Under the pieces are notes generated by a model that made no database searches, was not told the DNA's origin, and was given only the letters and a program-made list of their open reading frames with translations. Shown in pieces: positions 1 to 64,000 of a DNA stretch of 64,000 nt. Origin of the DNA: an uncultured Gemmatimonadales bacterium (lineage in GTDB: Bacteria; Gemmatimonadota; Gemmatimonadetes; Gemmatimonadales; GWC2-71-9); the NCBI GenBank assembly GCA_963798915.1, contig CAWCVB010000005.1, positions 249,291-313,290 of the forward strand, written 5' to 3'. Numbering within the stretch: position 1 is the first letter of the stretch; the number at the start of each line of letters is the position of its first letter. The position numbers were made by a program, and so were the translations under genes.

Positions 1-849
1 GTCCTCGCCGCGGGACGCGGCAGCGCCGCCTACCTCGCGTGTTTCCGGCTTCGCCCGGCGGTCCGTTTTGGCGACCATGCGGTGATAGATGGCGATACAC
101 TGGCCATCAACGCTGTGCTCGAAGCAGGTCGCCAGGACTCGACGGCGGTCGGCGAGAGAGCGGCGTCCTCCTGCGCCGTCGGGGCCTACCGGACCGATAC
201 GCTCCTGCGCTCGACGACCATGGAGCCGGTTGCCGTTCGGATCACGACCGACTCGGGCGGCGCGGCCCTGCTGGTGGCCGATGGCGGCCTGTTTGCCAAC
301 CGGGCGCTCAAGGAATCGACCGCTGGCGAGTTCACGCTCGGCCTGGTCTACGGCTCCTACGGCCACGTGCTGGTTGACGAGTACCACCAGGGGTTCGGCC
401 CCGGTGGGGGCATCCTCCCTGCGGCGCGTCGCTGGCTTTTCTCGGCGCCTGCGGGCTGGGCCATCATCCAGCTGGGACTCGTCGGACTGCTGGTCCTGCT
501 GACCAGTGCGGTTCGGTTCGGCCCGGCGCGCCAGGTCATCGTTCGACGCCGGCGGTCGGCGCTCGAGCACGTGCGCGCGCTGGCTACGGCGCTGGCCGCG
601 GCCGGCGGGCATGATGTGGCCGTTTCGCTGGTGGTGCGTGGGTTGCGCCGCCGGCTGACCAGGGCAGGCGACCCGATGCGTGCGAGCATAACCGAATGGC
701 TGGCCGCATTGCCGGCGCGAACCCACTCTCCCGCCGGGCGCGCCGCCGCCGAGCGCCTGTTGACTCTTACCAGCGGTCCCGCGGACGTGAAGAGCGTCCG
801 TCAGGCCGCGATTGCCGTGGAGGATGTGTGGCAGGATCTGACTCCCTGA
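1..849 (+). CDS. DUF4350-type membrane protein, 5'-truncated by window edge
   Basis: Frame open from base 1 to TGA 849; DEYHQG motif, TM helix, RFGP, 'RRSALEHVRALA' tail; sits upstream of MoxR. Confidence 0.7.
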   Translation, partial: VLAAGRGSAAYLACFRLRPAVRFGDHAVIDGDTLAINAVLEAGRQDSTAVGERAASSCAVGAYRTDTLLRSTTMEPVAVRITTDSGGAALLVADGGLFANRALKESTAGEFTLGLVYGSYGHVLVDEYHQGFGPGGGILPAARRWLFSAPAGWAIIQLGLVGLLVLLTSAVRFGPARQVIVRRRRSALEHVRALATALAAAGGHDVAVSLVVRGLRRRLTRAGDPMRASITEWLAALPARTHSPAGRAAAERLLTLTSGPADVKSVRQAAIAVEDVWQDLTP

Positions 850-1811
850 CGCCCGATGCGGTCGTTGCCGCCCATGCAGAGACGGGCGCGCGGCTGCTCG
901 CGTCGGTTGGCAGCGTGGTGCTGGGACAGGACCGCGCCATTCGCGATGCGCTGGGCGCACTGATCGCGCGGGGCCACGTCCTGCTCGAGGGCGTTCCCGG
1001 CACGGCAAAGACGTTGCTCGTGCGGGCGCTGTCCGAGAGTCTCAGTCTCGGCTTTCGCCGCATTCAGTTTACGCCCGACCTCATGCCGTCCGACATCACC
1101 GGCGTGAGTGTGCTGGGCGCCGACGGCCAGTTCACCTTCCGCCCCGGTCCACTCTTCGGTGACCTTATCCTGGGAGATGAAATCAACCGGGCGCCGGCCA
1201 AGACCCAGGCCGCACTGCTGGAGGCCATGCAGGAGCGGCGGGTCACGGTGGACGGCATCTCGCATGAGCTGAGCCGCGAGTTCACGGTGTTTGCCACCCA
1301 GAACCCGGTCGAGTTCGAAGGCACCTACCCCTTGCCGGAGGCGGAGCTCGATCGGTTTCTGGTCAAGGTCGAGCTCGGGTATCCAACGGCCACGGTCGAG
1401 CAGGACATCCTGCATCGAGTGCTCGGCGGCTTCGAGGCCGACCGACCGTCCAGCTACGGTGTGGTTCCGGTGCTTGATCGCGCGGGCCTGGCGCAACTGC
1501 ACGCCGCCTGCGCCCGCGTGCGGGTGGAGGCGTCGCTGGTCGCCTACATTACGGAACTGGTCCGCGCCACGCGCGACGTCCCGTCGCTCACGCTCGGCGC
1601 CTCGCCGCGCGCCAGTGTCGCCCTCCTCCGAATGGCCCAGGCATCCGCGCTGCTCGATGGACGCCCCTATGCCACGCCGGACGACGTCAAGGCGGCGGCA
1701 CCGGCGGTGCTGCGCCATCGGGTGGTGGTGGCGCCGGAGCTGGAGCTGGAAGGCGTCCATCCCGATGCGGCGCTCGCATCTGTGATCGAGCGGGTGGAAG
1801 CGCCGAGGTAG
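828..1811 (+). CDS. MoxR family AAA+ ATPase
   Basis: GHVLLEGVPGTAKT (Walker A), RIQFTPDLMPSD, DEINRAPAKTQAALLEAMQE, ATQNPVE-EGTYPLPEA-LDRF; GTG 828 preceded by GGAGG. Confidence 0.95.
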   Translation: MAGSDSLTPDAVVAAHAETGARLLASVGSVVLGQDRAIRDALGALIARGHVLLEGVPGTAKTLLVRALSESLSLGFRRIQFTPDLMPSDITGVSVLGADGQFTFRPGPLFGDLILGDEINRAPAKTQAALLEAMQERRVTVDGISHELSREFTVFATQNPVEFEGTYPLPEAELDRFLVKVELGYPTATVEQDILHRVLGGFEADRPSSYGVVPVLDRAGLAQLHAACARVRVEASLVAYITELVRATRDVPSLTLGASPRASVALLRMAQASALLDGRPYATPDDVKAAAPAVLRHRVVVAPELELEGVHPDAALASVIERVEAPR

Positions 1812-1847
1812 GTCGACAGTCGCCGGCCCTCGTTATGACCGGTGATC

Positions 1848-1903
1848 CACGACCCTCGACTCTTGACCCGCGACTTACGACTTAGGATTTACGACTTCCG
1901 ACC
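1848..1903. repeat. Degenerate heptamer tandem repeat, 8 units (consensus ~yaCGACy)
   Basis: cacgacc-ctcgact-cttgacc-cgcgact-tacgact-taggatt-tacgact-tccgacc in the moxR-peptidase intergenic region. Confidence 0.75.
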
Positions 1904-1917
1904 CCGAAGGAGCGACG

Positions 1918-3849
1918 ATGCGTCCCGTAGCGGCACTATCCATTCTCTCGCTGATCGCGCTTCCGCTCGTGGCGCAGACGCCCGAGCGTTCGATCCGGCG
2001 TACGATTCCGATCACGCGCAGTTTCCAGCACGCGCTGGCCGCCGGATCGCGGGATTCATCCGGCTCGCCCGCGGCGCATTACTGGCAGTTGAAGACCGAT
2101 TACGTCATCAGTGCCAAGCTGGACCCGGCTACCTCGACGGTTTCGGGGACCGAGCGCATCACCCTGACGAATGCCTCTCCGGACACCCTCAAGTCGGTGG
2201 CGCTGCGGCTCTACCAGAACCTGTTTGCGCCCAATGTGGCGCGATCCTCGCCCGTGGCGGCGTTGACCGACGGCATGACGCTCACGTCGCTGACGGCCAA
2301 TGGCACGGCGATCGAGATTGGCGATCGCTGGCAGAACGAGACGGTCGTTCAGTTCAAGCTTGCGCAGCCGATTCTGCCCGGCGCCACCGGCACGCTCGAC
2401 GCCGCCTGGTCGTTCCAGGTGCCCAAGGTGCCCGAGGGCGTGCGCGGTGACCGCATGGGAAGCTGGGGCACCCGGCTCTTCCAGGTGGCGCAATGGTACC
2501 CCCAGGTGGCCATGTACGACGACCTGCGAGGATGGGACCTGGATCCCTATCTCGGCGACGCCGAGTTCTACAACAATTTCGGGTCGTTCGACGTGAAGCT
2601 CGACGTGCCAGCCGGCTGGCTCATCGGCGCCACCGGAGTCCTGCGAAACGCGAGTGAAGTGCTGACCCCCGCCACGCAGCAGCGGCTGGCCCGCGCCACG
2701 GCGAGCGACAGCCAGATGGTGGTTGTGGCGGCGGCGGACCGCGGGGCAGGCAAGGCGACGGCCGCCGGCGACCGCCTGGTCTGGCATTTCACAGCCGACA
2801 GCGTCGCCGACTTTGCATGGGCCACCTCGGCCGAATTCGTCTGGGACGCCATGCGGGCGGTGATCCCGGGAAAGGGGCCAATCCCCATCAGCCTGCTGTA
2901 CCTGCCTGAGCACGACCGCTATCAGCGTACTGGGGCCTTCGCTCGCCACGCGCTCGAGTATTACTCGTCCCTCTGGATGCCCTACGCCTTCCCGACCTTT
3001 ACGCAGGTGGACGGACCCGAGGGCGGCATGGAGTACCCGGCGCTGACGTTCTCCGGTGCCGGCTTTGGCGTGACAGACCACGAGATCGGTCATCAGTGGT
3101 GGCCCATGATGGTTGGCGTGAACGAAACGTGGTATGGCTGGATGGATGAGGGTTTCAACCAGTATATGAACCAGCTCTCCGGCGCGGCGTTCCGCGATAC
3201 GGTTCCCCGCCTCGACGGAGCTGGCCGCGCGTACGGCCGGATTGCCGGGGACGAATCCGAACCGCCGATGATGTGGGACGCGAACTATGACGGCCCGCGC
3301 TATTCGTTCGTGACCTACGGCAAGGCGCCCCTCATGCTGTCCATGCTGGGCGGCATCGTCGGCGATTCGGCGGTGCAGCGGGCCATGAGTGGCTATGCCA
3401 AGGCCTGGCGATTCAAGCATCCGTCGCCCTGGGACTACATGTTCTATCTGGACCAGGCCCTCGATCGCGACCTCGGCTGGTTCTGGTACTACTGGCTCTT
3501 CAGCACGGCCACCGTTGACAACGCGATTTCCAACGTGAAGGCCTCGGGCCGGCAGCTCACGGTGACCGTCCAGCAGAGTGGCGACATGCCATCGCCGGTG
3601 GTGCTCGAGTTCGTCTTCAAGGGGGCCGCGCCGTCGGTGGCCGGCGTCAAGGGCGCCCGGGCCTCCGGCAACACCGTCAGGGTGACGTACCCGGCGGATG
3701 TCTGGTTCAACGGCAGCAGGACCTTTGATGCGGTACTGCCATTCGATCAGACCAGGATCGAAACGATTACCGTGGATCCTGACGGGCGCTTTCCCGATGC
3801 CAGCACGAGCGACAACGTCTGGCCACGTGTGGCCTCTCCGGGCGGCTGA
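1918..3849 (+). CDS. Secreted M1 family zinc metallopeptidase
   Basis: Signal peptide; GGMEYP motif; HEIGHQWW...WMDEG (HEXXH plus downstream E); TYGKAP; AAGGAG RBS. Confidence 0.92.
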   Translation: MRPVAALSILSLIALPLVAQTPERSIRRTIPITRSFQHALAAGSRDSSGSPAAHYWQLKTDYVISAKLDPATSTVSGTERITLTNASPDTLKSVALRLYQNLFAPNVARSSPVAALTDGMTLTSLTANGTAIEIGDRWQNETVVQFKLAQPILPGATGTLDAAWSFQVPKVPEGVRGDRMGSWGTRLFQVAQWYPQVAMYDDLRGWDLDPYLGDAEFYNNFGSFDVKLDVPAGWLIGATGVLRNASEVLTPATQQRLARATASDSQMVVVAAADRGAGKATAAGDRLVWHFTADSVADFAWATSAEFVWDAMRAVIPGKGPIPISLLYLPEHDRYQRTGAFARHALEYYSSLWMPYAFPTFTQVDGPEGGMEYPALTFSGAGFGVTDHEIGHQWWPMMVGVNETWYGWMDEGFNQYMNQLSGAAFRDTVPRLDGAGRAYGRIAGDESEPPMMWDANYDGPRYSFVTYGKAPLMLSMLGGIVGDSAVQRAMSGYAKAWRFKHPSPWDYMFYLDQALDRDLGWFWYYWLFSTATVDNAISNVKASGRQLTVTVQQSGDMPSPVVLEFVFKGAAPSVAGVKGARASGNTVRVTYPADVWFNGSRTFDAVLPFDQTRIETITVDPDGRFPDASTSDNVWPRVASPGG

Positions 3850-3857
3850 CCCGGCAC

Positions 3858-5168
3858 ATGATCCTTCCGTCCCGCCGCTGGCTGACAGGCGCCGCCGCCC
3901 TCGCGCTTGTGGGACTCGCCGGGTATGCCTGGCCACCCGCGCTGGGCGCGCTGCTAGCGCTCGATATCGTCTGGCTGCTCCTGCTTGTCTGGGACGGTTG
4001 GCGTGCCGGCAATCGTCCACTCACGGTCGAACGCGACGCGCCGCCGGCCTTTTCGGTGGGGAGGACTCTGCCAGTCTGGTATCGGTGGTCATCTCCGCTG
4101 CGCTACCCGCAAGTGCTTCAGGTACGCGAGCAGATGCCCGCGCCGCTCGGCGGAGCCGACTTGCCCATGCGCGAGATTCGGCTCATGCCGGGCGAGACGA
4201 AGGAACGCGTGGACATCCTGCCGAGGGCGCGTGGCCACGGCGTCGGCGGCGTCCTGTCACTCAGGCGGCGCGGCCCCCTCGGCCTGGGCTGGCGCCAGGA
4301 ACGGAAACAGTTGTCCTGGGAGGCGACGGTCTTTCCGGCGCTGTCGGGTGTGGTGTCGCGCGGCCTGCCGGCGCAGGCCATCCGGCGCCGGGAGGCCGGG
4401 CTTCGCAGTGTGCGGCGACCAGGCGAGGGCCGCATGTTCGAGGGCCTGCGCGAATGGGTGCCGGGCGACGACACCAGGATCATTGACTGGAAGGCGACCG
4501 CGCGCCGGCGCAAGCCTATCGCCCGAGTGTATGAGGATGAGCGTCGCCAGCGCGTCCTCCTCATGCTTGATGCCGGGCGCCTGCTGGCTGCCGAGTCGGA
4601 CGGGGTCTCCCGGCTGGAGCAGGCGGTGCAGGCGGCGCTTCGCCTGGGCTTTGCGGCGGTGGACCATGATGACGACATCGGCCTGCTGGTATTCGCCGAT
4701 ACGGTGCAGGCGTATGTTGCGCCGGCTCGGGGCCGCCGTGCCTTGCGTGCGGTGCTCGACGCACTCGCATCAGCCAAGGGACGGCTGGTAGAGAGCAATT
4801 ACCCGCTCGCGTTCCGCTACCTGGCGGCGCGCAACCGGAAGCGGGCGCTCACCGTGCTGTTCACGGACGTGATCGACCGGACGGCGAGCCGGACGCTCGT
4901 GGCGCAGGCCGGGACGCTCCGCCCGCGCCACCTGCCGGTAGCGGTCATGCTCAGGGACCCGGCGCTTGAACGCCTGGCATCCTGCCGGCCCGTATCCGAC
5001 GCCCAGGCCTATGAACGTGCAGCGGCGGAGGAACTGCTGCTCGCGCGGGAACGGGCACTTGAGTCAATTCGAAGCGAAGGCGTCGTGGTCCTGGATGTTC
5101 CGCCCGAATCGGCGGGCGAGGCGGTAGTGCAGCGGTATCACGCCTTGAAGCGGCGGGGTGCATTGTAG
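3858..5168 (+). CDS. DUF58 domain (vWA-like) protein, MoxR partner
   Basis: FEGLREWVPGDDTRIIDWKATAR, YEDER, LFTD motifs; two N-terminal TM segments. Confidence 0.92.
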   Translation: MILPSRRWLTGAAALALVGLAGYAWPPALGALLALDIVWLLLLVWDGWRAGNRPLTVERDAPPAFSVGRTLPVWYRWSSPLRYPQVLQVREQMPAPLGGADLPMREIRLMPGETKERVDILPRARGHGVGGVLSLRRRGPLGLGWRQERKQLSWEATVFPALSGVVSRGLPAQAIRRREAGLRSVRRPGEGRMFEGLREWVPGDDTRIIDWKATARRRKPIARVYEDERRQRVLLMLDAGRLLAAESDGVSRLEQAVQAALRLGFAAVDHDDDIGLLVFADTVQAYVAPARGRRALRAVLDALASAKGRLVESNYPLAFRYLAARNRKRALTVLFTDVIDRTASRTLVAQAGTLRPRHLPVAVMLRDPALERLASCRPVSDAQAYERAAAEELLLARERALESIRSEGVVVLDVPPESAGEAVVQRYHALKRRGAL

Positions 5169-5172
5169 GGGG

Positions 5173-5212
5173 TGCGCTGTAGAGGTGGCCCGCGGGACGC
5201 CCCTACAGCGCA
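5173..5212. repeat. GTAG-type REP-like palindrome, probable bidirectional terminator
   Basis: tgcgctgtag...ctacagcgca arms; minus strand reads GTAGGGGCGTCCCGCGGGCCACCTCTAC; lies between convergent genes. Confidence 0.7.
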
Positions 5213-6258
5213 GGCACCAGTGGCGCCACCTCGGTGTAAACGGAGTCGAAGGCGAGCACCACCCTGGCATCGAGCTGCGAGCCCGACACCCGGCGCAGCT
5301 CGGCCAGGGCGTCGTCCGCGTCATAGGGAGCGCGGTAGGGACGCTGGGTCGTCATGGCATCGAAACTGTCGGCTACGGCAATGATGCGGGCCTCGATCGG
5401 TATGGCGTCGCCGCCCAGCCCGTCCGGAAAGCCCGCGCCGTCAACCCGTTCATGATGCGAGCGCACGCATCGGAGGACGGCGGGCGACTCGTGCGCAAGC
5501 GGCGCCAGCATCTGCTCGCCCAGCGCCGGATGCTCACGGATCTGACCCACCTCGTCTGGAGTCAGCGTGCCTGGCTTGAGCAGGAGCGACTCGCGCGTGC
5601 CAATCTTGCCGATATCATGGAGCTCACCACCAAGGCGAATGTGCTGCAGGTCGGCCCCATCGAAGCCCAGTTTGCGCGCGGTGGCCACAGCGTAACGGCT
5701 GACGCGAATCGAATGGCCGCGGGTGTAAGCATCCTTGGCTTCCAGGGCGCGGGCGAGCATCTGGACGCCCTGCAGGAAAATTTCCTGGATCCGATGGGAC
5801 TGGGTGTGGATGCGCTGCTCGAGGTATTCCTGGTAGTAGCGGTTCTGCAGGAACAGGGCGCGCTTTTCCAGGGCGCGCACGACCCGCGCCCGCAGTTCCC
5901 GGATCGATACCGGTTTGAGCAGGAAGTCGGCCGCGCCATAATGGAGACACTCGACGGCGGTGGCGCTGTCCGTGGCGCGGCTCAGGAGAATGACGGCGGT
6001 ATCAGGAGCGCAGCCGCGAACCTGGGTGAGGAGCTCGAACCCGTCCAGGTCCGGCATCCGGATATCGGCGATTACGAGCGGAAGCTCGGCATCGCGCTCG
6101 ATGCAGTCGAGTGCGTCCCGGCCGGTGGCGGCCTCCTGGCACGTGAAACCTTGTGCCGTCAGGAGGCACACCAGTGCCTGGCGTACCTCTGGATCGGGAT
6201 CTGCCACGAGGCAGCGCGCCGAACCGTCCGGGAGCGGTCCGGAAAACGATATGCTCAT
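5203..6258 (-). CDS. Response regulator with HD-GYP phosphodiesterase domain
   Basis: REC (IADIRMP, KP); KDAYTRGHSIRV, LHDIGK, HHERVDGAGFPDGL, AVADSFDAMT-RPY; start could be 6297. Confidence 0.92.
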   Translation of the reverse strand: MSISFSGPLPDGSARCLVADPDPEVRQALVCLLTAQGFTCQEAATGRDALDCIERDAELPLVIADIRMPDLDGFELLTQVRGCAPDTAVILLSRATDSATAVECLHYGAADFLLKPVSIRELRARVVRALEKRALFLQNRYYQEYLEQRIHTQSHRIQEIFLQGVQMLARALEAKDAYTRGHSIRVSRYAVATARKLGFDGADLQHIRLGGELHDIGKIGTRESLLLKPGTLTPDEVGQIREHPALGEQMLAPLAHESPAVLRCVRSHHERVDGAGFPDGLGGDAIPIEARIIAVADSFDAMTTQRPYRAPYDADDALAELRRVSGSQLDARVVLAFDSVYTEVAPLVPAL

Positions 6259-6377
6259 CTGGATTTCCCTGGCAAACGGAACCCACGAGGGCCGCAAGCC
6301 ATGTTAGGAACACGTACTCTAGAGGGTTCCCAGCCGATTGTAAACACTCGCTGCCTCAGGTCGGGGCCATTTCGCGC

Positions 6378-8980
6378 GTGACTCCACTCGTTTTTCACCT
6401 GCTGCCGCACACCCATTGGGACCGCGAGTGGTACGAGACCCGCGCCGGTTTCCTGGCGCGGCTCGTGCCCATGTTGGACCAGGCACTGGATCAGCTTGCC
6501 ATCGCCCCCGCCGTGACCTTTCTGCTGGACGGCCAGACCGTACTCCTGCGCGACTACCTGGCAGTCCGGCCAGGAGCCGGACCGAGCGTCGCCCGGATGG
6601 CCGAGCGCGGCCAGCTGCAGGTTGGTCCATGGTACATCCTCGCCGACGAGCTCATCCCCTCGGGAGAGTCGCTGGTCAGGAACCTGCTCCTTGGCCGGAG
6701 CGACGCAGCGGAGCTCGGCGGCGCGCTCGCGACACTCTACTCGCCGGATGCCTTCGGGCATCCCGGCACGCTGCCCATGCTGGCGCGCGAGTTTGGCCTT
6801 GGCGGTCTGGTGCTCTGGCGGGGCCGCGCCGGGCAGCACGATCTGTTCCGCTGGCAGGCTCCAGACGGGACCACGCTGCCAGTGTATCACCTTCCGCCCG
6901 AGGGCTATGAAGTGGCAGCCGGGCTGCCGGCCGATCCCGCTCGGCTCCGGGTGGTGTGGCCCGCGCTGCGGGCTCGGCTGGTCGCATCGAGCTACCTCGC
7001 GGCACGTCGCGCTCTTCATGGGTGCCGATCATCACGGCCTGCGCAACGACATCGAGGCCGTTGCCAGCTCGCTTCGGGTCTTGGAGCCCGCCGCAGAGGT
7101 GCGAATCTCCCGCCTGGATGACTTCTTGACGGTGGCGGCGGCCGAGGCTGAGATCAACGGAATCGCCGTGGAGAGCGGCGAGCTCCGGGCGGGATACGGC
7201 CACACCTGGTCGCTGCAGGGGGTGCATGGAACCCGTCTGCCACTGAAGCGGCTCAACAGTGCGACGGAATTGCTGCTGGAGCGGCTCGCCGAGCCGCTGG
7301 CATCGCTCGCGGCCATGGTCGCCGGCCGGCGCCGGGCGGGATCGGCCGCGCAACTGGCTGCTGCCTGGCGTTCGGTGCTGGAGTCACAGTTCCATGACAC
7401 CATCTGCGGGACCGTGAATGACGCCACGGCGAATGAAGCCGCAATGAGACTGGCGAATGCAGGCACACTGGGCCGCGCAGTACTGCGCACTAGCCTCGAG
7501 ACGCTCGGCGCTATTTCCGATGTCGCGGTCGCGATCCAACCTGACGCCGGCACCTTGGTCAGCTGGAACCCGCGGGTAACTGGTATCGGCGGTATCGGCA
7601 TCGTCGATATCACCCGCTTCCGAACCGACTTGCTGGTTGGTCCGCCCGACGGGCGGACCCCGCGGAAGGTGGAGCGGCACAGTGCCTTCTCGCTGCAGCT
7701 GCGGGATGGCACTCCGCTGGAAATGCAGGTGCTCGGCAGGCGGCTGGCGATCGAACGGATCGATTCCGCTGCACGGTATCCCGATGCCGACGTGGTTGAT
7801 CTGGTGCGCGTGGCCGTGGCCATGCCGCCGCAGCCCGGCCTCAGTCTCACGCAGGGCGGCATTCACTCGGCGGCGAGCCGCTCCAATCCGCGGTATCCCG
7901 TCACGGGCCGTGGACTGACGCTCGAGAATCACTGTCTCCGGGTTGCGGCCAATGAAGACGGCTCGCTCGATCTTTCCAGTCGGAACGGCGGCACGTTGTC
8001 CTCCAGCTTGAGCTGGGAGATCCAGGCAGACGCCGGGGATTGCTACACGGTGGGCCTGCGGGGTTCAGTCCGGCGCATCCACTGGCCCATGCAGTGGCGC
8101 CTCCTGGCCAGCGGCCCGCTGGTCGCCGCGCTGGAGGGGCGCGCCGAGGCGGATGAGCTCACGGTGCGGCTGCTGGTGGAGCTGCGGCGCGATGAGCCAT
8201 TCGTCCGCTGGCGCGGCGACCTCTGGAACGACGGGTGCGACCGCCGGCTCCGGCTCCAGGTTCCGGTCGGAGGCGCGCGCCAGGCGGTGGCCGGGTCGAC
8301 GTTTGGATTTGAGCGCCGTCCCGTTCCGATGGCTTCGCCAACTTGGCCCGGCGAGCAGTTCGTTTCGACCGCGCCAGCGCACCGTTTCGTGGCGGCTGCC
8401 GGTGGAATGGGAGGTGCAGCGCTCCTGGTGCCCGGATTCATGGAATACGAACTGAGTGACGACGGCAGCCTCCGGTTTACGGTGTTGCGCTCGGTGGGCG
8501 AACTTTCACGGGACGACCTGCCGGAGCGACCGGGCCATGCTGCCTGGCCCACCTCAGTGCCCGGCGCCCAGTGTCCCGCGGCGTCCTCCTGTCACCTGGC
8601 ACTCCTGCCATGCACCAGGGCGGAGGCCGAGGATCCCGTGCATCTGTTTGACGCGTGGGAGGCCGCCTTCCTGGGTCCGCAGTTGCGCTGGTTCCGGGGC
8701 CGCCAGGGATCCCCGTCGGCCGACGCTTCCATCGAGCTTGAGGGAGCAGGCCTGGTGGTCAGCGCCGTCAAGCCGGCCCAGGATGGTGATGGCGTCCATC
8801 TTGCGCGCCCTGAATCTCACCGATACAGCGGTGGAGGGATGCTGGCGCATACGTCCCGCCCCATCGCAGGCATGGCTGGTCCGGGCGGACGAGTCGCCGG
8901 TCGGTCCGCTCGCGATCGCCGGTGAGACGGTGCGCTTCCGGGCCGCCGCTCGTTCGCTCGTTTCCATCAGGTCGCAATGA
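6378..8980 (+). CDS. GH38 alpha-mannosidase-like glycosidase with two frameshifts (~6987, ~8797)
   Basis: HTHWDREWY and YSPDAFGH in the first frame; MGADHH, QFHDTICG, LRSVG in the second; ILRALN...RAD tail in the third; TGA overlaps next ATG. Confidence 0.88.
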
Positions 8981-10074
8981 CACTACCAGCGGCAAGGCTT
9001 CGGTCCCTCGACGTGTTCCGGGGTCTGGCCATCGCCGGCATGATCCTGGTCAATAATCCGGGGAGCTGGAGCTACGTCTATCCACCGTTGGACCATGCGC
9101 CCTGGAATGGCTGGACGCCCACCGATCTGGTCTTTCCATTCTTTCTTTTTGCCGTCGGCGTGGCCATGACCTACTCGTTCCGTCGCCGGGCAGGCGAGGG
9201 TGCCACTCGAGCGGCACTCTTCCGGCGAATCGTCTGGCGTTCGCTGCTTCTGTTCGTGATCGGCCTGCTGCTCAACCTGATCCCGGGTTTCGATTTGCAT
9301 ACGCTGCGGATAATGGGAGTGCTGCAGCGCATTGCCGTTGTCTATTTCATCAGCGCAACACTGTTCCTGGTGTGCTCGCGCCGGGTCCTGGCGCTTGTTG
9401 GCGGTGCCCTGCTGATCGGCTATTGGCTGGCCATGACGCTGGTCCCGGTTCCCGGGTTCGGTGCCGGGGTGTTAGAGCCGGTGGGCAACCTGGCCCAGTT
9501 CATCGACAGTCACATTCTCGCCGGTCACATGTGGAAGCCAGAGTGGGATCCGGAAGGCCTGCTGAGCACGCTGCCCGCTGTAGTCACGAGCTTGCTGGGT
9601 GTCTACACCGGCCTCACCCTCCAGCGGGCCGAACTTCCGGCCGAGCGCACCAGCCGGGTGGCTGTGGCAGGATTCGTCGCGCTGTTGGCTGGCTGGATCT
9701 GGAACAGCTGGTTTCCCATCAACAAGAACCTCTGGACCAGCTCATACGTGCTGTTCACAGGCGGACTGGCCATGCTGACGCTGGCCACACTTTACTGGTG
9801 GATCGACGTGCGGCAGTACCGCCGCTGGAGCACGCCGCTCCGCGTGTATGGCGTGAACGCGCTGCTGGCCTTCGTGCTCTCGGGCCTGGTCGCCCGGTTG
9901 TTGAACGTATGGAACATTGATCACGAGCCTGCCCGAGGCTGGATGTATCGGCACCTCTTTGCCCAGTGGGCGGGCTCGATGAACGGTTCACTGTTCTTCG
10001 CGATGGCCTACGTGGTCTTCTGGTATGCCGTCCTGCTGGTGCTCGACAAGCGGGGATGGAACGTCCGATTGTGA
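8977..10074 (+). CDS. Heparan-alpha-glucosaminide N-acetyltransferase-like / NagX-like membrane protein
   Basis: RLRSLDVFRG, MILVN, HAPWNGWTPTDLVFPFFLF, GVLQRI, DPEGLLST, PINKNLWTSSY. Confidence 0.9.
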   Translation: MTLPAARLRSLDVFRGLAIAGMILVNNPGSWSYVYPPLDHAPWNGWTPTDLVFPFFLFAVGVAMTYSFRRRAGEGATRAALFRRIVWRSLLLFVIGLLLNLIPGFDLHTLRIMGVLQRIAVVYFISATLFLVCSRRVLALVGGALLIGYWLAMTLVPVPGFGAGVLEPVGNLAQFIDSHILAGHMWKPEWDPEGLLSTLPAVVTSLLGVYTGLTLQRAELPAERTSRVAVAGFVALLAGWIWNSWFPINKNLWTSSYVLFTGGLAMLTLATLYWWIDVRQYRRWSTPLRVYGVNALLAFVLSGLVARLLNVWNIDHEPARGWMYRHLFAQWAGSMNGSLFFAMAYVVFWYAVLLVLDKRGWNVRL

Positions 10075-10092
10075 CCAGCCTCGCCAGGCTGG
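10075..10092. terminator. Short hairpin between convergent genes
   Basis: ccagcct-cgcc-aggctgg; no U-tract. Confidence 0.35.
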
Positions 10093-10097
10093 CGGCG

Positions 10098-10943
10098 TCA
10101 GCCGCGGCGCGTCGGGTCGAGCGCATCCTGCAGTGCGTCACCCAGCAGGGTGGACGCCAGGACCACCAGCACGAGCGCCACGCCGGGCGCGAGTGCCACC
10201 CACGGCGCATTCACGAGCGTGTCACGCCCGGAGGCGATCATCGTGCCCCACGATGAGGCGGGAGGTTGGACGCCGACGCCAAGGAAGGAGAGCCCCGCCT
10301 CGAGCATGATGGCGTTGCCAAATCCGAGTGCTGCCGCGACCAGCGCCGGAGTGAGCACGTTGGGGATCACGTGCCGCATGAGCAGGCGGAGCCGGTTCCC
10401 ACCCAGCGCTCTCGCGCTATCAATAAACGGCCGGGCCATGATCGAACGCGCCTCGCCAAAGACCAGTCGTGCGACGCTCATCCACCCGGTGACGCCCAGG
10501 ACAATCACTACCAGCGCGGCACTCGGCTGCCAGAGCGCGGCAAGCAGGAGGAGGAGCACCACGCGGGGCAGGGCCAGGGCGAAGTCCGTGGCGGCGAGCA
10601 GGCCGGTGCGCACTACGCCGCGGGAGGCGCCGGCGATGGCGCCGATCGAGACGCCGAGCAGCGAAGAAATGAGTACGGCCAGCGCCCCGACCGTGAGCGA
10701 CAGGCGAGCACCATAGAGCAGGCGAGCCCAGACATCCCGGCCCAGCCGGTCGGTGCCAAGCAAATGATAGATGCCTCGAAAGTCGGTGGAGCCCGGCCCC
10801 AGAAACCGGGTGGCGACCACGTCAGTCGTGGTATCGGGCCCGATGCTGGTGACCATAGGCGCCGCCACGGCCAGCGTGATAATGGCGCCCAGGATCAGTG
10901 CGCCTGCGAAAGCGCGGCCGTCCCGTCTCCTGCGGCCCATCAT
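10098..10943 (-). CDS. Peptide/nickel-type ABC permease, DppC/OppC-like
   Basis: HLLGTDRLGRDVWARLLYGARLSL, FIDSARALG, HVIPN, EAGLSFLGVG, SWG; ATGA overlap with dppB-like gene. Confidence 0.92.
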   Translation of the reverse strand: MMGRRRRDGRAFAGALILGAIITLAVAAPMVTSIGPDTTTDVVATRFLGPGSTDFRGIYHLLGTDRLGRDVWARLLYGARLSLTVGALAVLISSLLGVSIGAIAGASRGVVRTGLLAATDFALALPRVVLLLLLAALWQPSAALVVIVLGVTGWMSVARLVFGEARSIMARPFIDSARALGGNRLRLLMRHVIPNVLTPALVAAALGFGNAIMLEAGLSFLGVGVQPPASSWGTMIASGRDTLVNAPWVALAPGVALVLVVLASTLLGDALQDALDPTRRG

Positions 10944-11911
10944 CGGGCGTGTCCCCGAAGCCGCGGATCGGTCCATGCCGCGAGCCACTCGGCCAGCAGA
11001 TTGCCCACGACGACCAGTGTTGCGATGATCGCCGTGGAGGCCATGACGACCGGATAGTCGCGCGCCTGGACAGCGCCCACCAGGACCCGGCCCACTCCGG
11101 GCCATGCGAAGATAGCTTCGACGAACACCGCGCCGGAGAACAGGGCCGGCAGCGAAAGGCCGAGCAGCGTCACCACCGGGACGAGCGCGTTCCGAAGCAC
11201 ATGATGGAAGCGGATGCGACGCCTCGAGATGCCCTTTGCAGCGGCGACCGTGACGAACGCTTCGCCCTGAATGTCGAGCATCGCGGCGCGGACAAATCGC
11301 GCGGTGCCCGCGAGCCCGATCAGGGTGAGGGTGCAGAGTGGCAAGAGCAGGTGCCGGAGTGCGTCGAGAATCCGGGCTCCCGGCGCCAGGAAATCTGCAT
11401 CGAGTCCGGTGGCCCCGAAGGCGGGCAGCCAGCGCAGCGCGTAGGCGAACAGCATGATGAGCATGAGCCCGAGCCAGTAGCTGGGCATCGCGAACAGGGT
11501 GACCGTCAAGATGGAGAGGCCGGTGTCCACGGACGAGCGGTTGTGCGCCGCCTGCACCGCGCCGATGGCGATGCCGAGCAGGTAGCTCAAGAGCAGCGAC
11601 AGTCCGGCCAGCTCCACGGTGCGCGGCCATGCGCGGCCGATCATCCGGCGGACCGGCTCGCCCGTCGCGATGGAGCGGCCCCAGTCGCCGCGCACGAACG
11701 CCGCGGCCCAGCGGCCCAGCTGCGCCGGAAGCGGCTGGTCCAGTCCCAGCGCCCGACGCTGCGCTGCAACCTGTCCCGGAGCCGCGTCGGGTCCGAGAAG
11801 TCGCCGCACCGGGTCGCCCGGAGCCGCGTGGAGCAGGATAAACGTCAGCACCAGGACCCCGCCAATCACGGCGGCACCACGAGCCAGGCGGACCAGCATG
11901 GATGCCAGCAT
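10940..11911 (-). CDS. Peptide/nickel-type ABC permease, DppB/OppB-like
   Basis: APGDP, GLDQPL, GDWGRS, AAAKG, HVLRNAL, VEAIFAWPGVG, RDYPVV. Confidence 0.93.
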   Translation of the reverse strand: MLASMLVRLARGAAVIGGVLVLTFILLHAAPGDPVRRLLGPDAAPGQVAAQRRALGLDQPLPAQLGRWAAAFVRGDWGRSIATGEPVRRMIGRAWPRTVELAGLSLLLSYLLGIAIGAVQAAHNRSSVDTGLSILTVTLFAMPSYWLGLMLIMLFAYALRWLPAFGATGLDADFLAPGARILDALRHLLLPLCTLTLIGLAGTARFVRAAMLDIQGEAFVTVAAAKGISRRRIRFHHVLRNALVPVVTLLGLSLPALFSGAVFVEAIFAWPGVGRVLVGAVQARDYPVVMASTAIIATLVVVGNLLAEWLAAWTDPRLRGHAR

Positions 11912-11927
11912 GGGCCTATTCTACCGC
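11912..11927. promoter_or_regulatory. Candidate bidirectional leaderless promoter (overlapping -10 elements)
   Basis: + strand TATTCT 11917-11922, 5 nt before ATG 11928; - strand TAGAAT 11923-11918, 6 nt before ATG 11911. Confidence 0.6.
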
Positions 11928-13361
11928 ATGATGGAAGCACGAAACAGGCGGAAGGCCTGGGTGGTAATTTTGGCCCTCGCCGGGTGCACCCCGTCCGCGT
12001 CCCGGCGCGGCGCCACCGTGATGTTCGCATCCGGGGCCGACCTGCAGAGTATCAATCCCCTGCTCACGCCGCATCCGCTGGCGCACCAGGTGCAGCGCTA
12101 TGTGCTCTTCACCACCCTCGTCCGGCGCGACTCCCTCATGCAGATGCGGCCCTACCTCGCGCGCGCCTGGCACTGGTCAGCCGGCCGGCGAGAGCTCACG
12201 TTCACCCTGCATTCCGATGTCCGCTGGCATGACGGCGCGCCGACCACTGCCCGCGATGCTGCATGGACACTGGAGGCCGCCTGCGACAGCGTCACGGGAT
12301 TCCCGCGCTACCAGGAGCTCCGGAACCTCAAGGCGGTTCGCGCGACCAACGACAGCACGCTCGTGCTCACCTTCGGCGATGCGCAGTCCGCCATACCTGA
12401 CGTGCTGAGCGACCTGGCGATCCTGCCGGTACATCTGCTGGGCCGGGTGCCGCACGCCGCGCTTCGATCTGCCCAGTTCAACGAGCACCCGGTGGGCAAC
12501 GGGCCTTTTCGCTTTGTCTCCCACGAGGCCAATCGTCGCTGGGTGTTTCGCCGGAATGCGGACTTCCCGGCGTCACTCGGCGGCCCGCCGAAGCTCGATC
12601 GGTTCATCGTGGTTGTCGTGGATGAGCCCGCGACCAAGTTGGCGGCACTCACATCAGGCGAGCTCGATTTCGCCGGCATTCAGCCGGCGCATGCCTCCTT
12701 CGTCCGGCGAAATCCTGACCTGGCGGTCGTCACCTACCCGCTGCTCTTCACCTATGGGATCGTGCTGAATACCCGGCATGCGCCGTTCGACGACCTGCAC
12801 GTGCGCCAGCGGCTCTCGAACGCACTCGATCGCACGGAGATCGTGAATGGCTACCTGTTCGGCTTCGGGACGCCTGCGTGGGGACCGGTCCCGCCAGGCT
12901 TGCCGGGTGCGTTGGCACCGCCCGCTGAGGCAGAGGGCAGCGCGGTTCCTGCCGCGGCGGGCAGGATATCGTTCGAGCTGCTGACGGTCGGGTCTGGTGA
13001 AGCGGCCCTGGAGCAGCTGGTACAGGCACAGCTGGCGAGGGCCGGATTCGACGTTCATATCCGCCAGATGGAGCTGTCCGCCTTTCTCGATCGAGTCCAT
13101 GGCGCTGATCATGAGTTCGATGCCGCAGTCCTCGGCGTCGCCGGCGATCCTGGGCTCGGCTACCTTGCCCCGTTGCTCGAATTGAGCGGACTCGCCTCGA
13201 GCGGCGGCGCTGAGCAGCAGCAGCGTACATTTGCTCAGGAGATTCCCGTCGCGTTTCTCTATCACGCACGAGGCCTGCAGGGTATGAACCGCCGGGTACA
13301 TCACGTGACCATGGATCTCCGCGGCGAGCTGCCGACTGTGGCGCAGTGGACGGCCCAGTGA
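11928..13361 (+). CDS. ABC substrate-binding lipoprotein, family 5 (peptide-type)
   Basis: LAGC lipobox; PYLARAW, LTFTLHSDVRWHDG-PTTARD, PVGNGPFRF. Confidence 0.9.
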   Translation: MMEARNRRKAWVVILALAGCTPSASRRGATVMFASGADLQSINPLLTPHPLAHQVQRYVLFTTLVRRDSLMQMRPYLARAWHWSAGRRELTFTLHSDVRWHDGAPTTARDAAWTLEAACDSVTGFPRYQELRNLKAVRATNDSTLVLTFGDAQSAIPDVLSDLAILPVHLLGRVPHAALRSAQFNEHPVGNGPFRFVSHEANRRWVFRRNADFPASLGGPPKLDRFIVVVVDEPATKLAALTSGELDFAGIQPAHASFVRRNPDLAVVTYPLLFTYGIVLNTRHAPFDDLHVRQRLSNALDRTEIVNGYLFGFGTPAWGPVPPGLPGALAPPAEAEGSAVPAAAGRISFELLTVGSGEAALEQLVQAQLARAGFDVHIRQMELSAFLDRVHGADHEFDAAVLGVAGDPGLGYLAPLLELSGLASSGGAEQQQRTFAQEIPVAFLYHARGLQGMNRRVHHVTMDLRGELPTVAQWTAQ

Positions 13362-14341
13362 CGGTGCGCCGCGCGCACGCGGCGGCACCCGTGCGTCTGG
13401 ACCTCGCCGGTGCGTGGACTGACGTGCCCCCGTTCTCGGAGCGAGAAGGCGGGGCCATCGTCGCCGTGGCCATCGACCTCAAGGTGCATGTCAATGTCCT
13501 TCCCGGCGGCCACATCGTGCAGCTGATTGCGGAGGACCTGGGCGTGCACGAGCAGATGGGCGATGCTCCCTCCAGCGTGCCCGTCCTTTCTCATGCGGTG
13601 CGGCGCCTGCCGGTCGGCGGCGCCACCATCATCTCGCGAAGCGATGCGCCCCCCGGCTCGGGGCTGGGCACCAGCGGCGCGCTCGGGGTCGCCGCCATCG
13701 CTGCGCTGCACCATGCACGGGGCGATGAGATCTCACCCGCTCGCGCAGCGCAGGAAGCATGGGAAGTCGAAACCAGGGACGCAGCGATTCCTGGCGGACG
13801 CCAGGACCAGTGGATGGCCGCTCTCGGCGGTTTTCGCTATCTCGAATTCTGCGATCCGGACATCCGGACCGAGCCGCTCGCGCTCGACGCGGCCTTCGTG
13901 ACGGAGCTGCAAGAGGCGATGGTGCTCTGCTACACGGGCGTGTCCCGAGTTTCCGGCAGCACCATCGCCCGGGTGATGGCAAGATATGAGGCGGGCGATG
14001 CCGAGGTGACCGATGCGTTGCGCGGCCTGCGGCAGCTGGCTGACGAAATGACCGCTGCGCTGCGCGCCGGCTCCATCGGGGAAGTCGCTGCCATCCTGAA
14101 CCGCAACTGGCAGTTGCAGCAGCGGCTCGACCCGGCGATGTGTACACAGGAGATGGCCACGCTCGAGCGTGCGGCTGCAGCCCATGGTGCACTGGGTGGA
14201 AAGGCAGCCGGCTCGGGCGCCGGTGGATGCATGTTCTTCGTGGCGCCCGGCTGCCGCGATGCCGTGGAGGCCGCGGCACGCGATGCCGGTGCGACAATTC
14301 TCAAAGTGCAGTGGGCACGGGAGGGTGTCACCACGTGGTAA
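13358..14341 (+). CDS. GHMP family sugar kinase (HddA/fucokinase-like)
   Basis: APVRLDLAGAWTD, PPGSGLGTSG, GGRQDQW, GKAAGSGAGG. Confidence 0.88.
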   Translation: MTVRRAHAAAPVRLDLAGAWTDVPPFSEREGGAIVAVAIDLKVHVNVLPGGHIVQLIAEDLGVHEQMGDAPSSVPVLSHAVRRLPVGGATIISRSDAPPGSGLGTSGALGVAAIAALHHARGDEISPARAAQEAWEVETRDAAIPGGRQDQWMAALGGFRYLEFCDPDIRTEPLALDAAFVTELQEAMVLCYTGVSRVSGSTIARVMARYEAGDAEVTDALRGLRQLADEMTAALRAGSIGEVAAILNRNWQLQQRLDPAMCTQEMATLERAAAAHGALGGKAAGSGAGGCMFFVAPGCRDAVEAAARDAGATILKVQWAREGVTTW

Positions 14342-17049
14342 CGGCGGAAGATCTCGACGTGCGTCGGGCCCGGGTCAATGAGTCTGCCGACCTGCTGGCA
14401 TTGGAAAAGCGGATCGCCCAGGCGTCGGAACGGCTCCTGGCCACGATGCCGGTGGTGCCGGGCGAAAAGGCGCTGCTGTCGCGCGGTGGCGGACACTGTC
14501 CGGCTGACGGTACGCCGCTGGGTTTCGATCCCTGGTGCCCCGAACGGTGGACCTGCGCCGAATGTGGCGCGACGGCCGAGGGCGAACGGCACCGGCGCCA
14601 CTGGGCGCGCTACCAGCATCTCTGGCTCGCGGAACAGTCCGCCTCGCTCGCCGCTCTGTCGGCCCTCGGGGGGCATTCGCAGGCCGCCGATCGGGCAGCC
14701 GCCATCCTGCGAGCCTATGGCGACTACGCCGGGTATCCCAACGTTGACAACGTGCTAGGCCCGGCTCGCCTGTTCTTCTCCACCTATCTCGAATCGGTCT
14801 GGCTGAGCAACTGGCTTGCCGCCGCCGTGATGCTGCGGGAGGCCGGCCAGCTTCCCGCGGATCTGCCCGCGATCGTGGACGAGGTGGCCGATGAGGCCGC
14901 ATCCATCATCGGCGAGTTCAACGAGGGGTTCTCCAACCGACAAGTCTGGCATTCGGCGGCGCTCAGCGCCGTCGCCGTGTGGTTCGAGGATGCCGAGCTG
15001 GCGGAGCGTGCCATCGAAGGCGACAATGGCCTCCTCTCCCTCATGGCGCACGGTCTGGGCGGGGACGGGATGTGGCATGAGGGCGAGAACTATCACCTCT
15101 TCGCCCTGCAGGGCATGCTGACCGGCATTCGTTGGGCCAGGCTTTGCGGCATGGACCTCGTCGCTGATCCGTCGCTGGCGGCACATCTCGCGGCGGCCCT
15201 CCGCGCGCCGCTGATCACGGCGCTGCCTGATGCGACCTTCCCGGCGCGAAAGGATTCGCGATTCGGTGTGTCGCTCGCCCAGCCCATGTACCTGGAACTC
15301 TGGGAAGTCGGTCTGGGAATGCTCACCGGACGTGAGGGAGCGGATCTCGGGGGCATGGCCGACTGGCTTCGCGAGCGATACCGTGATCCGGCGCCGCCAG
15401 CCCGCCTGTTCGACTCGTGGTTGTATGAAGCCGGCCAGCCACTCCCACCGATGCGGGACCGGACCTCGCTCTCATGGAACGTCCTGCTGGAGGGCGTGCC
15501 TGAGCTGCCCGAGGAGGAGACCTGGACACCGCCCAGCACTCTCATGCAGTCGCAGGGGCTCGCCATCCTGCGTGACCCTCGGCGGTACGTGAGCCTTGAA
15601 GCTGGAGTGTGGAGCGGTGGGCATGGGCATCCCGACCGGCTCCATCTTTCGTACTTTGCCGATGGCGTCAACTGGCTCCCGGATCAGGGCGCAGGCAGCT
15701 ATCAGGATCCCGATCTCTTCTGGTATCGCTCGACCCTGGCGCACAACGCGCCGCTGCTGGATGGGCGATCACAACATGGTGGCGATGCGCATTGTGACGC
15801 ATTCGAGGTCGGGCCGTGGTCCTGGGTCCAGGCCAGTTGGGACGATGTCACGCGGACAATCGTGCTGGGACCCGACTACCTGCTCGATGTGGTGCACCTT
15901 GCCAGCGCGCAGCGCCGGCGACTCGAGCTCCCCTGGCATTTCGCCGGGACGCTCACCAGTACGCCTTCGGAACTCGCGACCGACGTGTCACTGGGCGACT
16001 TTGTTCGGGACGTGCGCCATATCGCGCCTGACGCGGAACGACAGGGCTGGTCGCTCGCCTGGATCGAGCGTGACCAGCACCTGATTGCCAGCATGGCTGG
16101 CGAGGGGGATCTCTACTCGGCCGACGGTCCGGGCCTGCCGGGCGGTCCCGGCCGGCGGTTCGTGTTGCGCCGCGCCAGCGGGATCGATCTCCGTTTCGTG
16201 ACGGTCGTGTGCGCAGAAGGTGAGGCACCGCACCTATCACTGGAAGGGGCGACCATCATCGTGGAGCGCGGCGGCGAGCGGCACGTGCACGCCGCACTCA
16301 GTGACGGATGGGAGGTGCAGCTCGGCACCAGTCGGGTCCGGTTGGGCGGCCGCCTGCTCAGACAACCACCTTTCGAACCGTTGTTGACGCGAATCCGCAA
16401 CGAGCCCGCCCGCGGCACCGCCCTCCTGGTGCCGGAGCCGCCGGAGCTCGACGGCACGCTCCAGGGCTTCGACACCACCGCACCGCTCATGCTGGACCAC
16501 GATGACCAGTACCGCCGAAGCGAGTCGCCCTACCTGGGCCCCGAGGACTTCAGCGCCGAGGCCTCGGTCAATTGGGACCAGGATGCCCTGTACGTCGCCG
16601 CGGAGATCCACAAGGATGCGCTCCAGTTCCGCCCTGGCGACTCGACGCCGCTCGACTTTGACAACGAAGTGGAGGATATCAACTCGGATGGATTGCAGCT
16701 CTATCTTCGGGCTCCTGACGGTGAACTCTGGGGGGCGCTCGTGGTGCCGGAGGAAGGCGGCGGCCTCCGCGTTCGCGGCGTCGGCGAGACATTGGTCACG
16801 CCGGGCTCCGTGACCGGCGCCTGGCAGCGAGTCAAGGGGGGTTATCGCGTCACCCTCGCCCTCGCACCGACGTTCTGGGGCGACCTTGCCCTCGCCAACG
16901 AGGTCCGCTTCGACCTTGCGATCAACGAAATGCGCCCGGGCCGACAGCGTCGCGCGGGACAATTGATCTGGAGCGGCGGCGGCGGCTGGGTCTACCTGCT
17001 TGGTGACCGGCAGGACGTTGCACGGCTCGGTGTGCTCGACCTGGCATGA
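14335..17049 (+). CDS. Heparinase II/III-like polysaccharide lyase with C-terminal CBM9/DOMON-like domain
   Basis: SNRQVW, WHEGENYH, GHGHPDRL, WYRSTLAHN; C-terminal WDQDALYVA, NSDGLQLY, FDLAINE; N-terminal CPxDG...CxxC; GTG after GGAGGG. Confidence 0.8.
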   Translation: MVTAEDLDVRRARVNESADLLALEKRIAQASERLLATMPVVPGEKALLSRGGGHCPADGTPLGFDPWCPERWTCAECGATAEGERHRRHWARYQHLWLAEQSASLAALSALGGHSQAADRAAAILRAYGDYAGYPNVDNVLGPARLFFSTYLESVWLSNWLAAAVMLREAGQLPADLPAIVDEVADEAASIIGEFNEGFSNRQVWHSAALSAVAVWFEDAELAERAIEGDNGLLSLMAHGLGGDGMWHEGENYHLFALQGMLTGIRWARLCGMDLVADPSLAAHLAAALRAPLITALPDATFPARKDSRFGVSLAQPMYLELWEVGLGMLTGREGADLGGMADWLRERYRDPAPPARLFDSWLYEAGQPLPPMRDRTSLSWNVLLEGVPELPEEETWTPPSTLMQSQGLAILRDPRRYVSLEAGVWSGGHGHPDRLHLSYFADGVNWLPDQGAGSYQDPDLFWYRSTLAHNAPLLDGRSQHGGDAHCDAFEVGPWSWVQASWDDVTRTIVLGPDYLLDVVHLASAQRRRLELPWHFAGTLTSTPSELATDVSLGDFVRDVRHIAPDAERQGWSLAWIERDQHLIASMAGEGDLYSADGPGLPGGPGRRFVLRRASGIDLRFVTVVCAEGEAPHLSLEGATIIVERGGERHVHAALSDGWEVQLGTSRVRLGGRLLRQPPFEPLLTRIRNEPARGTALLVPEPPELDGTLQGFDTTAPLMLDHDDQYRRSESPYLGPEDFSAEASVNWDQDALYVAAEIHKDALQFRPGDSTPLDFDNEVEDINSDGLQLYLRAPDGELWGALVVPEEGGGLRVRGVGETLVTPGSVTGAWQRVKGGYRVTLALAPTFWGDLALANEVRFDLAINEMRPGRQRRAGQLIWSGGGGWVYLLGDRQDVARLGVLDLA

Positions 17050-18212
17050 ACGATCACCTGCCCGGGTTCACGTCGACGGGAAGCAAGCGGCCTGAATCGC
17101 TGTATGGCTCGGCCCATCCTGCGGGCGTTCCGCTGCGCATGCGTTCGGCGGCGGGATGCCGGGTGTCAGGCGAGGATGGTCGTGAGTATCTCGATTTCAT
17201 CATGGGATTAGGGGCCGTGGCCCTGGGCTACGCGCACCCCGCTGTCACCACGGCCATCCAGCGAGCGGCCGCCGAAGGCGTGGTGGGTCCACTCTCGCCG
17301 GTGCTCGAGGAGCAGGTTGCTGCGCATCTGGGGCGGATCATGCCGTGGGCTGAGCAGGTGCGGTTTCTGAAGACCGGGGCCGAGGCAGTTGCCGCCGCGA
17401 TTCGGCTGGCCCGGAGCTTCAGCGGGCGCTCGCGGGTGTTGGGCTGCGGCTACCATGGATGGCTTGACGGTACCCAGGTGGCGGGCACGCAAGGCGTGCC
17501 GCCGGAGATCACCTCATGCTTTTCCGTGCTGCCCTTCAACGACCCGGACGCGGCGGCGCGTGAGGTACGGCTCGCGGGCGACGCCCTGGCCGCCGTCATT
17601 GTCGAGCCGGTCATCGAAGAGCCTCCCTCGGTCGAGTGGCTGGCTACCCTCCGCCGTGAAACGCGACAGGTGGGCGCGCTGCTCATCTTCGATGAGATCA
17701 AGACGGTCGGGCGTGTCGCGCTGGATGGGGCCGCGGGGCGCTGGGGTGGCGAGCCGGATCTGGTGGTGCTCGGCAAGGCCATCGCGAACGGAATGCCGCT
17801 GGCCGCGGTTGCCGGTCGGCGGGACGTGATGGCCGAGGCGACGCGCACCTGGATCAGTTCGACCCTTGCGACCGAGTTTGTCTCGCTCGCAGCGGCCGAA
17901 GCCACGTTGCTCGAGCTGGAACGCCAGTCTGTGCCCGCTCACCTCCAGCGCGTCGGCACGCTGCTGCTGGATGGACTGCACCGGCTGGCTGACCGATATC
18001 CTGCTGCCCTGCGCCGGGCGGTCGGGCTGCCGGAAATGTGCTTCCTGGAGTTCGTGACCGGGGACCACGGCCGGGACATTGTGGCCGGCTGCGCCCGCCA
18101 GGGCGTACTCTTCAAGCGTTCAGCTTACAACTTCGTGTCCCTCGCACACGACGAGCGCGCCGTTGCCGGCGCGCTCGACATATTGGACTCCGTGGTGCAG
18201 GGCGTCTGCTAA
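17046..18212 (+). CDS. Class III PLP aminotransferase (GSA aminomutase-like)
   Basis: DGREYLDF, LGYAHP, KTGAEA, GYHGW, FDEIKT, LGKAIANG. Confidence 0.9.
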   Translation: MNDHLPGFTSTGSKRPESLYGSAHPAGVPLRMRSAAGCRVSGEDGREYLDFIMGLGAVALGYAHPAVTTAIQRAAAEGVVGPLSPVLEEQVAAHLGRIMPWAEQVRFLKTGAEAVAAAIRLARSFSGRSRVLGCGYHGWLDGTQVAGTQGVPPEITSCFSVLPFNDPDAAAREVRLAGDALAAVIVEPVIEEPPSVEWLATLRRETRQVGALLIFDEIKTVGRVALDGAAGRWGGEPDLVVLGKAIANGMPLAAVAGRRDVMAEATRTWISSTLATEFVSLAAAEATLLELERQSVPAHLQRVGTLLLDGLHRLADRYPAALRRAVGLPEMCFLEFVTGDHGRDIVAGCARQGVLFKRSAYNFVSLAHDERAVAGALDILDSVVQGVC

Positions 18213-18709
18213 CGGGATCCGGGCGATGGCTGGCCACCACCGGCGCGTCCCCGGCGTTCCTGCCTCTGCCGCTCGGTTTCGCCCTTCTCCCACGCGTCAT
18301 ACTTGGTCTTCTGCTCGGGCGTGAGCAGGGCGGACACGCCCTCATCGAACGTCTGGGCCGCCTGTTGCAAGGAGGCCATCTGAGCCCGCGAGCCCTGCAT
18401 CATTTCTCTCGCCTGGTCCCGGTTGCCGGCCTGCATGGCTTCCCTGGCCTTGGCTCGCGTACTGGCGAGGCTGTCGCGCATGGCCTTGGTGGCCTGCAGG
18501 TGGCTGGCGCGAAGCTTGGTGTACTTGGCCGATTGATCGGCATTGAGGCCGAGCGCTTTGGTGAGCACGTCGGCGGTGGGGGGAGCTGCCGTGACATAGG
18601 GACTCATGCCGGCCATCCGGCCCATGCCAGGCCCGGTGCCGGCTTGGGCCGCAAGGGCGGCCGGTGCGAGCAGGGCCAGGAATGCGAACTGCAGGGAACG
18701 CGTCTTCAT
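18209..18709 (-). CDS. Secreted helical Spy/CpxP (LTXXQ)-like protein
   Basis: Signal peptide MKTRSLQFAFLALLAPAALAAQA; LGLNADQ and LLTPEQKTKY; GGAGG RBS. Confidence 0.7.
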   Translation of the reverse strand: MKTRSLQFAFLALLAPAALAAQAGTGPGMGRMAGMSPYVTAAPPTADVLTKALGLNADQSAKYTKLRASHLQATKAMRDSLASTRAKAREAMQAGNRDQAREMMQGSRAQMASLQQAAQTFDEGVSALLTPEQKTKYDAWEKGETERQRQERRGRAGGGQPSPGSR

Positions 18710-18787
18710 GCTGATGCCTCCAAGGGGTTCGTGCGGGCTCACTGTCGGGCCCGGTTGAGATACGCGCGAGGGCTGGACGGCGTTGAC

Positions 18788-18816
18788 TCGACAGCGGCAC
18801 CCGGCCGCGTCATCTT
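18788..18816 (+). promoter_or_regulatory. Candidate sigma70-like leaderless promoter of the amidohydrolase operon
   Basis: TCGACA-17 nt-CATCTT, then 6 nt to GTG 18823; no RBS. Confidence 0.45.
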
Positions 18817-18822
18817 CCGCCT

Positions 18823-19623
18823 GTGCTGATCGACGTCCACGTCCACTTCCTCCACGCTCGTTCGCCCCGGGCCGACTGGCGCGAACGCAACGCAAGCCGC
18901 CTGCGGGCTGCTGAACGCATCGGGATCACCTGGCAGGTCTCGTCTGTGCTGGGGTCCTGGGGCGCTCGCTCGCCCATCTACTTCCCGTCGCCCGCGGACG
19001 TCACCCTCGCCAACGAGATCCAGCGTGAGATTGTGTCCCAGTATCCGGACCGGGTGCGGGGCTATGCCGTGGTCAATCCCAACTTTACGGAGCATGCGCT
19101 CCAGGAAATTGAGCGGGGGAGGCATGGTGGCATGATCGGGGTCAAGCTTGCCGCCAGCCGGCGCGCCGATGACGACCTGCTGGATCCGGTCTGCGTTGCG
19201 GCTGAGGACCACGGCTTTCCCGTGCTGCAACATGTGTGGCAGCACCGGCGCCAGGATTTTCCGGGTCAGGAGGCGTCGGACGCGGTGGAACTGTGTGCGC
19301 TTGCACGGCGGCATCCGCGCGTCGCCTTTATCCTGGCGCATATTGGCGGCGGCGGCGACTGGCTCCATTCGCTTCGAGCCGTGCGGAGAGCCGAGAACGT
19401 ATTCGTAGATCTTTCGGGCAGTGGGGTCGATGGCGGCATGCTGGAGCAGTGTATTCACGCAGTCGGCGTCGGGCGGCTGCTGTGGGGTACCGATCTCACC
19501 ATCGGGACAGGCCTGGCCAAGCTGCGATATCTGGAGCGGCAACTCGACGCAGCAGCGCTGGACCAGGTGCGCTGGCGCAACGCCGCATCCATCTTCCCGG
19601 CTGGCAGCTTTCCGGAGCGCTAA
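18823..19623 (+). CDS. Amidohydrolase family metal-dependent hydrolase
   Basis: IDVHVH, GVKL, LQH, LAHIGGG, LLWGTD. Confidence 0.9.
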   Translation: MLIDVHVHFLHARSPRADWRERNASRLRAAERIGITWQVSSVLGSWGARSPIYFPSPADVTLANEIQREIVSQYPDRVRGYAVVNPNFTEHALQEIERGRHGGMIGVKLAASRRADDDLLDPVCVAAEDHGFPVLQHVWQHRRQDFPGQEASDAVELCALARRHPRVAFILAHIGGGGDWLHSLRAVRRAENVFVDLSGSGVDGGMLEQCIHAVGVGRLLWGTDLTIGTGLAKLRYLERQLDAAALDQVRWRNAASIFPAGSFPER

Positions 19624-20402
19624 TGCGAATCGACGTCAACGCTTCGCTTGGTTCCTACCCTTGGCGCCGGGTTCCGGGCACCTCCGCCGAGGCACTCAGC
19701 ACGAGCATGGATCGCACCGGTATCGACGAGGCCTGGGTGTTCCACCTCCCCGGTCTGACCTGGCGGGATCCGATGGAGGGCAACGCCTGGCTGCTCGATG
19801 CGTGCCGTCAGAACGCTCGCTTCGCGCCGGTGCCAGCCGTCCATGCGGGCTTGCCCGGGTGGGCCGATCACCTCAAGCAGCTCGCATCAGACGGCGTGCA
19901 GGCCGTGCGTGCCGATCCCACCTGCTATGGACTCGCGCCAGCCGGAACGGAAATGCGCGCGCTGGTTCGCGAATGCGCGAGACTCGACGTGGTGCTGATG
20001 CTCGCGGTCCGCTTCGAGGACGGCCGCCAGCGCCACCCGCTCGATCACGCGGGAGAATTGCCGGCCGCGGCGGTGCGTTCCCTGATCCGGGAGGACGATA
20101 GCGCCCGTCTGGTGGTGACCCACGCCGACCGGAGCTACATCGAGGAAGTGCATTTCGGCTCCACGCCGGACCAGTCACGGCGCATCTGGTGGGACATCTC
20201 CTGGATCTGGGGACCGCCGGAGGATCACCTCGAGATTCTGCTGGAGACGGTTGGCGCCACTCGCTTCCTCTTCGGCACCGGACAGCCGCTGCGGCTGCCT
20301 GAGACGCCCATCGCGCGGCTGGACCTGCTCGACATCGCCATGGCCGACCGGGCTCTGATCGAATCGGGGAATGCGCTGTCGCTGCTGGGCCGTGGCAGGT
20401 GA
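19623..20402 (+). CDS. Amidohydrolase-fold protein with degenerate metal ligands
   Basis: IDVNASLG (no HxH), VTHA, FLFGTG (no Asp); TAATG coupling to the upstream gene. Confidence 0.8.
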   Translation: MRIDVNASLGSYPWRRVPGTSAEALSTSMDRTGIDEAWVFHLPGLTWRDPMEGNAWLLDACRQNARFAPVPAVHAGLPGWADHLKQLASDGVQAVRADPTCYGLAPAGTEMRALVRECARLDVVLMLAVRFEDGRQRHPLDHAGELPAAAVRSLIREDDSARLVVTHADRSYIEEVHFGSTPDQSRRIWWDISWIWGPPEDHLEILLETVGATRFLFGTGQPLRLPETPIARLDLLDIAMADRALIESGNALSLLGRGR

Positions 20403-21280
20403 GTGCGCTGCAGGAGCGGCTGCGCGACGGGGTTGTGGCCGCGGTTCCCGTCCCCTGCCAGGGCCGCGAGATCGACCAGCGTGCCCAACGCCGATATGCG
20501 GAAAGCATGGCGGCGGAGCCATTGGCCGGCGTCGCGGTCTGGGCCCATACCGGCCGTGGACGGCACCTGTCCGCTGAGCAGCGCCGCTGCGTGCTCGAGA
20601 CGTGGCGGGAAGTGCTGGCGGGGAAGATCATTGTCGCCGGGGCCTATGATACCGGCACGGCCATCGATGCCCGCCGGCGCGGCGCCGATGCGCTGCTGAT
20701 CCATCCCAGCGCCGACGACACGATCCGCTACCACGAGCGGCTCAGCCGTGAGCTGCCCGGCATCGTGTTCTGGCTGTACGAGGCCGCAGGCGGCGTGCCG
20801 TACGACGACGCGACGTTGCACCGACTCCTCGAGCTTCCGCAGATCATCGGGATCAAGATCGCGACGCTCGACTCGGTCATGACCTACCAGCATCTCGTCT
20901 CGCTGGCCCGTCAGCACCCCGACCGTCTGATCCTCACTGGTGAGGATCGCTTCCTGGGCTACTCCGTCATGATGGGCGCCGACGGTGCGTTGATCGGCAT
21001 GGCCTCGGCGGTTCCAGCCCTGGCCACGTCGCTGTTCCACGCCCGAAACCAGGAGGATCCGGCCCGCTTCCTCGCCTTGACCCGGGCGGCGGACGCCTTC
21101 GGCATGGCCACCTTCGCCGAGCCGATGGAGGGCTACATCCGCCGGATGCTCTGGGCCGCCGCCACCGAGGGGCGGCTGCCCCTGGCCGCGTGCGATGACC
21201 CGTGGGGGCCGACGCTACCCGAGACCGAGATCGCTGCTGTGGCGCTGGCGGTGCGGGATGCGCAGTCGGCTCTCCGCTGA
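20399..21280 (+). CDS. Dihydrodipicolinate synthase (DHDPS/NAL) family protein
   Basis: WAHTGRG, GADALL, FWLYE, IIGIKIA, TGED, GADGALIG. Confidence 0.85.
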   Translation: MSALQERLRDGVVAAVPVPCQGREIDQRAQRRYAESMAAEPLAGVAVWAHTGRGRHLSAEQRRCVLETWREVLAGKIIVAGAYDTGTAIDARRRGADALLIHPSADDTIRYHERLSRELPGIVFWLYEAAGGVPYDDATLHRLLELPQIIGIKIATLDSVMTYQHLVSLARQHPDRLILTGEDRFLGYSVMMGADGALIGMASAVPALATSLFHARNQEDPARFLALTRAADAFGMATFAEPMEGYIRRMLWAAATEGRLPLAACDDPWGPTLPETEIAAVALAVRDAQSALR

Positions 21281-22403
21281 TTTTGACCGGTTCGGCCGGG
21301 AGCTGCCGCGCGAATGGGCGTCGCATGTGCGCGAGCACCACCGGATCGACTTGAGTGCCTCCTATCTGGGCGAGGCGCTTCCGCATCCGCTGGGCAAGGC
21401 CTCGGGGCAGTTGTCCCTGAATTCCCGCCAGCTGGAGCAGGACCAGGAAGCCGGCCTTGCGTTCATCGTGCTGAAGACCGTGATCGGTGAGCGTCCCGAT
21501 GGAACGCGCCGCATGCAGGCGTGGGCCACCGGTGAGACGCGCATGACGGTCGAGCAGCGGGTCGAACCCGATGGCCGGAAGGGCTGGACGGTGACGTGGA
21601 AGGGACGAGGATGGTCCGGCTCGCTCGACAGCTACGCTGCCCTGCTGCGGGAAGGGCGAGGAATGACGCATGCGGGCGGACCACTGATCGTGCCATCCGT
21701 CAAGCTTCATCTTCCTGCCAGGGGTGAAGCATTCGACAGGGGGGAGTATCGTCACACGCTGGCAGTGCTGCAGCATGCCTGGGGAGAAGGTCCGCTGCTG
21801 CTGGAGAAAGACTTCTCGCCCACACTTGCAGGCGATTCCCGTTCGGAGGAACAGCAGACTGTCCTCCGCTGGGTCAGGGAGGTGCCCGGTATTTTCCGGG
21901 CAGCGGCCGCCGGCCCGGTGCGACTCTCGCTCAAGCTGATGAATGCCCGGTTCGGCGATGCGTTCCAGGTGCAGATGATGCAAGCGGCACGGGAAGCTGC
22001 GGGTGTGACGGTGTTCAATCGCCTCTGGAGCGAGGAACGGCAGGTCGCCTACGGCGGCTGGGCCCTTTCGGATCGCAATCTTCGGGTGCTGGACCTGGCG
22101 GGCCCCGGAGGGCCAACGCGTTGCGGCACCGGGAACATCTGTTCAGGGCGGCAAGTGGCCGCTTACGCGCGCCGGGGCTGCCAGTCAGTACAGTTGCACA
22201 CCTTCTTTCAGCTCCCGCTGTCGGCCTATCCGGCACGAGCCGGCAGCCGGACGCAGCGCGCGGTTCACGCGCTGGTCTTCCATCCGGAAACTGGCTTGAT
22301 CGCCGCGCTGCTCGACGCGGAGGAGGCGGGACTGCTGGCGCGTCGGGATGGGCTGCTGCACTTCAGTGACTTTTGTGGTCCGACCGGCAGCCATGAAGAT
22401 TGA
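21258..22403 (+). CDS. Hypothetical protein with dihydroorotate/dihydropyrimidine dehydrogenase-like FMN barrel
   Basis: PLGKASGQL, GLAFIVLKTV, EKDFSP, LKL, VFNR, GNICSG, GCQSVQL follow the DHODH motif order. Confidence 0.55.
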   Translation: MRSRLSADFDRFGRELPREWASHVREHHRIDLSASYLGEALPHPLGKASGQLSLNSRQLEQDQEAGLAFIVLKTVIGERPDGTRRMQAWATGETRMTVEQRVEPDGRKGWTVTWKGRGWSGSLDSYAALLREGRGMTHAGGPLIVPSVKLHLPARGEAFDRGEYRHTLAVLQHAWGEGPLLLEKDFSPTLAGDSRSEEQQTVLRWVREVPGIFRAAAAGPVRLSLKLMNARFGDAFQVQMMQAAREAAGVTVFNRLWSEERQVAYGGWALSDRNLRVLDLAGPGGPTRCGTGNICSGRQVAAYARRGCQSVQLHTFFQLPLSAYPARAGSRTQRAVHALVFHPETGLIAALLDAEEAGLLARRDGLLHFSDFCGPTGSHED

Positions 22404-23523
22404 CCGCGTCGAGCTGTATCAGCTGACACTACCGCTCGCCGAACCATTTGTCATCTCGGGTGGCAGCATGCTGCAGCGCGAATCGCTCCTGGTCCGACTC
22501 TGTTCGCCGACGGGCGCTGAAGGCTGGGGAGAGTGCCCGCCGTTCGCCCTGCCGTTCTACTCCGAGGAGACGCTCGGCTCCGCCCAGGTCATGCTCGAGC
22601 GGATCCTGCTCGGTCGGGTCGAAGGACAGGAATTCGCCACGCCAGCCGCGGTGCACGACGCGCTCGTCCTCAACGTGCGAGGCAACCCGTTTGCGAGAGC
22701 GGCGATCGAGACGGCGGCATGGGATCTCGTTGCCGACGAGCATCGGTCCAGCCTGGTGCAGCTGCTCGGCCAGGCACTCGACGCCACGCCGAAGAGTGCC
22801 GTGCCGTGCGGGGTGGCGCTCGGTATTCCGGCATCGGGCGAGCTGGATGCGCTGCGGATGCAGGTCCTGGAGGCGCTCGACACCGGGTATCGCCGGGTGA
22901 AGATCAAGATCAGGCCCGGATGGGACACCACCCCCGTGCGCGCGGTGGCGGCACTCCTGGCTGGAACCGGCGTACCACTCACGGTGGATGCGAACGGCGC
23001 CTACCCATGGCCGGCCGGTCTCGACAGCTTGCGTGCACTCGACGAATTCGGGCTCCTGTATATCGAACAGCCACTTGCCCCCGACGAGTTGCTCGGCCAC
23101 GCGGAGCTCGGCCGGGCGCTGACCACGCCGATCTGTGTGGACGAAACACTGACGAGCGTTCGCGTGGCGCGCCAACTGGTCGAACTGGGCGGCCCCAGCA
23201 TCTGGAACATCAAGGTGCACCGGGTCGGAGGCCTCACGGAGGCTGGCCGGATCTGGCAGGTGGGCCGGCAGCACGGCATCAGTCTGTGGGCCGGCACCAT
23301 GCCCGAGTCCGGGATAGGCAGCCAGGCCCCGCTGGCGCTGGCGGCACTTCCGGGCTTTGACCTGCCATCCGATCTCGAGCCGAGTGCGCGCTGGTTCGGG
23401 CGCAACCAGGACGTCATCAAGCTGGTGATGAGCGGCGACGGCCTGATGACGGTTCCGCGGACCTCCATCGGCCGCCTGATCGACCGGAAACGGCTTGGGG
23501 CTGCAACCCGTCGGCTGCGCTGA
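22393..23523 (+). CDS. Enolase superfamily OSBS / N-acylamino acid racemase-like enzyme
   Basis: GWGEC, PFYSEET, KIKI, VDAN, IEQP, VDE, NIK, GTMPESG, PSD. Confidence 0.88.
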   Translation: MKIDRVELYQLTLPLAEPFVISGGSMLQRESLLVRLCSPTGAEGWGECPPFALPFYSEETLGSAQVMLERILLGRVEGQEFATPAAVHDALVLNVRGNPFARAAIETAAWDLVADEHRSSLVQLLGQALDATPKSAVPCGVALGIPASGELDALRMQVLEALDTGYRRVKIKIRPGWDTTPVRAVAALLAGTGVPLTVDANGAYPWPAGLDSLRALDEFGLLYIEQPLAPDELLGHAELGRALTTPICVDETLTSVRVARQLVELGGPSIWNIKVHRVGGLTEAGRIWQVGRQHGISLWAGTMPESGIGSQAPLALAALPGFDLPSDLEPSARWFGRNQDVIKLVMSGDGLMTVPRTSIGRLIDRKRLGAATRRLR

Positions 23524-23626
23524 ATAGCGCTTCACGGGGTCCGAATCTCCGAACTGTTGCATTGTGCACCATTGGTGCGGCGCCTCTGGTTCCGCTCTCC
23601 AACGATTGCAGGTACTCTCCCCAGTA

Positions 23627-24904
23627 ATGAGCTCAGCACTCCTGCTTGTCGTGCTGGTCGCGGTGGCGTACGTCGCGGCCAAAGTGGCGTTCCAGTGGAT
23701 CGGGCGGCACTTCCTCATCGTGTCGGGGGCCGAATATCTCCTGCTCGGCATTCTGCTCGGACCCCAGGTCTCTGGCCTCCTGACGCCACAGGCGCTGCGC
23801 ACCTTCATCCCCTTCATGACCCTGGCGCTGGGCTGGATGGGCGCCATGGTCGGCATGCGCCTGTACCTGCCGGGCATGGTGCGCCTGCGCGGGGTTTTTT
23901 ACCGACTCGCCTTTGTGCAGTCGGTGAGCACGCTCGTGATCGTGAGTGGTGCGAGCCTCCTTGTGCTGCAGCGCCTCTTTGGCGTCACCTCCGGCTACGC
24001 CCTCATGCCGGCGCTGGTGCTTGGCGCCATCGCGACCAGTTCGGCCTCCGATGCCGTCCAGCTGATCGTGCAGCGGCTGGGCCGCCGGAGCGTCGTGGTG
24101 CGCCAGATCGAGGTGGCGGTGGGCATGGATTCGCTGGTGGCGATTGCGACGGTCGCGGCCGTCTTCTGCCTCAATCATGTCGGCACCCCGCAGCTGACGC
24201 GTGCACCGACCGCAGTCGAATGGTTCGTGATTTCGTGCGGCGTGGGCGTGGCCGGTGGCGCGCTGTTCCACCTCTTCCTTGGGGAGGAGCGCGATCCGGA
24301 CCGTCTGTTCATCTCGCTGGCAGGGGCGATCATCTTCGTGACTGGTGCGGCGAGCTTTCTCCAGCTCTCGCCGTTGCTGCCCGGGCTGCTCATGGGCGCC
24401 ATCCTGGCGAACACGTCGCGGAACCGGCAGCAGATCGAGGCCGTGCTCCACAGTGTGGAGCGGCCGCTCTATTTCGTGCTGCTGCTTTGCGGCGGCGCCC
24501 TGTGGAGTCCGGGCGGCGGTGCCTGGTTCCTGCCGGTGCTGGTCTTCCTCGTCGCGCGCATGATGAGCAAGGTGTACGTGGCCCGGCTGGCTGCCAGCTT
24601 GAACGACATGACCGGGGTGCTGGGGCCGAACTGGGGGCGGGCCCTGATCGGACAGGGCGGTCTCGCGCTGGCCATTGCCTTCAACTACCTCATCGAAAGC
24701 AACTCGTTCTTTCCCAACATCATCTTCACCGCGGCCGTGGCCAGCGTGCTGCTGACTGATCTTGCCTCCGCCCGGCTGATGCAGAAGGTGGTTGCCACCA
24801 GCCCCTACGAAACCCGCGCCTCGGGCGAGCAGGCTGGTCCGGACGCCGGTCCGTCTGCCGCGCCGGAAGTGCCCGAGCCCGCGGCGGTGGGCGGGGAAGG
24901 CTGA
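23627..24904 (+). CDS. Cation:proton antiporter family membrane protein
   Basis: Many TM helices; YLLLGILLGP, LSPLL, GAILAN, QGGLALAIA. Confidence 0.75.
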   Translation: MSSALLLVVLVAVAYVAAKVAFQWIGRHFLIVSGAEYLLLGILLGPQVSGLLTPQALRTFIPFMTLALGWMGAMVGMRLYLPGMVRLRGVFYRLAFVQSVSTLVIVSGASLLVLQRLFGVTSGYALMPALVLGAIATSSASDAVQLIVQRLGRRSVVVRQIEVAVGMDSLVAIATVAAVFCLNHVGTPQLTRAPTAVEWFVISCGVGVAGGALFHLFLGEERDPDRLFISLAGAIIFVTGAASFLQLSPLLPGLLMGAILANTSRNRQQIEAVLHSVERPLYFVLLLCGGALWSPGGGAWFLPVLVFLVARMMSKVYVARLAASLNDMTGVLGPNWGRALIGQGGLALAIAFNYLIESNSFFPNIIFTAAVASVLLTDLASARLMQKVVATSPYETRASGEQAGPDAGPSAAPEVPEPAAVGGEG

Positions 24905-24905
24905 G

Positions 24906-26222
24906 ATGCGGCGAGTCATCATCCTGATCCTGCTGCTCGGCACCATGCAGCTCATCGCCCTGGCGGCGCCATTCGGCGGGGCTGGGCGTTCCATCCTGGT
25001 CTTCGGCTTCCTGATCCTCGCGGCGTATTCGGCGGGCGAACTGGCGGAGAATTTCCGGGTGCCGAAGATCGTGGGCTACATGGTGGCGGGAGCGGTGTTC
25101 GGGCCGTTCGCCGTCGGGGTGATCCGGCCTGGTGAAGTGCATGCGCTCAATCCGGTGGGCGACCTGGCGATCGCGCTCATCGCCTTCCTGGCGGGCGCGG
25201 AGCTGGAGTGGGGCGAATTGAAGCGGCGCGGCGCCACGCTCCTCAAGGTCACGGGCACCGAGCTGGCGGTGTCGTTTGTCGCCCTGGCCGTACTGCTGCT
25301 CGTCCTGCGGTCGTACGTGCCGTTCCTGGCCGGGACCAATTGGACCGCGACCATCGCCTTCACCATTATTTTCGTCGCGATCGCCATTGTGCATTCGCCG
25401 GCCGCGACGATGGCGCTGCTGACTGAGACCCGCGCCCGCGGCCAGGTCGCGCGGAGCACGCTCGGCATCGTGCTCCTGGCCGACGTGATCGTGGTCCTGC
25501 TCTTTTCCGGGGCGCTGGCCCTCGCGCGCGCCATGGTGCCGTCGGGCGCACGGGGCGTCGGGTCGATCGCGGCGACGCTCTGGGAGATCGGAGGCGCGTT
25601 TCCCATCGGGATAGCCATCGGGCTGGCGGTGGTGCTGTACCTCCGCGTGACCCAGGCCGAACTGTTCCTGTTTGCCATCATGGTGACTTTCTTTGGCCTC
25701 GAAGTCGCCAAGCTGCTCCACGCCGAGCCGCTGCTGACACTCCTCGTTGCCGGCTTCGTGACCCAGAATGTCTCCCGCCGCGGTCGCGGAACGATACTGC
25801 GTGAAGCCATGGAGCGTTCGGCGGCGCCGGTGTTCGTCATCTTCTTTGCACTGGCCGGCGCCAAGCTCGACATCGCCGAGGTCATGCGACTCTGGGCCAT
25901 TGTCCTGCCGATTGTCCTGGTGCGGGCAGGTGGGCTCTGGTTCGGATGCCGGCTCGGCGGCAAGTGGGCGGGCCTCGAGCCGCAGGAAACGCGGTACCTC
26001 TGGCTGGGTCTGGTGGCGCAGGCCGGCGTGGCAATCGGGCTGGTGGATGTGGCGAGCAGTGTCTACCCGGCGGCGGGCGGCGACATGCGAACCATTCTCC
26101 TGGCCGTGATCGCCGTGGATCAGACGATCGGACCGATCCTCTTCCGGCGTGCACTCATCAAGGCGGGAGAGGTCGGTCAGCGCCGATCCCGCGCCGACGC
26201 CGTCGAAGCCGCACCGGCCTGA
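24906..26222 (+). CDS. Cation:proton antiporter family membrane protein
   Basis: PKIVGYMVAGAVFGP, IAFLAGAEL, SPAAT, FFALAGAKL, QAGVAIGL, IGPILFR. Confidence 0.88.
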   Translation: MRRVIILILLLGTMQLIALAAPFGGAGRSILVFGFLILAAYSAGELAENFRVPKIVGYMVAGAVFGPFAVGVIRPGEVHALNPVGDLAIALIAFLAGAELEWGELKRRGATLLKVTGTELAVSFVALAVLLLVLRSYVPFLAGTNWTATIAFTIIFVAIAIVHSPAATMALLTETRARGQVARSTLGIVLLADVIVVLLFSGALALARAMVPSGARGVGSIAATLWEIGGAFPIGIAIGLAVVLYLRVTQAELFLFAIMVTFFGLEVAKLLHAEPLLTLLVAGFVTQNVSRRGRGTILREAMERSAAPVFVIFFALAGAKLDIAEVMRLWAIVLPIVLVRAGGLWFGCRLGGKWAGLEPQETRYLWLGLVAQAGVAIGLVDVASSVYPAAGGDMRTILLAVIAVDQTIGPILFRRALIKAGEVGQRRSRADAVEAAPA

Positions 26223-26247
26223 TCCGGCCTCACCAGGCAACAACGAA

Positions 26248-26280
26248 CGGCGACCAGGACCGGAAGGGTCCTGGTCGCCG
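26248..26280 (-). terminator. Intrinsic terminator, 14-bp perfect stem
   Basis: cggcgaccaggacc-ggaag-ggtcctggtcgccg; followed on - strand by ttcgttgttg; between convergent genes. Confidence 0.75.
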
Positions 26281-26301
26281 CGCGGCCGCATCTCAGGCCA
26301 A

Positions 26302-27250
26302 CTATGGATTGGTCAGGCTTGCGTCGGTAATCGTTGCGCTCCCATCCACCGTGGTGCCGGCCGCCGTGGTCACCCCGATTGGACCGGATGGATCCGTGGT
26401 GAACGTCAGACCGTCGGGTCCAGTGAAGCTGATGGTATAGTCGCCTGGCAACAGGAAATCGAACGTCGCCTCGTAGGTCCCGTCCGCGTCGGTGTCGGTC
26501 AGCGCCAGCGTCTGCGTTCCCCCGGCTGATGACGTGAGCACCGCGTTGAAGTCGGCCAGTGTCGGGACGGTCCCGTTGAGTTCCGGCAACGCAACGCCGT
26601 CCGCGAGGGTGAGCCGGGCTCGCGCCCGGGCCGCCTCTGTGAAGCTGGTGCCGGTTATGACCGGGTGCATGACCCACATGCCGGAATTGCCGGCTTGCAT
26701 GCCAAAGCTTTGCGAGACGTCGAAGTCGAGGAGCAGGGTCTCGCTTCCCCCGTCCAGCGTAAGGTCATCCTGCGGGATGTCCACCTTCAGTCCGCTTTCG
26801 GCGAGGCTGGGCATCTGCAGCTCGCCAGCGACGGTTGCGCCTGCTGGCAGCCCCTCGTAGTCGGGCGACGACGCATAGATGCTGGTACTGCCGTCGTCGT
26901 TTTCCGCTTCCACGTAGCCGCCCGTGATCACAAACCGCAGTTCGGAGTAGTCGCCGTTGGCAATGTCCTTCCCGTCAACCAGCGTCGCGGTCGAGTTGGC
27001 GAGGTCGATCAGGTTGGTCGTCACGGGTGTGTCGGTCAGCGTGACGTGTGATTGATCGCCACTCGCCAACGAGATACACCTCCGAGATGGTCACGACGGC
27101 CGCCTTCACGTCGCCTGGGGCATCCGTCAGGTTGACGGTCAGCGACGTCTTGCCCCCGTCGGGACCGGTATTGTCGTTGGAACAACCCACAACCGGCAGC
27201 GCGACGGCAGCGAGCAGCGTTGCCGCGCGGAATGTCTTACTGAGCAGCAT
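26302..27250 (-). CDS. DUF4382 domain lipoprotein, one frameshift near 27064
   Basis: VVGC lipobox, LTDAPGDVKAAVVTISEVYL; continues in another frame with GDYSELRF, SGLKV, LLDFDVSQSF, MHPVI. Confidence 0.8.
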
Positions 27251-27584
27251 ACTGGACCTTTCTTTATCTGGAAACAGCCATGAGACAGCGACGCCTGGCA
27301 TTGCCAGGCGATCCATGTCTGGTCGTCTGAGACCTGCGTCCAGATTGCCACAGGGGCCCGTTTGCGGCTGTGCGCTGAGTCACGACTGGTCGGGCTTTGA
27401 CCATCCGGGGTCCAATGCCCGCTTCAGGCTGCACCGTTGGGTGACCGTTCGTCCCGGTCGGTCGCCGTGTCGATACCCGAGCGGAGGCGAGCCAACTCCG
27501 CTCGTCACAGTTCAATTGCGCACGTGCCGCGGGCTGGCCAGCTTCGCAGCGATACCACGGCACTCACCTGACGACGGCGGAACG

Positions 27585-28109
27585 ATGAGCATGACGTCCA
27601 CGCGCGCGCAGTCCCGCGACACGGCACGCATTGTGATCGCCGGGCTGTCAGTTGCGGCCCTTGATTTTCTCTATGTGACGGTCCGGTGGGTGCTCATTGC
27701 GCGCGCAATGACCGTACAGGAACTGGCGCAGTCCATTGCCAGGGGGCTGCTGGGCAAGGCGGCCTACCAAGGTGGACCGGCGAGCGCGGCATTGGGAATC
27801 GGACTTCACCTCGTGATCGCCTTCAGCTGGACGATCGCCTTTTATCTGCTCAGCCGGCGCATCCCCGCGCTGAGGCGCGCCGTCGCCACGACCAGCGGGC
27901 GCATCTGGACCGGGCTGCTCTGGGGGCCGGTCATCTGGCTCGCGATGGATTTCATTGTCCTGCCGCTGAGCCGCGCCCGCGCGACCCCGGTCTCCTCGCC
28001 GAATTTCTACATCAACCTGGTGCAGCACGCGATCATGATCGGGTTGCCGATGGCACTGATTCTGGGCCCGCCCTCGCCCCACGACTCCGCTTCGTCCGCT
28101 GCCACATAG
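27585..28109 (+). CDS. Hypothetical 4-TM membrane protein
   Basis: QSIARGLLG, LGIGLHLVIA, MDFIVLPLS, HAIMIGLP; real-gene-like codon usage. Confidence 0.75.
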   Translation: MSMTSTRAQSRDTARIVIAGLSVAALDFLYVTVRWVLIARAMTVQELAQSIARGLLGKAAYQGGPASAALGIGLHLVIAFSWTIAFYLLSRRIPALRRAVATTSGRIWTGLLWGPVIWLAMDFIVLPLSRARATPVSSPNFYINLVQHAIMIGLPMALILGPPSPHDSASSAAT

Positions 28110-28160
28110 CGCCTGCCAAACCCGCGTCGGGGCAGCGCGTGAGACCCGGCGGTGCTCAGC

Positions 28161-28376
28161 TCACCAGAGACGGGGCCATCGTTCATCGTGACGCGCAAGT
28201 AACCAGCCGACCAGCACGCCAATGGCGATCATGATCGCGACCGCGACTACCGTGCGAATGGACAGGTGCAGCGACACCATCGGTGCCGCACCCGGGCCGG
28301 CCCACGCTTGGGCAGGCACAAGGAGGGCGACCAGCGAGGCAGCCACCGAAGCGAAGGGGGATCGCCGCAGGCGCAT
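28161..28376 (-). CDS. Small hypothetical membrane protein
   Basis: Signal-like N-terminus (AQAWA) plus C-terminal TM helix. Confidence 0.45.
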   Translation of the reverse strand: MRLRRSPFASVAASLVALLVPAQAWAGPGAAPMVSLHLSIRTVVAVAIMIAIGVLVGWLLARHDERWPRLW

Positions 28377-28547
28377 GGGTTCAGCTCAAGTTGACGTTGT
28401 TCATCCGGCGCGCCACGCGCCATTGGTGGCCGTTCCGCCACACCCACACAGTGCGTTGCATGCTGCGTGCCCGAGCCTTTCACGCCTGGACGCGGCGCTC
28501 CCTGCAGGAAGTCGCACTCCTGCAACACCAATTGCGCTTCGTGCGCC

Positions 28548-28982
28548 CTAGCGTCGGTTGCCGGGCCCGCGCTGCCGCTCGTCTGCTTCGAAGTCCTGGG
28601 GCCGAAAGAGCAGGTCAAACCCGAGAAACAGTGTCTTGGCGCACGGATAGAACGCGACAGGCAGGAGGACCATCAGTGCGGCACCGCCCCATTGCAGTAC
28701 TCGCCACGGCGGCAGCGGCCAGGTCAAGGCGAGAACCGCAAGGAATATCCCTGCAAAGACCAGTTCCGACGCGACAATGTTGAACATGTACGCCCCAACG
28801 ATGTAGCCATGCTCGCCGCGCTCCAGGTGGAGCCCGCAGGCTGGACAGGCCTCCCTCATGTGAAACCAGGACGACCATAGCCCCCGCGCTCCGCAGTTGG
28901 GGCAACGAAGCCGCAGCGCGCGCCACAGATGGCGCGACGCCCGGCGCGCCAGGCCGTGGGCCCGTGGAGGGTTTTGTGGCAT
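28548..28982 (-). CDS. DUF983 domain protein
   Basis: LRCPNCG...CPACGLHLERGEHG followed by two TM helices. Confidence 0.8.
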   Translation of the reverse strand: MPQNPPRAHGLARRASRHLWRALRLRCPNCGARGLWSSWFHMREACPACGLHLERGEHGYIVGAYMFNIVASELVFAGIFLAVLALTWPLPPWRVLQWGGAALMVLLPVAFYPCAKTLFLGFDLLFRPQDFEADERQRGPGNRR

Positions 28983-29187
28983 GCGCCGGAAAGGACTCAG
29001 GTCGGCGCCGGAGGGCAAGCAGCGCCTTGCTTTGGCGCTGCTGGCCGCGGTCTGGCCCAAGGGTTGCCGTTTCACGGCTGACGGCCCCAGATTCGGGATA
29101 GCCCGCATCAACGCGGCCGCCATCGTCGACCGCCGAGCTGCCATCGGGCAGCCTGCACGATACCCGCCCCCCCGTTTCGGGAGCCTG

Positions 29188-31746
29188 ATGCCCCAGCACG
29201 GCGCGCGCCTCTCGCTGAACGTCCGCTTGCCTCTCCTGATCGGCGGTTTGCTGCTGGTAGCGATCGTCATTTTTGCGGCGCTGAGTTACCGTGTGGCTTC
29301 CCGGAGCGCATTCGCTGCTGCCAATGAGCGGCTGCGCACGTCGGCTGATCAGTTGGCGGCCCGGGTCGCGCAGCAGATCGCGCAATCAAAGGAGGCGATC
29401 GGTCAGTCTGCCGGTCAAAGGGTCGTTCGTGCCTTCGCCAACGGCGAGGCCCTCGACTCGAACGCGGTTCGCGAGATCCTGCGGCCGTTTGCCCGCGATT
29501 CGGCGCGTGGCAATGCGGTCGAGATCCGGGACGACAGTGGGGCGCTCCGCCTGAGCGTGCGACCAACGACCGCTGACGATGACGCGGACGCCGGCCGGAT
29601 GGGACCCCGGCCGGACTCCGTCGCCCTGAGCGAGCTGGTGCGTAGTGGCACGCTGGTGCTGTACGAGCTCACCGCACCCATCGTCCGTCGAGCAGGCCCG
29701 CCCTGGCATCTCATCATCCGGCAGCGCATCGACGGGAGTGGTGGTGGCACCGCGATAGCCTCCATGCTGGGCAACGGGGCGGGGATTTTCATCGGCAATC
29801 GGCGGGGCAATCTCTGGGCTGACATGACCACCGTGGCCGATTCTGCCCTCCTGTCTGATTCGGTTCGCAACGGCGTCTATCGCCGCGCCGGGCAGTTGCG
29901 CCTCGGTGCCATCGCTCCCGCTGCCAACACGCCATGGCTCATGGCCGCCGATTTTTCCGTCGCGGCGGTCATGAGCGGCACGCGCTCGCTCCTGCGGGAG
30001 ATGGTGGGGATCGCCCTGGTCGTCCTGTTGGCAGGGACGGGCTTCGGCTGGATCATGAGCCGGCGGGTGACGCGGCCGCTGCGGCGGTTGACCCAGGAGG
30101 CCGAAGCGTTGGCGCAGCTCGAGGGCGCCGCACCGCTCGCCGCTGGACGAGGGGACGAGCTGACGCGTCTCTCCGATTCCTTTGACACCATGGTTACCCG
30201 CGTCACGGATGCGCAGGAGCGGCTGCGCCTTTCCGAAGAGCAGTACCGCATGCTCTTTGACCTGAATCCGAACCCCATGTGGGTCTACGATCGCGAGACA
30301 CTCGCGTTCATGGCCGTCAATGGCGCGGCCGTGGAGAAGTACGGATACAGCCACGATGAATTTGCGGCCATGACCATCCGCGACATCCGGCCGCCGGAAG
30401 ATGTTCCGGCGATGGAGAAGGCGGCCAGAACCGACGAGGCGCTGCGTCCGGACGTCAGCCAGTGGAGGCACCGGCTCAAGGACGGCAGCATCGTGGACGT
30501 GGAAATCCGCGGGCGGCCGCTCAGCTTCCTTGGCCGCCAGGCCGAGCTGGTGATGGCGTCGGATGTTTCCGAGCGGAACCGCCTCGAGTCGCGCCTGCGC
30601 CAGTCGCAGAAGATGGAGGCGGTCGGCCGACTGGCCGGCGGCATTGCCCATGACTTCAACAACATTCTCTCCGCCGTGCTGGGGTACTCCAACCTGGTCC
30701 TCGAAGACCTGCCGGCCGATGCACCACATCGCGAGGACATCGAGGAAATCAGTGAGGCGGGGCATCGCGGAGCCGCACTCACCCGACAACTGCTGATGTT
30801 CAGCCGCCCGCAAGTGGCTGAGCGGCAGGTGCTCGACATCAACAAGGCGGTTGGTGGCGTGCGGAAGATGCTGGAGCGCATCATTGGCGAGGACATCCGC
30901 ATCGAGACCCGACTGGCCGAGGATGTCGGGCGCGTGCGCATGGACCCGGGCCACCTCGAGCAGATCGTCATGAACCTGGCTGTCAATGCGAGGGACGCCA
31001 TGCCCGAGGGTGGACGGCTGACCATCGAGACCGCCGACGTCCAGCTCGATGAGATCCGTCATCGCAGCAACCGATTGCTGCCGGCCGGGCAATACGTGAT
31101 GCTGGCCGTCAGCGACCAGGGCATCGGCATTTCCAAGGAAGTGCAAACGCAGATATTCGAGCCCTTCTTTACCACGAAGCCACCCGGCGAAGGCACCGGT
31201 CTTGGCCTGTCCACCGTCTACGGTATCGTGCAGCAGAATGGCGGATCGGTCCTTGTCTACAGCGAGCCGGGCCAGGGCGCCACGTTCAAGGTCTACCTGC
31301 CTCGTGTGGACGAAGTGCCAATGGCGGCTTCGCCGGCGCCTCCACCACTGCCTCGCGATCACGCGGGTGAGACCATCCTCTTTGTCGAGGACGAGCCGTC
31401 GCTGCTGAAGGTCGGCTGCCAGATTCTGTCCCGTGCCGGCTACTCCGTCATCGGCATGCCGGGCGGTGAAGAGGCCATTGCCTATGCCGCCTCGCATAAG
31501 GGCGCGATGGACCTCATCGCCACCGACATGGTGATGCCCGGCATCAGCGGGCGTGAGCTCGCCTCCCGGCTGCGGGAGCGATGGCCCGGTGTCCGGGTGC
31601 TGTTCATGTCCGGCTACACCGACGACGCAGTCATGCAGCGCGGCATTACCGAGCCAGGAATGGCCTTTCTCCAGAAGCCATTCAGCGGTGAGGGGTTGAC
31701 GCGCAAGGTGCGCGATGTGCTGGACAATGGCCACCCTCCGGCCTGA
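29188..31746 (+). CDS. Hybrid sensor histidine kinase (sensor-HAMP-PAS-HisKA-HATPase-REC)
   Basis: QKMEAVGRLAGGIAHDFNN, NLAVNARDAM, DQGIG, FEPFFTTK, GTGLGL, TDMVMPG, FMSGY, LQKPF. Confidence 0.95.
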   Translation: MPQHGARLSLNVRLPLLIGGLLLVAIVIFAALSYRVASRSAFAAANERLRTSADQLAARVAQQIAQSKEAIGQSAGQRVVRAFANGEALDSNAVREILRPFARDSARGNAVEIRDDSGALRLSVRPTTADDDADAGRMGPRPDSVALSELVRSGTLVLYELTAPIVRRAGPPWHLIIRQRIDGSGGGTAIASMLGNGAGIFIGNRRGNLWADMTTVADSALLSDSVRNGVYRRAGQLRLGAIAPAANTPWLMAADFSVAAVMSGTRSLLREMVGIALVVLLAGTGFGWIMSRRVTRPLRRLTQEAEALAQLEGAAPLAAGRGDELTRLSDSFDTMVTRVTDAQERLRLSEEQYRMLFDLNPNPMWVYDRETLAFMAVNGAAVEKYGYSHDEFAAMTIRDIRPPEDVPAMEKAARTDEALRPDVSQWRHRLKDGSIVDVEIRGRPLSFLGRQAELVMASDVSERNRLESRLRQSQKMEAVGRLAGGIAHDFNNILSAVLGYSNLVLEDLPADAPHREDIEEISEAGHRGAALTRQLLMFSRPQVAERQVLDINKAVGGVRKMLERIIGEDIRIETRLAEDVGRVRMDPGHLEQIVMNLAVNARDAMPEGGRLTIETADVQLDEIRHRSNRLLPAGQYVMLAVSDQGIGISKEVQTQIFEPFFTTKPPGEGTGLGLSTVYGIVQQNGGSVLVYSEPGQGATFKVYLPRVDEVPMAASPAPPPLPRDHAGETILFVEDEPSLLKVGCQILSRAGYSVIGMPGGEEAIAYAASHKGAMDLIATDMVMPGISGRELASRLRERWPGVRVLFMSGYTDDAVMQRGITEPGMAFLQKPFSGEGLTRKVRDVLDNGHPPA

Positions 31747-31806
31747 CGGGCCGGTCCGCGGTTCCTCTTCATCTCACAACCAGGGTCTGCCCGTTCGGAG
31801 GAGTCT

Positions 31807-33851
31807 GTGTCGCATCGCCGTGCACCAGTGAACCGCCTTGACCTGCTGGTGCTGCTGATCCTGTTCTTACCCCCGGGTACGCTCACTGCGCAATCGTTGC
31901 CGGCGCCCAGCGCTGATCCCGCGGCAGCCTCAGTTGGTCGACGCCCGCTTCCCGGCGCACTCTTCGAATCATCGGAGTTCTCGGCGGCAGTCGGGCGCGG
32001 GACCAGGACGCGAACCGGTGCCCCGGGCGGAGCCAACTGGGTGCAGCACGCCCGCTACCGTATCGACGGTTCGCTGGATCCGTCGGTGCACCGGATCCAT
32101 GGTCACGAGCAGGTGATCTACCAGAACCACTCGCCGGACACCCTCCGGCGCATCGCCGTCCACCTGCGGCAGAATGTCTTCGCGGCGGGTGTGCCGCGGC
32201 GGGATCCGGTGCCCATCACCGGTGGCATGGCGCTGGGTCGGATGTCAATCGATGGCCAGCTCCTCACGCCACGGCCTCAGGGCCAGCGCAATGGCGCTGG
32301 GCCAGGGCGGAGCGCCAGCGGACAGTATCAGGTGCAGGGAACCGTCATGTGGATCGCCCTGCCGCACGCGTTGCTGCCCGGCGACAGTCTTACGTTCGAG
32401 TGTGCCTGGTCGTATGCCGTGGCGCCGTCGCCGTCCGATGGTCGTGAAGGACGCGAAGGACGGGTCTATTTCCTGGGCTACTGGTACCCGCAGGTCGCCG
32501 TCTATGATGACGTGCACGGGTGGGTTGCCGATCCGTACCTGTTGGAGGCCGAGTTCTACATGGATCCGGCCGACTACGACGTACGCCTGACGGTTCCACG
32601 CGGATGGGTGGTGGGCGCCACGGGCGTACTTCGCAACCCGACGGAGGTGCTCTCCCCGGCGGCGCGCGACAGCCTTGCGGTGGCGCGGCGGTCAGGTCGA
32701 GTCGTCCGAGTGCTGACGCCAGGGCAGGGTGCGCAGCGGGCACTTGCCGGCAAGGGAGTCCAGACCACCTGGCACTTCAGCGCCGAAAACGTGCGGGACT
32801 TTGCCTGGGGTACGAGTGATCAGTACGCGTGGGATGCCACTCGTGCGCTGGTGCCGGTTGCGGGCCGGAGCGTACCAGATACGGTGGACATCAACAGCTA
32901 CTTCCGGCTGCACCCGCCGGCGGCCGCATGGGCGGTGGGGGGTGCCCGCTTCACGCGTGATGCCATTGAGCAGATGTCGGCATGGCTGTGGCCCTATCCC
33001 TGGCCGCAGATGAGCTCGATGGAGGGAGTGTTGCTGGGTGGCGGCATGGAGTATCCGATGATGACGATCATGCAGCCATGGGCGGATACGCTGTCGCTCG
33101 CCGGTGACCTCATGCATGAGACGGGTCACATGTGGTTCCCGATGCAGGTCGGCTCCAACGAGACGCGCCATCCGTGGATGGATGAAGGGCTCACCCAGTT
33201 CAACGTGGCGCAGGGCATGCGCGCCGTCTACGGCGCGCCGCGCAGCGGAGGCCGGGGCAACGATTCCGAGGAAGGCCAGCGCGCGGCCTACCTGCAGTCA
33301 GCGCGAGAGGGTCACGACATGCCGCTGTCGCTGCCCGGCGACGAATTTCCAGAAGACCTGTATCTGGTGACGTACTACAACAAGACCGCCCAGGTCCTGG
33401 CGGCGCTACGTGGCGTTATTGGGCCCCGAAGTATTTCATCGAGGCGTTGGTGGAGTACGGTCGGCGGTGGATTGGACGCCACCCGGAGCCGTATGACTTC
33501 TTCAATACCATCTCGGACGTGTCCCATCAGGATCTGGCGTGGTTCTGGAACAGCTGGTTCAATCACGGCTGGTCGCTTGACCAGGCGATCGACTCGGTCA
33601 CGGCCAACGGTGACTCCCTGGTCATCGCGATCAGCGATCTCGGCTTGGCCATCATGCCGGTGCGGCTGGTGCTTACCCGAGAGGATGACACCACCCAATT
33701 GATTGAGCTTCCAGCATCGACATGGCTCGACGGCAGCCGCCACACCGCGGTGCGGATGGCGGCCCACCCCAAGGTGGTAAAGGTGGAGATTGACCCGGAG
33801 GGACTCTTCCCGGATGTAAATCGAGACAATCAGAGCTGGAAGTCGCGATAG
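31807..33851 (+). CDS. Secreted M1 family metallopeptidase, frameshift near 33425-33436
   Basis: GGMEYP, HETGHMWF...WMDEG, YYNKT; C-terminus (HPEPYDFF, IDPEGLFPDVNRDN) in another frame. Confidence 0.88.
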
Positions 33852-33929
33852 GGTGACGGTCGTCGGTCCGCCCGGCCGGCATCTTTGGGCCGACGGAGGG
33901 GCTCCGTCGACGACCGCAGTCGGGCTCCT

Positions 33930-33975
33930 GGTTGCTTCGTCGGCGCCTTCGGACGGCGCCTCCTCGCAATGACAC
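33930..33975. repeat. Palindromic extragenic element (GTCATTGCGAG...GACGAAGCAA type)
   Basis: - strand GTCATTGCGAGGAGGCGCC-GTCCGAA-GGCGCCGACGAAGCAACC, with an internal ggcgcc stem. Confidence 0.6.
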
Positions 33976-34122
33976 GGCTTTGGCGAGCGGCTGAGCCGCA
34001 TCTGGCGCGCTCGCGGCCGCCGTCCCGCTGGACGCTGCAGTTCGCTCCGACCTCAGGGCTCGTCCTCCGGGCGACCGCTCACTGACGCGCCCGCTGGCAC
34101 GGCGGCCCGCTCGCCCGACCTT

Positions 34123-34146
34123 GCCGAGCCGCCGAGCCGCCGAGCC
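34123..34146. repeat. Octamer tandem repeat (gccgagcc)x3
   Basis: Read directly from sequence. Confidence 0.6.
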
Positions 34147-34240
34147 CTTTCCGTCCAATTCCCCATGCCAGCCCGTGCACCGCTGGCGCGCCGAGGCTGC
34201 GGGACGTATGCTGTGGGGGAGCCCAGCCAGGGAGGCCCCC

Positions 34241-34621
34241 GTGCCCACGCCAGGCCGTCACCGCATTCTGATCGTTGAGGACCAGCCTGACGTCCGCCGT
34301 GTGATCGCCCGGTTTGTCCGGCTGCTGGATGGTGAACCCGTCCTCGCCCGTGATGGGGTTGAGGGGTGGGAGCTCGCGCGTACCGCAGATCCTCCGTTTG
34401 ACCTCGTAATCACCGACAACCACATGCCCAGGATGACGGGCCGGGCGCTGATCCTGAAGCTCCGTCAGCTCTCGCCATCCATCAGGGTGCTGCGCGTCAC
34501 GGGCAGCGACGGACCCGAAGACGCGCCGGCCAGCGATGGCACCACGACCCTGCACAAGCCGTTCACCCTGGACGAATTCTCGGCAGCGATGCAGCACGCC
34601 CTGGTGGCCAGGGGGGCCTGA
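34241..34621 (+). CDS. Single-domain response regulator (REC)
   Basis: ILIVEDQ, DLVITDNHMPRMTG, VTG, LHKPF; GGAGG RBS before GTG. Confidence 0.85.
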   Translation: MPTPGRHRILIVEDQPDVRRVIARFVRLLDGEPVLARDGVEGWELARTADPPFDLVITDNHMPRMTGRALILKLRQLSPSIRVLRVTGSDGPEDAPASDGTTTLHKPFTLDEFSAAMQHALVARGA

Positions 34622-34857
34622 CCCGGCTGGAGCGCGGACGCCACAGGGGTGGTGGAAGGGGCCTGTTGCTTGTGATCAACGAGGCGACGTCGGGACAGCG
34701 CCATAAAGGGGAGTAGAAATATCGGATTTGGGAAAATCCCAGTATGCGCGCTCCCGTTGGCGCGCTACCATGAAGGGATCACATGCCATGCCGAATTCCT
34801 CTGCCCCTGCCGCCGCATGAGGGGGTCCGCACGCCTCGCGACGGAGACCAGCCCCCG

Positions 34858-35019
34858 ATGATGTCCGAACGGTGCCGCGATTGCGGCGTCCAGCAGGCCG
34901 ACGAGGGGTCGTTGTGCCATGCATGTCTCATGCGGCGGGCCCGGCGCTTCGAGTGGATTGCCGTCATAGGCATCGTGGCCATGGCGCTCGCGCTGCTCTG
35001 GCGAGATACCGCGGGATGA
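34858..35019 (+). CDS. Small CxxC...CxxC zinc-finger-like membrane protein
   Basis: MMSERCRDCG...LCHACL followed by a hydrophobic helix; GGAG upstream. Confidence 0.5.
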   Translation: MMSERCRDCGVQQADEGSLCHACLMRRARRFEWIAVIGIVAMALALLWRDTAG

Positions 35020-35068
35020 GCTGAGGTCGAGCGCTGGCCGGTCATGTAGCAATGCGAGCGAGGTCCTG

Positions 35069-35446
35069 ATGGCTGGATTCGAGAGACCCAGGGTGCTGCT
35101 GGTCGAAGACGCGGCTGATGTGCGGCGGCTTCTTGCCCGGTTTATCCGGCTGGCGCACGCCGACCCGGTCGTGGCGGAAGACGGCCTTCAGGGTTGGGAG
35201 CTGGCCCGGATGGCGGATCCGCCATTCGACCTGGTGATTACCGACAGCCGTATGCCCAGGATGACGGGTCGTGAGTTGATCGCCTTGCTCCGGGAGCGAT
35301 TCCCCGGGATACCAATCCTGCGGATTACCGGGAGCGACGGCATGAGCGGCCTGCCGCCGATCGCTGATGTCCGCACACTGCAGAAGCCCTTCGCCATGGC
35401 CGATTTCATTGACGCCGTCGAAGCGCTGCTTGCTTCCGGCCGGTAG
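35069..35446 (+). CDS. Single-domain response regulator (REC), paralog of 34241
   Basis: VLLVEDA, DLVITDSRMPRMTG, ITG, LQKPF. Confidence 0.88.
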   Translation: MAGFERPRVLLVEDAADVRRLLARFIRLAHADPVVAEDGLQGWELARMADPPFDLVITDSRMPRMTGRELIALLRERFPGIPILRITGSDGMSGLPPIADVRTLQKPFAMADFIDAVEALLASGR

Positions 35447-35942
35447 AAACCCCTCCCCAGGCGTCGGTGCGCCGTCGCCGCGCTTCCAGCAGCAGCAGGC
35501 CGGGAAATCCGGAAGCACTTGGCTCCCTCGCGTTGAAGAGAGAGAGAGAGGGACACTATAGGGTGAGAGTCCCAAGGCTGTGCTCATCAGTCCGGCCGCG
35601 CTCTGCCCGGCAGGCTCCATTGTGCCCGACAACCTCGACTCGATTGCACTTAATCCCATCTTCCGCGTCGCCGCCCGGCTATCGGCACCTCCTACGATCG
35701 CGGTCACCTACAGCCGAATCCCCTGAAGACGACCTCGTGCTCCGAAGGCAGGCGCGCTATCCCGGCAACCACCGCACCACTGGCCTCCCCCCATGGGAAA
35801 TGCCGACCGAGTCCAACGAGCGGACCGGACTGAATTGCCGCATAAGCGATAAAATCAGGGCAACGGATAGGACGGACGGCGGACCTGTCGCTGTCGGGAG
35901 CCATGCCGATCCTCGCACCCGCGCAGCGCATGCGTACCCGAA

Positions 35943-36001
35943 CTTTCGTGTTTTCGTGTCTTTCGTCTTGTTCGTGCTTTCGTGACTTTCGTGTTGTCGT
36001 G
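35943..36001. repeat. Degenerate 8-9-mer tandem repeat with TTCGTG core (~7 units)
   Basis: ctttcgtgttttcgtgtctttcgtcttgttcgtgctttcgtgactttcgtgttgtcgtg. Confidence 0.75.
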
Positions 36002-36007
36002 CCCCCG

Positions 36008-36024
36008 TGTCATCTTCCTGACAT
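36008..36024 (+). promoter_or_regulatory. Candidate OmpR-family binding site (11-bp period direct repeat)
   Basis: TGTCAT-cttcc-TGACAT upstream of the PepSY-RR-HK-RND operon. Confidence 0.45.
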
Positions 36025-36106
36025 CGAAGCAACACAGCTTCTCCGGCTCGATCGCCCGCGAGAGGTGGCCGTCGTGGCCCAAACATATTCTTCCGGAGAT
36101 AGTATC

Positions 36107-36502
36107 ATGCGCACAGCCCTCGCCGTGCTCCTCCTCGCCACGCCCGTGGGGGTGGCGCACGCCCAGGCAACCACCAAGCCGGTGCCATCCGTAACGGTCA
36201 AGGAGGAGACGCCGGGGCTCATGAAGTCTGCCAAGGTCACGGCCGAGGCGGCCACCCGCACCGCGGCAGCTCGGGTGCCGACCGGCCACATTAAGAGCGC
36301 CGAGATCGAAAAGGAAGATGGCAAGCTGATCTACTCGTTTGATTTCGTGGTGCCCAAGCAGGAAGGCATCCAGGAGGTCAACGTGGATGCCATGACCGGC
36401 GCCGTGATCGGAGTGGAGCACGAGTCCGCCGCCGCCGAACAGAAGGAAAGGGCCCGTGACAAGCAGGGCGATGCGGAGGACAAGGACCCTGACACCGACT
36501 GA
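36107..36502 (+). CDS. Secreted PepSY domain protein
   Basis: Signal peptide (AHA); SAEIEKEDGKLIYSFDF, EVNVDAMTGAVI. Confidence 0.85.
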   Translation: MRTALAVLLLATPVGVAHAQATTKPVPSVTVKEETPGLMKSAKVTAEAATRTAAARVPTGHIKSAEIEKEDGKLIYSFDFVVPKQEGIQEVNVDAMTGAVIGVEHESAAAEQKERARDKQGDAEDKDPDTD

Positions 36503-36511
36503 TCGGAAATT

Positions 36512-37201
36512 GTGCGGATCCTGATCGTCGAGGACGAGCCCGCGCTCGCGGATTTTCTCGCGCGCACCGTACGTCAGGCCACCTGGGCGGCTGATGTCGC
36601 AGTTTCGGGCGCGGCCGCCCTCGAGGCACTGGCGGTGGTGCCGTACGACCTGGTGGTCCTGGACGTAGGGTTGCCGGACATGGACGGCTTCGAAGTATGC
36701 CGGCAATACCGCGCGCGGAGCGGGCACGCGCCCATCCTGGTGCTGACCGCGCGCGGCGCCCTGGGGGACCGGGTCTGCGGGCTCGATGCCGGCGCGGATG
36801 ACTACCTGACCAAGCCATTTGCGGTGGAGGAATTGCTTGCGCGCCTTCGTGCACTGGCTCGCCGTCCGCCCGACACCCGCGGCGGCGTCTTGCGCTACGC
36901 CGACGTTGAGCTGGACCCGGCGCTGCGTTCGGCGCGGCGGGCTGGTATTCCATTGCAGCTGACTGCTCGCGAATTTGCCCTCCTGGAATACCTGGTTCGC
37001 ACCCCGGACCGGGTGCTCACCCGTGGCCAGATCCTGGATCACGTGTGGGACGACAACTTCGATCCGGTGGCCAACGCCGTGGATGTGCTGGTCGGCCGCG
37101 TGCGGCGCAAGCTGGACATCGCCGGCTCGTCGCCACTGATTCACACGTTGCGTGGTGCGGGGTACCTGTTTGCCGCCAGCGCACCCGACGATGCCGCTTA
37201 G
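36512..37201 (+). CDS. OmpR family response regulator (CusR/CzcR-like)
   Basis: RILIVEDE, LDVGLP, GLDAGADDYLTKPF, LTAREFALLEYL, IHTLRGAGY. Confidence 0.95.
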   Translation: MRILIVEDEPALADFLARTVRQATWAADVAVSGAAALEALAVVPYDLVVLDVGLPDMDGFEVCRQYRARSGHAPILVLTARGALGDRVCGLDAGADDYLTKPFAVEELLARLRALARRPPDTRGGVLRYADVELDPALRSARRAGIPLQLTAREFALLEYLVRTPDRVLTRGQILDHVWDDNFDPVANAVDVLVGRVRRKLDIAGSSPLIHTLRGAGYLFAASAPDDAA

Positions 37202-38525
37202 CCGCGTCCGGCTTCGCCTGGCCGGCTGGTTCTCGCTGGCGTTTCTGGCTGGGCTCCTGTTGCTGAGTCTCTTCCTCTACCTCTATACCCACCGCCGTAA
37301 CGATGCCCGGTTCACATCGGCCCTGACGTCCGAGGCGAAGGACCTGGTCCAGGCCATCCAGCGCGAATTTGCCGAGACACCTGCGGCCGGACTGACGGCC
37401 GCCGCCAGCGCCGCCATCGAGGAATTTCCTGCCGGTCTCGATGGCTTCGCGGTCTACGATCCGCTCGGGGCCAGGGTTGCCACTGGCGGCGTTGCTGCGC
37501 TGGCAGCCTCGACACCCGCCAGTCTGACTGCGGACTCATGGTCCGCCCGGGAGGTTCCTGGAGCTGGGGAGCATGGCATCCGCCTGATTCATGCTCGCGC
37601 GGAGTCACCAGTGATGCAGGTGGTCATGGCGGGCTCGATGCAGCGCTTGGATGAGGATACCGAAGCGCTGATTCTGTGGCTTGCCGTGAGCGTACCGGTG
37701 GCGGCTCTGCTCAGCCTGGCTGGGGGCTACATGCTCTCCCGCCGCGCCCTGCGGCCGGTGGCCGACCTGGAGCGCAGCATCGGCGCCATCGGTCCCGATC
37801 AGCTGGATCGGCGACTGCCGGTCCGTCATGCCGATGAGCTGGGTCGGGTCGCCATTCAGTTCAACGGTTTGCTCGAGCGCCTGGAATCGTCGCAGGCGAA
37901 GAATCGTCGCTTCCTGGAGGAGGCAGCGCACCAGATTCGCACGCCGCTGACGCTGGTGCTGGGCGAGGCCGAACTGGCACTGAGCGCAGGCGGCAAGCCC
38001 GAGGCATCCACGGACGCACTGCGCCGGGTGCGGCTCGCGGCGACCCAGATGCGCCGCCGGGTGGAAGAGCTGCTGCTGCTGGCGCGCGCGGATGCGGGGG
38101 AGCGGGCGCCACTCACCGATCAGGTTGAACTGGACGGCCTGGCCTTGGAAGCGGTGGACTTGATGCGCGCGCGCGCACACGCGCTGGGCCGCCGGCTGGA
38201 GCTGGGGCGGATTGACGCCGTCAGCGTCACCGGCAGCGAGCCGCTTTTGCGGGAAGCGGTGCTGGAACTCCTCGAGAACGCCTGTCGCCATGGCGAGCAG
38301 CAGGTCCCGGTGCGGCTTTCGGTATCCGCGACCAACGCCTCGGCGGTGGTGGCGGTGTCGAACGGCGTGGCTGGGGTCAGCGAGGCGCCGGCGCCAGGCC
38401 ACGGACTGGGATTGCAGGTGGTCGACTGGATTGCGTCGGAGCACGGCGGCGAGCTCGCGCGCAACACCGAGCCGGGCTCGGTCTGCTTCGCCCTCACGCT
38501 GCCGCAGACGATCGCACGATGCTGA
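37191..38525 (+). CDS. HAMP-containing sensor histidine kinase
   Basis: Two TMs, HAMP, AAHQIRTPL, ELLENACRHG, GHGLGL. Confidence 0.9.
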   Translation: MPLSRVRLRLAGWFSLAFLAGLLLLSLFLYLYTHRRNDARFTSALTSEAKDLVQAIQREFAETPAAGLTAAASAAIEEFPAGLDGFAVYDPLGARVATGGVAALAASTPASLTADSWSAREVPGAGEHGIRLIHARAESPVMQVVMAGSMQRLDEDTEALILWLAVSVPVAALLSLAGGYMLSRRALRPVADLERSIGAIGPDQLDRRLPVRHADELGRVAIQFNGLLERLESSQAKNRRFLEEAAHQIRTPLTLVLGEAELALSAGGKPEASTDALRRVRLAATQMRRRVEELLLLARADAGERAPLTDQVELDGLALEAVDLMRARAHALGRRLELGRIDAVSVTGSEPLLREAVLELLENACRHGEQQVPVRLSVSATNASAVVAVSNGVAGVSEAPAPGHGLGLQVVDWIASEHGGELARNTEPGSVCFALTLPQTIARC

Positions 38526-39691
38526 TGCTGCTGCTGGCGTTGGCGGCGCAGCAGCCGGGCGACACTCTGTCGCTCCGTGTGTCGCTCGTTCTCGCCCATG
38601 CACAGCGGCCACTGAGCTCAGCTGCCGCCGCCGGCGTGAATGAGGCGCGAGGCGCGCTGCGCTCCGCCGGCGCCATTCCCAATCCCACCATCATGTACAG
38701 TCACAGCGAAGCCTTTCCGCTCAACCATCTCACCGTGGAGCAACCGCTGGACTGGCTGCTGCGGCGAGGTGCTGATCGTGACGCGGGGCTCGCCGGCGTG
38801 GCACGGGCCGGTGCGGACTCGGCTGCGTCCATGGCGCAGCTGGATCGCGACGTGCGGAGTGCGTACTGGAACGCGCGCGCTGCGCGCGCGGCCTCCGCGC
38901 TCGCCGCGTCGGAGGCAATGGAGGCTGACTCGCTCGCCGCCATCGCCGGCGCGCGCTACCGGGCGGGCGAGATTTCACTGCTGGAACAGGAACAGGCGGC
39001 GCAGGAAGCCGCGCTCACCCGCCAGGCGGAGTCCCGCGCGCGCGAAGTCGCCCGTGTCTCTGCGCTCGACCTGGCCCGTGCGCTGGGTCAGTCTGACGGC
39101 ACCGTCGTTCCAGCCGACCCGCTCGATTCCGGACTCGACCAGCTGCCGCCCGCAGACCTGCTGGCTGCGGCAACGCCGGCGGTCCGTTCTGCCCTTGCGG
39201 ACTCCGTGGTTGCCGCCGCCGAGTTGCGCGCGACCGCGCGGGCCCGCGTTCCGATTCCCTCGCTGCAGGCTGGTGCGGAATGGGGCGATCCCTCTCAACC
39301 CGGCTCGCTCTCCACCATTGGCTTTGCCATTCCGCTGCCGCTCTGGAACCAGGATGGCGGGGGCATGACCGCTGCGCGTGCCCGCGCCAGGCGCGCCAGC
39401 GCGCTTGCCGCGGAAACTCGCCTGGAAGCGAACCGGCTCATTCGCGGTGCCAGGGTCCATCTGGAGGAGACGACGCTGCGAGCCCGCGTGGCGCGCGACT
39501 CCCTGGTGCCATCAGCGGCGCAGATTCGCAGTCGGGCCATGCGCGGATATGCCGCCGGCGAAACCGGCATTCTCCCGGTGCTCGACGCGCTCCGTAATGA
39601 ACGGCAGATCCTGCTGCAGGCTATCCAGGATCAACTCGCTTTCCAATTGGCGCTTGCCGACTGGCATGCCCTTTCGGGGTCAGCTGAATGA
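38519..39691 (+). CDS. TolC family outer membrane efflux protein
   Basis: IPNP, RYRAGEISLLE, IPLPLWNQ, YAAGETGILPVLDA. Confidence 0.88.
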   Translation: MLMLLLALAAQQPGDTLSLRVSLVLAHAQRPLSSAAAAGVNEARGALRSAGAIPNPTIMYSHSEAFPLNHLTVEQPLDWLLRRGADRDAGLAGVARAGADSAASMAQLDRDVRSAYWNARAARAASALAASEAMEADSLAAIAGARYRAGEISLLEQEQAAQEAALTRQAESRAREVARVSALDLARALGQSDGTVVPADPLDSGLDQLPPADLLAAATPAVRSALADSVVAAAELRATARARVPIPSLQAGAEWGDPSQPGSLSTIGFAIPLPLWNQDGGGMTAARARARRASALAAETRLEANRLIRGARVHLEETTLRARVARDSLVPSAAQIRSRAMRGYAAGETGILPVLDALRNERQILLQAIQDQLAFQLALADWHALSGSAE

Positions 39692-40743
39692 GACCTTCCC
39701 TGCGTGCGCTGGTCCTTCTCGCACTGGCTGCCTGCGGCTCGGCCGACACCGGTGACGAGGCCGCGCAGACCGGCGCCGCACTGGTGCCTGTTCACTTTGC
39801 CGTGGTGGTGCGCGACTCCATCAGCGAAACGCTGCTGTTCACCGGACGGCTCTCCGCCCGCCCCGGCGGGGCAGTGGAGCTCACCGCGCCTGCGGCCGGG
39901 GTGGTGCGCCGGGTCTCAGCGCAGATCGGCGACCGAGTCGGGCGGGGCGCGGTGGTGGCTGTCATCGACGTCCCGGAGCTCAGTGCCGATGCCGCGCAGA
40001 AGTCCGCCGCCGCATCGTTGGCGGCACGCGAATCAGCGCGGCAGGAGCAGCTGCTCGCGGATGGCATCACCTCGGCCCGCCAGGCCGAAGAAGCAGTGGC
40101 GGCGAAGCGGCAGGCCGCCGCCGCGGCGCAAGCCGCCAGCGCACTTCTCGCGCGTACCCGGCTCGTGAGCCCGCTGGCGGGCCGAATCCAGAGCGTGAAT
40201 GTGCAGGTGGGCGCGCGGGTCGAGGCGGGCGCACCCATGGCCCGGGTGGTGAACGTGGACACGCTGGACCTTACGCTGGCGATTCCCGCCAATGCGTTGT
40301 GGCGGCTCCGGCCGAAGATGGTCGCCGACATCAGCGAAGAAGGAGCTACGACGACGGTCGAGGGCTTTGTTGCCGGGATTGCGCCCGGGGTGGATTCGCT
40401 CACGGGAACCGGTACCGCCGTGATCCGGATCCCCAATCCGGATGGCGCGTTGCACCCGGGCGCTGCCGCCACCGCACGGCTCCGGCTTGGCTTGCGGCGG
40501 GATGTCCTGATTGTTCCCGATTCGGCGCTGGTGCTGGCGGGCGACAGCAGCGCCGTCTTCGTCGTCGGCGCCGATTCCGTCGCGCACCAGCGCGTGGTGC
40601 GGCCCGGTGTCCGATCCGGGGGTCGCGTGGAAGTCGAGGGCAACCTCAAGCCTGGTGACCGGGTGGTGACCGCAGGCGCCTTTGGCCTGGAAGACGGCAT
40701 GCGCGTTGGGGCGGCCCGTGACTCGACCGATTCCACGCAGTGA
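39688..40743 (+). CDS. RND efflux periplasmic adaptor (MFP)
   Basis: LAAC lipobox, APAAGVV..VGRG, SPLAG, VPDSAL, GNLKPGDRVV. Confidence 0.92.
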   Translation: MRPSLRALVLLALAACGSADTGDEAAQTGAALVPVHFAVVVRDSISETLLFTGRLSARPGGAVELTAPAAGVVRRVSAQIGDRVGRGAVVAVIDVPELSADAAQKSAAASLAARESARQEQLLADGITSARQAEEAVAAKRQAAAAAQAASALLARTRLVSPLAGRIQSVNVQVGARVEAGAPMARVVNVDTLDLTLAIPANALWRLRPKMVADISEEGATTTVEGFVAGIAPGVDSLTGTGTAVIRIPNPDGALHPGAAATARLRLGLRRDVLIVPDSALVLAGDSSAVFVVGADSVAHQRVVRPGVRSGGRVEVEGNLKPGDRVVTAGAFGLEDGMRVGAARDSTDSTQ

Positions 40744-43700
40744 AAGTTGCCGGGCATGCGCTGCGCCACCGCGCCGCAGTTCAGCTGACCGTCGTCCTGC
40801 TCGCACTGGGCGGCGTCTGGGCACTTTTCACCCTGCCAGCCGGAATCTATCCCGAGGTGACCTTTCCGCGGATCGTGGTTCTCGCCCGTGGAGGCACCTT
40901 CGAAGCGGACGAAATGACAGTGGCGGTCACCCGGCCGCTGGAACAGGTGATGACCGGCATCATCGGGCTCCGCCGCATCCGTGCTCGCACCGTCCGCGGC
41001 TCCACTGAGCTGAGCCTGGACTTTCGTCCCGGCGCCGACATGCAATTCGCGCTGAGCCAGGTGCAGGGTCGCCTGGCGTCCGAGGCGGGCGCGCTGCCGC
41101 CGGAACTCGACCTGCGCGCCGAGCGGCTCACGCCCTCGGTCTTTCCCATGCTGCAGTATGAACTGACCGGCACCAACCCGCTGGCTCTGCGTGACCTCGC
41201 GGAGTTCACCATCCGGCCCCGGCTGGCCGGCATCCAGGACGCAGGCGAGATCGAAGTGCAGGGCGGCCGGGTGCGGGAGATCAGTGTGCAGCTCGATCCC
41301 ACCCGGCTCATCGCCGCGCACGTGGGAGTTGACGAAGTGGCCCTCGCCATCGAGAACGCGGATCGCGCCGAGGCGGCGGGCCGGCTGGAGCGGGACTATC
41401 GGCAATACGCCATTATGGTCACGGGACTGACCAGCACGCCCGACGCAGTGCGCGGCGTGGTGGTCCACATGGTTGGTGATCGCCCGGTGCGGGTGGGGGA
41501 TCTCGGCTCAGTTGGCTATGGCGCGGAAGATCTGTTTCAGATCGTGGCCGGGAACGGCCAGCCGGCGGCACTGGTGAACATCGCTCGACAACCCGATGGC
41601 AACATGCTGCGGCTGCAGCAGTCGGTCCACGCTGTCATGGACTCGATCCGACCCGAACTACCTGTCGGTGTGCGGCTGCAGCCGGTCTATGACCAGGCCG
41701 CACTGGTGCGGGAATCCATGAAGAGCGTTCGGGACGCCATCCTGCTGGGCGGTGCGCTGGCGGTCATCGTGCTTCTGTTGTTTCTGGGGGAGTGGCGCAC
41801 TACGCTCGCCGCGGCCCTCTCCCTTCCGCTCACGGTGGCCATCACACTGCTCGGCTTGGCTGTGGCCGGCGACTCGCTCAACCTGATGAGCCTGGGCGGT
41901 CTTGCCGTGGCGATCGGCATCATCATTGACGATGCCGTCGTGGTGGTCGAGAACATCCAGCGGCGCCTGGCGCTGCATCCCGATCTCCCGCCCATTGATG
42001 TCATCCGCGACGGTACCGACGAGATATTCGGTCCGGTGGCGGGCTCCACGCTGACGACGGTGGTAGTCTTCGCACCCCTCGGCCTGCTCACTGGCGTGGT
42101 GGGAGAGTTCTTTCGCTCGTTCGCGCTCGCGCTTGCCATCGCCGTGCTGCTCTCGCTGGTTCTCGCCATCACTCTTATTCCAATCGTCGCCGGGCGACTG
42201 CTTTCCCGCGTGCGGGATGCATCAGGGGCCAGCCGGAAACCGCTGCCCAGCATTCCCCTGGCCCGGACCGAAGCACGCTATGGCCGCACCATAGGCTGGG
42301 TGCTGGCGCACCGCGCGGTGGCCATCGGCGCCGCGATGGCACTCTTGGTCATCTCGCTGGGGCTGACACGGGTCATGGGCACCGGGTTCCTCCCCGAAAT
42401 GGACGAGGGGGGATTCATCCTCGATTACCGTGCGCCCGCCGGCGGCGCCCTCAACGAAACCGACCGGCAGATGAAGATCATCGAAGGAATTCTTCGGGCC
42501 GATCCCGATATCCAGGCGTTCACCCGCCGCACCGGCAGCGAACTGGGCTTTGCGGCGACGGCGCCCAACACCGGCGACTTCACTGTGCTGCTCAAGCCCC
42601 GGGGCGTCCGCCGGGCTTCCGTCTATAAGGTGATGGATCGGGTCCGTGCGGCGGCGGAGACATCGGCACCCGCAGTCGAGGTGGAGTTTGTCCAGCTCAT
42701 GCAGGATGTGATCGGCGACCTGGCCGGGTCGCCCGAGCCGCTGGAGCTCAAGCTCTTCAGCCGGGACCACGTCGCGTCCCAGCGCGCGGCGGTCGCGGTG
42801 GCGCATGCCATCGAGACAACGCCGGGCCTGGTGGACCTGTTCGATGGGGTACAGGGGCCCAATCCCGAAGTCAGGATCGAGTTGGATCCGCTGCGGGTCA
42901 GCCGGCTCGGACTTACTGGCGCCGATGTTGATGCGCAGGCGCGCTCGGCGTTGTTCGGCGCCGAGGCTGGCACCGCGCGAGAGCCCGACCGGCTGGTGCC
43001 CATCCGGGTGCGGCTGCCGGACAGCGTCCGATACCAGCCCGACGTGGTGCGGCATCTGCCAATCGTTGGACCGAACGGCTGGCTCCCGCTCGGCGCCCTC
43101 GGAACCGTGAGCGACACCGTCGGCTCCAGCGAACTGCTGCGGGAAAACCTGCGACCCTACGTGGCCGTCACCGGCCGCACCAGCGGCCGGAGCCTCGGCA
43201 GCGTCATTGCCGATGTGCGCCGCGCACTGCGCGGGGTGACGCTGCCAGCCGGCGTGTCACTGGAGATCGGTGGCCAGTATGCCAGCCAGCAGGCGGCCTT
43301 CCGCGAACTGCTCGGCGTGCTGGCCCTCGCGCTCGGTGCCGTGCTGCTGGTGCTGGTGATCCAGTTCGAGAGCTTCCGAGGGCCGCTTGCGATCGTCCTC
43401 GCCGTGCCGCTCGGGCTGACCGGGGCCGTGCTGGTGCTCGCGGCGACGGGCGTGCCGTTCAACGTTTCCAGCTTCATGGGTGTGATCCTGCTGGTGGGAC
43501 TCATCGTGAAGAACGGGATCCTGCTGCTCGATGCTGCCCGGCACGCCGCCCGTGACGGCGCACCGCCCGGGGAGGCGCTCATCATTGCCGGGCGGGTGCG
43601 TCTCCGCCCCATTCTCATGACTACCGTCTGTACCCTGGCGGGGCTGGTGCCGTTGGCCCTGGGGCTGGGAGCCGGTGCCGAACTGCAGCGGCCGCTGGCG

Positions 43701-43802
43701 CTCGCAGTGATCGGCGGATTGCTGGTGTCCACGCTGGTGACCCTGCTGGTGGTGCCGGTTCTGCTCGCGAGCTTCGGCGCGCTCCGGCCGCAGCATGATT
43801 GA
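40740..43802 (+). CDS. RND efflux permease (AcrB/CusA superfamily)
   Basis: NLMSLGGLAVAIGIIIDDAVVVVEN, FLPEMDEG, VKNGILL, RLRPILMT. Confidence 0.95.
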   Translation: MKVAGHALRHRAAVQLTVVLLALGGVWALFTLPAGIYPEVTFPRIVVLARGGTFEADEMTVAVTRPLEQVMTGIIGLRRIRARTVRGSTELSLDFRPGADMQFALSQVQGRLASEAGALPPELDLRAERLTPSVFPMLQYELTGTNPLALRDLAEFTIRPRLAGIQDAGEIEVQGGRVREISVQLDPTRLIAAHVGVDEVALAIENADRAEAAGRLERDYRQYAIMVTGLTSTPDAVRGVVVHMVGDRPVRVGDLGSVGYGAEDLFQIVAGNGQPAALVNIARQPDGNMLRLQQSVHAVMDSIRPELPVGVRLQPVYDQAALVRESMKSVRDAILLGGALAVIVLLLFLGEWRTTLAAALSLPLTVAITLLGLAVAGDSLNLMSLGGLAVAIGIIIDDAVVVVENIQRRLALHPDLPPIDVIRDGTDEIFGPVAGSTLTTVVVFAPLGLLTGVVGEFFRSFALALAIAVLLSLVLAITLIPIVAGRLLSRVRDASGASRKPLPSIPLARTEARYGRTIGWVLAHRAVAIGAAMALLVISLGLTRVMGTGFLPEMDEGGFILDYRAPAGGALNETDRQMKIIEGILRADPDIQAFTRRTGSELGFAATAPNTGDFTVLLKPRGVRRASVYKVMDRVRAAAETSAPAVEVEFVQLMQDVIGDLAGSPEPLELKLFSRDHVASQRAAVAVAHAIETTPGLVDLFDGVQGPNPEVRIELDPLRVSRLGLTGADVDAQARSALFGAEAGTAREPDRLVPIRVRLPDSVRYQPDVVRHLPIVGPNGWLPLGALGTVSDTVGSSELLRENLRPYVAVTGRTSGRSLGSVIADVRRALRGVTLPAGVSLEIGGQYASQQAAFRELLGVLALALGAVLLVLVIQFESFRGPLAIVLAVPLGLTGAVLVLAATGVPFNVSSFMGVILLVGLIVKNGILLLDAARHAARDGAPPGEALIIAGRVRLRPILMTTVCTLAGLVPLALGLGAGAELQRPLALAVIGGLLVSTLVTLLVVPVLLASFGALRPQHD

Positions 43803-43844
43803 TCGATTCACTCTTCATCTTCCGCGAGGCGTCCGATGGGTTCA

Positions 43845-44876
43845 ATGAAACAGATCGCGCTGACGCTCCTGGTTCCGGTCATCATGGCGTCGGCGGTGCA
43901 GGGGCAGCAGGCACGACCGGCTGCTTATCACATCGTGCGGCAGATATCCGTGCCCGGCGACGGCGGCTGGGACTACCTGGCCTACGATCCCGGCACGCAT
44001 CACCTCTTTGTGAGCCACGGAACCGAGGTAGCCGTGGTCAACCCGGACAGCGGAACCGTTGCGGGGAGGATTCCGGACACTCCCGGTGTGCACGGTATCG
44101 CCTTCGCGCCGGACCTCAACCGAGGGTACGTGAGCGATGGACGGGATACCACCGTGACGGTGTTCGATCTCCACTCTCTGGCGGTGCTGCAACGGGTCCA
44201 TGTCACCGGCGCGAACCCCGACGCCATCATGTACGAGCCGACGACGCACCGGGTCTTCACCTTCAATGGCCGGGGCGACAACGCGACGGCGCTCGACGCC
44301 CGGACCGGGGCGGTAGTCGGCACCATTGCGCTGGGCGGTAAACCGGAGTTCGCGGTCGCCGATGGCCACGGCGGGGTATTCGTCAACATCGAAGACCAGG
44401 GCGAAATCGTGGCGTTTGATGCCAGCACGCTCAGTGAACGGGCTCGCTGGACCCTGCCAGGCTGCGAGGAGCCATCCGGGCTCGCCTACGATGCCGCGCA
44501 CGGAAGGCTGTTCTCGGCCTGCGGCAACGGGCGGATGGTGATCCTCGATTCGAAATCCGGGAAACTCGTGGCGAGCATCCCGATCGGGGACGGGGTGGAC
44601 GCCGCACGCTTTGACGCCGCCACCGGACTGGCCTTCGCTTCCAACGGCGAAGGGACGCTGACCGTGATCCACGAGGAGACGCCCGACAGCTTCCGGGTCA
44701 TCGAAAGCGTGCAGACCCAGCCGGGCGCTCGCACCATGGAGCTGGATCCCGTCACCCACCGCGTCTTTCTGAGCGTGGCGTCGTTCGGGCCAGCCCCTGC
44801 GGCCACCGCGCAGCAGCCGAGGCCCCGGCGGACCTTGGTGCCGGGCTCTTTCCGGGTGCTGGTCCTGGCGCCTTGA
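43845..44876 (+). CDS. Secreted YncE/YVTN-like beta-propeller protein
   Basis: Signal peptide; GDGGWDYL, GVHGIA, NPDAI, GARTMELD; alternative start 43836. Confidence 0.85.
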   Translation: MKQIALTLLVPVIMASAVQGQQARPAAYHIVRQISVPGDGGWDYLAYDPGTHHLFVSHGTEVAVVNPDSGTVAGRIPDTPGVHGIAFAPDLNRGYVSDGRDTTVTVFDLHSLAVLQRVHVTGANPDAIMYEPTTHRVFTFNGRGDNATALDARTGAVVGTIALGGKPEFAVADGHGGVFVNIEDQGEIVAFDASTLSERARWTLPGCEEPSGLAYDAAHGRLFSACGNGRMVILDSKSGKLVASIPIGDGVDAARFDAATGLAFASNGEGTLTVIHEETPDSFRVIESVQTQPGARTMELDPVTHRVFLSVASFGPAPAATAQQPRPRRTLVPGSFRVLVLAP

Positions 44877-45066
44877 CGGCCGGCAGCCAGGGCGTGAGCG
44901 CCTGGCACTGGATGTCATAGAACGTGCCCTGCGATCGATGCCAAGGCTGGGCCCAGCGTTCGACCAGATGCGTGATGGGTTATGGCGTGATCAGGAAGTG
45001 ACAGATGTGCTGTGGGCTACGAGCTATGCGCAGTGCGACGATAAAGCGCGTAGCTCGCAGCACACA

Positions 45067-45140
45067 CGGGCCCGGCGAGATTCGAACTCACGACCTCTTG
45101 CTCCGGAGGCAAGCGCTCTATCCAGCTGAGCTACGGGCCC
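45067..45140 (-). tRNA. tRNA-Arg (CCG)
   Basis: - strand GGGCCCGTAGCTCAGCTGGATAGAGCGCTTGCCTCCGGAGCAAGAGGTCGTGAGTTCGAATCTCGCCGGGCCCG; cloverleaf, anticodon CCG, CCA not encoded. Confidence 0.97.
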
Positions 45141-45414
45141 TGGGGAGCGGAAAGGTCGTCACCGCAAGCGCTTTGCGCAAGCGGCCGCGAGGGCGCCCTC
45201 GGCAGGTCGTCTGCGAAGCCGGCCCGGCCTCGATTCACGGCCTCCCCTTCTGCCGCATGTTTCGCTGGTGGACGCGCCGCGAGACATCACCGCATTCCCC
45301 GACCATGCCGCCAGTGATAATTGTCACGGCGCCACGCACGCCGAGGTCGCAGCTTACCCACTTGTCCGGTCACCACAGACCGGACGCCCGGGTCCCTTCT
45401 GCCCCTTGAGGTGC

Positions 45415-46224
45415 ATGATGCATATATCCTATTCACGACTCACCCTGGGACTTGTCGCCTCAGCGACCCTGGCGGCCTGCGCCGGCAACCCCTCGCCTGA
45501 AGACACGGCGGCCGCCGATACCACCGCTCCCAATGCCGGCGTCATGGCCGCTCCGTCCCCGGATACGACCAGGCGCGATACCACGATCATCACGCGCGAC
45601 ACCAGTCAGGCCATGCCTGCCGACTCCGCCATGGTGCCCCCAACAGATACGACCATGATGCCACCGGCGCGTGATACATCGGCCATGGTGTCGCCCACCG
45701 ACACAGCGGCAATGCCGCCACTCCAGGACACCACCGCCATGCCGGCGGACACCAGCATGGCCATGGCGGCCAGCGGTGCTGCCGTGACGGCCAAGATGGA
45801 AGGTGCCGCCGGGCGCGATCTGGGCACCCTCACGCTGACCGAGTCAGGGGGCGGCATTGCGGTATCCGGACAGCTCGTCGGCCTCCCTCCGGGAGAACAT
45901 GGATTCCATGTCCACGCCGTCGGCAAGTGCGAAGGTCCGTCCTTCGAATCCGCCGGAGCGCACTGGAATCCGACCAACAAGGCGCACGGCACCGATAACC
46001 CGGCCGGTCCCCACCTGGGCGACCTGCAGAACTTGACTGTGGGAGACGATAGCTCGGTGACTGTGCACGCCACCACGCCGAGTGGCACCCTGCATGGCGA
46101 AAACCCCCTGCTGGATGGCGATGGAGCAGCGATCGTGATTCACGCTGCGGCGGACGACTACCAGAGCAATCCCGCCGGAAACTCCGGCAAGCGGATCGCC
46201 TGCGGCGTGGTGCAGGGGAGCTGA
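45415..46224 (+). CDS. sodC: Cu/Zn superoxide dismutase lipoprotein with repetitive N-terminal linker
   Basis: LAAC lipobox; HGFHVH, GAHWNP, HG, PHLGDL, VIH, GNSGKRIACG. Confidence 0.93.
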   Translation: MMHISYSRLTLGLVASATLAACAGNPSPEDTAAADTTAPNAGVMAAPSPDTTRRDTTIITRDTSQAMPADSAMVPPTDTTMMPPARDTSAMVSPTDTAAMPPLQDTTAMPADTSMAMAASGAAVTAKMEGAAGRDLGTLTLTESGGGIAVSGQLVGLPPGEHGFHVHAVGKCEGPSFESAGAHWNPTNKAHGTDNPAGPHLGDLQNLTVGDDSSVTVHATTPSGTLHGENPLLDGDGAAIVIHAAADDYQSNPAGNSGKRIACGVVQGS

Positions 46225-46332
46225 ATCCGCTCTGCCAAGGGGCGCTCCGTCGGGTCTCCGGTGGCGCCTGCGGATCCGGTTTGGGCAGGACGACAGGGAC
46301 CAGATTGAATCTGATATGAGGGAGGTCATCCC

Positions 46333-46995
46333 ATGTTGCTGGATTATTGCCATCACAAGACCCAGGCAGCCTTCGCCGTCATGGCGGCACTGATCGCCGT
46401 CACTGGCTGCTCGAATAATCGGCAGGATGCCGCCGCCAGGGCGAGCGATAGCGTCAGCATGGCGGCACCGGCGGCCGATAGCACGACCGGCATGGCCGGC
46501 GTGCAGCTCAATGACGCCAAGATCGCCGACATTGCCGTCACCGCCAATTCGCTTGACAGCGCCGCTGGCGCGCTCGCGCTGAAGCAGGCCCAGAGCAAAG
46601 CTGTCAAGGACTTTGCCCAGACCATGATCCACGATCACTCGGCGGCGAACCGGAAGGCCGAGCAGCTGGCGACCGAGCTCAACCTGTCGCCGGAAGGCAA
46701 CAAAGTCAGCGATCAGCTCAAGGACGAGGCCGACAACGCAACCTCCGATCTCAAGGACCTGAAGGGCGCGGCGTTCGACCGGGCCTACATGGATCACGAA
46801 ATTGCCGTGCATACGTCGGTGCTGGCGTCGCTGGACAATACGCTCATTCCCGGCGCCGGGAACGCCGAGCTGAAGCAGTTCCTGAGTTCCATCCGGCCGA
46901 CCATCGCCGGGCACCTTGCCCGCGCCAAGTCAGTGAGGAAGGATCTCGGCGGGACCGACTCGCCCAGCGCTCGGGATTCAGCCCGGATGCCATAG
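46333..46995 (+). CDS. DUF4142 domain lipoprotein
   Basis: VTGC lipobox; VKDFAQTMIHDH, GAAFDRAYMDHEIAVH. Confidence 0.85.
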   Translation: MLLDYCHHKTQAAFAVMAALIAVTGCSNNRQDAAARASDSVSMAAPAADSTTGMAGVQLNDAKIADIAVTANSLDSAAGALALKQAQSKAVKDFAQTMIHDHSAANRKAEQLATELNLSPEGNKVSDQLKDEADNATSDLKDLKGAAFDRAYMDHEIAVHTSVLASLDNTLIPGAGNAELKQFLSSIRPTIAGHLARAKSVRKDLGGTDSPSARDSARMP

Positions 46996-47055
46996 GCTTG
47001 TACCGGAGCCGCGCAGCGCCGAAGCGGTGCTGCGCGGTCGTGGCAACTGGTCGGC

Positions 47056-47084
47056 TTGACATTACATGTTATAACAGCTATCTT
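47056..47084 (+). promoter_or_regulatory. Sigma70 promoter with embedded palindromic operator; leaderless MarR gene
   Basis: TTGACA-17-TATCTT, 6 nt before ATG 47091; TGTTATAACA at 47067-47076. Confidence 0.8.
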
Positions 47085-47090
47085 CTGGGC

Positions 47091-47552
47091 ATGTCGCTTC
47101 AGGCCGAGATCAAGCAGACCCGCCCATTTCCCAGCCGCGCCGCCGAGGCGTTGTTGAGCATTCTGCGGACCGCGGCGGTGCTGGAACACGATCTCACCGA
47201 TGCGCTCCGGCCATTTGGCATCACGCCGACCCAGCACAACGTGCTCCGGATCCTGAGGGGTGCGGGTGCCGATGGACTGTGCGGCCGGGAGATTGCGGAA
47301 CGGCTGGTGGCCAGCGTGCCCGACGTCCCAAGACTGCTGGAACGGCTGGATGCCATGAAGCTCATCGTGCGGGAGCGGGACCCGGAGGACCGACGTCACG
47401 TGACCGCGCGCGTTACGCCCGCGGGCCTGAAGCTGCTCACGCTGGTGACACCGGAACTCGAGGCGGTGGAGCGGCGGCGGGCCGGCCGGCTGAGCGACCG
47501 GACCCTGCGGGCACTGATCAGCAGCCTGGAGGCGATCCGCGAAGGCGGGTGA
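47091..47552 (+). CDS. MarR family transcriptional regulator
   Basis: GITPTQHNVLRILRG, VPDVPRLLERL, RERDPEDRR, VTPAG. Confidence 0.92.
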   Translation: MSLQAEIKQTRPFPSRAAEALLSILRTAAVLEHDLTDALRPFGITPTQHNVLRILRGAGADGLCGREIAERLVASVPDVPRLLERLDAMKLIVRERDPEDRRHVTARVTPAGLKLLTLVTPELEAVERRRAGRLSDRTLRALISSLEAIREGG

Positions 47553-47570
47553 CCGATTTTCCTGAAGTGA

Positions 47571-47585
47571 TACGTGTTATAACAG
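47571..47585. promoter_or_regulatory. Second copy of the putative MarR operator, upstream of doxX
   Basis: TACGTGTTATAACAG versus TACATGTTATAACAG at 47063-47077. Confidence 0.78.
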
Positions 47586-47619
47586 TGACAGTGATAACGT
47601 TTAACAGGGGCGGTGTGAT

Positions 47620-48177
47620 ATGTCGGTTTCTATTGCGGTAAGCGCGGGGTCACTGAGTGTCGGCCTCCTGCTGGCGCGTCTGGTGTTCGGGGGCCTGATG
47701 ACAGCCCATGGTTCCCAGAAGCTGCTGGGCTGGTTCGGCGGGCACGGTCTCGCGGGCACCGGCGCCTTCTTCGAGTCCCTGGGTTTTCGTCCCGGCCGGT
47801 TGTTTGCCACCGCGGCCGCCGTCTCCGAGATGGCCAGCGGTATCCTCCTGCTGCTCGGCCTGCTTGGGCCGGTCGGCCCCGCACTGATGGTTTCGGTGAT
47901 GATCGTCGCCGCCGGCAGCGTGCACTGGAAGAACGGGCTCTTTGCGATGTCGAATGGCATCGAGGTCCCATTGCTGTACGGCACCGGCGCGGTCGCGCTG
48001 GGACTGACCGGTCCGGGTGGGCTCTCAATTGACGCGCTGCTGGGACTGGGAGCGATGTGGACGCCGGTCGTCAGCGGCGGCGTGCTCGCGCTGGGCATCA
48101 TTGGTGGCTTTGCAAATCTGGCACTACGACACCGGCTCTCCCTCACGCCAGGTCGCCACGAGCCGCAGACCACGTGA
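47620..48177 (+). CDS. DoxX family membrane protein
   Basis: HGSQKLLGWFGG, VHWKNG, GIEVPL, GPGGLSID. Confidence 0.92.
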   Translation: MSVSIAVSAGSLSVGLLLARLVFGGLMTAHGSQKLLGWFGGHGLAGTGAFFESLGFRPGRLFATAAAVSEMASGILLLLGLLGPVGPALMVSVMIVAAGSVHWKNGLFAMSNGIEVPLLYGTGAVALGLTGPGGLSIDALLGLGAMWTPVVSGGVLALGIIGGFANLALRHRLSLTPGRHEPQTT

Positions 48178-48447
48178 GCCTGGGTGATCGCCGCTTCCTC
48201 TTGTGCGGAGACAGGAAGCGGCGACCCACCGGCGAAGGTGAGTGCATGAAAGCTACTGACTGACGGAGACCGCTGGATCGGGGGCAGGCGGCCCACTTGC
48301 GACTGCCTGCCCCCACGCACGTCCTGCCGCGTGACGGGATCGCCCTGGCCGGGCACGACGGCTCGTGCACGTCGGGAGTCGTGGCTATCATGCCAAGGTT
48401 GAAGACGCGCGTGCACATTTGACGTGATCCGGAAGGCGGAGATGAGC

Positions 48448-49812
48448 ATGGCGATCGTATCGGTGAACCCGGCCACAGGTGACGCCATTCAGGCCTATGA
48501 CGAGATGACTGCGGAGCAAGTCGCATCCGCGGTCGAGGATGCCAACGACGCCTGGGGCGACTGGCGCTCCGCGAGTTTCGGGGATCGAGCGGCGGTGATG
48601 CAGGGAACCGCCAGGATGCTCAGGGATCGCAAGGATGCCTTGGCTCGCCTCATGGCGCTGGAAATGGGCAAGCCACTGGCGCAAGGCGTCGCCGAGGCCG
48701 AGAAGTGCGCCTGGGTGTGCGAGTACTACGCGGAGCACGGCGAGGCCCAACTTGCGCCCGACCGGGTAGGCACCGAGGCCGCCAGGTCCTACGTTGCCTT
48801 CCAGCCGCTGGGCGTGGTGCTTGCCATCATGCCATGGAACTTTCCACTCTGGCAGGTCTACCGGTTTGCCGCCCCGGCGCTCATGGCCGGTAACGCCGGC
48901 GTGCTCAAGCACGCGTCGAACGTGCCGGGCTGCGCGCTCGCCATCGAGGAGATCTTCGTACGTGCCGGTGCGCCGCCGGGATTGTTCCGGACGCTGCTCA
49001 TCGGCAGCGATCAGGTGAAGAGCGTGATCGAACATCCACTGGTTCGCGCCGTGACGCTTACCGGGAGCACACCGGCGGGCCGGGCCGTCGCCAGCCAGGC
49101 GGGTGCAGTGCTCAAGAAGACAGTGCTCGAGCTTGGCGGCTCAGATCCCTACCTCGTGCTCGAGGATGCGGACCTTGACCTCGCGGCGGAGACCTGTGCT
49201 CGGTCCCGCCTCATCAACAGCGGCCAGAGCTGCATCGCGGCCAAGCGGTTCATTGTGGTCGGTGCGGTGCTGAAGGCCTTCACCGAGCGGTTGGTCTCGC
49301 GCATGGGCGCCCGGCGGGTAGGGAATCCTCTGGACGATGGAGTGGATGTCGGACCGCAGGCGCGCGAAGACCTGCGTGATGCGCTGCATCGGCAGGTGAC
49401 GTCCTCCGTCGAGCGTGGCGCCACGCTGGCGTTGGGCGGGCGCGTTCCCGACCAGCCCGGCGCGTTCTATCCGCCGACGGTGCTCACGGGGGTGACTCCC
49501 GGCATGCCGGCCTTCGATGAGGAGACGTTCGGTCCGGTGGCAGCCATCATCCCGGCGCAGGACGAGGCGGATGCAATCCGCCTGGCCAATCATTCGCACT
49601 TCGGGCTGGGGGCCGCGGTCTTCACCCGCGACCCGGACCGGGGCGAACGGATTGCGCTCAGGCTGGAAGCGGGCGCCACCTTTGTGAATGCACTGGTCGC
49701 CTCCGATCCGCGCCTCCCCTTTGGGGGGATCAAGCAGTCCGGCTATGGCCGCGAGTTGGGCAGCTATGGCATCCGCGAGTTTGTCAACGTGAAGACAGTC
49801 CAGGTGCATTGA
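48448..49812 (+). CDS. NAD(P)-dependent succinate-semialdehyde dehydrogenase-like aldehyde dehydrogenase
   Basis: IMPWNFP, LKHASNVP, LTGST, LELGGSDP, GQSCIAAKRF, EETFGPV, PFGGIKQSGYGREL. Confidence 0.93.
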   Translation: MAIVSVNPATGDAIQAYDEMTAEQVASAVEDANDAWGDWRSASFGDRAAVMQGTARMLRDRKDALARLMALEMGKPLAQGVAEAEKCAWVCEYYAEHGEAQLAPDRVGTEAARSYVAFQPLGVVLAIMPWNFPLWQVYRFAAPALMAGNAGVLKHASNVPGCALAIEEIFVRAGAPPGLFRTLLIGSDQVKSVIEHPLVRAVTLTGSTPAGRAVASQAGAVLKKTVLELGGSDPYLVLEDADLDLAAETCARSRLINSGQSCIAAKRFIVVGAVLKAFTERLVSRMGARRVGNPLDDGVDVGPQAREDLRDALHRQVTSSVERGATLALGGRVPDQPGAFYPPTVLTGVTPGMPAFDEETFGPVAAIIPAQDEADAIRLANHSHFGLGAAVFTRDPDRGERIALRLEAGATFVNALVASDPRLPFGGIKQSGYGRELGSYGIREFVNVKTVQVH

Positions 49813-49884
49813 CTCCACGGTGCGGCCGGCTCACCGCGTCGGCGGCGCGCCAGTCCGCAGGCGCTGCGGTGGCAGATTGGCAGG

Positions 49885-50391
49885 TCAGCCGCCCTTGCGT
49901 CTCACCTGCCAATGACCTGTGCTGGGTGCCGGCTGCCGTTCACCGTAGGTCGTAAAGGTGCCTTCGATCCGACCGCCGCTCAGGCGTCCCGTGAATACCG
50001 TTTCGAGCATGCAGTCGCAATCAGGCGCCTGGTAGGGCAGAAGTTCGCCCCGGACCTCATCACCCTGCAGTCGGACAAAACGGATCGTCAATACCGACGG
50101 CATGGGCGCCGCTTGCTGCGGCTGAATCTTGTCCTGCCCGGCAGGCCGCAAGGGCCGGTCGGAGTTGGACGGAATCATGAGCACATCACCAGTCGCCGTG
50201 TCGTGCCCCGCCTCGAGTGTAAAGACGATGCTGCCACTGCGGCCCGTCTGTGCGCTGCTGTAACTGCCTTCCCACCGTCCGGCGAGGGCGCCGAGGTCGG
50301 ACCCGGCTGCCTCCACCGGAACGGGGGATGGATTTGCCGCACAACCGAGCAACACGCTGGCCAGGAGTGCAAACGAAAGGTGACGCGACAT
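49885..50391 (-). CDS. Hypothetical lipoprotein
   Basis: LLGC lipobox; LAGRWEGSY; PDCDC; GGAG RBS. Confidence 0.7.
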   Translation of the reverse strand: MSRHLSFALLASVLLGCAANPSPVPVEAAGSDLGALAGRWEGSYSSAQTGRSGSIVFTLEAGHDTATGDVLMIPSNSDRPLRPAGQDKIQPQQAAPMPSVLTIRFVRLQGDEVRGELLPYQAPDCDCMLETVFTGRLSGGRIEGTFTTYGERQPAPSTGHWQVRRKGG

Positions 50392-50438
50392 GGCGGCTCC
50401 CTCCACGAGGTCAGCGACAGCCACTCGGCTGCGCCTGC

Positions 50439-50879
50439 TTACTTGATGGCAATCCGGCTGCGCGGCGATGGTTGCGCCTTGACGAGCCGGATTGTCAGCA
50501 TGCCGTCGCTGTAGCGGGCGTCTACCGTCTCCGGAGCGACGGGCTCCGGCAGCTGAACGCTCCGCACGAACCGGCCTTCTTCCCGCTCGCGCCAGAAGAA
50601 TTCCTCGTTTTCCTCCTGGCGGGCCAGCTCGCGGCGTCCCACCACCGTCAGCATCTGGCCATCCAGAGCCACATCAAGGTCATCCTTGGCCACGCCCGGC
50701 GCCTCGATGCGAACCACGAACTCCTTCTCGGTTTCGGAGAAGTCGAGCTTCGGTGACCACATCAGGCCGCCGTCCCGCGTGGGTGCCGGAAACGGGGTCA
50801 TGCGGAAGAAGCGGTCGAAGAGGCGCTCGAAATCATCCTTGAGCGCGACGGCAGTCTGGTTGGCCTGGGCGAGTTTCAT
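50439..50879 (-). CDS. Hsp20/alpha-crystallin small heat shock protein
   Basis: PKLDFSETEKEF, APGVAKDD, EREEGRFVRSVQLP, ARYSDGMLTI; GGAGG RBS. Confidence 0.93.
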   Translation of the reverse strand: MKLAQANQTAVALKDDFERLFDRFFRMTPFPAPTRDGGLMWSPKLDFSETEKEFVVRIEAPGVAKDDLDVALDGQMLTVVGRRELARQEENEEFFWREREEGRFVRSVQLPEPVAPETVDARYSDGMLTIRLVKAQPSPRSRIAIK

Positions 50880-51090
50880 GGCGGTCCTCCTTGCACTGAC
50901 GTGCATGAGAAAGGTGCACTCCAATGGTACCTGGGTGGCCATGAAGAGCGGCTGAAGACTTCGCGAAATTTTTCCAGGCCATCGTCGGAAAGCAGGAAGG
51001 TGACGATCCTCACAGTCAGCGGTGGGACGGTAGCCTACCCTGACAGGGCAAGGGCCAAACGGTTGGCCCGAAGGAGGAGGTCGAACAACA

Positions 51091-51564
51091 ATGAAGAGGC
51101 ATTCACATGAAGTGCGCTCGCTGCTCGCGGGGCTGAGCCTTGGTGCGATCGCGATGTATATCCTGGATCCATTGCGGGGCCCGGCCAGGCGTGCACGCGT
51201 GCGGGAGCGTGCCGGCAGCACGCTGCGGAGTGGGCGGCGCGAGTTTCGGCGGCGCGCCGAGGACCTGCGCAACCGCGCGAAGGGCGCGCTGGCGGAAGTG
51301 CGTGGGCGCCTGTCGGAGCATGGCGTGACCGACGAGCAGCTGGTCGCCCGGGTCCGCGCCGAACTCGGTCACCACGTGAGCCATGGCGGACAACTCGAGG
51401 TGAGTGCCCACGATGGAATCGTCACGTTGGGTGGACACGTGTCGGGCCGAGAGGTGCCCGATGTGCTGGCCATGGCGCGAAGGGTTCGCGGAGTCGAACA
51501 GGTTCGGGACGACCTGCAAGTTGCGGACTGGGACGTGGGTGGAAACGTGAAGATCGGCGGTTAG
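51091..51564 (+). CDS. BON domain protein
   Basis: N-terminal TM then MYILDP..G..RRA; TDEQLVARVRAELG, DGIVTLGG, VRGVEQV. Confidence 0.85.
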   Translation: MKRHSHEVRSLLAGLSLGAIAMYILDPLRGPARRARVRERAGSTLRSGRREFRRRAEDLRNRAKGALAEVRGRLSEHGVTDEQLVARVRAELGHHVSHGGQLEVSAHDGIVTLGGHVSGREVPDVLAMARRVRGVEQVRDDLQVADWDVGGNVKIGG

Positions 51565-51688
51565 GAAGGCGTCTCGCGGAAGGATCTGGCGCGGGTTAAT
51601 GTCGCCGCGCAGGGCGACCGGCTCATGAAAGACGATGCCGCCTACTTGGCCGAGAGGCGGCACGTGCCGAACGACATTCCTCAGCGCG

Positions 51689-52132
51689 TCAGGCGTGCCG
51701 GGCGGAGACCTCGGGCACAGGCGGGCCGTATGTTGCGCCCACCACGGCGCCGTAAACCAGGTGGCCAATCATGCTTCCCATGACGAGCATCCACTGGTTG
51801 GGGGCGTTCGCCGTGAAGAGCCCCATGCCCATCATGGGCATGACCGCGATCTGCGCCAGCAGGAATGGAAAGAGCCCATAGAGGGCGCCACGCATCCACG
51901 GTGCGCCGGGCAGCCGGGAGGCAAAGAGCGCTGCATAAATGATGGCGAACATGGTACCGATCATGAAATGCGCGAGCCACCCGACGGCGGTTGGCACGTT
52001 CATGAATCCGCTCAGCATGGCAGGGATATCCATCTTGATCCCCATAAGACCTGCCATCGTGGTCATCAGGGTCATCGCCGCAGTTCCGATGACACCCGCA
52101 ACAATGGCGCGGGAAAGATTAAACGACTTCAT
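51689..52132 (-). CDS. Met-rich 4-TM membrane protein of unknown function
   Basis: AGVIGTAAMT, GWLAHFMIG, MPMMGMGLF, GHLVYG; AGGAG RBS. Confidence 0.85.
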   Translation of the reverse strand: MKSFNLSRAIVAGVIGTAAMTLMTTMAGLMGIKMDIPAMLSGFMNVPTAVGWLAHFMIGTMFAIIYAALFASRLPGAPWMRGALYGLFPFLLAQIAVMPMMGMGLFTANAPNQWMLVMGSMIGHLVYGAVVGATYGPPVPEVSARHA

Positions 52133-52275
52133 GAATGTGCTCCTGGCAGGTGGTGTGTGGTGCCTGAAAAGCTGGCGGCGCCGGACGTGTCCGCATCGCG
52201 CCAGTGGGCGACGTGGGGTGAACCGGGCAATGCGGCCACGTTTACTCGCCCAGGGGTAGATGGCGCTCGCCTCCT

Positions 52276-52302
52276 AACCGGATGGCGGATGGATCAGTTC
52301 CC
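52276..52302 (-). promoter_or_regulatory. ECF-type promoter, copy 1
   Basis: - strand GGGAACT-gatccatccgcc-ATCCGGTT. Confidence 0.8.
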
Positions 52303-52397
52303 GTGACGGTAGCATCGCTCGTGCTCATTCTTGAGTTCGAGAAGGTCTGTCGTACCGTACTATTCGCTCGCAAGCGCATCGCGGTTCGGCGGGGTGA

Positions 52398-52649
52398 TCA
52401 TGCGCCCTCCCCGGCGGCGCCTTCCTGGGCCAGCAGCCGGGCGAACAACTGATGCCGCAGGGCAGGCGAGGCCTGCTCCCGCTCGCGCAGACGTCGCGTG
52501 TACTCGAAGTAGCGCGCTGGATTGTACCTGGGATAACACCGGCTGCAGATGGCAAGGTGCGTCTGCACCGACTTTGAGGTGGCAGCCGTCCAGTGAACAC
52601 GGGCTCGCCAGGCCTCGTCACACGTCACTCCACCAATGCGCATCATCAT
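52398..52649 (-). CDS. Zinc-binding anti-sigma factor (zf-HC2/ZAS), apparently with small deletions
   Basis: TCDEA...HLAICSRC (HxxxCxxC); ATGA-coupled to the sigma gene; no TM; expected LDG segment appears out of frame. Confidence 0.8.
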   Translation of the reverse strand: MMMRIGGVTCDEAWRARVHWTAATSKSVQTHLAICSRCYPRYNPARYFEYTRRLREREQASPALRHQLFARLLAQEGAAGEGA

Positions 52650-53350
52650 GGCTGTGTATCCTCGTGCACGTAACCGGATCGGACCGCAAAGTCCCGCAGC
52701 TGATCCTGCAACAGTCGCCGGGCCCGGAAGAGGCGGCTCTTGACCGTACCAATCGGAATGGTGAGTACTTCGGCAATCTCCTCGTAGCTCAGATCGCCCA
52801 CGTCGCTCAGTACGAGCACCTCGCGAAAATCGTCGGAAAGACCGTCGATTGCCTGGACTACCTCGTCGTCGATGAGATCGTCGAAGTCGTCCGGAGACGC
52901 GCCGGGCGCCGCGTTCGGAAGCGCGCTCGCGGCGGAGAGGTCTTCGACACGAGCGTCGAGATCCGATGCCGGCCGTTCCCGCTGGTTGCGAATCCGCTCC
53001 CGCTCGTGCAGATACGTGTTGCGGCAGATCGTGAAGAGCCACGACTTGCAATTGCTTCCCCGCTGAAACGTGTGCCAGAAGCGATGCGCCCGGAGAAAGG
53101 TGTCCTGGGTCAGGTCATCGGCCGCGTCCTGGTTCCCCTGGGCCAACCGGAGCGAGAAATGGTGGACGGCGTTGAGCCACGGAAGCGCCTCCTCGGCAAA
53201 GCCTTCCGCTGCAAGAGCTGGCTCGTCTCCTAGCGGCGCGATTGGCGTTTCGCGGGGACGTCCCGGCGCCACGTCCAGATGGCGCGGCCGCTTGGCCAGC
53301 ACCGCCCATGCTGTCTGGACGCGATCCCACAGTGCGTCTCTGCCACCCAT
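52646..53350 (-). CDS. ECF sigma-70 factor (SigR/SigH-like)
   Basis: ADDLTQDTFLRA, FQRGSNCKSWLFTICRN, LSYEEIAEVLTIPIGTVKSRLFRAR; start uncertain. Confidence 0.93.
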   Translation of the reverse strand: MGGRDALWDRVQTAWAVLAKRPRHLDVAPGRPRETPIAPLGDEPALAAEGFAEEALPWLNAVHHFSLRLAQGNQDAADDLTQDTFLRAHRFWHTFQRGSNCKSWLFTICRNTYLHERERIRNQRERPASDLDARVEDLSAASALPNAAPGASPDDFDDLIDDEVVQAIDGLSDDFREVLVLSDVGDLSYEEIAEVLTIPIGTVKSRLFRARRLLQDQLRDFAVRSGYVHEDTQP

Positions 53351-53410
53351 GTGCGCTGACCCTTTCGCATCGTGTCCCGCGTGGCCGCATGATTGAGGCA
53401 TTCCCGCCCG

Positions 53411-53437
53411 AACCGGATTCCGGTCTCGCAAGTTCCC
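53411..53437 (-). promoter_or_regulatory. ECF-type promoter, copy 2 (sigma autoregulation)
   Basis: - strand GGGAACT-tgcgagaccgga-ATCCGGTT. Confidence 0.8.
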
Positions 53438-53448
53438 AGACTCAACCA

Positions 53449-53475
53449 GGGAACTCGACCTCCGCACATCCGGTT
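53449..53475 (+). promoter_or_regulatory. ECF-type promoter, copy 3
   Basis: + strand GGGAACT-cgacctccgcac-ATCCGGTT. Confidence 0.8.
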
Positions 53476-53509
53476 GGCGTCATACACTTTTCCTCTTTGT
53501 GGAGATCGC

Positions 53510-54448
53510 ATGCGACGCCAGTGGATGGTACCCTCATTGCTCTGTGTCCTGCTTCCCTCTCTCCTGGCCGGGCAAGGGATGGCTCCGGCCGGTTCGATTC
53601 CCTATCAGGGCTATCTGAAGTCCCACAGCGACGTGTCCCGGCCGCTTGGCCTGCTGGGCGGACCAGTCGATGTGACCGTCAAGCAATCTTCCGGCGGCGT
53701 ATTCGTGGCACTGCCCGATCGCCGCGCGCTGGACGAGGCGGTGTTCGGGACGCCGGCCGCCCCCCGCGCATTCGCGGGTACGCCGGTCATGACCGGTCTG
53801 CCAGTGGCCATGCGGGACTCGGCCGACGCTCGCTTCACCACGGCGAAACCACTGACGCCGTTTGGTGACAAGAACATGGTGCTGGGCAACGGGACGCTTA
53901 CCCTCACCTTGCATGATGCAACGGCGACCGACGCGGCCAAGTCCGAAGACCGGGTCCAATTCGACGCCACCTGGAAGGACAAGGACGGCAACACCTATGA
54001 AGTGCGTTGTTGCCAGATGCTCGCGACTCACGGTCTGGAGTATCCCACGTTTGGTGGAGTGGCGACCAACACGCTGCTGCATGGGTCCACCCGAATCGGT
54101 ACACCGCTGATGCCAACGGAATTCACCTACGCGGCCTTCTGGGGGATGGGCGCGGTGCTGAAGAATGGCAAAGTGGTGGACCAGCCCCGGCTCATTCACG
54201 GGATGTTGACCGAGTACGTGCGCACCGAAGGATATGCGCTGGCTGCGGATAGCGCGGTCGGGCCTACCCGACTGCATTTCCACCTGATGGTGCCACCGAT
54301 GATGCCCGACATGGCGACGGGGAAATTCGCGATGAGCCCGGTGAAGACCGGTTTCTCGCTCCCCAACGGCATGGAGCTCCCGTTCTGGCACGTGATGTTC
54401 GAAAATCTTGCGGTGACGGGCCAGCGCGCCGGCACCAGCGGGCGGTGA
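53510..54448 (+). CDS. Secreted hypothetical protein, His/Met-rich C-terminal half
   Basis: GGAG RBS, signal peptide, strong coding pattern; no family recognised. Confidence 0.85.
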   Translation: MRRQWMVPSLLCVLLPSLLAGQGMAPAGSIPYQGYLKSHSDVSRPLGLLGGPVDVTVKQSSGGVFVALPDRRALDEAVFGTPAAPRAFAGTPVMTGLPVAMRDSADARFTTAKPLTPFGDKNMVLGNGTLTLTLHDATATDAAKSEDRVQFDATWKDKDGNTYEVRCCQMLATHGLEYPTFGGVATNTLLHGSTRIGTPLMPTEFTYAAFWGMGAVLKNGKVVDQPRLIHGMLTEYVRTEGYALAADSAVGPTRLHFHLMVPPMMPDMATGKFAMSPVKTGFSLPNGMELPFWHVMFENLAVTGQRAGTSGR

Positions 54449-54451
54449 CCG

Positions 54452-54835
54452 ATGCGGCTGCTTGCTCCGACTCTCGCGGGTCTGGTGCTTGCCGTCGGTG
54501 GCGTGCGGGATCAGTTGCGCTAGCGACGGGACGACGGTGGTATGGGCCGATACGGCAGGGTGGAACTGACCAACACCCTGACATACACGCCAGACACCGT
54601 GCGAATCGTTGCCGGTGGGACGGTGATGTGGAAGAACGGATCGCTGCTCGTTCACACGGTCACCGATGATTCGGGGAAGGCGACCGTGCCGGGTTCGGCC
54701 GGGTTGCCGTCCGGCGCCAGGCCTTCGATTCAGGGAACCTTGAGCCGGGAGGCACTCGACACATAAGATAGGGCGTTATTACTACTCTGATGCATGAAAG
54801 AGCAGGATGCGGGGCGTGTCATCGTGAGGCTGGAT
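54452..54835 (+). pseudogene. Cupredoxin/plastocyanin-like gene, multiply frameshifted
   Basis: Signal-like MRLLAPTLAGLVLA; YTPDTVRI..GGTVMWKN..VHTVT; FDSGNLEPG; remnants YYY..MHERAG-MRGV..IV across frames. Confidence 0.75.
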
Positions 54836-54981
54836 GACTCGTGTGAGTGGGCAGAAGAAAGGGTGAAGTCATGGAACATCAACGCAGAACGAATCTCGTT
54901 GGTGTTGGGTTGGTAATTGGGGTAGGTCAGTGACGGAGAATGGTCTGGGAGGAGAAAAGAGGGTCGGATGAGAGGGGCGCG

Positions 54982-57231
54982 CTACTTGAGGCCGATACGC
55001 TTGACCAGGTCGGCGAACCGCGGATCCCCTCGCAGCGGCAAGTAGCCGGGATCGAGGTGGAGATAGATGAGGCCCGCCGAACGTGCCTGATACGCCCGCT
55101 CCAGGGAGGCGAAGGCCCGGTCCAAATCGCCAATCGCTGCGTGGCCCATCGCAAGAATCTCCGAGCGCATGTACTGCTGGCGCGAGGCCTCCTCCAGCCG
55201 GGCCATGATTGCTTCGGCCTCGTCCCGCTGCCCCAGTGCCGCCAGCGCCCGGACAATCATCGCATCGTAGGCCCGCACCGACTTCTCCATCGCCTGAGCC
55301 CGGCGGAACCAGCTCAGCGACTCCTCCAGCTCGCCCTTTTGCAGGTAAGCCGCGCCAATGTAGTGCGGCGCCCGAAGCCAGACTTCATCCATCTCCAGCG
55401 CCCGATGACCCTGCGCGATGGCGGCGTCGTAGTCACCGGCGTACATCAGGAATCGGGATAGCCACTCGCAGTAGTGCACCGAGAGCGGATCCAGCTTGAG
55501 CGCCTTGGCCATGGTATCGATGGCATCATGCAGCCGGCCCACCAGCGGCAGGGCCGTCCCGTGCACATAATGCGCTTCGGCGTAGCTCGGACTCAACTCG
55601 ACCGCACGCGCCAGCTGGGCCTCCGCACCGGCGAAGTCCCACTCGTGCCAGCAGAGCACCTTGCCGATCGAGGTAATGGCCTCCGCCAGCTCGGGATCGC
55701 GCTGCAGCGCCCGCTCGGCGGCCGCCTTGGCGCGGGGATAGGCATCATCCGGCGCCACCCAGTCGTCGGCCAGGTTGCACCAGACGTCGGCAACGCCAGC
55801 GTAGGCGCGCGCCAAGCCGGGGTCACGGAGCAGGGCGTGCTCGAACAGGTCGAGGGCCTTCCGCAGTGCCGGCTCCGACAGCTTGGCAAAGAAGAAGCGG
55901 CCCTTCAGGTATTGGGTGTATGCTTCCAGGTCCTTGGTGGGCGGTACCACCTGGGCGGTGCCGTCGCTGAGCCGCAGTTTGAGTGCATCCACGATGGCAT
56001 GCGAGATTTCGTCCTGCACCGCAAAGACGTCTTCGAGCTGCCGGTCGTAGGTCTCGCCCCAGAGCTGATAGCCGTTCTCCACGCTCACAAGCTGTGCCGT
56101 GATGCGGATGCGGTTGCCGACCTTCCGCACGCTTCCCTCGAGCACCGAACCCACGCCCAGCTTCTCGCCGATCTGGCGGATGTCCACTTCCTTGCCCTTG
56201 AATGCGAACGAGCTGGTGCGTGAGGCGACCTGCGTGCCTGGCACCTTGGAGAGCGCGTTGATGATCTCCTCGGTCATACCGTCCGCGAAATATTCGTTCT
56301 CCGGGTCTGCGCTCATGTTGGCCATGGGCAGCACGGCAATGGCGCGCAGGTCTACGCGCGGTTGCGCGGCGGTCACGCCACGCTCGCCACTGTCTGAGTC
56401 TCGATTGATGCTGAGGAGCGCGGCGGCAAAATCGGCGGCGGAAGGGAAACGGTCTGCCGGCGTCCGGGCCAGCGCCCGGCTCACGGCGGCATCCACGCCC
56501 GCTGGCACGTCGCGCGTGGTCTGCACCCGGGGCACCGGCGAAACGAACCGCTTGGCGATGATCGCCTGGGGCGAGACCCCGGTGAAGGGCGGCTCGCCGG
56601 TGAGCATCTCGTAGAGCACGCAGCCAAGCGAGTAGAGGTCACTGCGCCCATCAGTGCTGATGTCGCCCGCCGCCTGCTCGGGACTCATGTAGGCCGGGGT
56701 GCCGAGGGAGAGCCCGGTCTGGGTGAGCGACGCGCTCTGCGCCGAAAGTGCCTTGCCAATCCCGAAGTCCGCCACCATGGCCGAGCCTTCGTGAAGCAGG
56801 ATGTTTTCCGGCTTGATGTCGCGATGCACGACGTGGTGGCGGTGGGCATAATCGAGCGCCGAGGCCACTTCCCGTGTGATGCGGAGGGCTTCACTCAGGG
56901 AAAGCTGGCGCTCCCGTTCGAGCCGTTCCCGAAGCGAGCGGCCTTCCATGCTCGGCATCACATAGTAGAGCAGCCCGCCGGCCTCGCCCGAGTCGAACAC
57001 CGGCAAGATGTGTGCGTGCGTGAGGCCGGCGGCGAGCTTGATTTCCCGCAGGAACCGGTCGGCGCCCATGGCGGCGGAGATGTCGGGCCGCAGGACCTTG
57101 AGCGCCACGTCCCGGTCGTGCCTCAGGTCGTGGGCCAGGTAGACGGTGGCCATGCCACCCTGGCCGAGCTCGCGAGCCAGGGTGTAGCGGTCGGCCAAGC
57201 CCTCTGCGAGCCGGTCACGGATGTCGTTCAT
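54982..57231 (-). CDS. Ser/Thr protein kinase with TolB-like and TPR domains
   Basis: LGQGGMATVY, VALK, HRDIKPEN, DFG, GTPAYMSPEQ; IAVLPMANMS..YFADGMTEEII; TPR helices. Confidence 0.95.
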   Translation of the reverse strand: MNDIRDRLAEGLADRYTLARELGQGGMATVYLAHDLRHDRDVALKVLRPDISAAMGADRFLREIKLAAGLTHAHILPVFDSGEAGGLLYYVMPSMEGRSLRERLERERQLSLSEALRITREVASALDYAHRHHVVHRDIKPENILLHEGSAMVADFGIGKALSAQSASLTQTGLSLGTPAYMSPEQAAGDISTDGRSDLYSLGCVLYEMLTGEPPFTGVSPQAIIAKRFVSPVPRVQTTRDVPAGVDAAVSRALARTPADRFPSAADFAAALLSINRDSDSGERGVTAAQPRVDLRAIAVLPMANMSADPENEYFADGMTEEIINALSKVPGTQVASRTSSFAFKGKEVDIRQIGEKLGVGSVLEGSVRKVGNRIRITAQLVSVENGYQLWGETYDRQLEDVFAVQDEISHAIVDALKLRLSDGTAQVVPPTKDLEAYTQYLKGRFFFAKLSEPALRKALDLFEHALLRDPGLARAYAGVADVWCNLADDWVAPDDAYPRAKAAAERALQRDPELAEAITSIGKVLCWHEWDFAGAEAQLARAVELSPSYAEAHYVHGTALPLVGRLHDAIDTMAKALKLDPLSVHYCEWLSRFLMYAGDYDAAIAQGHRALEMDEVWLRAPHYIGAAYLQKGELEESLSWFRRAQAMEKSVRAYDAMIVRALAALGQRDEAEAIMARLEEASRQQYMRSEILAMGHAAIGDLDRAFASLERAYQARSAGLIYLHLDPGYLPLRGDPRFADLVKRIGLK

Positions 57232-57333
57232 GGACAGGTAATATGCGCTACGGCGGCAAAAGCGCGAGCGGCAACCGCTGCGGCACCTGCCGAAGCGAGG
57301 CCGCCGACGGGTGCTGTGCCTCCCCCGGCGCGC

Positions 57334-57657
57334 TCATCGTGACGTCAGCAGGCGCTGCTGCGCCTTCAATTCCCGCTTCATGCGCCCGCACATGAGGTCG
57401 CAAAGCCGGAAGATGTCCTTGTCCGCCAGCGTGTAATACGCATGGAGGCCATCCTTCCGCCGAGTGACGAACCCGAGCCGAAGAAGGAGTTGCAGGTGCT
57501 TGGACACATTGGCCTGGGTCAGGCCGGTCTCCTGCACCAGGCTGGAGACACTTGCCTCGCCCGTCCGCAGGCACTGGAGCAGCTGCAGACGGGCTGGTTC
57601 GGCCAGTGCCTTGAATCGCTCAGCCACGCCGGCCATCAATTCGGGGGACAGCTTCAT
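57334..57657 (-). CDS. ArsR/SmtB family repressor
   Basis: FKALAEPARLQLL, TQANVSKHLQLL, RRKDG..YYTL, LCDLMC; AGGAGG RBS. Confidence 0.92.
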   Translation of the reverse strand: MKLSPELMAGVAERFKALAEPARLQLLQCLRTGEASVSSLVQETGLTQANVSKHLQLLLRLGFVTRRKDGLHAYYTLADKDIFRLCDLMCGRMKRELKAQQRLLTSR

Positions 57658-57847
57658 GAGTGTCGCTCGCCTCCTGGGGACTATGCCTCCGGTGCCCGAC
57701 CAGGCGCACGGATCGCCGCGCATGATTCGGGTGGCGGAGTCTGAACGGAGCTTCATCCAGTCCTCATTCCCGGTGCAGTTCCACACCATCATTATCACCT
57801 GAGCGGACTTCGGGCCACAGCTGTCGCCGATCGGACCCGCCGTGGCA

Positions 57848-57877
57848 TTGTAAAGATAACTATATGGTTGTATAGTT
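57848..57877 (+). promoter_or_regulatory. Sigma70 promoter overlapped by palindromic ArsR-type operator
   Basis: TTGTAA-17-TATAGT; AACTATA-tggttg-TATAGTT inverted repeat at 57858-57877. Confidence 0.75.
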
Positions 57878-57920
57878 GTGCAAGGACCCCGGATGGGCCG
57901 GGGTCGACTGGACCGGGTGA

Positions 57921-59288
57921 ATGACCGTGTTGGTGATGCGATTCGCGACTATCTCCTTGCTGGCCGTCGCCGCCTGGTCCCGGGCGCTGCCGGCCCAGGA
58001 ACTCTCCCTTGCGGAGGCACTCCGCCGGGCCGAGCACGGCGCCTACGCCAACCGGATCGCCGGTGCGCAGGCCCGCGCTGAGGCGGCGCGCGCCGCCGAG
58101 ACGCTGCGAGGCGTGCTCCCGAGTGTTCGGCTCGAGGGCGGCTACATCCGCACTACCGAACCCCTGTCGGCGTTCGGCTTCCTGCTGCGGCAGCGCGCGG
58201 TCACCGCGGACGCGTTCGAGCCAGCCCGGCTCAATGACCCGGCGGCCATCGGCAACCTGGGCTCCGCGCTGGTGGTCGAGCAGCCGATCTTCAATGCTGA
58301 TGCATTGCTCGGGCGCCGCGCGGCGGCTCGCGGGAGCGCGGCGGCGCGCGCGTCGGAAGAATGGACCCGCAGCGGGACACGCCTCGACGTCGTGCGCGCC
58401 TACTATGGCGCCGTGCTCGCCGCGGAACAGATCGGCACACTGGACAGCGCGGCGCGTGCGGCTGCGGCCCACGCCCGGGCCGCGGAGTCGCTGCACCGCA
58501 ATGGCCTCGTCACCAGATCGGACGCGCTGCTCGCGTCGGTGCGGGCGGGCGAGGTCGATCTTCAGCTCCTCGCCGCCCGGCGGGCGGCCGCGCTTTCGCA
58601 TGCTCGGCTCGCCGTGTTGCTCGGCGCTCCGGCCGATACCGGCTTTGTGCTCCCGGCCCAGCTCCCCGATACCGCGGCGATCGCCCGACTGGCCGAAGCG
58701 GGTGACTCCGGCGTCCTGACCGATCGCGCGGACGTGCGTGCAGCGGATCTGTCGGTTGCCGCCGCGGCCGCCGACCAGCAGCGCGCCACCGCACTCTTCC
58801 TGCCCCGGGTGAATTCATTCGGCCGGCTCGAATGGAACTCAAGTGGCTCGATCTTTGGCGGAACTGAAGCGTGGACCGCCGGTGTGATCCTGACCTGGTC
58901 GCCGTTCAGCGGCGGCGCCGAGCTGGGCGAGCGCCGGGCTGCCACGGCCCGCCGGGGAGCCGCGGAGGCGGCGGCGGAAGCGGCGCTGGCTCAGGGGCAG
59001 CTGGAGCGTCAGGAGGCAGCGAACGCGCTGGCGGTCGCGCAGGCGCGCATGGCCATCACCGGCCGTGCGGTGGGCCAGAGCAGTGAGGCTCATCGCATTG
59101 TTGCACGGAGGTATGAAGCCGGCCTGGTGAGCGTGGTGGAGCTCTTCGGAGCGGCTGCAGAAGAGACCGCTGTGCGCCTTGGCTTCGCCGAGGCGCGCTA
59201 TCAGGCAATCGTGGCCCTTGCCGAGGGCCGGCGCGCCTCCGGTCGCAGCCTTGAGGTACTGACCAGTCTCGACTCAATGGAGCGGTAG
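57921..59288 (+). CDS. TolC family outer membrane protein
   Basis: LSLAEAL, LPSV, VVRAYY, FLPRV, RYEAGLVSVVEL; alternative start 57936. Confidence 0.9.
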   Translation: MTVLVMRFATISLLAVAAWSRALPAQELSLAEALRRAEHGAYANRIAGAQARAEAARAAETLRGVLPSVRLEGGYIRTTEPLSAFGFLLRQRAVTADAFEPARLNDPAAIGNLGSALVVEQPIFNADALLGRRAAARGSAAARASEEWTRSGTRLDVVRAYYGAVLAAEQIGTLDSAARAAAAHARAAESLHRNGLVTRSDALLASVRAGEVDLQLLAARRAAALSHARLAVLLGAPADTGFVLPAQLPDTAAIARLAEAGDSGVLTDRADVRAADLSVAAAAADQQRATALFLPRVNSFGRLEWNSSGSIFGGTEAWTAGVILTWSPFSGGAELGERRAATARRGAAEAAAEAALAQGQLERQEAANALAVAQARMAITGRAVGQSSEAHRIVARRYEAGLVSVVELFGAAAEETAVRLGFAEARYQAIVALAEGRRASGRSLEVLTSLDSMER

Positions 59289-59289
59289 G

Positions 59290-60342
59290 ATGCGGAGGAA
59301 GACCAAAGGCGCCCCCTGGCAGTTGGTGCTCGCGAGCATGACGACAGTCCTGCTGGTGGCCTGCGGCAAGGCGCCGGCGCCGGAGCGGGCTGAGCTCGGG
59401 GCGACGCTGCCGGCCGGCCGCATGGTCGAAGTGCGGGACACCACGATCGCCGCCATCCTCGATGCACCCGGCACCGCGGAGCCGATGCAGCGGGCAACCA
59501 TGAGCACCAAGCTCATGGGGACGGTGATGGCTGTGCTGGTGCGTGAGGGTGAGATGGTGAGCACTGGCCAGTTGCTCGCCCGTATCGATGCCCGGGATCT
59601 CCAGGCGAAGCGGGCCCAGGTCCAGGCGGGCCTGGCCGAGGCCGAAGCGGTGCAGCGCGATGCGGCCACGCAGGCGCAACGCTTTCGGGCACTCTACGCC
59701 GACAGCGCCGCGACGCAGGCGCAGCTCGATGCGGTGGAAACCGGACTCGCGCGCGCGGATGCGGGAGTCCGGAGCGCCCATGCCGCCGCCGCCGAGCTGG
59801 ACGCCACGCGAGCGTATGCGGAGGTACGGGCTCCGTTCCGTGGAATCGTGACCAAACGGTTCATGGATCCCGGAGCCTTTGCGGCCCCGGGTGCGCCCAT
59901 CGTGACGGTGGAGGACGGATCGCGCCTGCGGATCTCGGTGATGGTGGCGCCATCCAGTGCGACCGCGCTGCGCCGAGGAATGCGGCTGGCCGGGACGGTG
60001 GAGCGAATGCCAGTGGAAGCCATAGTTGAGGGAGTGGCGCCCTCATCGGCGGGCGGTGTCTACACCGTGAATGCGATCGTCGAGAACCGGCGCGGGGTGT
60101 ATCCCATCGGGGGTGCCGCAACGCTCAGCGTGCCGCAGGGCAGCCGGTCCGGCCTTCTGGTTCCGGTCGATGCCATCGTGCGCGAAGGCGACCTCACCGG
60201 CGTACGGGTGCAGTCGGGCGCTGGCACTGAACTCCGCTGGGTTCGGCTGGGCAGGCCCACCGGTGAGATGGTGGAGGCGCTCTCCGGATTGCGCAATGGC
60301 GACCGGGTCTTCGTGCCGGCGTCACTCGAAGGCAGGCACTGA
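59290..60342 (+). CDS. RND efflux periplasmic adaptor (MFP)
   Basis: LVAC lipobox, VREGEMVSTGQLL, VRAPFRG, SGLRNGDRV. Confidence 0.92.
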   Translation: MRRKTKGAPWQLVLASMTTVLLVACGKAPAPERAELGATLPAGRMVEVRDTTIAAILDAPGTAEPMQRATMSTKLMGTVMAVLVREGEMVSTGQLLARIDARDLQAKRAQVQAGLAEAEAVQRDAATQAQRFRALYADSAATQAQLDAVETGLARADAGVRSAHAAAAELDATRAYAEVRAPFRGIVTKRFMDPGAFAAPGAPIVTVEDGSRLRISVMVAPSSATALRRGMRLAGTVERMPVEAIVEGVAPSSAGGVYTVNAIVENRRGVYPIGGAATLSVPQGSRSGLLVPVDAIVREGDLTGVRVQSGAGTELRWVRLGRPTGEMVEALSGLRNGDRVFVPASLEGRH

Positions 60343-60344
60343 GC

Positions 60345-63539
<3,195 letters not shown>

Positions 63540-63550
63540 GGGCAGGCGGA

Positions 63551-63841
63551 ATGCGAATGCTCGTGGTCATCTATGGTGGCTCCCGGCGCGAGCTGGTGCC
63601 GGACCTGCTGGACAGGCACGGCGTGATCGGATGGACCCAGCTCGCCAACGCGCACGGTGCGGGCCGTTCTGGCCGGCATGAAGGCACCAGGGCATGGCCC
63701 GGCGAGTCCGACGTGTTCTTCACGGTGGTCGGCGACGACGCCGTTGCCGCACTGTCGGCGACGCTTCGCGAGATGGCGCTCGCGGCGATGCCCGGGGAGC
63801 GGCTGCATGTGGCGGAGCTGCCGGTCGAGCGATTCTTCTAG
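63551..63841 (+). CDS. PII-like transporter-associated small protein
   Basis: GWTQL..HGAGRSGRHEGTRAWPG, FFTVV, LPVE; directly after the RND permease. Confidence 0.65.
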   Translation: MRMLVVIYGGSRRELVPDLLDRHGVIGWTQLANAHGAGRSGRHEGTRAWPGESDVFFTVVGDDAVAALSATLREMALAAMPGERLHVAELPVERFF

Positions 63842-63869
63842 TCGGGACCTGGTCCCGGAGGGAGTACTC

Positions 63870-64000
63870 ATGTGTCATGATCGTATCATTCGGCGCTTTG
63901 CCGGCACGTTCATCCTGGTGTCACTGGCGCTGGGCTGGTTCGTGAGCCCGTTCTGGTTCCTGTTCACCGCGTTCGTGGGGCTCAACCTGCTGCAATCGAG
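63870..64000 (+). CDS. DUF2892/YgaP-like membrane protein, 3'-truncated (absent from ORF track)
   Basis: GGAGGGAG RBS; MCHDRIIRRFAGTFILVSLALGWFVSPFWFLFTAFVGLNLLQS. Confidence 0.85.
   Translation, partial: MCHDRIIRRFAGTFILVSLALGWFVSPFWFLFTAFVGLNLLQS

Follow-up and report, generated by a model that had tools for sequence, protein, structure and literature searches.

The locus described here lies within a window of 64,000 nucleotides, the whole stretch of DNA that was analysed, from an uncultured Gemmatimonadales bacterium. A sequence-only reading of the window had proposed that about 17 kb of it encodes one pathway for the uptake and breakdown of a sugar-amino acid or glycopeptide substrate. 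All of the gene families it listed were found close to where it had placed them, using Pfam and NCBIfam profile matches (Table 1), and all family assignments fall below the curated equivalog cut-offs, with the exception of NSAR/OSBS.

Table 1. Genes of the locus, with positions in the window and the matches behind each assignment
Gene product	Position	Strand	Basis
GH38 alpha-mannosidase-like (MngB-like)	6378..8980	+	Glyco_hydro_38N 84 bits, Alpha-mann_mid 44 bits
NagX-like/HGSNAT-like polytopic membrane acyltransferase	8977..10074	+	NF046061 192 bits (cut-off 480), DUF5009 23.5 bits
Opp/Dpp-type ABC permease, DppC-like	10098..10946	-	BPD_transp_1 85.6 bits, Opp4C 228 bits
Opp/Dpp-type ABC permease, DppB-like	10940..11911	-	BPD_transp_1 132.8 bits
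SBP, family-5 solute-binding lipoprotein (SBP_bac_5)	11928..13361	+	PF00496 218 bits
GHMP kinase, HddA/fucokinase (anomeric sugar kinase) group	13346..14341	+	GHMP_kinases_N and _C
Hep, PL17-like lyase-fold protein	14335..17049	+	PF07940, PF06452; GTG start at 14335
AT3, class III (GSA-aminomutase-like) PLP enzyme	17046..18212	+	Aminotran_3 165 bits
LTXXQ/Spy-CpxP-like periplasmic protein	18209..18706	-	PF13801, PF07813
AH1, Amidohydro_2 enzyme	18823..19623	+	PF04909 78.5 bits
AH2, divergent Amidohydro_2-like protein	19623..20402	+	PF04909 26.0 bits (cut-off 26.4)
DHDPS/NAL-family class I aldolase-like protein	20399..21280	+	PF00701 43.4 bits
TIMx, divergent DPD/DHODH-like TIM-barrel	21258..22403	+	AlphaFold model, Foldseek
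NSAR/OSBS-subfamily enolase-superfamily enzyme	22393..23523	+	TIGR01928 238 bits (cut-off 200.65)

Layout of the locus

The translational coupling seen in the earlier reading is borne out by start/stop overlaps at GH38/NagX, SBP/GHMP, GHMP/Hep and Hep/AT3 and, in a second run, at AH1/AH2, AH2/DHDPS, DHDPS/TIMx and TIMx/NSAR. The gene content stands as described, but GH38 is not a single open reading frame, the coupled runs are split by an LTXXQ gene on the opposite strand, and genes for ABC ATPases are absent from the locus. The LTXXQ gene is outside the conserved cluster: it was matched only in close relatives (loci L013, L014, L033, L035 and L036), and its position in other relatives is taken by a Yip1 gene or by nothing. 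The permease genes are divergent from the SBP gene, the DppB start codon lying about 16-19 bp from the SBP start, and the translated SBP has a lipoprotein-type N-terminus with the lipobox LALAGC. The translations of GH38 and Hep show no N-terminal hydrophobic stretch, in agreement with the earlier view that both lack a signal peptide. No regulator gene was found in the cluster, nor any glycosyltransferase or nucleotide-sugar gene within the window.

The GH38 gene occupies three frames separated by two frameshifts. Aligned to the 877-aa protein of a relative, these cover 6330-6983, 6961-8802 and 8798-8968, and the parts of the gene itself run from 6378 to ~6983, from ~6961 to 8802 and from 8798 to 8980, with the frame-2 stop at 8978-8980 overlapping the NagX ATG. 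The matches to NCBIfam NF007331 score 151 and 97 bits. In relatives the gene is in one frame, and neither frameshift falls in a homopolymer run. The gene here is either a pseudogene or the product of two assembly indels, and it is probably inactive in this genome.

Conservation across Gemmatimonadales

Linkage was counted in 80 species-level Gemmatimonadales loci, with denominators that differ by gene. Hep is flanked in every countable locus by GHMP (74/74), SBP (64/64) and AT3 (65/65), and DppB and DppC are beside it in all 52 loci counted. GHMP is missing from four loci of family f2 (L027, L028, L029 and L031). AH1 is near Hep in 47 of 54 loci and AH2 in 46 of 54. GH38 lies within 10 kb in 31 of 33 loci, upstream of the permeases in 17 and downstream of Hep in 14, where, in the loci displayed, it follows NSAR or AH2; it thus shifts place yet stays within the cluster. 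The DHDPS-like, TIMx and NSAR genes are each found in 34 of 47 loci, and NagX, which only 3 of the 33 full-length related loci carry, is an accessory gene. Synteny extends across three families of the order (f1, f2 and f3).

Phyletic counts come from one sample of 151 genomes of the phylum Gemmatimonadota. Hep orthologues occur in 54/72 f1, 18/31 f2 (plus one weak match) and 2/2 f3 genomes, and outside these families there are weak matches only, in f5 and f10 (E 8e-11 to 1e-4). AH1 follows the same pattern (54/72, 19/31 and 2/2, and none in other families), and the AH1-positive genomes are the Hep-positive ones, except for G110. AH1 is absent from all 18 f1 genomes without Hep, although the genomes are kin and such co-absence figures overcount independent losses. 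GH38 was found in 50/72, 18/31 and 2/2 genomes, every one of them Hep-positive, and four Hep-positive genomes of the sample gave no GH38 match. TIMx occurs in 35 genomes, each Hep-positive. In this sample, then, Hep, AH1 and GH38 orthologues are restricted to Gemmatimonadales and have nearly identical genome sets.

A set of about 12 genes is really kept or lost together in soil Gemmatimonadales. The locus is passed down, or disappears, as one block, it is confined to this order among the genomes searched, and its arrangement is well beyond chance. The co-conservation anticipated by the sequence-only reading thus holds, and since the genes are both co-conserved and co-lost, they are not a chance juxtaposition. 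What does not hold is the equal standing of all genes in one 17-kb pathway, given a separable module, a NagX gene that is seldom present and a broken GH38. The core consists of the transporter, GHMP, Hep, AT3, AH1, AH2 and GH38, and the DHDPS-like, TIMx and NSAR genes form an accessory module that is separable from it and gave no match in the f2 genomes. The earlier interpretation is therefore partly supported.

Relationships of the encoded proteins

Hep has a Cys-rich motif at its N-terminus, a toroid of the alginate-lyase type, a heparinase II/III C-domain and, at the C-terminus, a domain resembling CBM9 with a weak Pfam match; its homologues match PF05426. In profile searches of the PDB it is, by sequence, closest to the PL17 oligoalginate (exolytic uronate) lyases (E 5e-27 to 4e-22, against 8e-5 for heparinase III). 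Taking residue roles from the available text of PMC4765187, the catalytic Asn, Tyr and Tyr of PL17 lyases are common to Hep and the HGH..D..H motif is conserved, whereas the neutralising His has given way to Arg. In the same text, mutant H208F of the PL17 enzyme Smlt2602, at the equivalent of His202 of Alg17c, has altered uronate specificity. The Arg in place of the neutralising His suggests a different +1 sugar for Hep, and Hep could instead be an epimerase or a non-lyase.

The SBP has no close solved relative (best match 8efz, E 7e-27), the GHMP kinase matches 3k85 (E 7e-40) and WcbL (4usk), and AT3 matches GSAM (E 3e-42) and the GenB C-6' aminotransferase (E 3e-34). AH1, with 55-83% identity across Gemmatimonadales, has a complete metal-site pattern (HxH, His, His, Asp) and invariant D4, H6, H8, H137, H173 and D224. 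AH2 has neither the HxH motif nor the Asp of strand 8 but an invariant polar set of its own (D4, E132, D133, R135, R137, H138, D141, H177 and D191). Its haloarchaeal homologues are fused to an AH1-like half in five of five cases, and because of this fusion we regard AH1 and AH2 as one unit. The haloarchaeal fusion loci carry an SBP_bac_5 transporter, class III aminotransferases, DegT, sulfatases, PIG-L, SIS and KbaZ-like genes, and the aminotransferases share 35% identity with AT3.

In the accessory module, the DHDPS-like protein has invariant K153 and Y127. TIMx has no Pfam match, and its AlphaFold model (pLDDT 89.3) resembles dihydropyrimidine and dihydroorotate dehydrogenases (Foldseek best DPD 7ljt, E 5e-12, TM ~0.6); only 326 representatives of its family were found at E<=1e-3 among 1.84 billion. 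The DHDPS-TIMx pair also occurs outside Gemmatimonadales, on contigs of 52% GC, beside ROK, GNAT, NagB-like and SSF genes. NSAR matches 3mwc at E 5e-78 and the NSAR of Amycolatopsis at E 4e-70 and retains equivalents of KxK, D/E/D, K263 and R266. It is a lineage-specific paralogue, and many genomes of the phylum carry a second one. In L058 the DHDPS and TIMx genes are separated by a DAO-family oxidase gene; four more loci have a same-size gap there, and in L019 a DAO gene adjoins AH2.

Canonical HddA, HemL, DapA and MenC roles, which the earlier reading had raised as alternatives, are excluded by family cut-offs or genome context. The HddA model scores 130.6 bits (cut-off 600), hemL 190 (527) and dapA 34.5 (206); a canonical hemL is located elsewhere in the genome in four of five relatives. 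As to MenC, no protein passes the MenB cut-off, and there are two genes of the MqnA/MqnD type.

A possible pathway and its alternatives

We consider it somewhat more probable than all the alternatives together that the cluster serves to take up an acidic amino-sugar glycan and break it down in the cytoplasm; both the substrate and the order of reactions are our inference. The context leans towards such a glycan over a glycopeptide or sugar-amino-acid conjugate because Hep is closest to PL17, because the neighbours of the AH1-AH2 fusion in haloarchaea are sulfatases, DegT, PIG-L and SIS, and because DHDPS-TIMx adjoins NagB-like, GNAT and ROK genes outside the order. A conjugate substrate, such as O-mannosylated peptide fragments or uronoyl-amino acids, is unlikely. 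The lyase-fold enzyme would then remove the sugar by beta-elimination, and NSAR, DAO and the DHDPS-like and DHODH-like proteins would degrade the amino-acid part. The Opp/Dpp transporter is of the peptide type, an S9 peptidase lies within one related locus (G037), DAO-family oxidases accompany two others, and an epimerase, a DAO and a DHDPS-family enzyme together parallel the hydroxyproline route. NSAR also keeps the equivalents of K163, K263 and R266, and its subfamily works on N-succinylamino acids according to the available text of PMC12006748. However, an amino-acid-type module that is missing from 13 of 47 loci and was not seen in f2 genomes cannot define the core substrate, the locus in the window has no peptidase, and an Opp-type binding protein is no sure guide to the ligand, since the nearest solved relatives score only E 7e-27 and bind diverse ones. 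Outside the order, moreover, the company kept by DHDPS-TIMx and the AH fusion is that of amino-sugar genes and sulfatases.

The conserved Tyr pair, Asn and HGH..D..H of Hep, together with the specificity shift of H208F in the available text of PMC4765187, would also suit a plain oligo-uronate (alginate, polymannuronate or glucuronan) cut by a PL17-type exolyase, with an alternative monomer route and incidental nitrogen chemistry. We think this improbable, since the locus is without DEH reductase, KdgK and KDPG aldolase, AT3 has the strictest linkage to Hep of all its neighbours, alginate use has no role for GH38 or NagX, and Hep shares little identity with PL17 enzymes, with only E 0.003 in a single-sequence search. 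Housekeeping genes (SpoU methylase, Lgt, EF-P and alternative complex III) lie inside or next to the cluster in f2 and f3, so part of the synteny could be mere backbone conservation. With the opposite-strand LTXXQ or Yip1 gene between the runs and a flanking HD-GYP gene that is likewise syntenic in several genomes, this might indicate two or three unrelated operons in a conserved chromosomal region. That is quite improbable in view of the shared presence and absence of Hep, AH1 and GH38 across some 150 genomes, the mobility of GH38 within the cluster, the renewed pairing of AT3-like and AH-fusion genes in haloarchaea, and the DUF58 and CPA antiporter flanks, which are not kept in genomes without the cluster. 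Very improbable, finally, is the rebuilding of a cell-envelope sugar from imported precursors. HddA/fucokinase-type kinases do yield sugar-1-phosphates, usual in salvage, and GSAM-like aminotransferases such as GenB work in aminoglycoside biosynthesis, but the locus and its immediate surroundings lack a nucleotidyltransferase, glycosyltransferase or flippase gene, the lyase and GH38 are degradative, and aldolase-like and amidohydrolase genes suit catabolism.

For the catabolism of an acidic amino-sugar glycan, we suggest the following scheme. An acidic oligosaccharide with uronic acid, amino sugar and residues in alpha-manno configuration would pass the outer membrane, in some relatives perhaps through the TonB-dependent receptor of the locus, be captured by the family-5 lipoprotein and be imported by DppB/DppC with ATPases borrowed from another opp operon. 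In the cytoplasm, GH38 would remove alpha-mannosyl residues, Hep may cut at the uronate by beta-elimination, and the GHMP kinase could trap the freed sugar as a 1-phosphate. AT3 and the bipartite AH1-AH2 would convert a nitrogen-bearing 4-deoxy-5-keto-uronate-type product; the reductase, dehydrogenase or KDG-type kinase of the standard uronate route was not found in the cluster. Where present, the DHDPS-like aldolase, the putative DPD/DHODH-like flavoprotein and the NSAR paralogue, joined in some relatives by the DAO oxidase, might yield pyruvate and small amino-acid-like fragments. As the earlier reading had supposed, the combination matches no described pathway as far as our literature search shows, which found no paper on it. 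Among the related loci, that of G037 has a TonB-dependent receptor inserted together with its S9 peptidase, and a TonB receptor is also present in L022.

Gene content and recurrence of the cluster

About two-thirds of the Gemmatimonadales genomes sampled (74 of 106, the source genome G000 counted) have the cluster; members of this order are abundant in soils and rarely cultivated, and little is known of their carbon sources. The cluster brings together an enzyme with a lyase fold, a PLP enzyme resembling aminomutases, an amidohydrolase in two parts and a member of a very small DPD-like family. Literature searches found no publication describing the cluster or a matching combination of enzymes, and we therefore suggest that it marks a probably new route, open to testing, for a glycan abundant in soil.

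The G000 genome comprises 3.3 Mb in 17 contigs and is 84.8% complete; the window has a GC content of about 67%. Pfam and NCBIfam scans matched the following gene families that the sequence-only reading had named: GH38, a NagX-like membrane protein, two Opp/Dpp permeases on the minus strand, a family-5 solute-binding lipoprotein (SBP), a GHMP kinase, a heparinase II/III-type protein with a weak CBM9 match (Hep), a class III aminotransferase (AT3), two Amidohydro_2 proteins (AH1 and AH2), a DHDPS-like protein and an NSAR/OSBS-subfamily enzyme (NSAR). The proposed translational coupling stands as start/stop overlaps within GH38/NagX, SBP/GHMP/Hep/AT3 and AH1/AH2/DHDPS/TIMx/NSAR, where TIMx is a DPD/DHODH-like TIM barrel. 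An LTXXQ gene, found in close relatives only, parts AT3 from AH1. The GH38 domains are likewise present, but not as one intact open reading frame. An 877-aa, single-ORF GH38 from a relative aligns to the window in three different frames, and the GH38 of relatives is a single ORF of about 877-900 aa. Neither frame shift falls in a homopolymer run. Because the remaining cluster genes are unbroken, we favour a pseudogene in G000, with an assembly error as the alternative. On the long contigs of several relatives (L038, L045, L066 and L087), many cluster genes appear in at least two tblastn pieces, which suggests frequent frameshifts in those assemblies; split genes in such metagenome-assembled genomes should therefore not be called pseudogenes without read support.

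The locus holds no ABC ATPase genes, and the only OppD/F-type pair of the G000 genome sits in a separate, complete opp operon. The divergent DppB and SBP starts are only about 16-19 bp apart, too short a stretch to hold two leaders; the mRNAs may therefore lack leaders, or transcription may start from promoters within coding sequence. SBP has no close solved relative that would indicate its ligand class. The HD-GYP gene upstream still adjoins GH38 in several relatives, at identities down to about 33%.

Coordinates of the features discussed in the text
Feature	Sequence	Position	Strand or frame
Cluster	window	6378-23523	
MoxR-type AAA ATPase, M1-peptidase-like protein, DUF58 protein, HD-GYP response regulator (upstream)	window	696-6297	
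Segments aligned to the relative's GH38	window	6330-6983, 6961-8802, 8798-8968	three different frames
DppB start	window	11911	minus
SBP start (ATG)	window	11928 or 11931	
Hep	window	14335-17049	
LTXXQ gene	window	18209-18706	opposite strand
Hybrid histidine kinase (like the two-component regulators, between RND systems and cluster)	window	28897-31746	
RND efflux system: membrane-fusion protein, AcrB-type pump	window	39688-43802	
RND efflux system: OEP, membrane-fusion protein, AcrB-type pump	window	57921-63539	
Complete opp operon	G000:C5	397.8-403.5 kb	
Second GSAM-like gene	G000:C2	680638-681522	
Second NSAR/OSBS paralogue (example)	G027:C4	1617104-1618195	
TonB-dependent receptor, 587-aa protein without Pfam match, S9 peptidase, between Hep and SBP	L032 (G037)	11531-17575	
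Tandem pair of fused double-Amidohydro_2 genes	L117 (Halomontanus rarus plasmid)	8302-11689	

Chance juxtaposition of separate operons, which the sequence-only reading had allowed for, is contradicted by synteny and co-presence across relatives, and the association of the cluster genes is more than chance. Hep is present in 36 of 41 relatives (a survey that includes the unpublished genome G023). Twenty regions, drawn from three of the order's families (f1, f2 and f3) and with Hep protein identities of 33-55%, were compared, and the arrangement GH38 / DppC-DppB / SBP-(GHMP)-Hep-AT3-AH1-AH2 recurs in almost all of them; the exception is a 9.4-kb contig (L021) on which Hep alone is visible, and the GHMP gene is missing from four f2 loci. 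We also tabulated 80 species-level loci, a set confined to Gemmatimonadales and silent on other phyla. GH38 lay upstream of the permeases in 17 of the 31 loci that had it nearby and downstream of Hep in 14, and among the loci listed in detail the downstream copies come after NSAR or AH2. Since GH38 shifts place yet remains attached, backbone synteny is a poor explanation.

Cluster genes at the 80 nearest Gemmatimonadales loci among at least 597 matches to the Hep alignment (denominators are loci long enough to show the gene)
Gene	Loci
GHMP	74/74
SBP	64/64
DppB and DppC	52/52
AT3	65/65
AH1	47/54
AH2	46/54
DHDPS, TIMx, NSAR, each	34/47
NagX	3/33
GH38 within 10 kb	31/33

The genes were also tallied in a sample of 151 genomes of the phylum, each at least 85% complete (the tallies for Hep, AH1, GH38 and TIMx include the unpublished genome G084; none of our conclusions depends solely on unpublished genomes). 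Hep orthologues were found in 54/72 f1, 18/31 f2 (plus one weak match) and 2/2 f3 genomes, with only weak matches outside the order. AH1 was found in 54/72, 19/31 and 2/2, respectively, and in no genome elsewhere; the AH1-positive genomes are the Hep-positive ones except for G110, and all 18 Hep-negative f1 genomes are without AH1. GH38 (50/72, 18/31 and 2/2) and TIMx (35 genomes) occurred exclusively in Hep-positive genomes. The sampled genomes are kin, so the absences, which by genus come to about ten genera, represent fewer independent events than genomes. Two observations count against the more-than-chance reading: a SpoU methylase gene lies between Hep and AT3 in f2 and f3, and genes for Lgt, EF-P and alternative complex III adjoin the cluster in the same families. 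Among five cluster-less genomes, the flanking DUF58 gene was found in one and the flanking CPA gene in two; comparison of empty sites in cluster-less genomes demonstrated no clean insertion site, and G132 and G069 shared no nucleotide similarity in the stretches compared.

The PL17-like protein and the amidohydrolase pair

A single-sequence search with Hep barely detected PL17 (E 0.003). When a 16-sequence Hep profile was compared with PDB chains, however, PL17 alginate lyases were matched at E 5e-27 to 4e-22, the best chains being 9irq (5e-27), 4nei (2e-26) and 7bjt (4e-22), in two stretches each. The match spans the toroid region and the heparinase II/III C-domain; further matches were to heparinase III (8e-5) and ulvan lyase (2e-3). 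By these alignments, Hep is a distant PL17-like protein. The full PL17 catalytic set (Asn201, His202, Tyr258 and Tyr450) is not present in Hep, as Arg replaces His202.

Residues of the PL17 enzyme Alg17c and their equivalents in Hep
Alg17c	Hep	Conservation
Asn201	N200	invariant
His202	R201	invariant Arg
Tyr258	Y252	invariant
Tyr450	Y455	invariant
HGH..D..H motif	H429/H431, D449, H469	invariant

As the PL17 mechanism is described in PMC4765187, Asn201 and His202 are neutralisers, Tyr258 is the acid and Tyr450 the base, and the same source notes that mutation of the His in the PL17 enzyme Smlt2602 alters uronate specificity. Having kept the Asn and both Tyr residues with His changed to Arg, Hep probably still performs beta-elimination, on a different uronate. 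The two-domain match is to the exolytic oligoalginate lyases (Alg17c of Saccharophagus degradans, AlgL17 and Zobellia AlyA3) and, as in PL17 alginate loci, Hep is cytoplasmic and placed after an importer. Unlike the PL17 enzymes, which are 700-750 aa, Hep is about 900 aa and carries an additional N-terminal Cys-rich segment and a C-terminal CBM9-like domain. Its neighbours are an aminotransferase, amidohydrolases and GH38, whereas alginate utilisation loci have DEH reductase, KdgK and Eda. A plasmid search with Hep gave only two remote matches, in Streptomyces, at 26-28% identity.

AH1 carries the metal-site pattern of Amidohydro_2 (PF04909), with H6, H8, H137, H173 and D224 invariant; we take the ligands to be the HxH on strand 1, the His residues on strands 5 and 6 and the Asp on strand 8. 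AH2 has D-V-N-A in place of HxH and G-T-G-Q in place of the Asp, and has its own invariant set of Glu, Asp, Arg and His. A plasmid search with AH1 matched five haloarchaeal megaplasmids, and in all five homologues (558-565 aa) AH1 and AH2 are fused, the N-terminal half being 34% identical to AH1 (E 7e-35) and the C-terminal half 34% identical to AH2 (E 2e-20), with the D-x-N-A...PWR and RQRHP motifs included. To judge from these fusions, AH1 and AH2 are one unit. Like the cluster, the haloarchaeal loci have GSAM-like class III aminotransferases next to the fusion (35% identical to AT3) and, in one locus, an SBP_bac_5 transporter with Yip1. Unlike the cluster, they are without PL17-like, GH38 and GHMP genes and instead hold sulfatase, DegT aminotransferase, Gfo/Idh/MocA and xylose-isomerase-like genes, along with PIG-L, SIS, KbaZ-like and RidA genes. 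The tandem pair on the Halomontanus rarus plasmid adjoins MR/MLE, C-N hydrolase, M14 peptidase, SIS, and class III and DegT aminotransferase genes; this is a haloarchaeal locus of amino-sugar-like character.

The accessory module and the canonical enzyme roles

The DHDPS-like, TIMx and NSAR genes are optional and, by the locus counts, occur together. In L058 the DHDPS and TIMx genes are separated by a DAO-family oxidase gene, and a gap of equal size is found at this place in four further loci and in most of the metagenome loci. One metagenome locus (L157) has the trio alone, adjoining transaldolase, pyruvate kinase and PGI genes. TIMx has no Pfam match, but its alignment has DHODH-type motifs, and a model of it (pLDDT 89.3) gave pig dihydropyrimidine dehydrogenase and DHODHs as top Foldseek hits (E 5e-12, TM about 0.6, probability 1.00, 15% identity); in the Atlas clusters nearest to TIMx, PF01180 is found on 11-19% of members. 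No Cys or Ser was seen in the TIMx alignment after the KLMNARF strand, presumably the position of the catalytic Cys/Ser loop of DHODH/DPD. The family has 326 representatives at E ≤ 1e-3 among 1.84 billion, with one named member from a metagenome-assembled genome labelled Bacteroidota, and a plasmid search with TIMx found nothing. On metagenome contigs of 52% GC, the gene order is ROK, DHDPS-like, TIMx, double GNAT, NagB-like (TIGR00502, 113 bits) and SSF symporter. The AH1-AH2 fusion and this separable DHDPS-TIMx pair offer two enzymology handles that reach past the phylum.

Canonical MenC, HemL, DapA and HddA roles of the enzymes are contradicted by curated cut-offs and genome context. The DHDPS-like protein scores 34.5 bits against 206 for dapA and about 24-31 bits with nanA models; Lys153 and Tyr127 are invariant, and it has HTGRG where we expect the GTTGE-type motif as the DHDPS/NAL-family signature. 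By these features it is a member of the DHDPS-NAL superfamily and not an equivalog. The GHMP kinase reaches 130.6 bits with the HddA model (cut-off 600) and 114.9 with Fkp (721), its nearest solved structures being HddA-type kinases, and the NagX-like protein has 192 bits against 480 for NF046061; DapA, HddA and NagX roles were accordingly rejected. A HemL role for AT3 was rejected because its score, 190 bits (186.8 when the whole genome was searched), falls far short of the TIGR00713 cut-off of 527. Canonical hemL (555-624 bits) is found elsewhere in four of five relatives. In the 84.8%-complete G000 no gene exceeds that cut-off, the best two hemL-model matches being AT3 and the second GSAM-like gene; as the same-genus G009 is among the four, the gap is probably an effect of incompleteness.

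NSAR, of the MLE subgroup in the enolase superfamily, is the sole cluster protein over a curated equivalog cut-off (TIGR01928, 238 bits vs 200.65). Aligned with Amycolatopsis NSAR, it has the KxK motif, the second catalytic Lys, the D/E/D metal ligands and the Arg at +3, and so retains equivalents of K163, K263 and R266, residues whose roles are given in the account of the enzyme in PMC12006748. These features are shared with known NSAR/OSBS pathways, but the cluster is without a GNAT succinyltransferase or M20 desuccinylase nearby. A MenC role was rejected: in G000, at its 84.8% completeness, MenB is matched at no more than 146.7 bits (cut-off 342.7) and two MqnA/MqnD-type genes are over cut-off, so that, unlike the case of MenC in men operons, the genome has futalosine genes in place of a men pathway. 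The NSAR encoded here is a paralogue specific to its lineage; the phylum widely carries a second copy (38-46% identity) at other, unrelated loci (a survey that includes the unpublished genome G122), and this copy is unlikely to be MenC for the same reason.

Candidate substrates of the proposed pathway

We infer that the products of the locus import an acidic amino-sugar glycan containing manno-configured residues and degrade it in the cytoplasm. The sequence-only reading had proposed a sugar-amino acid or glycopeptide, imported and broken down in the cytoplasm; a glycopeptide substrate is a live rival, if an improbable one. With regard to sialic-acid and amino-sugar catabolism in known nan/nag clusters, the likeness lies in a DHDPS/NAL-family protein with conserved Lys and Tyr, in the NagX-like acetyltransferase of this locus and, outside Gemmatimonadales, in the ROK, GNAT, NagB-like and SSF-transporter genes that adjoin the DHDPS-like and TIMx genes. 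However, no NanA, NanE, NanK or NagA equivalog was matched in the cluster, and the TIMx barrel has no counterpart in nan clusters.

A more specific and still more doubtful proposal is that 2-amino-uronic acids are processed in the cytoplasm by a hitherto undescribed route, encoded by the core genes. Its substrates would be, for instance, mannosaminuronic-type residues from the wall and capsule polymers of bacteria, or units of hexosamine-uronate type in other glycans. Hep, acting as an exolyase of PL17-like type in which Arg neutralises the carboxylate, would yield a 4,5-unsaturated amino-uronate, whose open-chain alpha-amino-aldehyde/alpha-keto-acid form would be a structural analogue of glutamate-1-semialdehyde; the GSA-aminomutase-like PLP enzyme and the two-domain amidohydrolase would act on that product next. 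The cluster would then have the AT3/AH1-AH2 module in common with haloarchaea, and the DHDPS-like/DPD-like pair in common with amino-sugar loci of other phyla.

Reductive pyrimidine catabolism, with its dihydropyrimidine dehydrogenase, dihydropyrimidinase and beta-alanine aminotransferase, has a certain likeness to the cluster, in that the locus encodes a DPD-like barrel together with proteins of the amidohydrolase superfamily and a class III aminotransferase. As a reading of the whole cluster it was rejected on account of TIMx, the type of amidohydrolase and the distribution across loci: TIMx shares only about 15% identity with DPD and lacks a Cys/Ser where the catalytic loop was read, the amidohydrolases belong to the Amidohydro_2 and not the dihydropyrimidinase type, and TIMx is missing from many loci that retain AT3, AH1 and AH2.

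Follow-up and report, generated by a model that had tools for sequence, protein, structure and literature searches.

A SigR/SigH-like sigma factor module from an uncultured Gemmatimonadales bacterium, with three matching predicted promoters and a secreted protein paired with a cupredoxin

The window analyzed here, a stretch of 64,000 nucleotides from the genome assembly of an uncultured Gemmatimonadales bacterium, contains a compact group of genes arranged around three copies of one promoter-like sequence. The features of this locus are as follows:

51689-52132, minus strand: Met-rich membrane protein of 147 aa, assigned by Pfam to DUF6789/DUF2938, with 405 homologs
52133-52275, minus strand: leader of the membrane gene, 143 nt, with a weak hairpin (z = -2.2) and no Rfam match
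52276-52302, minus strand: putative promoter 1 (GGAAC-N18-GTT), facing the membrane gene and lying 96 nt past the anti-sigma stop codon
52398-52649, minus strand: RsrA-like soluble zinc anti-sigma factor with C10, H31, C35 and C38, its start overlapping the sigma stop codon
52646-53350, minus strand: ECF sigma factor of 234 aa, SigH/SigR-like, with Pfam domains Sigma70_r2 and r4_2
53411-53437, minus strand: putative promoter 2, autoregulatory as judged by sequence, facing the sigma/anti-sigma operon
53449-53475, plus strand: putative promoter 3, back to back with promoter 2 and facing the secreted gene and cupredoxin
53510-54448, plus strand: secreted protein of 312 aa, predicted beta-barrel-like fold, with conserved H191, H230, M232, H258 and H294
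54452-54835 (end approximate), plus strand: type-1 (blue-copper) cupredoxin gene, broken as assembled by a stop codon and frameshifts

The three sites are exact copies of GGGAACT-N12-ATCCGGTT, as a sequence-only reading of this DNA had claimed. No match to the motif was found in 100 dinucleotide shuffles. In a scan of the whole assembly (3.3 Mb, 84.8% complete), the window sites were the sole exact copies at the N12 spacing; there were no copies with one mismatch, and the single copy with two mismatches lay within a coding region. Since the N12 spacers of the three sites have just 2-4 of 12 bases in common, the copies represent a two-box site rather than a duplication. Given the shuffles, the uniqueness in the genome and the dissimilar spacers, we rejected both chance and duplication as origins of the motif. 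The 3' end of the site lies 144 nt from the start codon of the membrane gene, 61 nt from that of the sigma and 35 nt from that of the secreted gene, and the sequence of promoter 3 is identical in sequencing run X1. In the available part of PMC5430705 the SigH consensus is given as GGAAY-N18/19-GTT, and by their sequence the three window sites fit its GGAAY-N18-GTT form. Additional targets were sought by scoring the genome with a matrix built from 34 sites of the footprint described below; the top matches were mostly intragenic, and no additional site carrying the ATCCGGTT box was recovered. Because gene calls cover 72% of the genome, some upstream sites may be missed. Rfam matches, sigma-70 promoters and terminators were sought in the region, and none was found.

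On sequence comparison, the regulator is a SigR/SigH-like sigma factor with a soluble zinc anti-sigma encoded at +1, and the switch itself is of an ordinary, well-known type. The sigma consists of sigma2 and sigma4 domains only, with SigH/SigR nearest. Its best match among 92 NCBIfam families was TIGR02947, at 124.6 bits against a cut-off of 251.55, that model being a lineage-specific actinobacterial SigH equivalog and the window sigma coming from Gemmatimonadales. The best PDB match was the SigH present in structures of mycobacterial RNA polymerase (E 1.5e-27). The anti-sigma carries C10 and an H31-xxx-C35-xx-C38 motif, and it has no membrane segment. It scored 14.8 bits on TIGR03988; an orthologous anti-sigma (locus L147) scored 43.8 bits on zf-HC2, above the cut-off, and 58.2 of 62.5 bits on TIGR03988, and matched RsrA at E 1.3e-7. 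Relative to its orthologs the window protein has short in-frame deletions, and their L-W-E-Y-L-D-G-E-L helix is missing. These comparisons support the earlier assignment of a SigH-like sigma, its promoter type and a soluble HxxxCxxC zinc anti-sigma. The module shares with SigR-RsrA of Streptomyces coelicolor and SigH-RshA of mycobacteria and corynebacteria (group ECF12) the two-domain layout, the soluble anti-sigma at +1 with its N-terminal Cys, and the promoter type, including a candidate autoregulatory site. It differs from them in having three local targets rather than more than 100, an extended -10 element, envelope outputs and a sigma that falls below the equivalog cut-off; moreover, Gemmatimonadales is not among the ECF12 taxa listed in the available portion of the survey supplement. 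ECF270 and ECF271 also employ soluble zinc anti-sigmas, with no GGAAY/GTT motif reported; along with ECF26 they are the alternative candidate groups to ECF12.

We investigated whether the motif is conserved upstream of homologs, an expectation that held for the membrane gene and the sigma but not for the secreted gene across all phyla. Of 29 membrane-gene homologs, 10 had the site upstream at identical spacing, compared with a mean of 0.43 (maximum 3 in 500) under the null; other spacings yielded 0-2 matches, and the remaining 19 homologs lacked a site directly upstream. A counterpart of promoter 1 also occupies the matching position in a related locus (G263). Most sigmas linked to these genes fall into one clade with the window sigma (support 99/90, 12 rows), and the motif was found upstream of 7 of its 10 informative other members, which, together with the site before the sigma operon, points to the autoregulation previously proposed. 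A metagenome search with the sigma as query produced one close locus out of 32, and this locus came without upstream DNA. For the secreted gene, the motif occurred upstream in 7 of 76 loci across all phyla, which does not amount to enrichment (null mean 3.1, maximum 8), and it stood in matching register in 4 of 8 Gemmatimonadota loci. In related islands the motif precedes thioredoxin, AhpD-like, RclA/MerA-like disulfide-reductase and YceI-like genes. The statement that the outputs are not thioredoxins is thereby correct for the three window targets but not for related genomes, whose islands in this respect resemble the SigH regulon. The flavin disulfide reductase of these islands recalls the RclA/MerA-type hypothiocyanite reductases, although its 416.6 bits on the RclA model fall below the cut-offs for RclA (740) and MerA (650), and the window module does not contain one.

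The same genome encodes another SigR-like sigma, on contig C10, which might be the main reader of the three promoters or might share them with the local sigma, in which case the locus would be part of a broader thiol-stress regulon. With 49% identity to the local one, the C10 sigma possesses the same -35 recognition helix (G-T-V-K-S-R-L-F-R-A-R-R) and its own anti-sigma, and the pair has a GGGAACT...GGTT site one base longer (GGAAC-N19-GTT). N19 sites also lie upstream of TrxB-like and AhpD-like genes elsewhere in the genome, the GGAAC-N18-GTT site accompanies 7 of 23 sigmas of the order-wide clade, and SigH tolerates either N18 or N19 according to PMC5430705. However, an extended -10 (ATCCG) is common to the three window sites and absent from other sites, the chance of agreement at six -10 positions being ~1e-5 given the footprint frequencies, and the local sigma is flanked by all three sites. 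We regard control by the C10 sigma as unlikely. The regulon had been called self-contained, which agrees with the lack of further exact sites in the assembly, but the C10 pair makes cross-talk possible. With two SigR-like pairs in one genome, it becomes possible to test whether spacer length and the extended -10 insulate them, and the footprint supplies a promoter consensus for the SigR-like sigmas of Gemmatimonadales.

The envelope proteins had been described as Met/His-rich; the membrane protein has 18 Met in 147 aa, and the secreted protein is only moderately rich in the two residues (Met 5.4%, His 2.6%). In the membrane protein, H55 and H124 are invariant in 44 sequences and both lie within hydrophobic stretches; a match to DUF1440 fell below the Pfam cut-off. 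The secreted protein has 476 homologs, or 317 representatives at 50% identity, and no Pfam or NCBIfam match. A PDB sequence search returned nothing below E 0.09, and a search of the ESM Atlas returned unnamed clusters only. Its structure was modeled with a pLDDT of 83. Fold searches with two models gave no clear match, the best Foldseek E being 0.084, and the best VIA results (Z 7.0, rmsd 3.9 over 119 aligned; Z 6.3, rmsd 4.2 over 133 aligned) were generic barrels. Across 48 diverse homologs, H191 is conserved in 88%, H230 in 75%, H258 in 88% and H294 in 90%, and H-x-M motifs are present in the window protein. The C167-C168 pair was considered as a family-wide ligand and rejected, the two residues being kept in 12% and 6% of the diverse homologs. 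A survey of 400 further genomes from the order turned up close homologs of the secreted gene in only 3, and the family extends to haloarchaea, where Haloferax mediterranei HFX_RS18735 adjoins the cupredoxin HFX_RS18740. The literature searched held no description of the regulon or of the family, which has no name to search by. It appears to be a family without earlier description and a new enzyme family. The most likely role of the protein is that of a redox metalloenzyme in the periplasm, with a putative metal site rich in histidine.

Conservation of the gene neighborhood had been named as a check, and it was confirmed for the cupredoxin, which lies beside the secreted gene in 68 of the 73 loci with room for it and in 2 of 4 haloarchaeal records, but not for the sigma, which was nearby in 11 of 80. 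The secreted protein and cupredoxin thus form a unit usually found without this sigma. Fusions also occur: among 39 long homologs of the secreted family, selected for their length, a cupredoxin domain is present in 20 and cytochrome c in 3. We also predicted the complex, using the ortholog pair of locus L005 rather than the window proteins and alignments built in this analysis. The pair scored 0.88 against 0.29 for the best control, with runs agreeing in 100% of contacts and a partner pLDDT of at least 94; the score mark applied is reached by 116 of 157 solved pairs and 2 of 215 mismatched pairs. On the cupredoxin, the predicted interface spans residues 28-31 and 83-88, next to copper ligands H32 and H84; on the secreted protein it includes Y236, R238, Y242 and E298, in the numbering of the window protein. 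In this model the secreted protein docks on the copper-site face of its partner. Methylamine dehydrogenase and amicyanin are a pair of this general kind, a periplasmic enzyme with a blue-copper carrier. The fixed enzyme-cupredoxin gene pair, the interchange with cytochrome c and the predicted docking beside copper ligands are shared with such pairs, whereas the secreted protein resembles no solved enzyme in sequence, or clearly in fold, and has no cofactor-biosynthesis genes beside it.

The stimulus of the switch is presumably thiol or oxidant stress. Copper had been offered as an alternative trigger, and a copper-homeostasis module would have an anti-sigma that senses copper and Met/His proteins that, with the cupredoxin, bind, buffer or deliver the metal without catalysis. 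The Met-rich membrane protein with its invariant His and Met, the H-x-M motifs of the secreted protein and its constant cupredoxin partner would all suit such a role, as would the heavy-metal-type ATPase adjoining the pair in loci L004 and L072 and the CusA-like system adjoining the G263 sigma. However, heavy-metal-type P-type ATPases were near the secreted gene in only these 2 of 80 loci, compared with 31 of 80 for thiol/oxidant genes (a raw count, close kin included), and the replacement of cupredoxin by cytochrome c in three fusions suits electron transfer rather than copper handling. The module resembles CorE/CorE2 (ECF238) in that its ECF sigma has Met/His-rich and cupredoxin genes as neighbors, but the window sigma lacks the Cys-rich C-terminal tail described for these metal-sensing sigmas in the accessible part of PMC7826278, and it has an anti-sigma. 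Oxidant stress is a better fit than copper because related modules include thioredoxin, AhpD and RclA-like genes. Copper responsiveness receives little support from these data, and we consider the homeostasis reading distinctly unlikely.

As assembled, the cupredoxin reading frame is interrupted by an in-frame TAG behind the signal peptide and by a frameshift near 54721, and it shows no readable Cys-x-x-His-x4-Met ligand loop, so the type-1 copper protein that had been named as an output is evident from orthologs but not from the window reading frame: the His, Cys, His, Met ligand set is present in 62 of 63 orthologs and invariant in 44. Run X1 supplies four extra bases and an in-frame continuation, stopping short of the ligand loop; runs X2 and X3 gave short unrelated pieces only, and the anti-sigma was uncovered in all sequencing runs examined. 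We infer that the breaks in both genes are sequence errors, probably so for the cupredoxin. Decay of the module in this strain, with a cupredoxin pseudogene, an anti-sigma without its binding helix and a sigma left constitutive or an island left vestigial, is improbable. In its favor are the damage to both genes in the assembly, the rarity of frameshifts at other loci (1 of 59 probed) and the chance that the X1 contigs, at a depth of ~3, belong to another strain. Against it, the differences from X1 are nearly all short deletions, with one substitution in ~255 nt; the X1 bases reopen the cupredoxin frame when read by hand; and the remaining three genes (sigma, membrane and secreted) are intact, as are the three promoters.

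Taken as a whole, we hold it somewhat better than an even chance that a SigR/SigH-like switch controls, through the three promoters, a secreted redox metalloenzyme with its cupredoxin in an accessory oxidant-defence island. In the resting state the soluble zinc anti-sigma would hold the sigma; by analogy with RsrA and RshA, oxidation of its zinc thiolates would free the sigma, which would then read the three GGAAC-N18-GTT promoters, so that the sigma/anti-sigma operon, the membrane protein and the secreted protein with cupredoxin are transcribed. The secreted metalloenzyme, whose metal site and catalysis are deduced from conservation and context, would swap single electrons with the blue-copper protein. 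The island would be an accessory one of Gemmatimonadales with variable gene content, the window genome carrying a minimal version. From this regulation follows an initial inducing condition that can be tested, thiol or halogen oxidants, for two functionally uncharacterized protein families. If the secreted protein is an enzyme, this family of bacteria and archaea, with no Pfam model or solved relative and with a cultured host in Haloferax mediterranei, would provide a metal-site scaffold and a route of envelope defence that are both new.

A more specific and rather doubtful possibility is that the protein is a four-His, possibly copper, beta-barrel of a new periplasmic metalloenzyme class that destroys reactive chlorine, sulfur or oxygen species or repairs oxidized envelope molecules, with its dedicated blue-copper partner as electron relay and the two-histidine DUF6789 protein as the link to the membrane electron chain. 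If true, this would make it the copper-based equivalent of MsrPQ, controlled here by a SigR-type switch and spread over Gemmatimonadota, salt-loving Bacteroidota relatives and haloarchaea. The hypochlorite-responsive SigF/NrsF-MrpX-YedY (MsrP) system of Azospira suillum differs from the window module, which has no MsrP-like gene (no Pfam or NCBIfam match among its targets) or Met-rich peptide, a secreted protein outside Pfam and an RsrA-like anti-sigma. As far as the accessible portion of PMC4436054 describes that system, both are small ECF regulons with Met-rich and periplasmic redox outputs.

The sequence-only reading had placed three copies of GGGAACT-N12-ATCCGGTT in the window, and its coordinates proved correct, with no copy arising in 100 shuffles:

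52276-52302, minus strand: site facing the membrane-protein gene (51689-52132), 144 nt before its start codon
53411-53437, minus strand: site facing the sigma/anti-sigma operon (52398-53350), 61 nt before the start codon
53449-53475, plus strand: site facing the secreted-protein gene (53510-54448), 35 nt before its start codon

Across the assembly (17 contigs totalling 3.3 Mb, 84.8% complete), these were the only exact matches at the fixed spacing; no site had one mismatch, and the single site with two lay within a coding region. As the spacers show no relation to one another (2-4 of 12 positions identical among the three sites), the two boxes are fixed separately. In X1, a sequencing run from a near-identical strain, 53415-53565 was free of differences, which spans the third site and all but four bases of the second. 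A fourth ATCCGGTT box in the 3' end of the sigma gene (52672-52696, minus strand), whose GGGAC box sits two bases nearer than the spacing requires, is probably set by the encoded protein sequence. The 143-nt leader of the membrane gene (52133-52275, minus strand) matched no Rfam family, and the hairpin in it is weak (z -2.2).

The proposed SigR/SigH-type control was supported for both promoters and proteins. The sites read GGAAC-N18-GTT, within the SigH consensus GGAAY-N18/19-GTT (PMC5430705, in excerpt). Only regions 2 and 4 are present in the sigma, its nearest solved relative is SigH (E 1.5e-27), and its top NCBIfam model is actinobacterial SigH at 124.6 bits, below the cut-off of 251.55. 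An intact ortholog of the anti-sigma matched RsrA (E 1.3e-7) and reached 58.2 of 62.5 bits against TIGR03988. Judged by these similarities, the pair appears to operate like SigR/SigH and probably, though not certainly, belongs to ECF12. The excerpted supplement of PMC7826278 describes this group as having a soluble zinc anti-sigma at position +1 and the motif GGAAT/GTT; Gemmatimonadota are not among the taxa listed in that excerpt, whereas the host here is a member of the Gemmatimonadales. ECF270 and ECF271 also have soluble zinc anti-sigmas (PMC8999054, in excerpt). Hypochlorite oxidised RshA and induced the SigH regulon (PMC5430705, in excerpt).

Conservation of the motif before orthologs, a check attached to the original proposal, was observed. 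Of 401 genomes in the order, 58 carry membrane-gene homologs (order-wide counts, on 400 or 401 genomes, include one unpublished genome, G090, on which no other claim depends). GGAAY-N19-TT stood no more than 300 nt upstream in 10 of the 29 best non-self loci, against a null mean of 0.43 (maximum 3 in 500) and 0-2 at other spacings; 8 of the 19 motif-less loci represent a different context, with a cytochrome c gene or a larger gene of unknown function as neighbour. A paralog in the source genome (G000:C2:350829-353241) likewise lies, without the motif, beside cytochrome c and an unknown exported protein of 464 aa, the context of those 8 among the 29 related loci. A tree was built from 63 sigmas, with duplicate and distant metagenome entries omitted. 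There the window's sigma fell in a 12-member clade (support 99/90) that is home to most sigmas linked to module genes, and the motif preceded 7 of the 10 other clade sigmas with upstream DNA. One related genome, G263, preserves the gene order (sigma, then anti-sigma, then membrane gene) and has sites at both matching positions. Because kin are not independent, the footprint counts in relatives overstate certainty. The wider consensus is CGGGAACY-N15-GN[GAC]TT. Thioredoxins had been excluded as outputs, and this failed in relatives, where the motif precedes thioredoxin genes as well as AhpD-like, YceI-like and flavin disulfide reductase genes, the last RclA/MerA-like with scores below cut-offs. 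Scanning five selected genomes gave matches in four (13 versus 4 in a reversed control), many within the sigma's own island.

The description of the regulon as self-contained stood in part: exact and matrix scans found no additional sites with the extended -10 in the assembly, but a second pair makes cross-talk possible:

G000:C10:78073-79050: second SigR-like sigma with zinc anti-sigma, on another contig of the source genome, with its own GGAAC-N19-GTT site

About six copies of an 8-nt unit lie between that site and the start codon. The second sigma is 49% identical to the window's, and 280 of 401 genomes contain a match to it with E no higher than 1e-30. Its -35 helix is identical and its own site is similar; we consider shared control of the three promoters unlikely. 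All three contain ATCCG (about 1e-5 under footprint frequencies), which may reflect what the local sigma prefers, but cross-talk may still occur. GGAAC-N19-GTT also precedes a TrxB/ferredoxin-reductase-like gene (G000:C5:134414) and an AhpD-like gene (C2:184083), both named by reading sequences; these are possible targets of the second sigma. Intergenic sites at spacings 16, 17, 18, 19 and 20 numbered 16, 14, 28, 20 and 15, and most of them are therefore background. A tandem repeat of three identical 30-nt stretches at 125-nt spacing lies at G000:C6:216953-217203.

The secreted protein had no Pfam or NCBIfam match. It has 476 homologs (56-75% identical among the 120 matches listed, apart from itself; 317 representatives at 50% clustering), and its 80 genome loci fall in Rhodothermota (21), Bacteroidota (13), Pseudomonadota (13), Balneolota (9), Gemmatimonadota (8) and others. 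Six haloarchaeal plasmid records match, and adjacency to a cupredoxin gene recurs in haloarchaea:

L209:5824-7498: secreted-family gene and cupredoxin, Haloferax mediterranei
L210:5848-7535: secreted-family gene and cupredoxin, Halogeometricum borinquense

Two further haloarchaea carry longer forms of about 465 aa. In the excerpt of PMC9240420, the H. mediterranei cupredoxin locus tag occurs once and an uncharacterised copper-binding protein is described on that plasmid; the literature searched did not name the partner gene. A distant branch (L085-L110, e.g. L087:1387-2463 and L096:961-1968) is about 30% identical and found in 54 of 400 genomes; its members often have a cupredoxin at the N terminus, and their genes lie in divergent orientation to a PRK12533-like ECF sigma and anti-sigma different from the module's.

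A cupredoxin accompanies the secreted gene in 68 of 73 loci having room downstream, with type-1 ligands in 62 of 63 detected copies. Among 39 long homologs, chosen by length from the best 150, cupredoxin domains were present in 20, cytochrome c in 3, a DsbA-like domain and a type IX secretion tail in 2 each, and a weak SodC match in 1; 11 had nothing informative. The AlphaFold2 model is beta-rich (pLDDT 83, pTM 0.80; ortholog 79), and the nearest solved shapes are generic barrels. H191, H230, M232, H258 and H294 are conserved in 88, 75, 85, 88 and 90% of 48 diverse homologs. The predicted complex of the ortholog pair from related locus L005 scored 0.88 against 0.29 for the best control, with runs agreeing in 100% of contacts and partner pLDDT at least 94; the score mark was attained by 116 of 157 solved pairs, compared with 2 of 215 mismatched ones, rates that hold only roughly for the self-made alignments used here. 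Predicted contacts join invariant G62, G63, Y236, R238 and Y242 (window numbering) to residues 28-31 and 83-88 of the cupredoxin, next to its ligands H32 and H84. In blue-copper proteins this surface is the electron-transfer face. The predicted complex supports a putative binding of the cupredoxin by the secreted protein.

This pair is older and wider than the regulon. A sigma lies within 11 of the 80 loci, and with all phyla taken together the motif is not enriched before the secreted gene (7 of 76, where the null gave a mean of 3.1 and a maximum of 8). Of the 8 Gemmatimonadota loci, 4 show a site in register immediately upstream, and L005 reads secreted gene, cupredoxin, sigma, anti-sigma, thioredoxin. 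With families named from one representative per cluster, thiol or oxidant genes occurred in 31 of the 80 loci and P-type ATPases in 2, both as raw counts; copper handling is quite an unlikely role for the module. Genes like EgtB/EgtD/EgtC (ergothioneine synthesis), MsrA and AhpD lie beside the pair in salt-loving hosts (L019, L042, L056, Salinibacter-like L018, L033-L035, L055). Stress-type genes at window positions 45268-51564 lack the motif; they encode Cu/Zn superoxide dismutase, DUF4142, MarR, DoxX, aldehyde dehydrogenase-like, Hsp20 and BON proteins.

We lean towards a module in which oxidant stress would free the sigma, which would then induce its own genes, the membrane protein and a putative redox enzyme of the periplasm together with the copper protein that would carry its electrons. 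The membrane protein belongs to DUF6789/DUF2938; H55, H124, M20, M34, M39 and M101 are invariant in 44 homologs, and the two histidines could hold heme or metal. The closest small regulon in print, SigF-MrpX-YedY of Azospira (PMC4436054, in excerpt), has different proteins. The switch is of a known kind, and the interest lies in a putative enzyme family that appears undescribed and for which there is now a candidate inducing signal.

The sequence-only reading had counted a cupredoxin among the outputs; as assembled, its gene has a stop after the signal peptide, a frameshift and an unreadable ligand loop. X1 contigs (depth about 3) carry additional bases behind 54506, 54517, 54558 and 54721 that reopen the frame in a manual reading against the window frames, with one substitution over about 255 nt, and cupredoxin-like sequence goes on past 54753. 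The anti-sigma retains C10, H31, C35 and C38 and misses some residues of its orthologs; none of the runs checked covered it. Since the damage consists of deletions with almost no substitutions, we infer that sequence error probably affects both genes; decay of the module in the source strain, favoured by the rarity of frameshifts elsewhere (1 of 59 probed loci), is a possible but unlikely alternative. A further damaged or low-quality patch lies at G000:C5:328600-330200, where a CusA/AcrB-like gene is broken across several frames.
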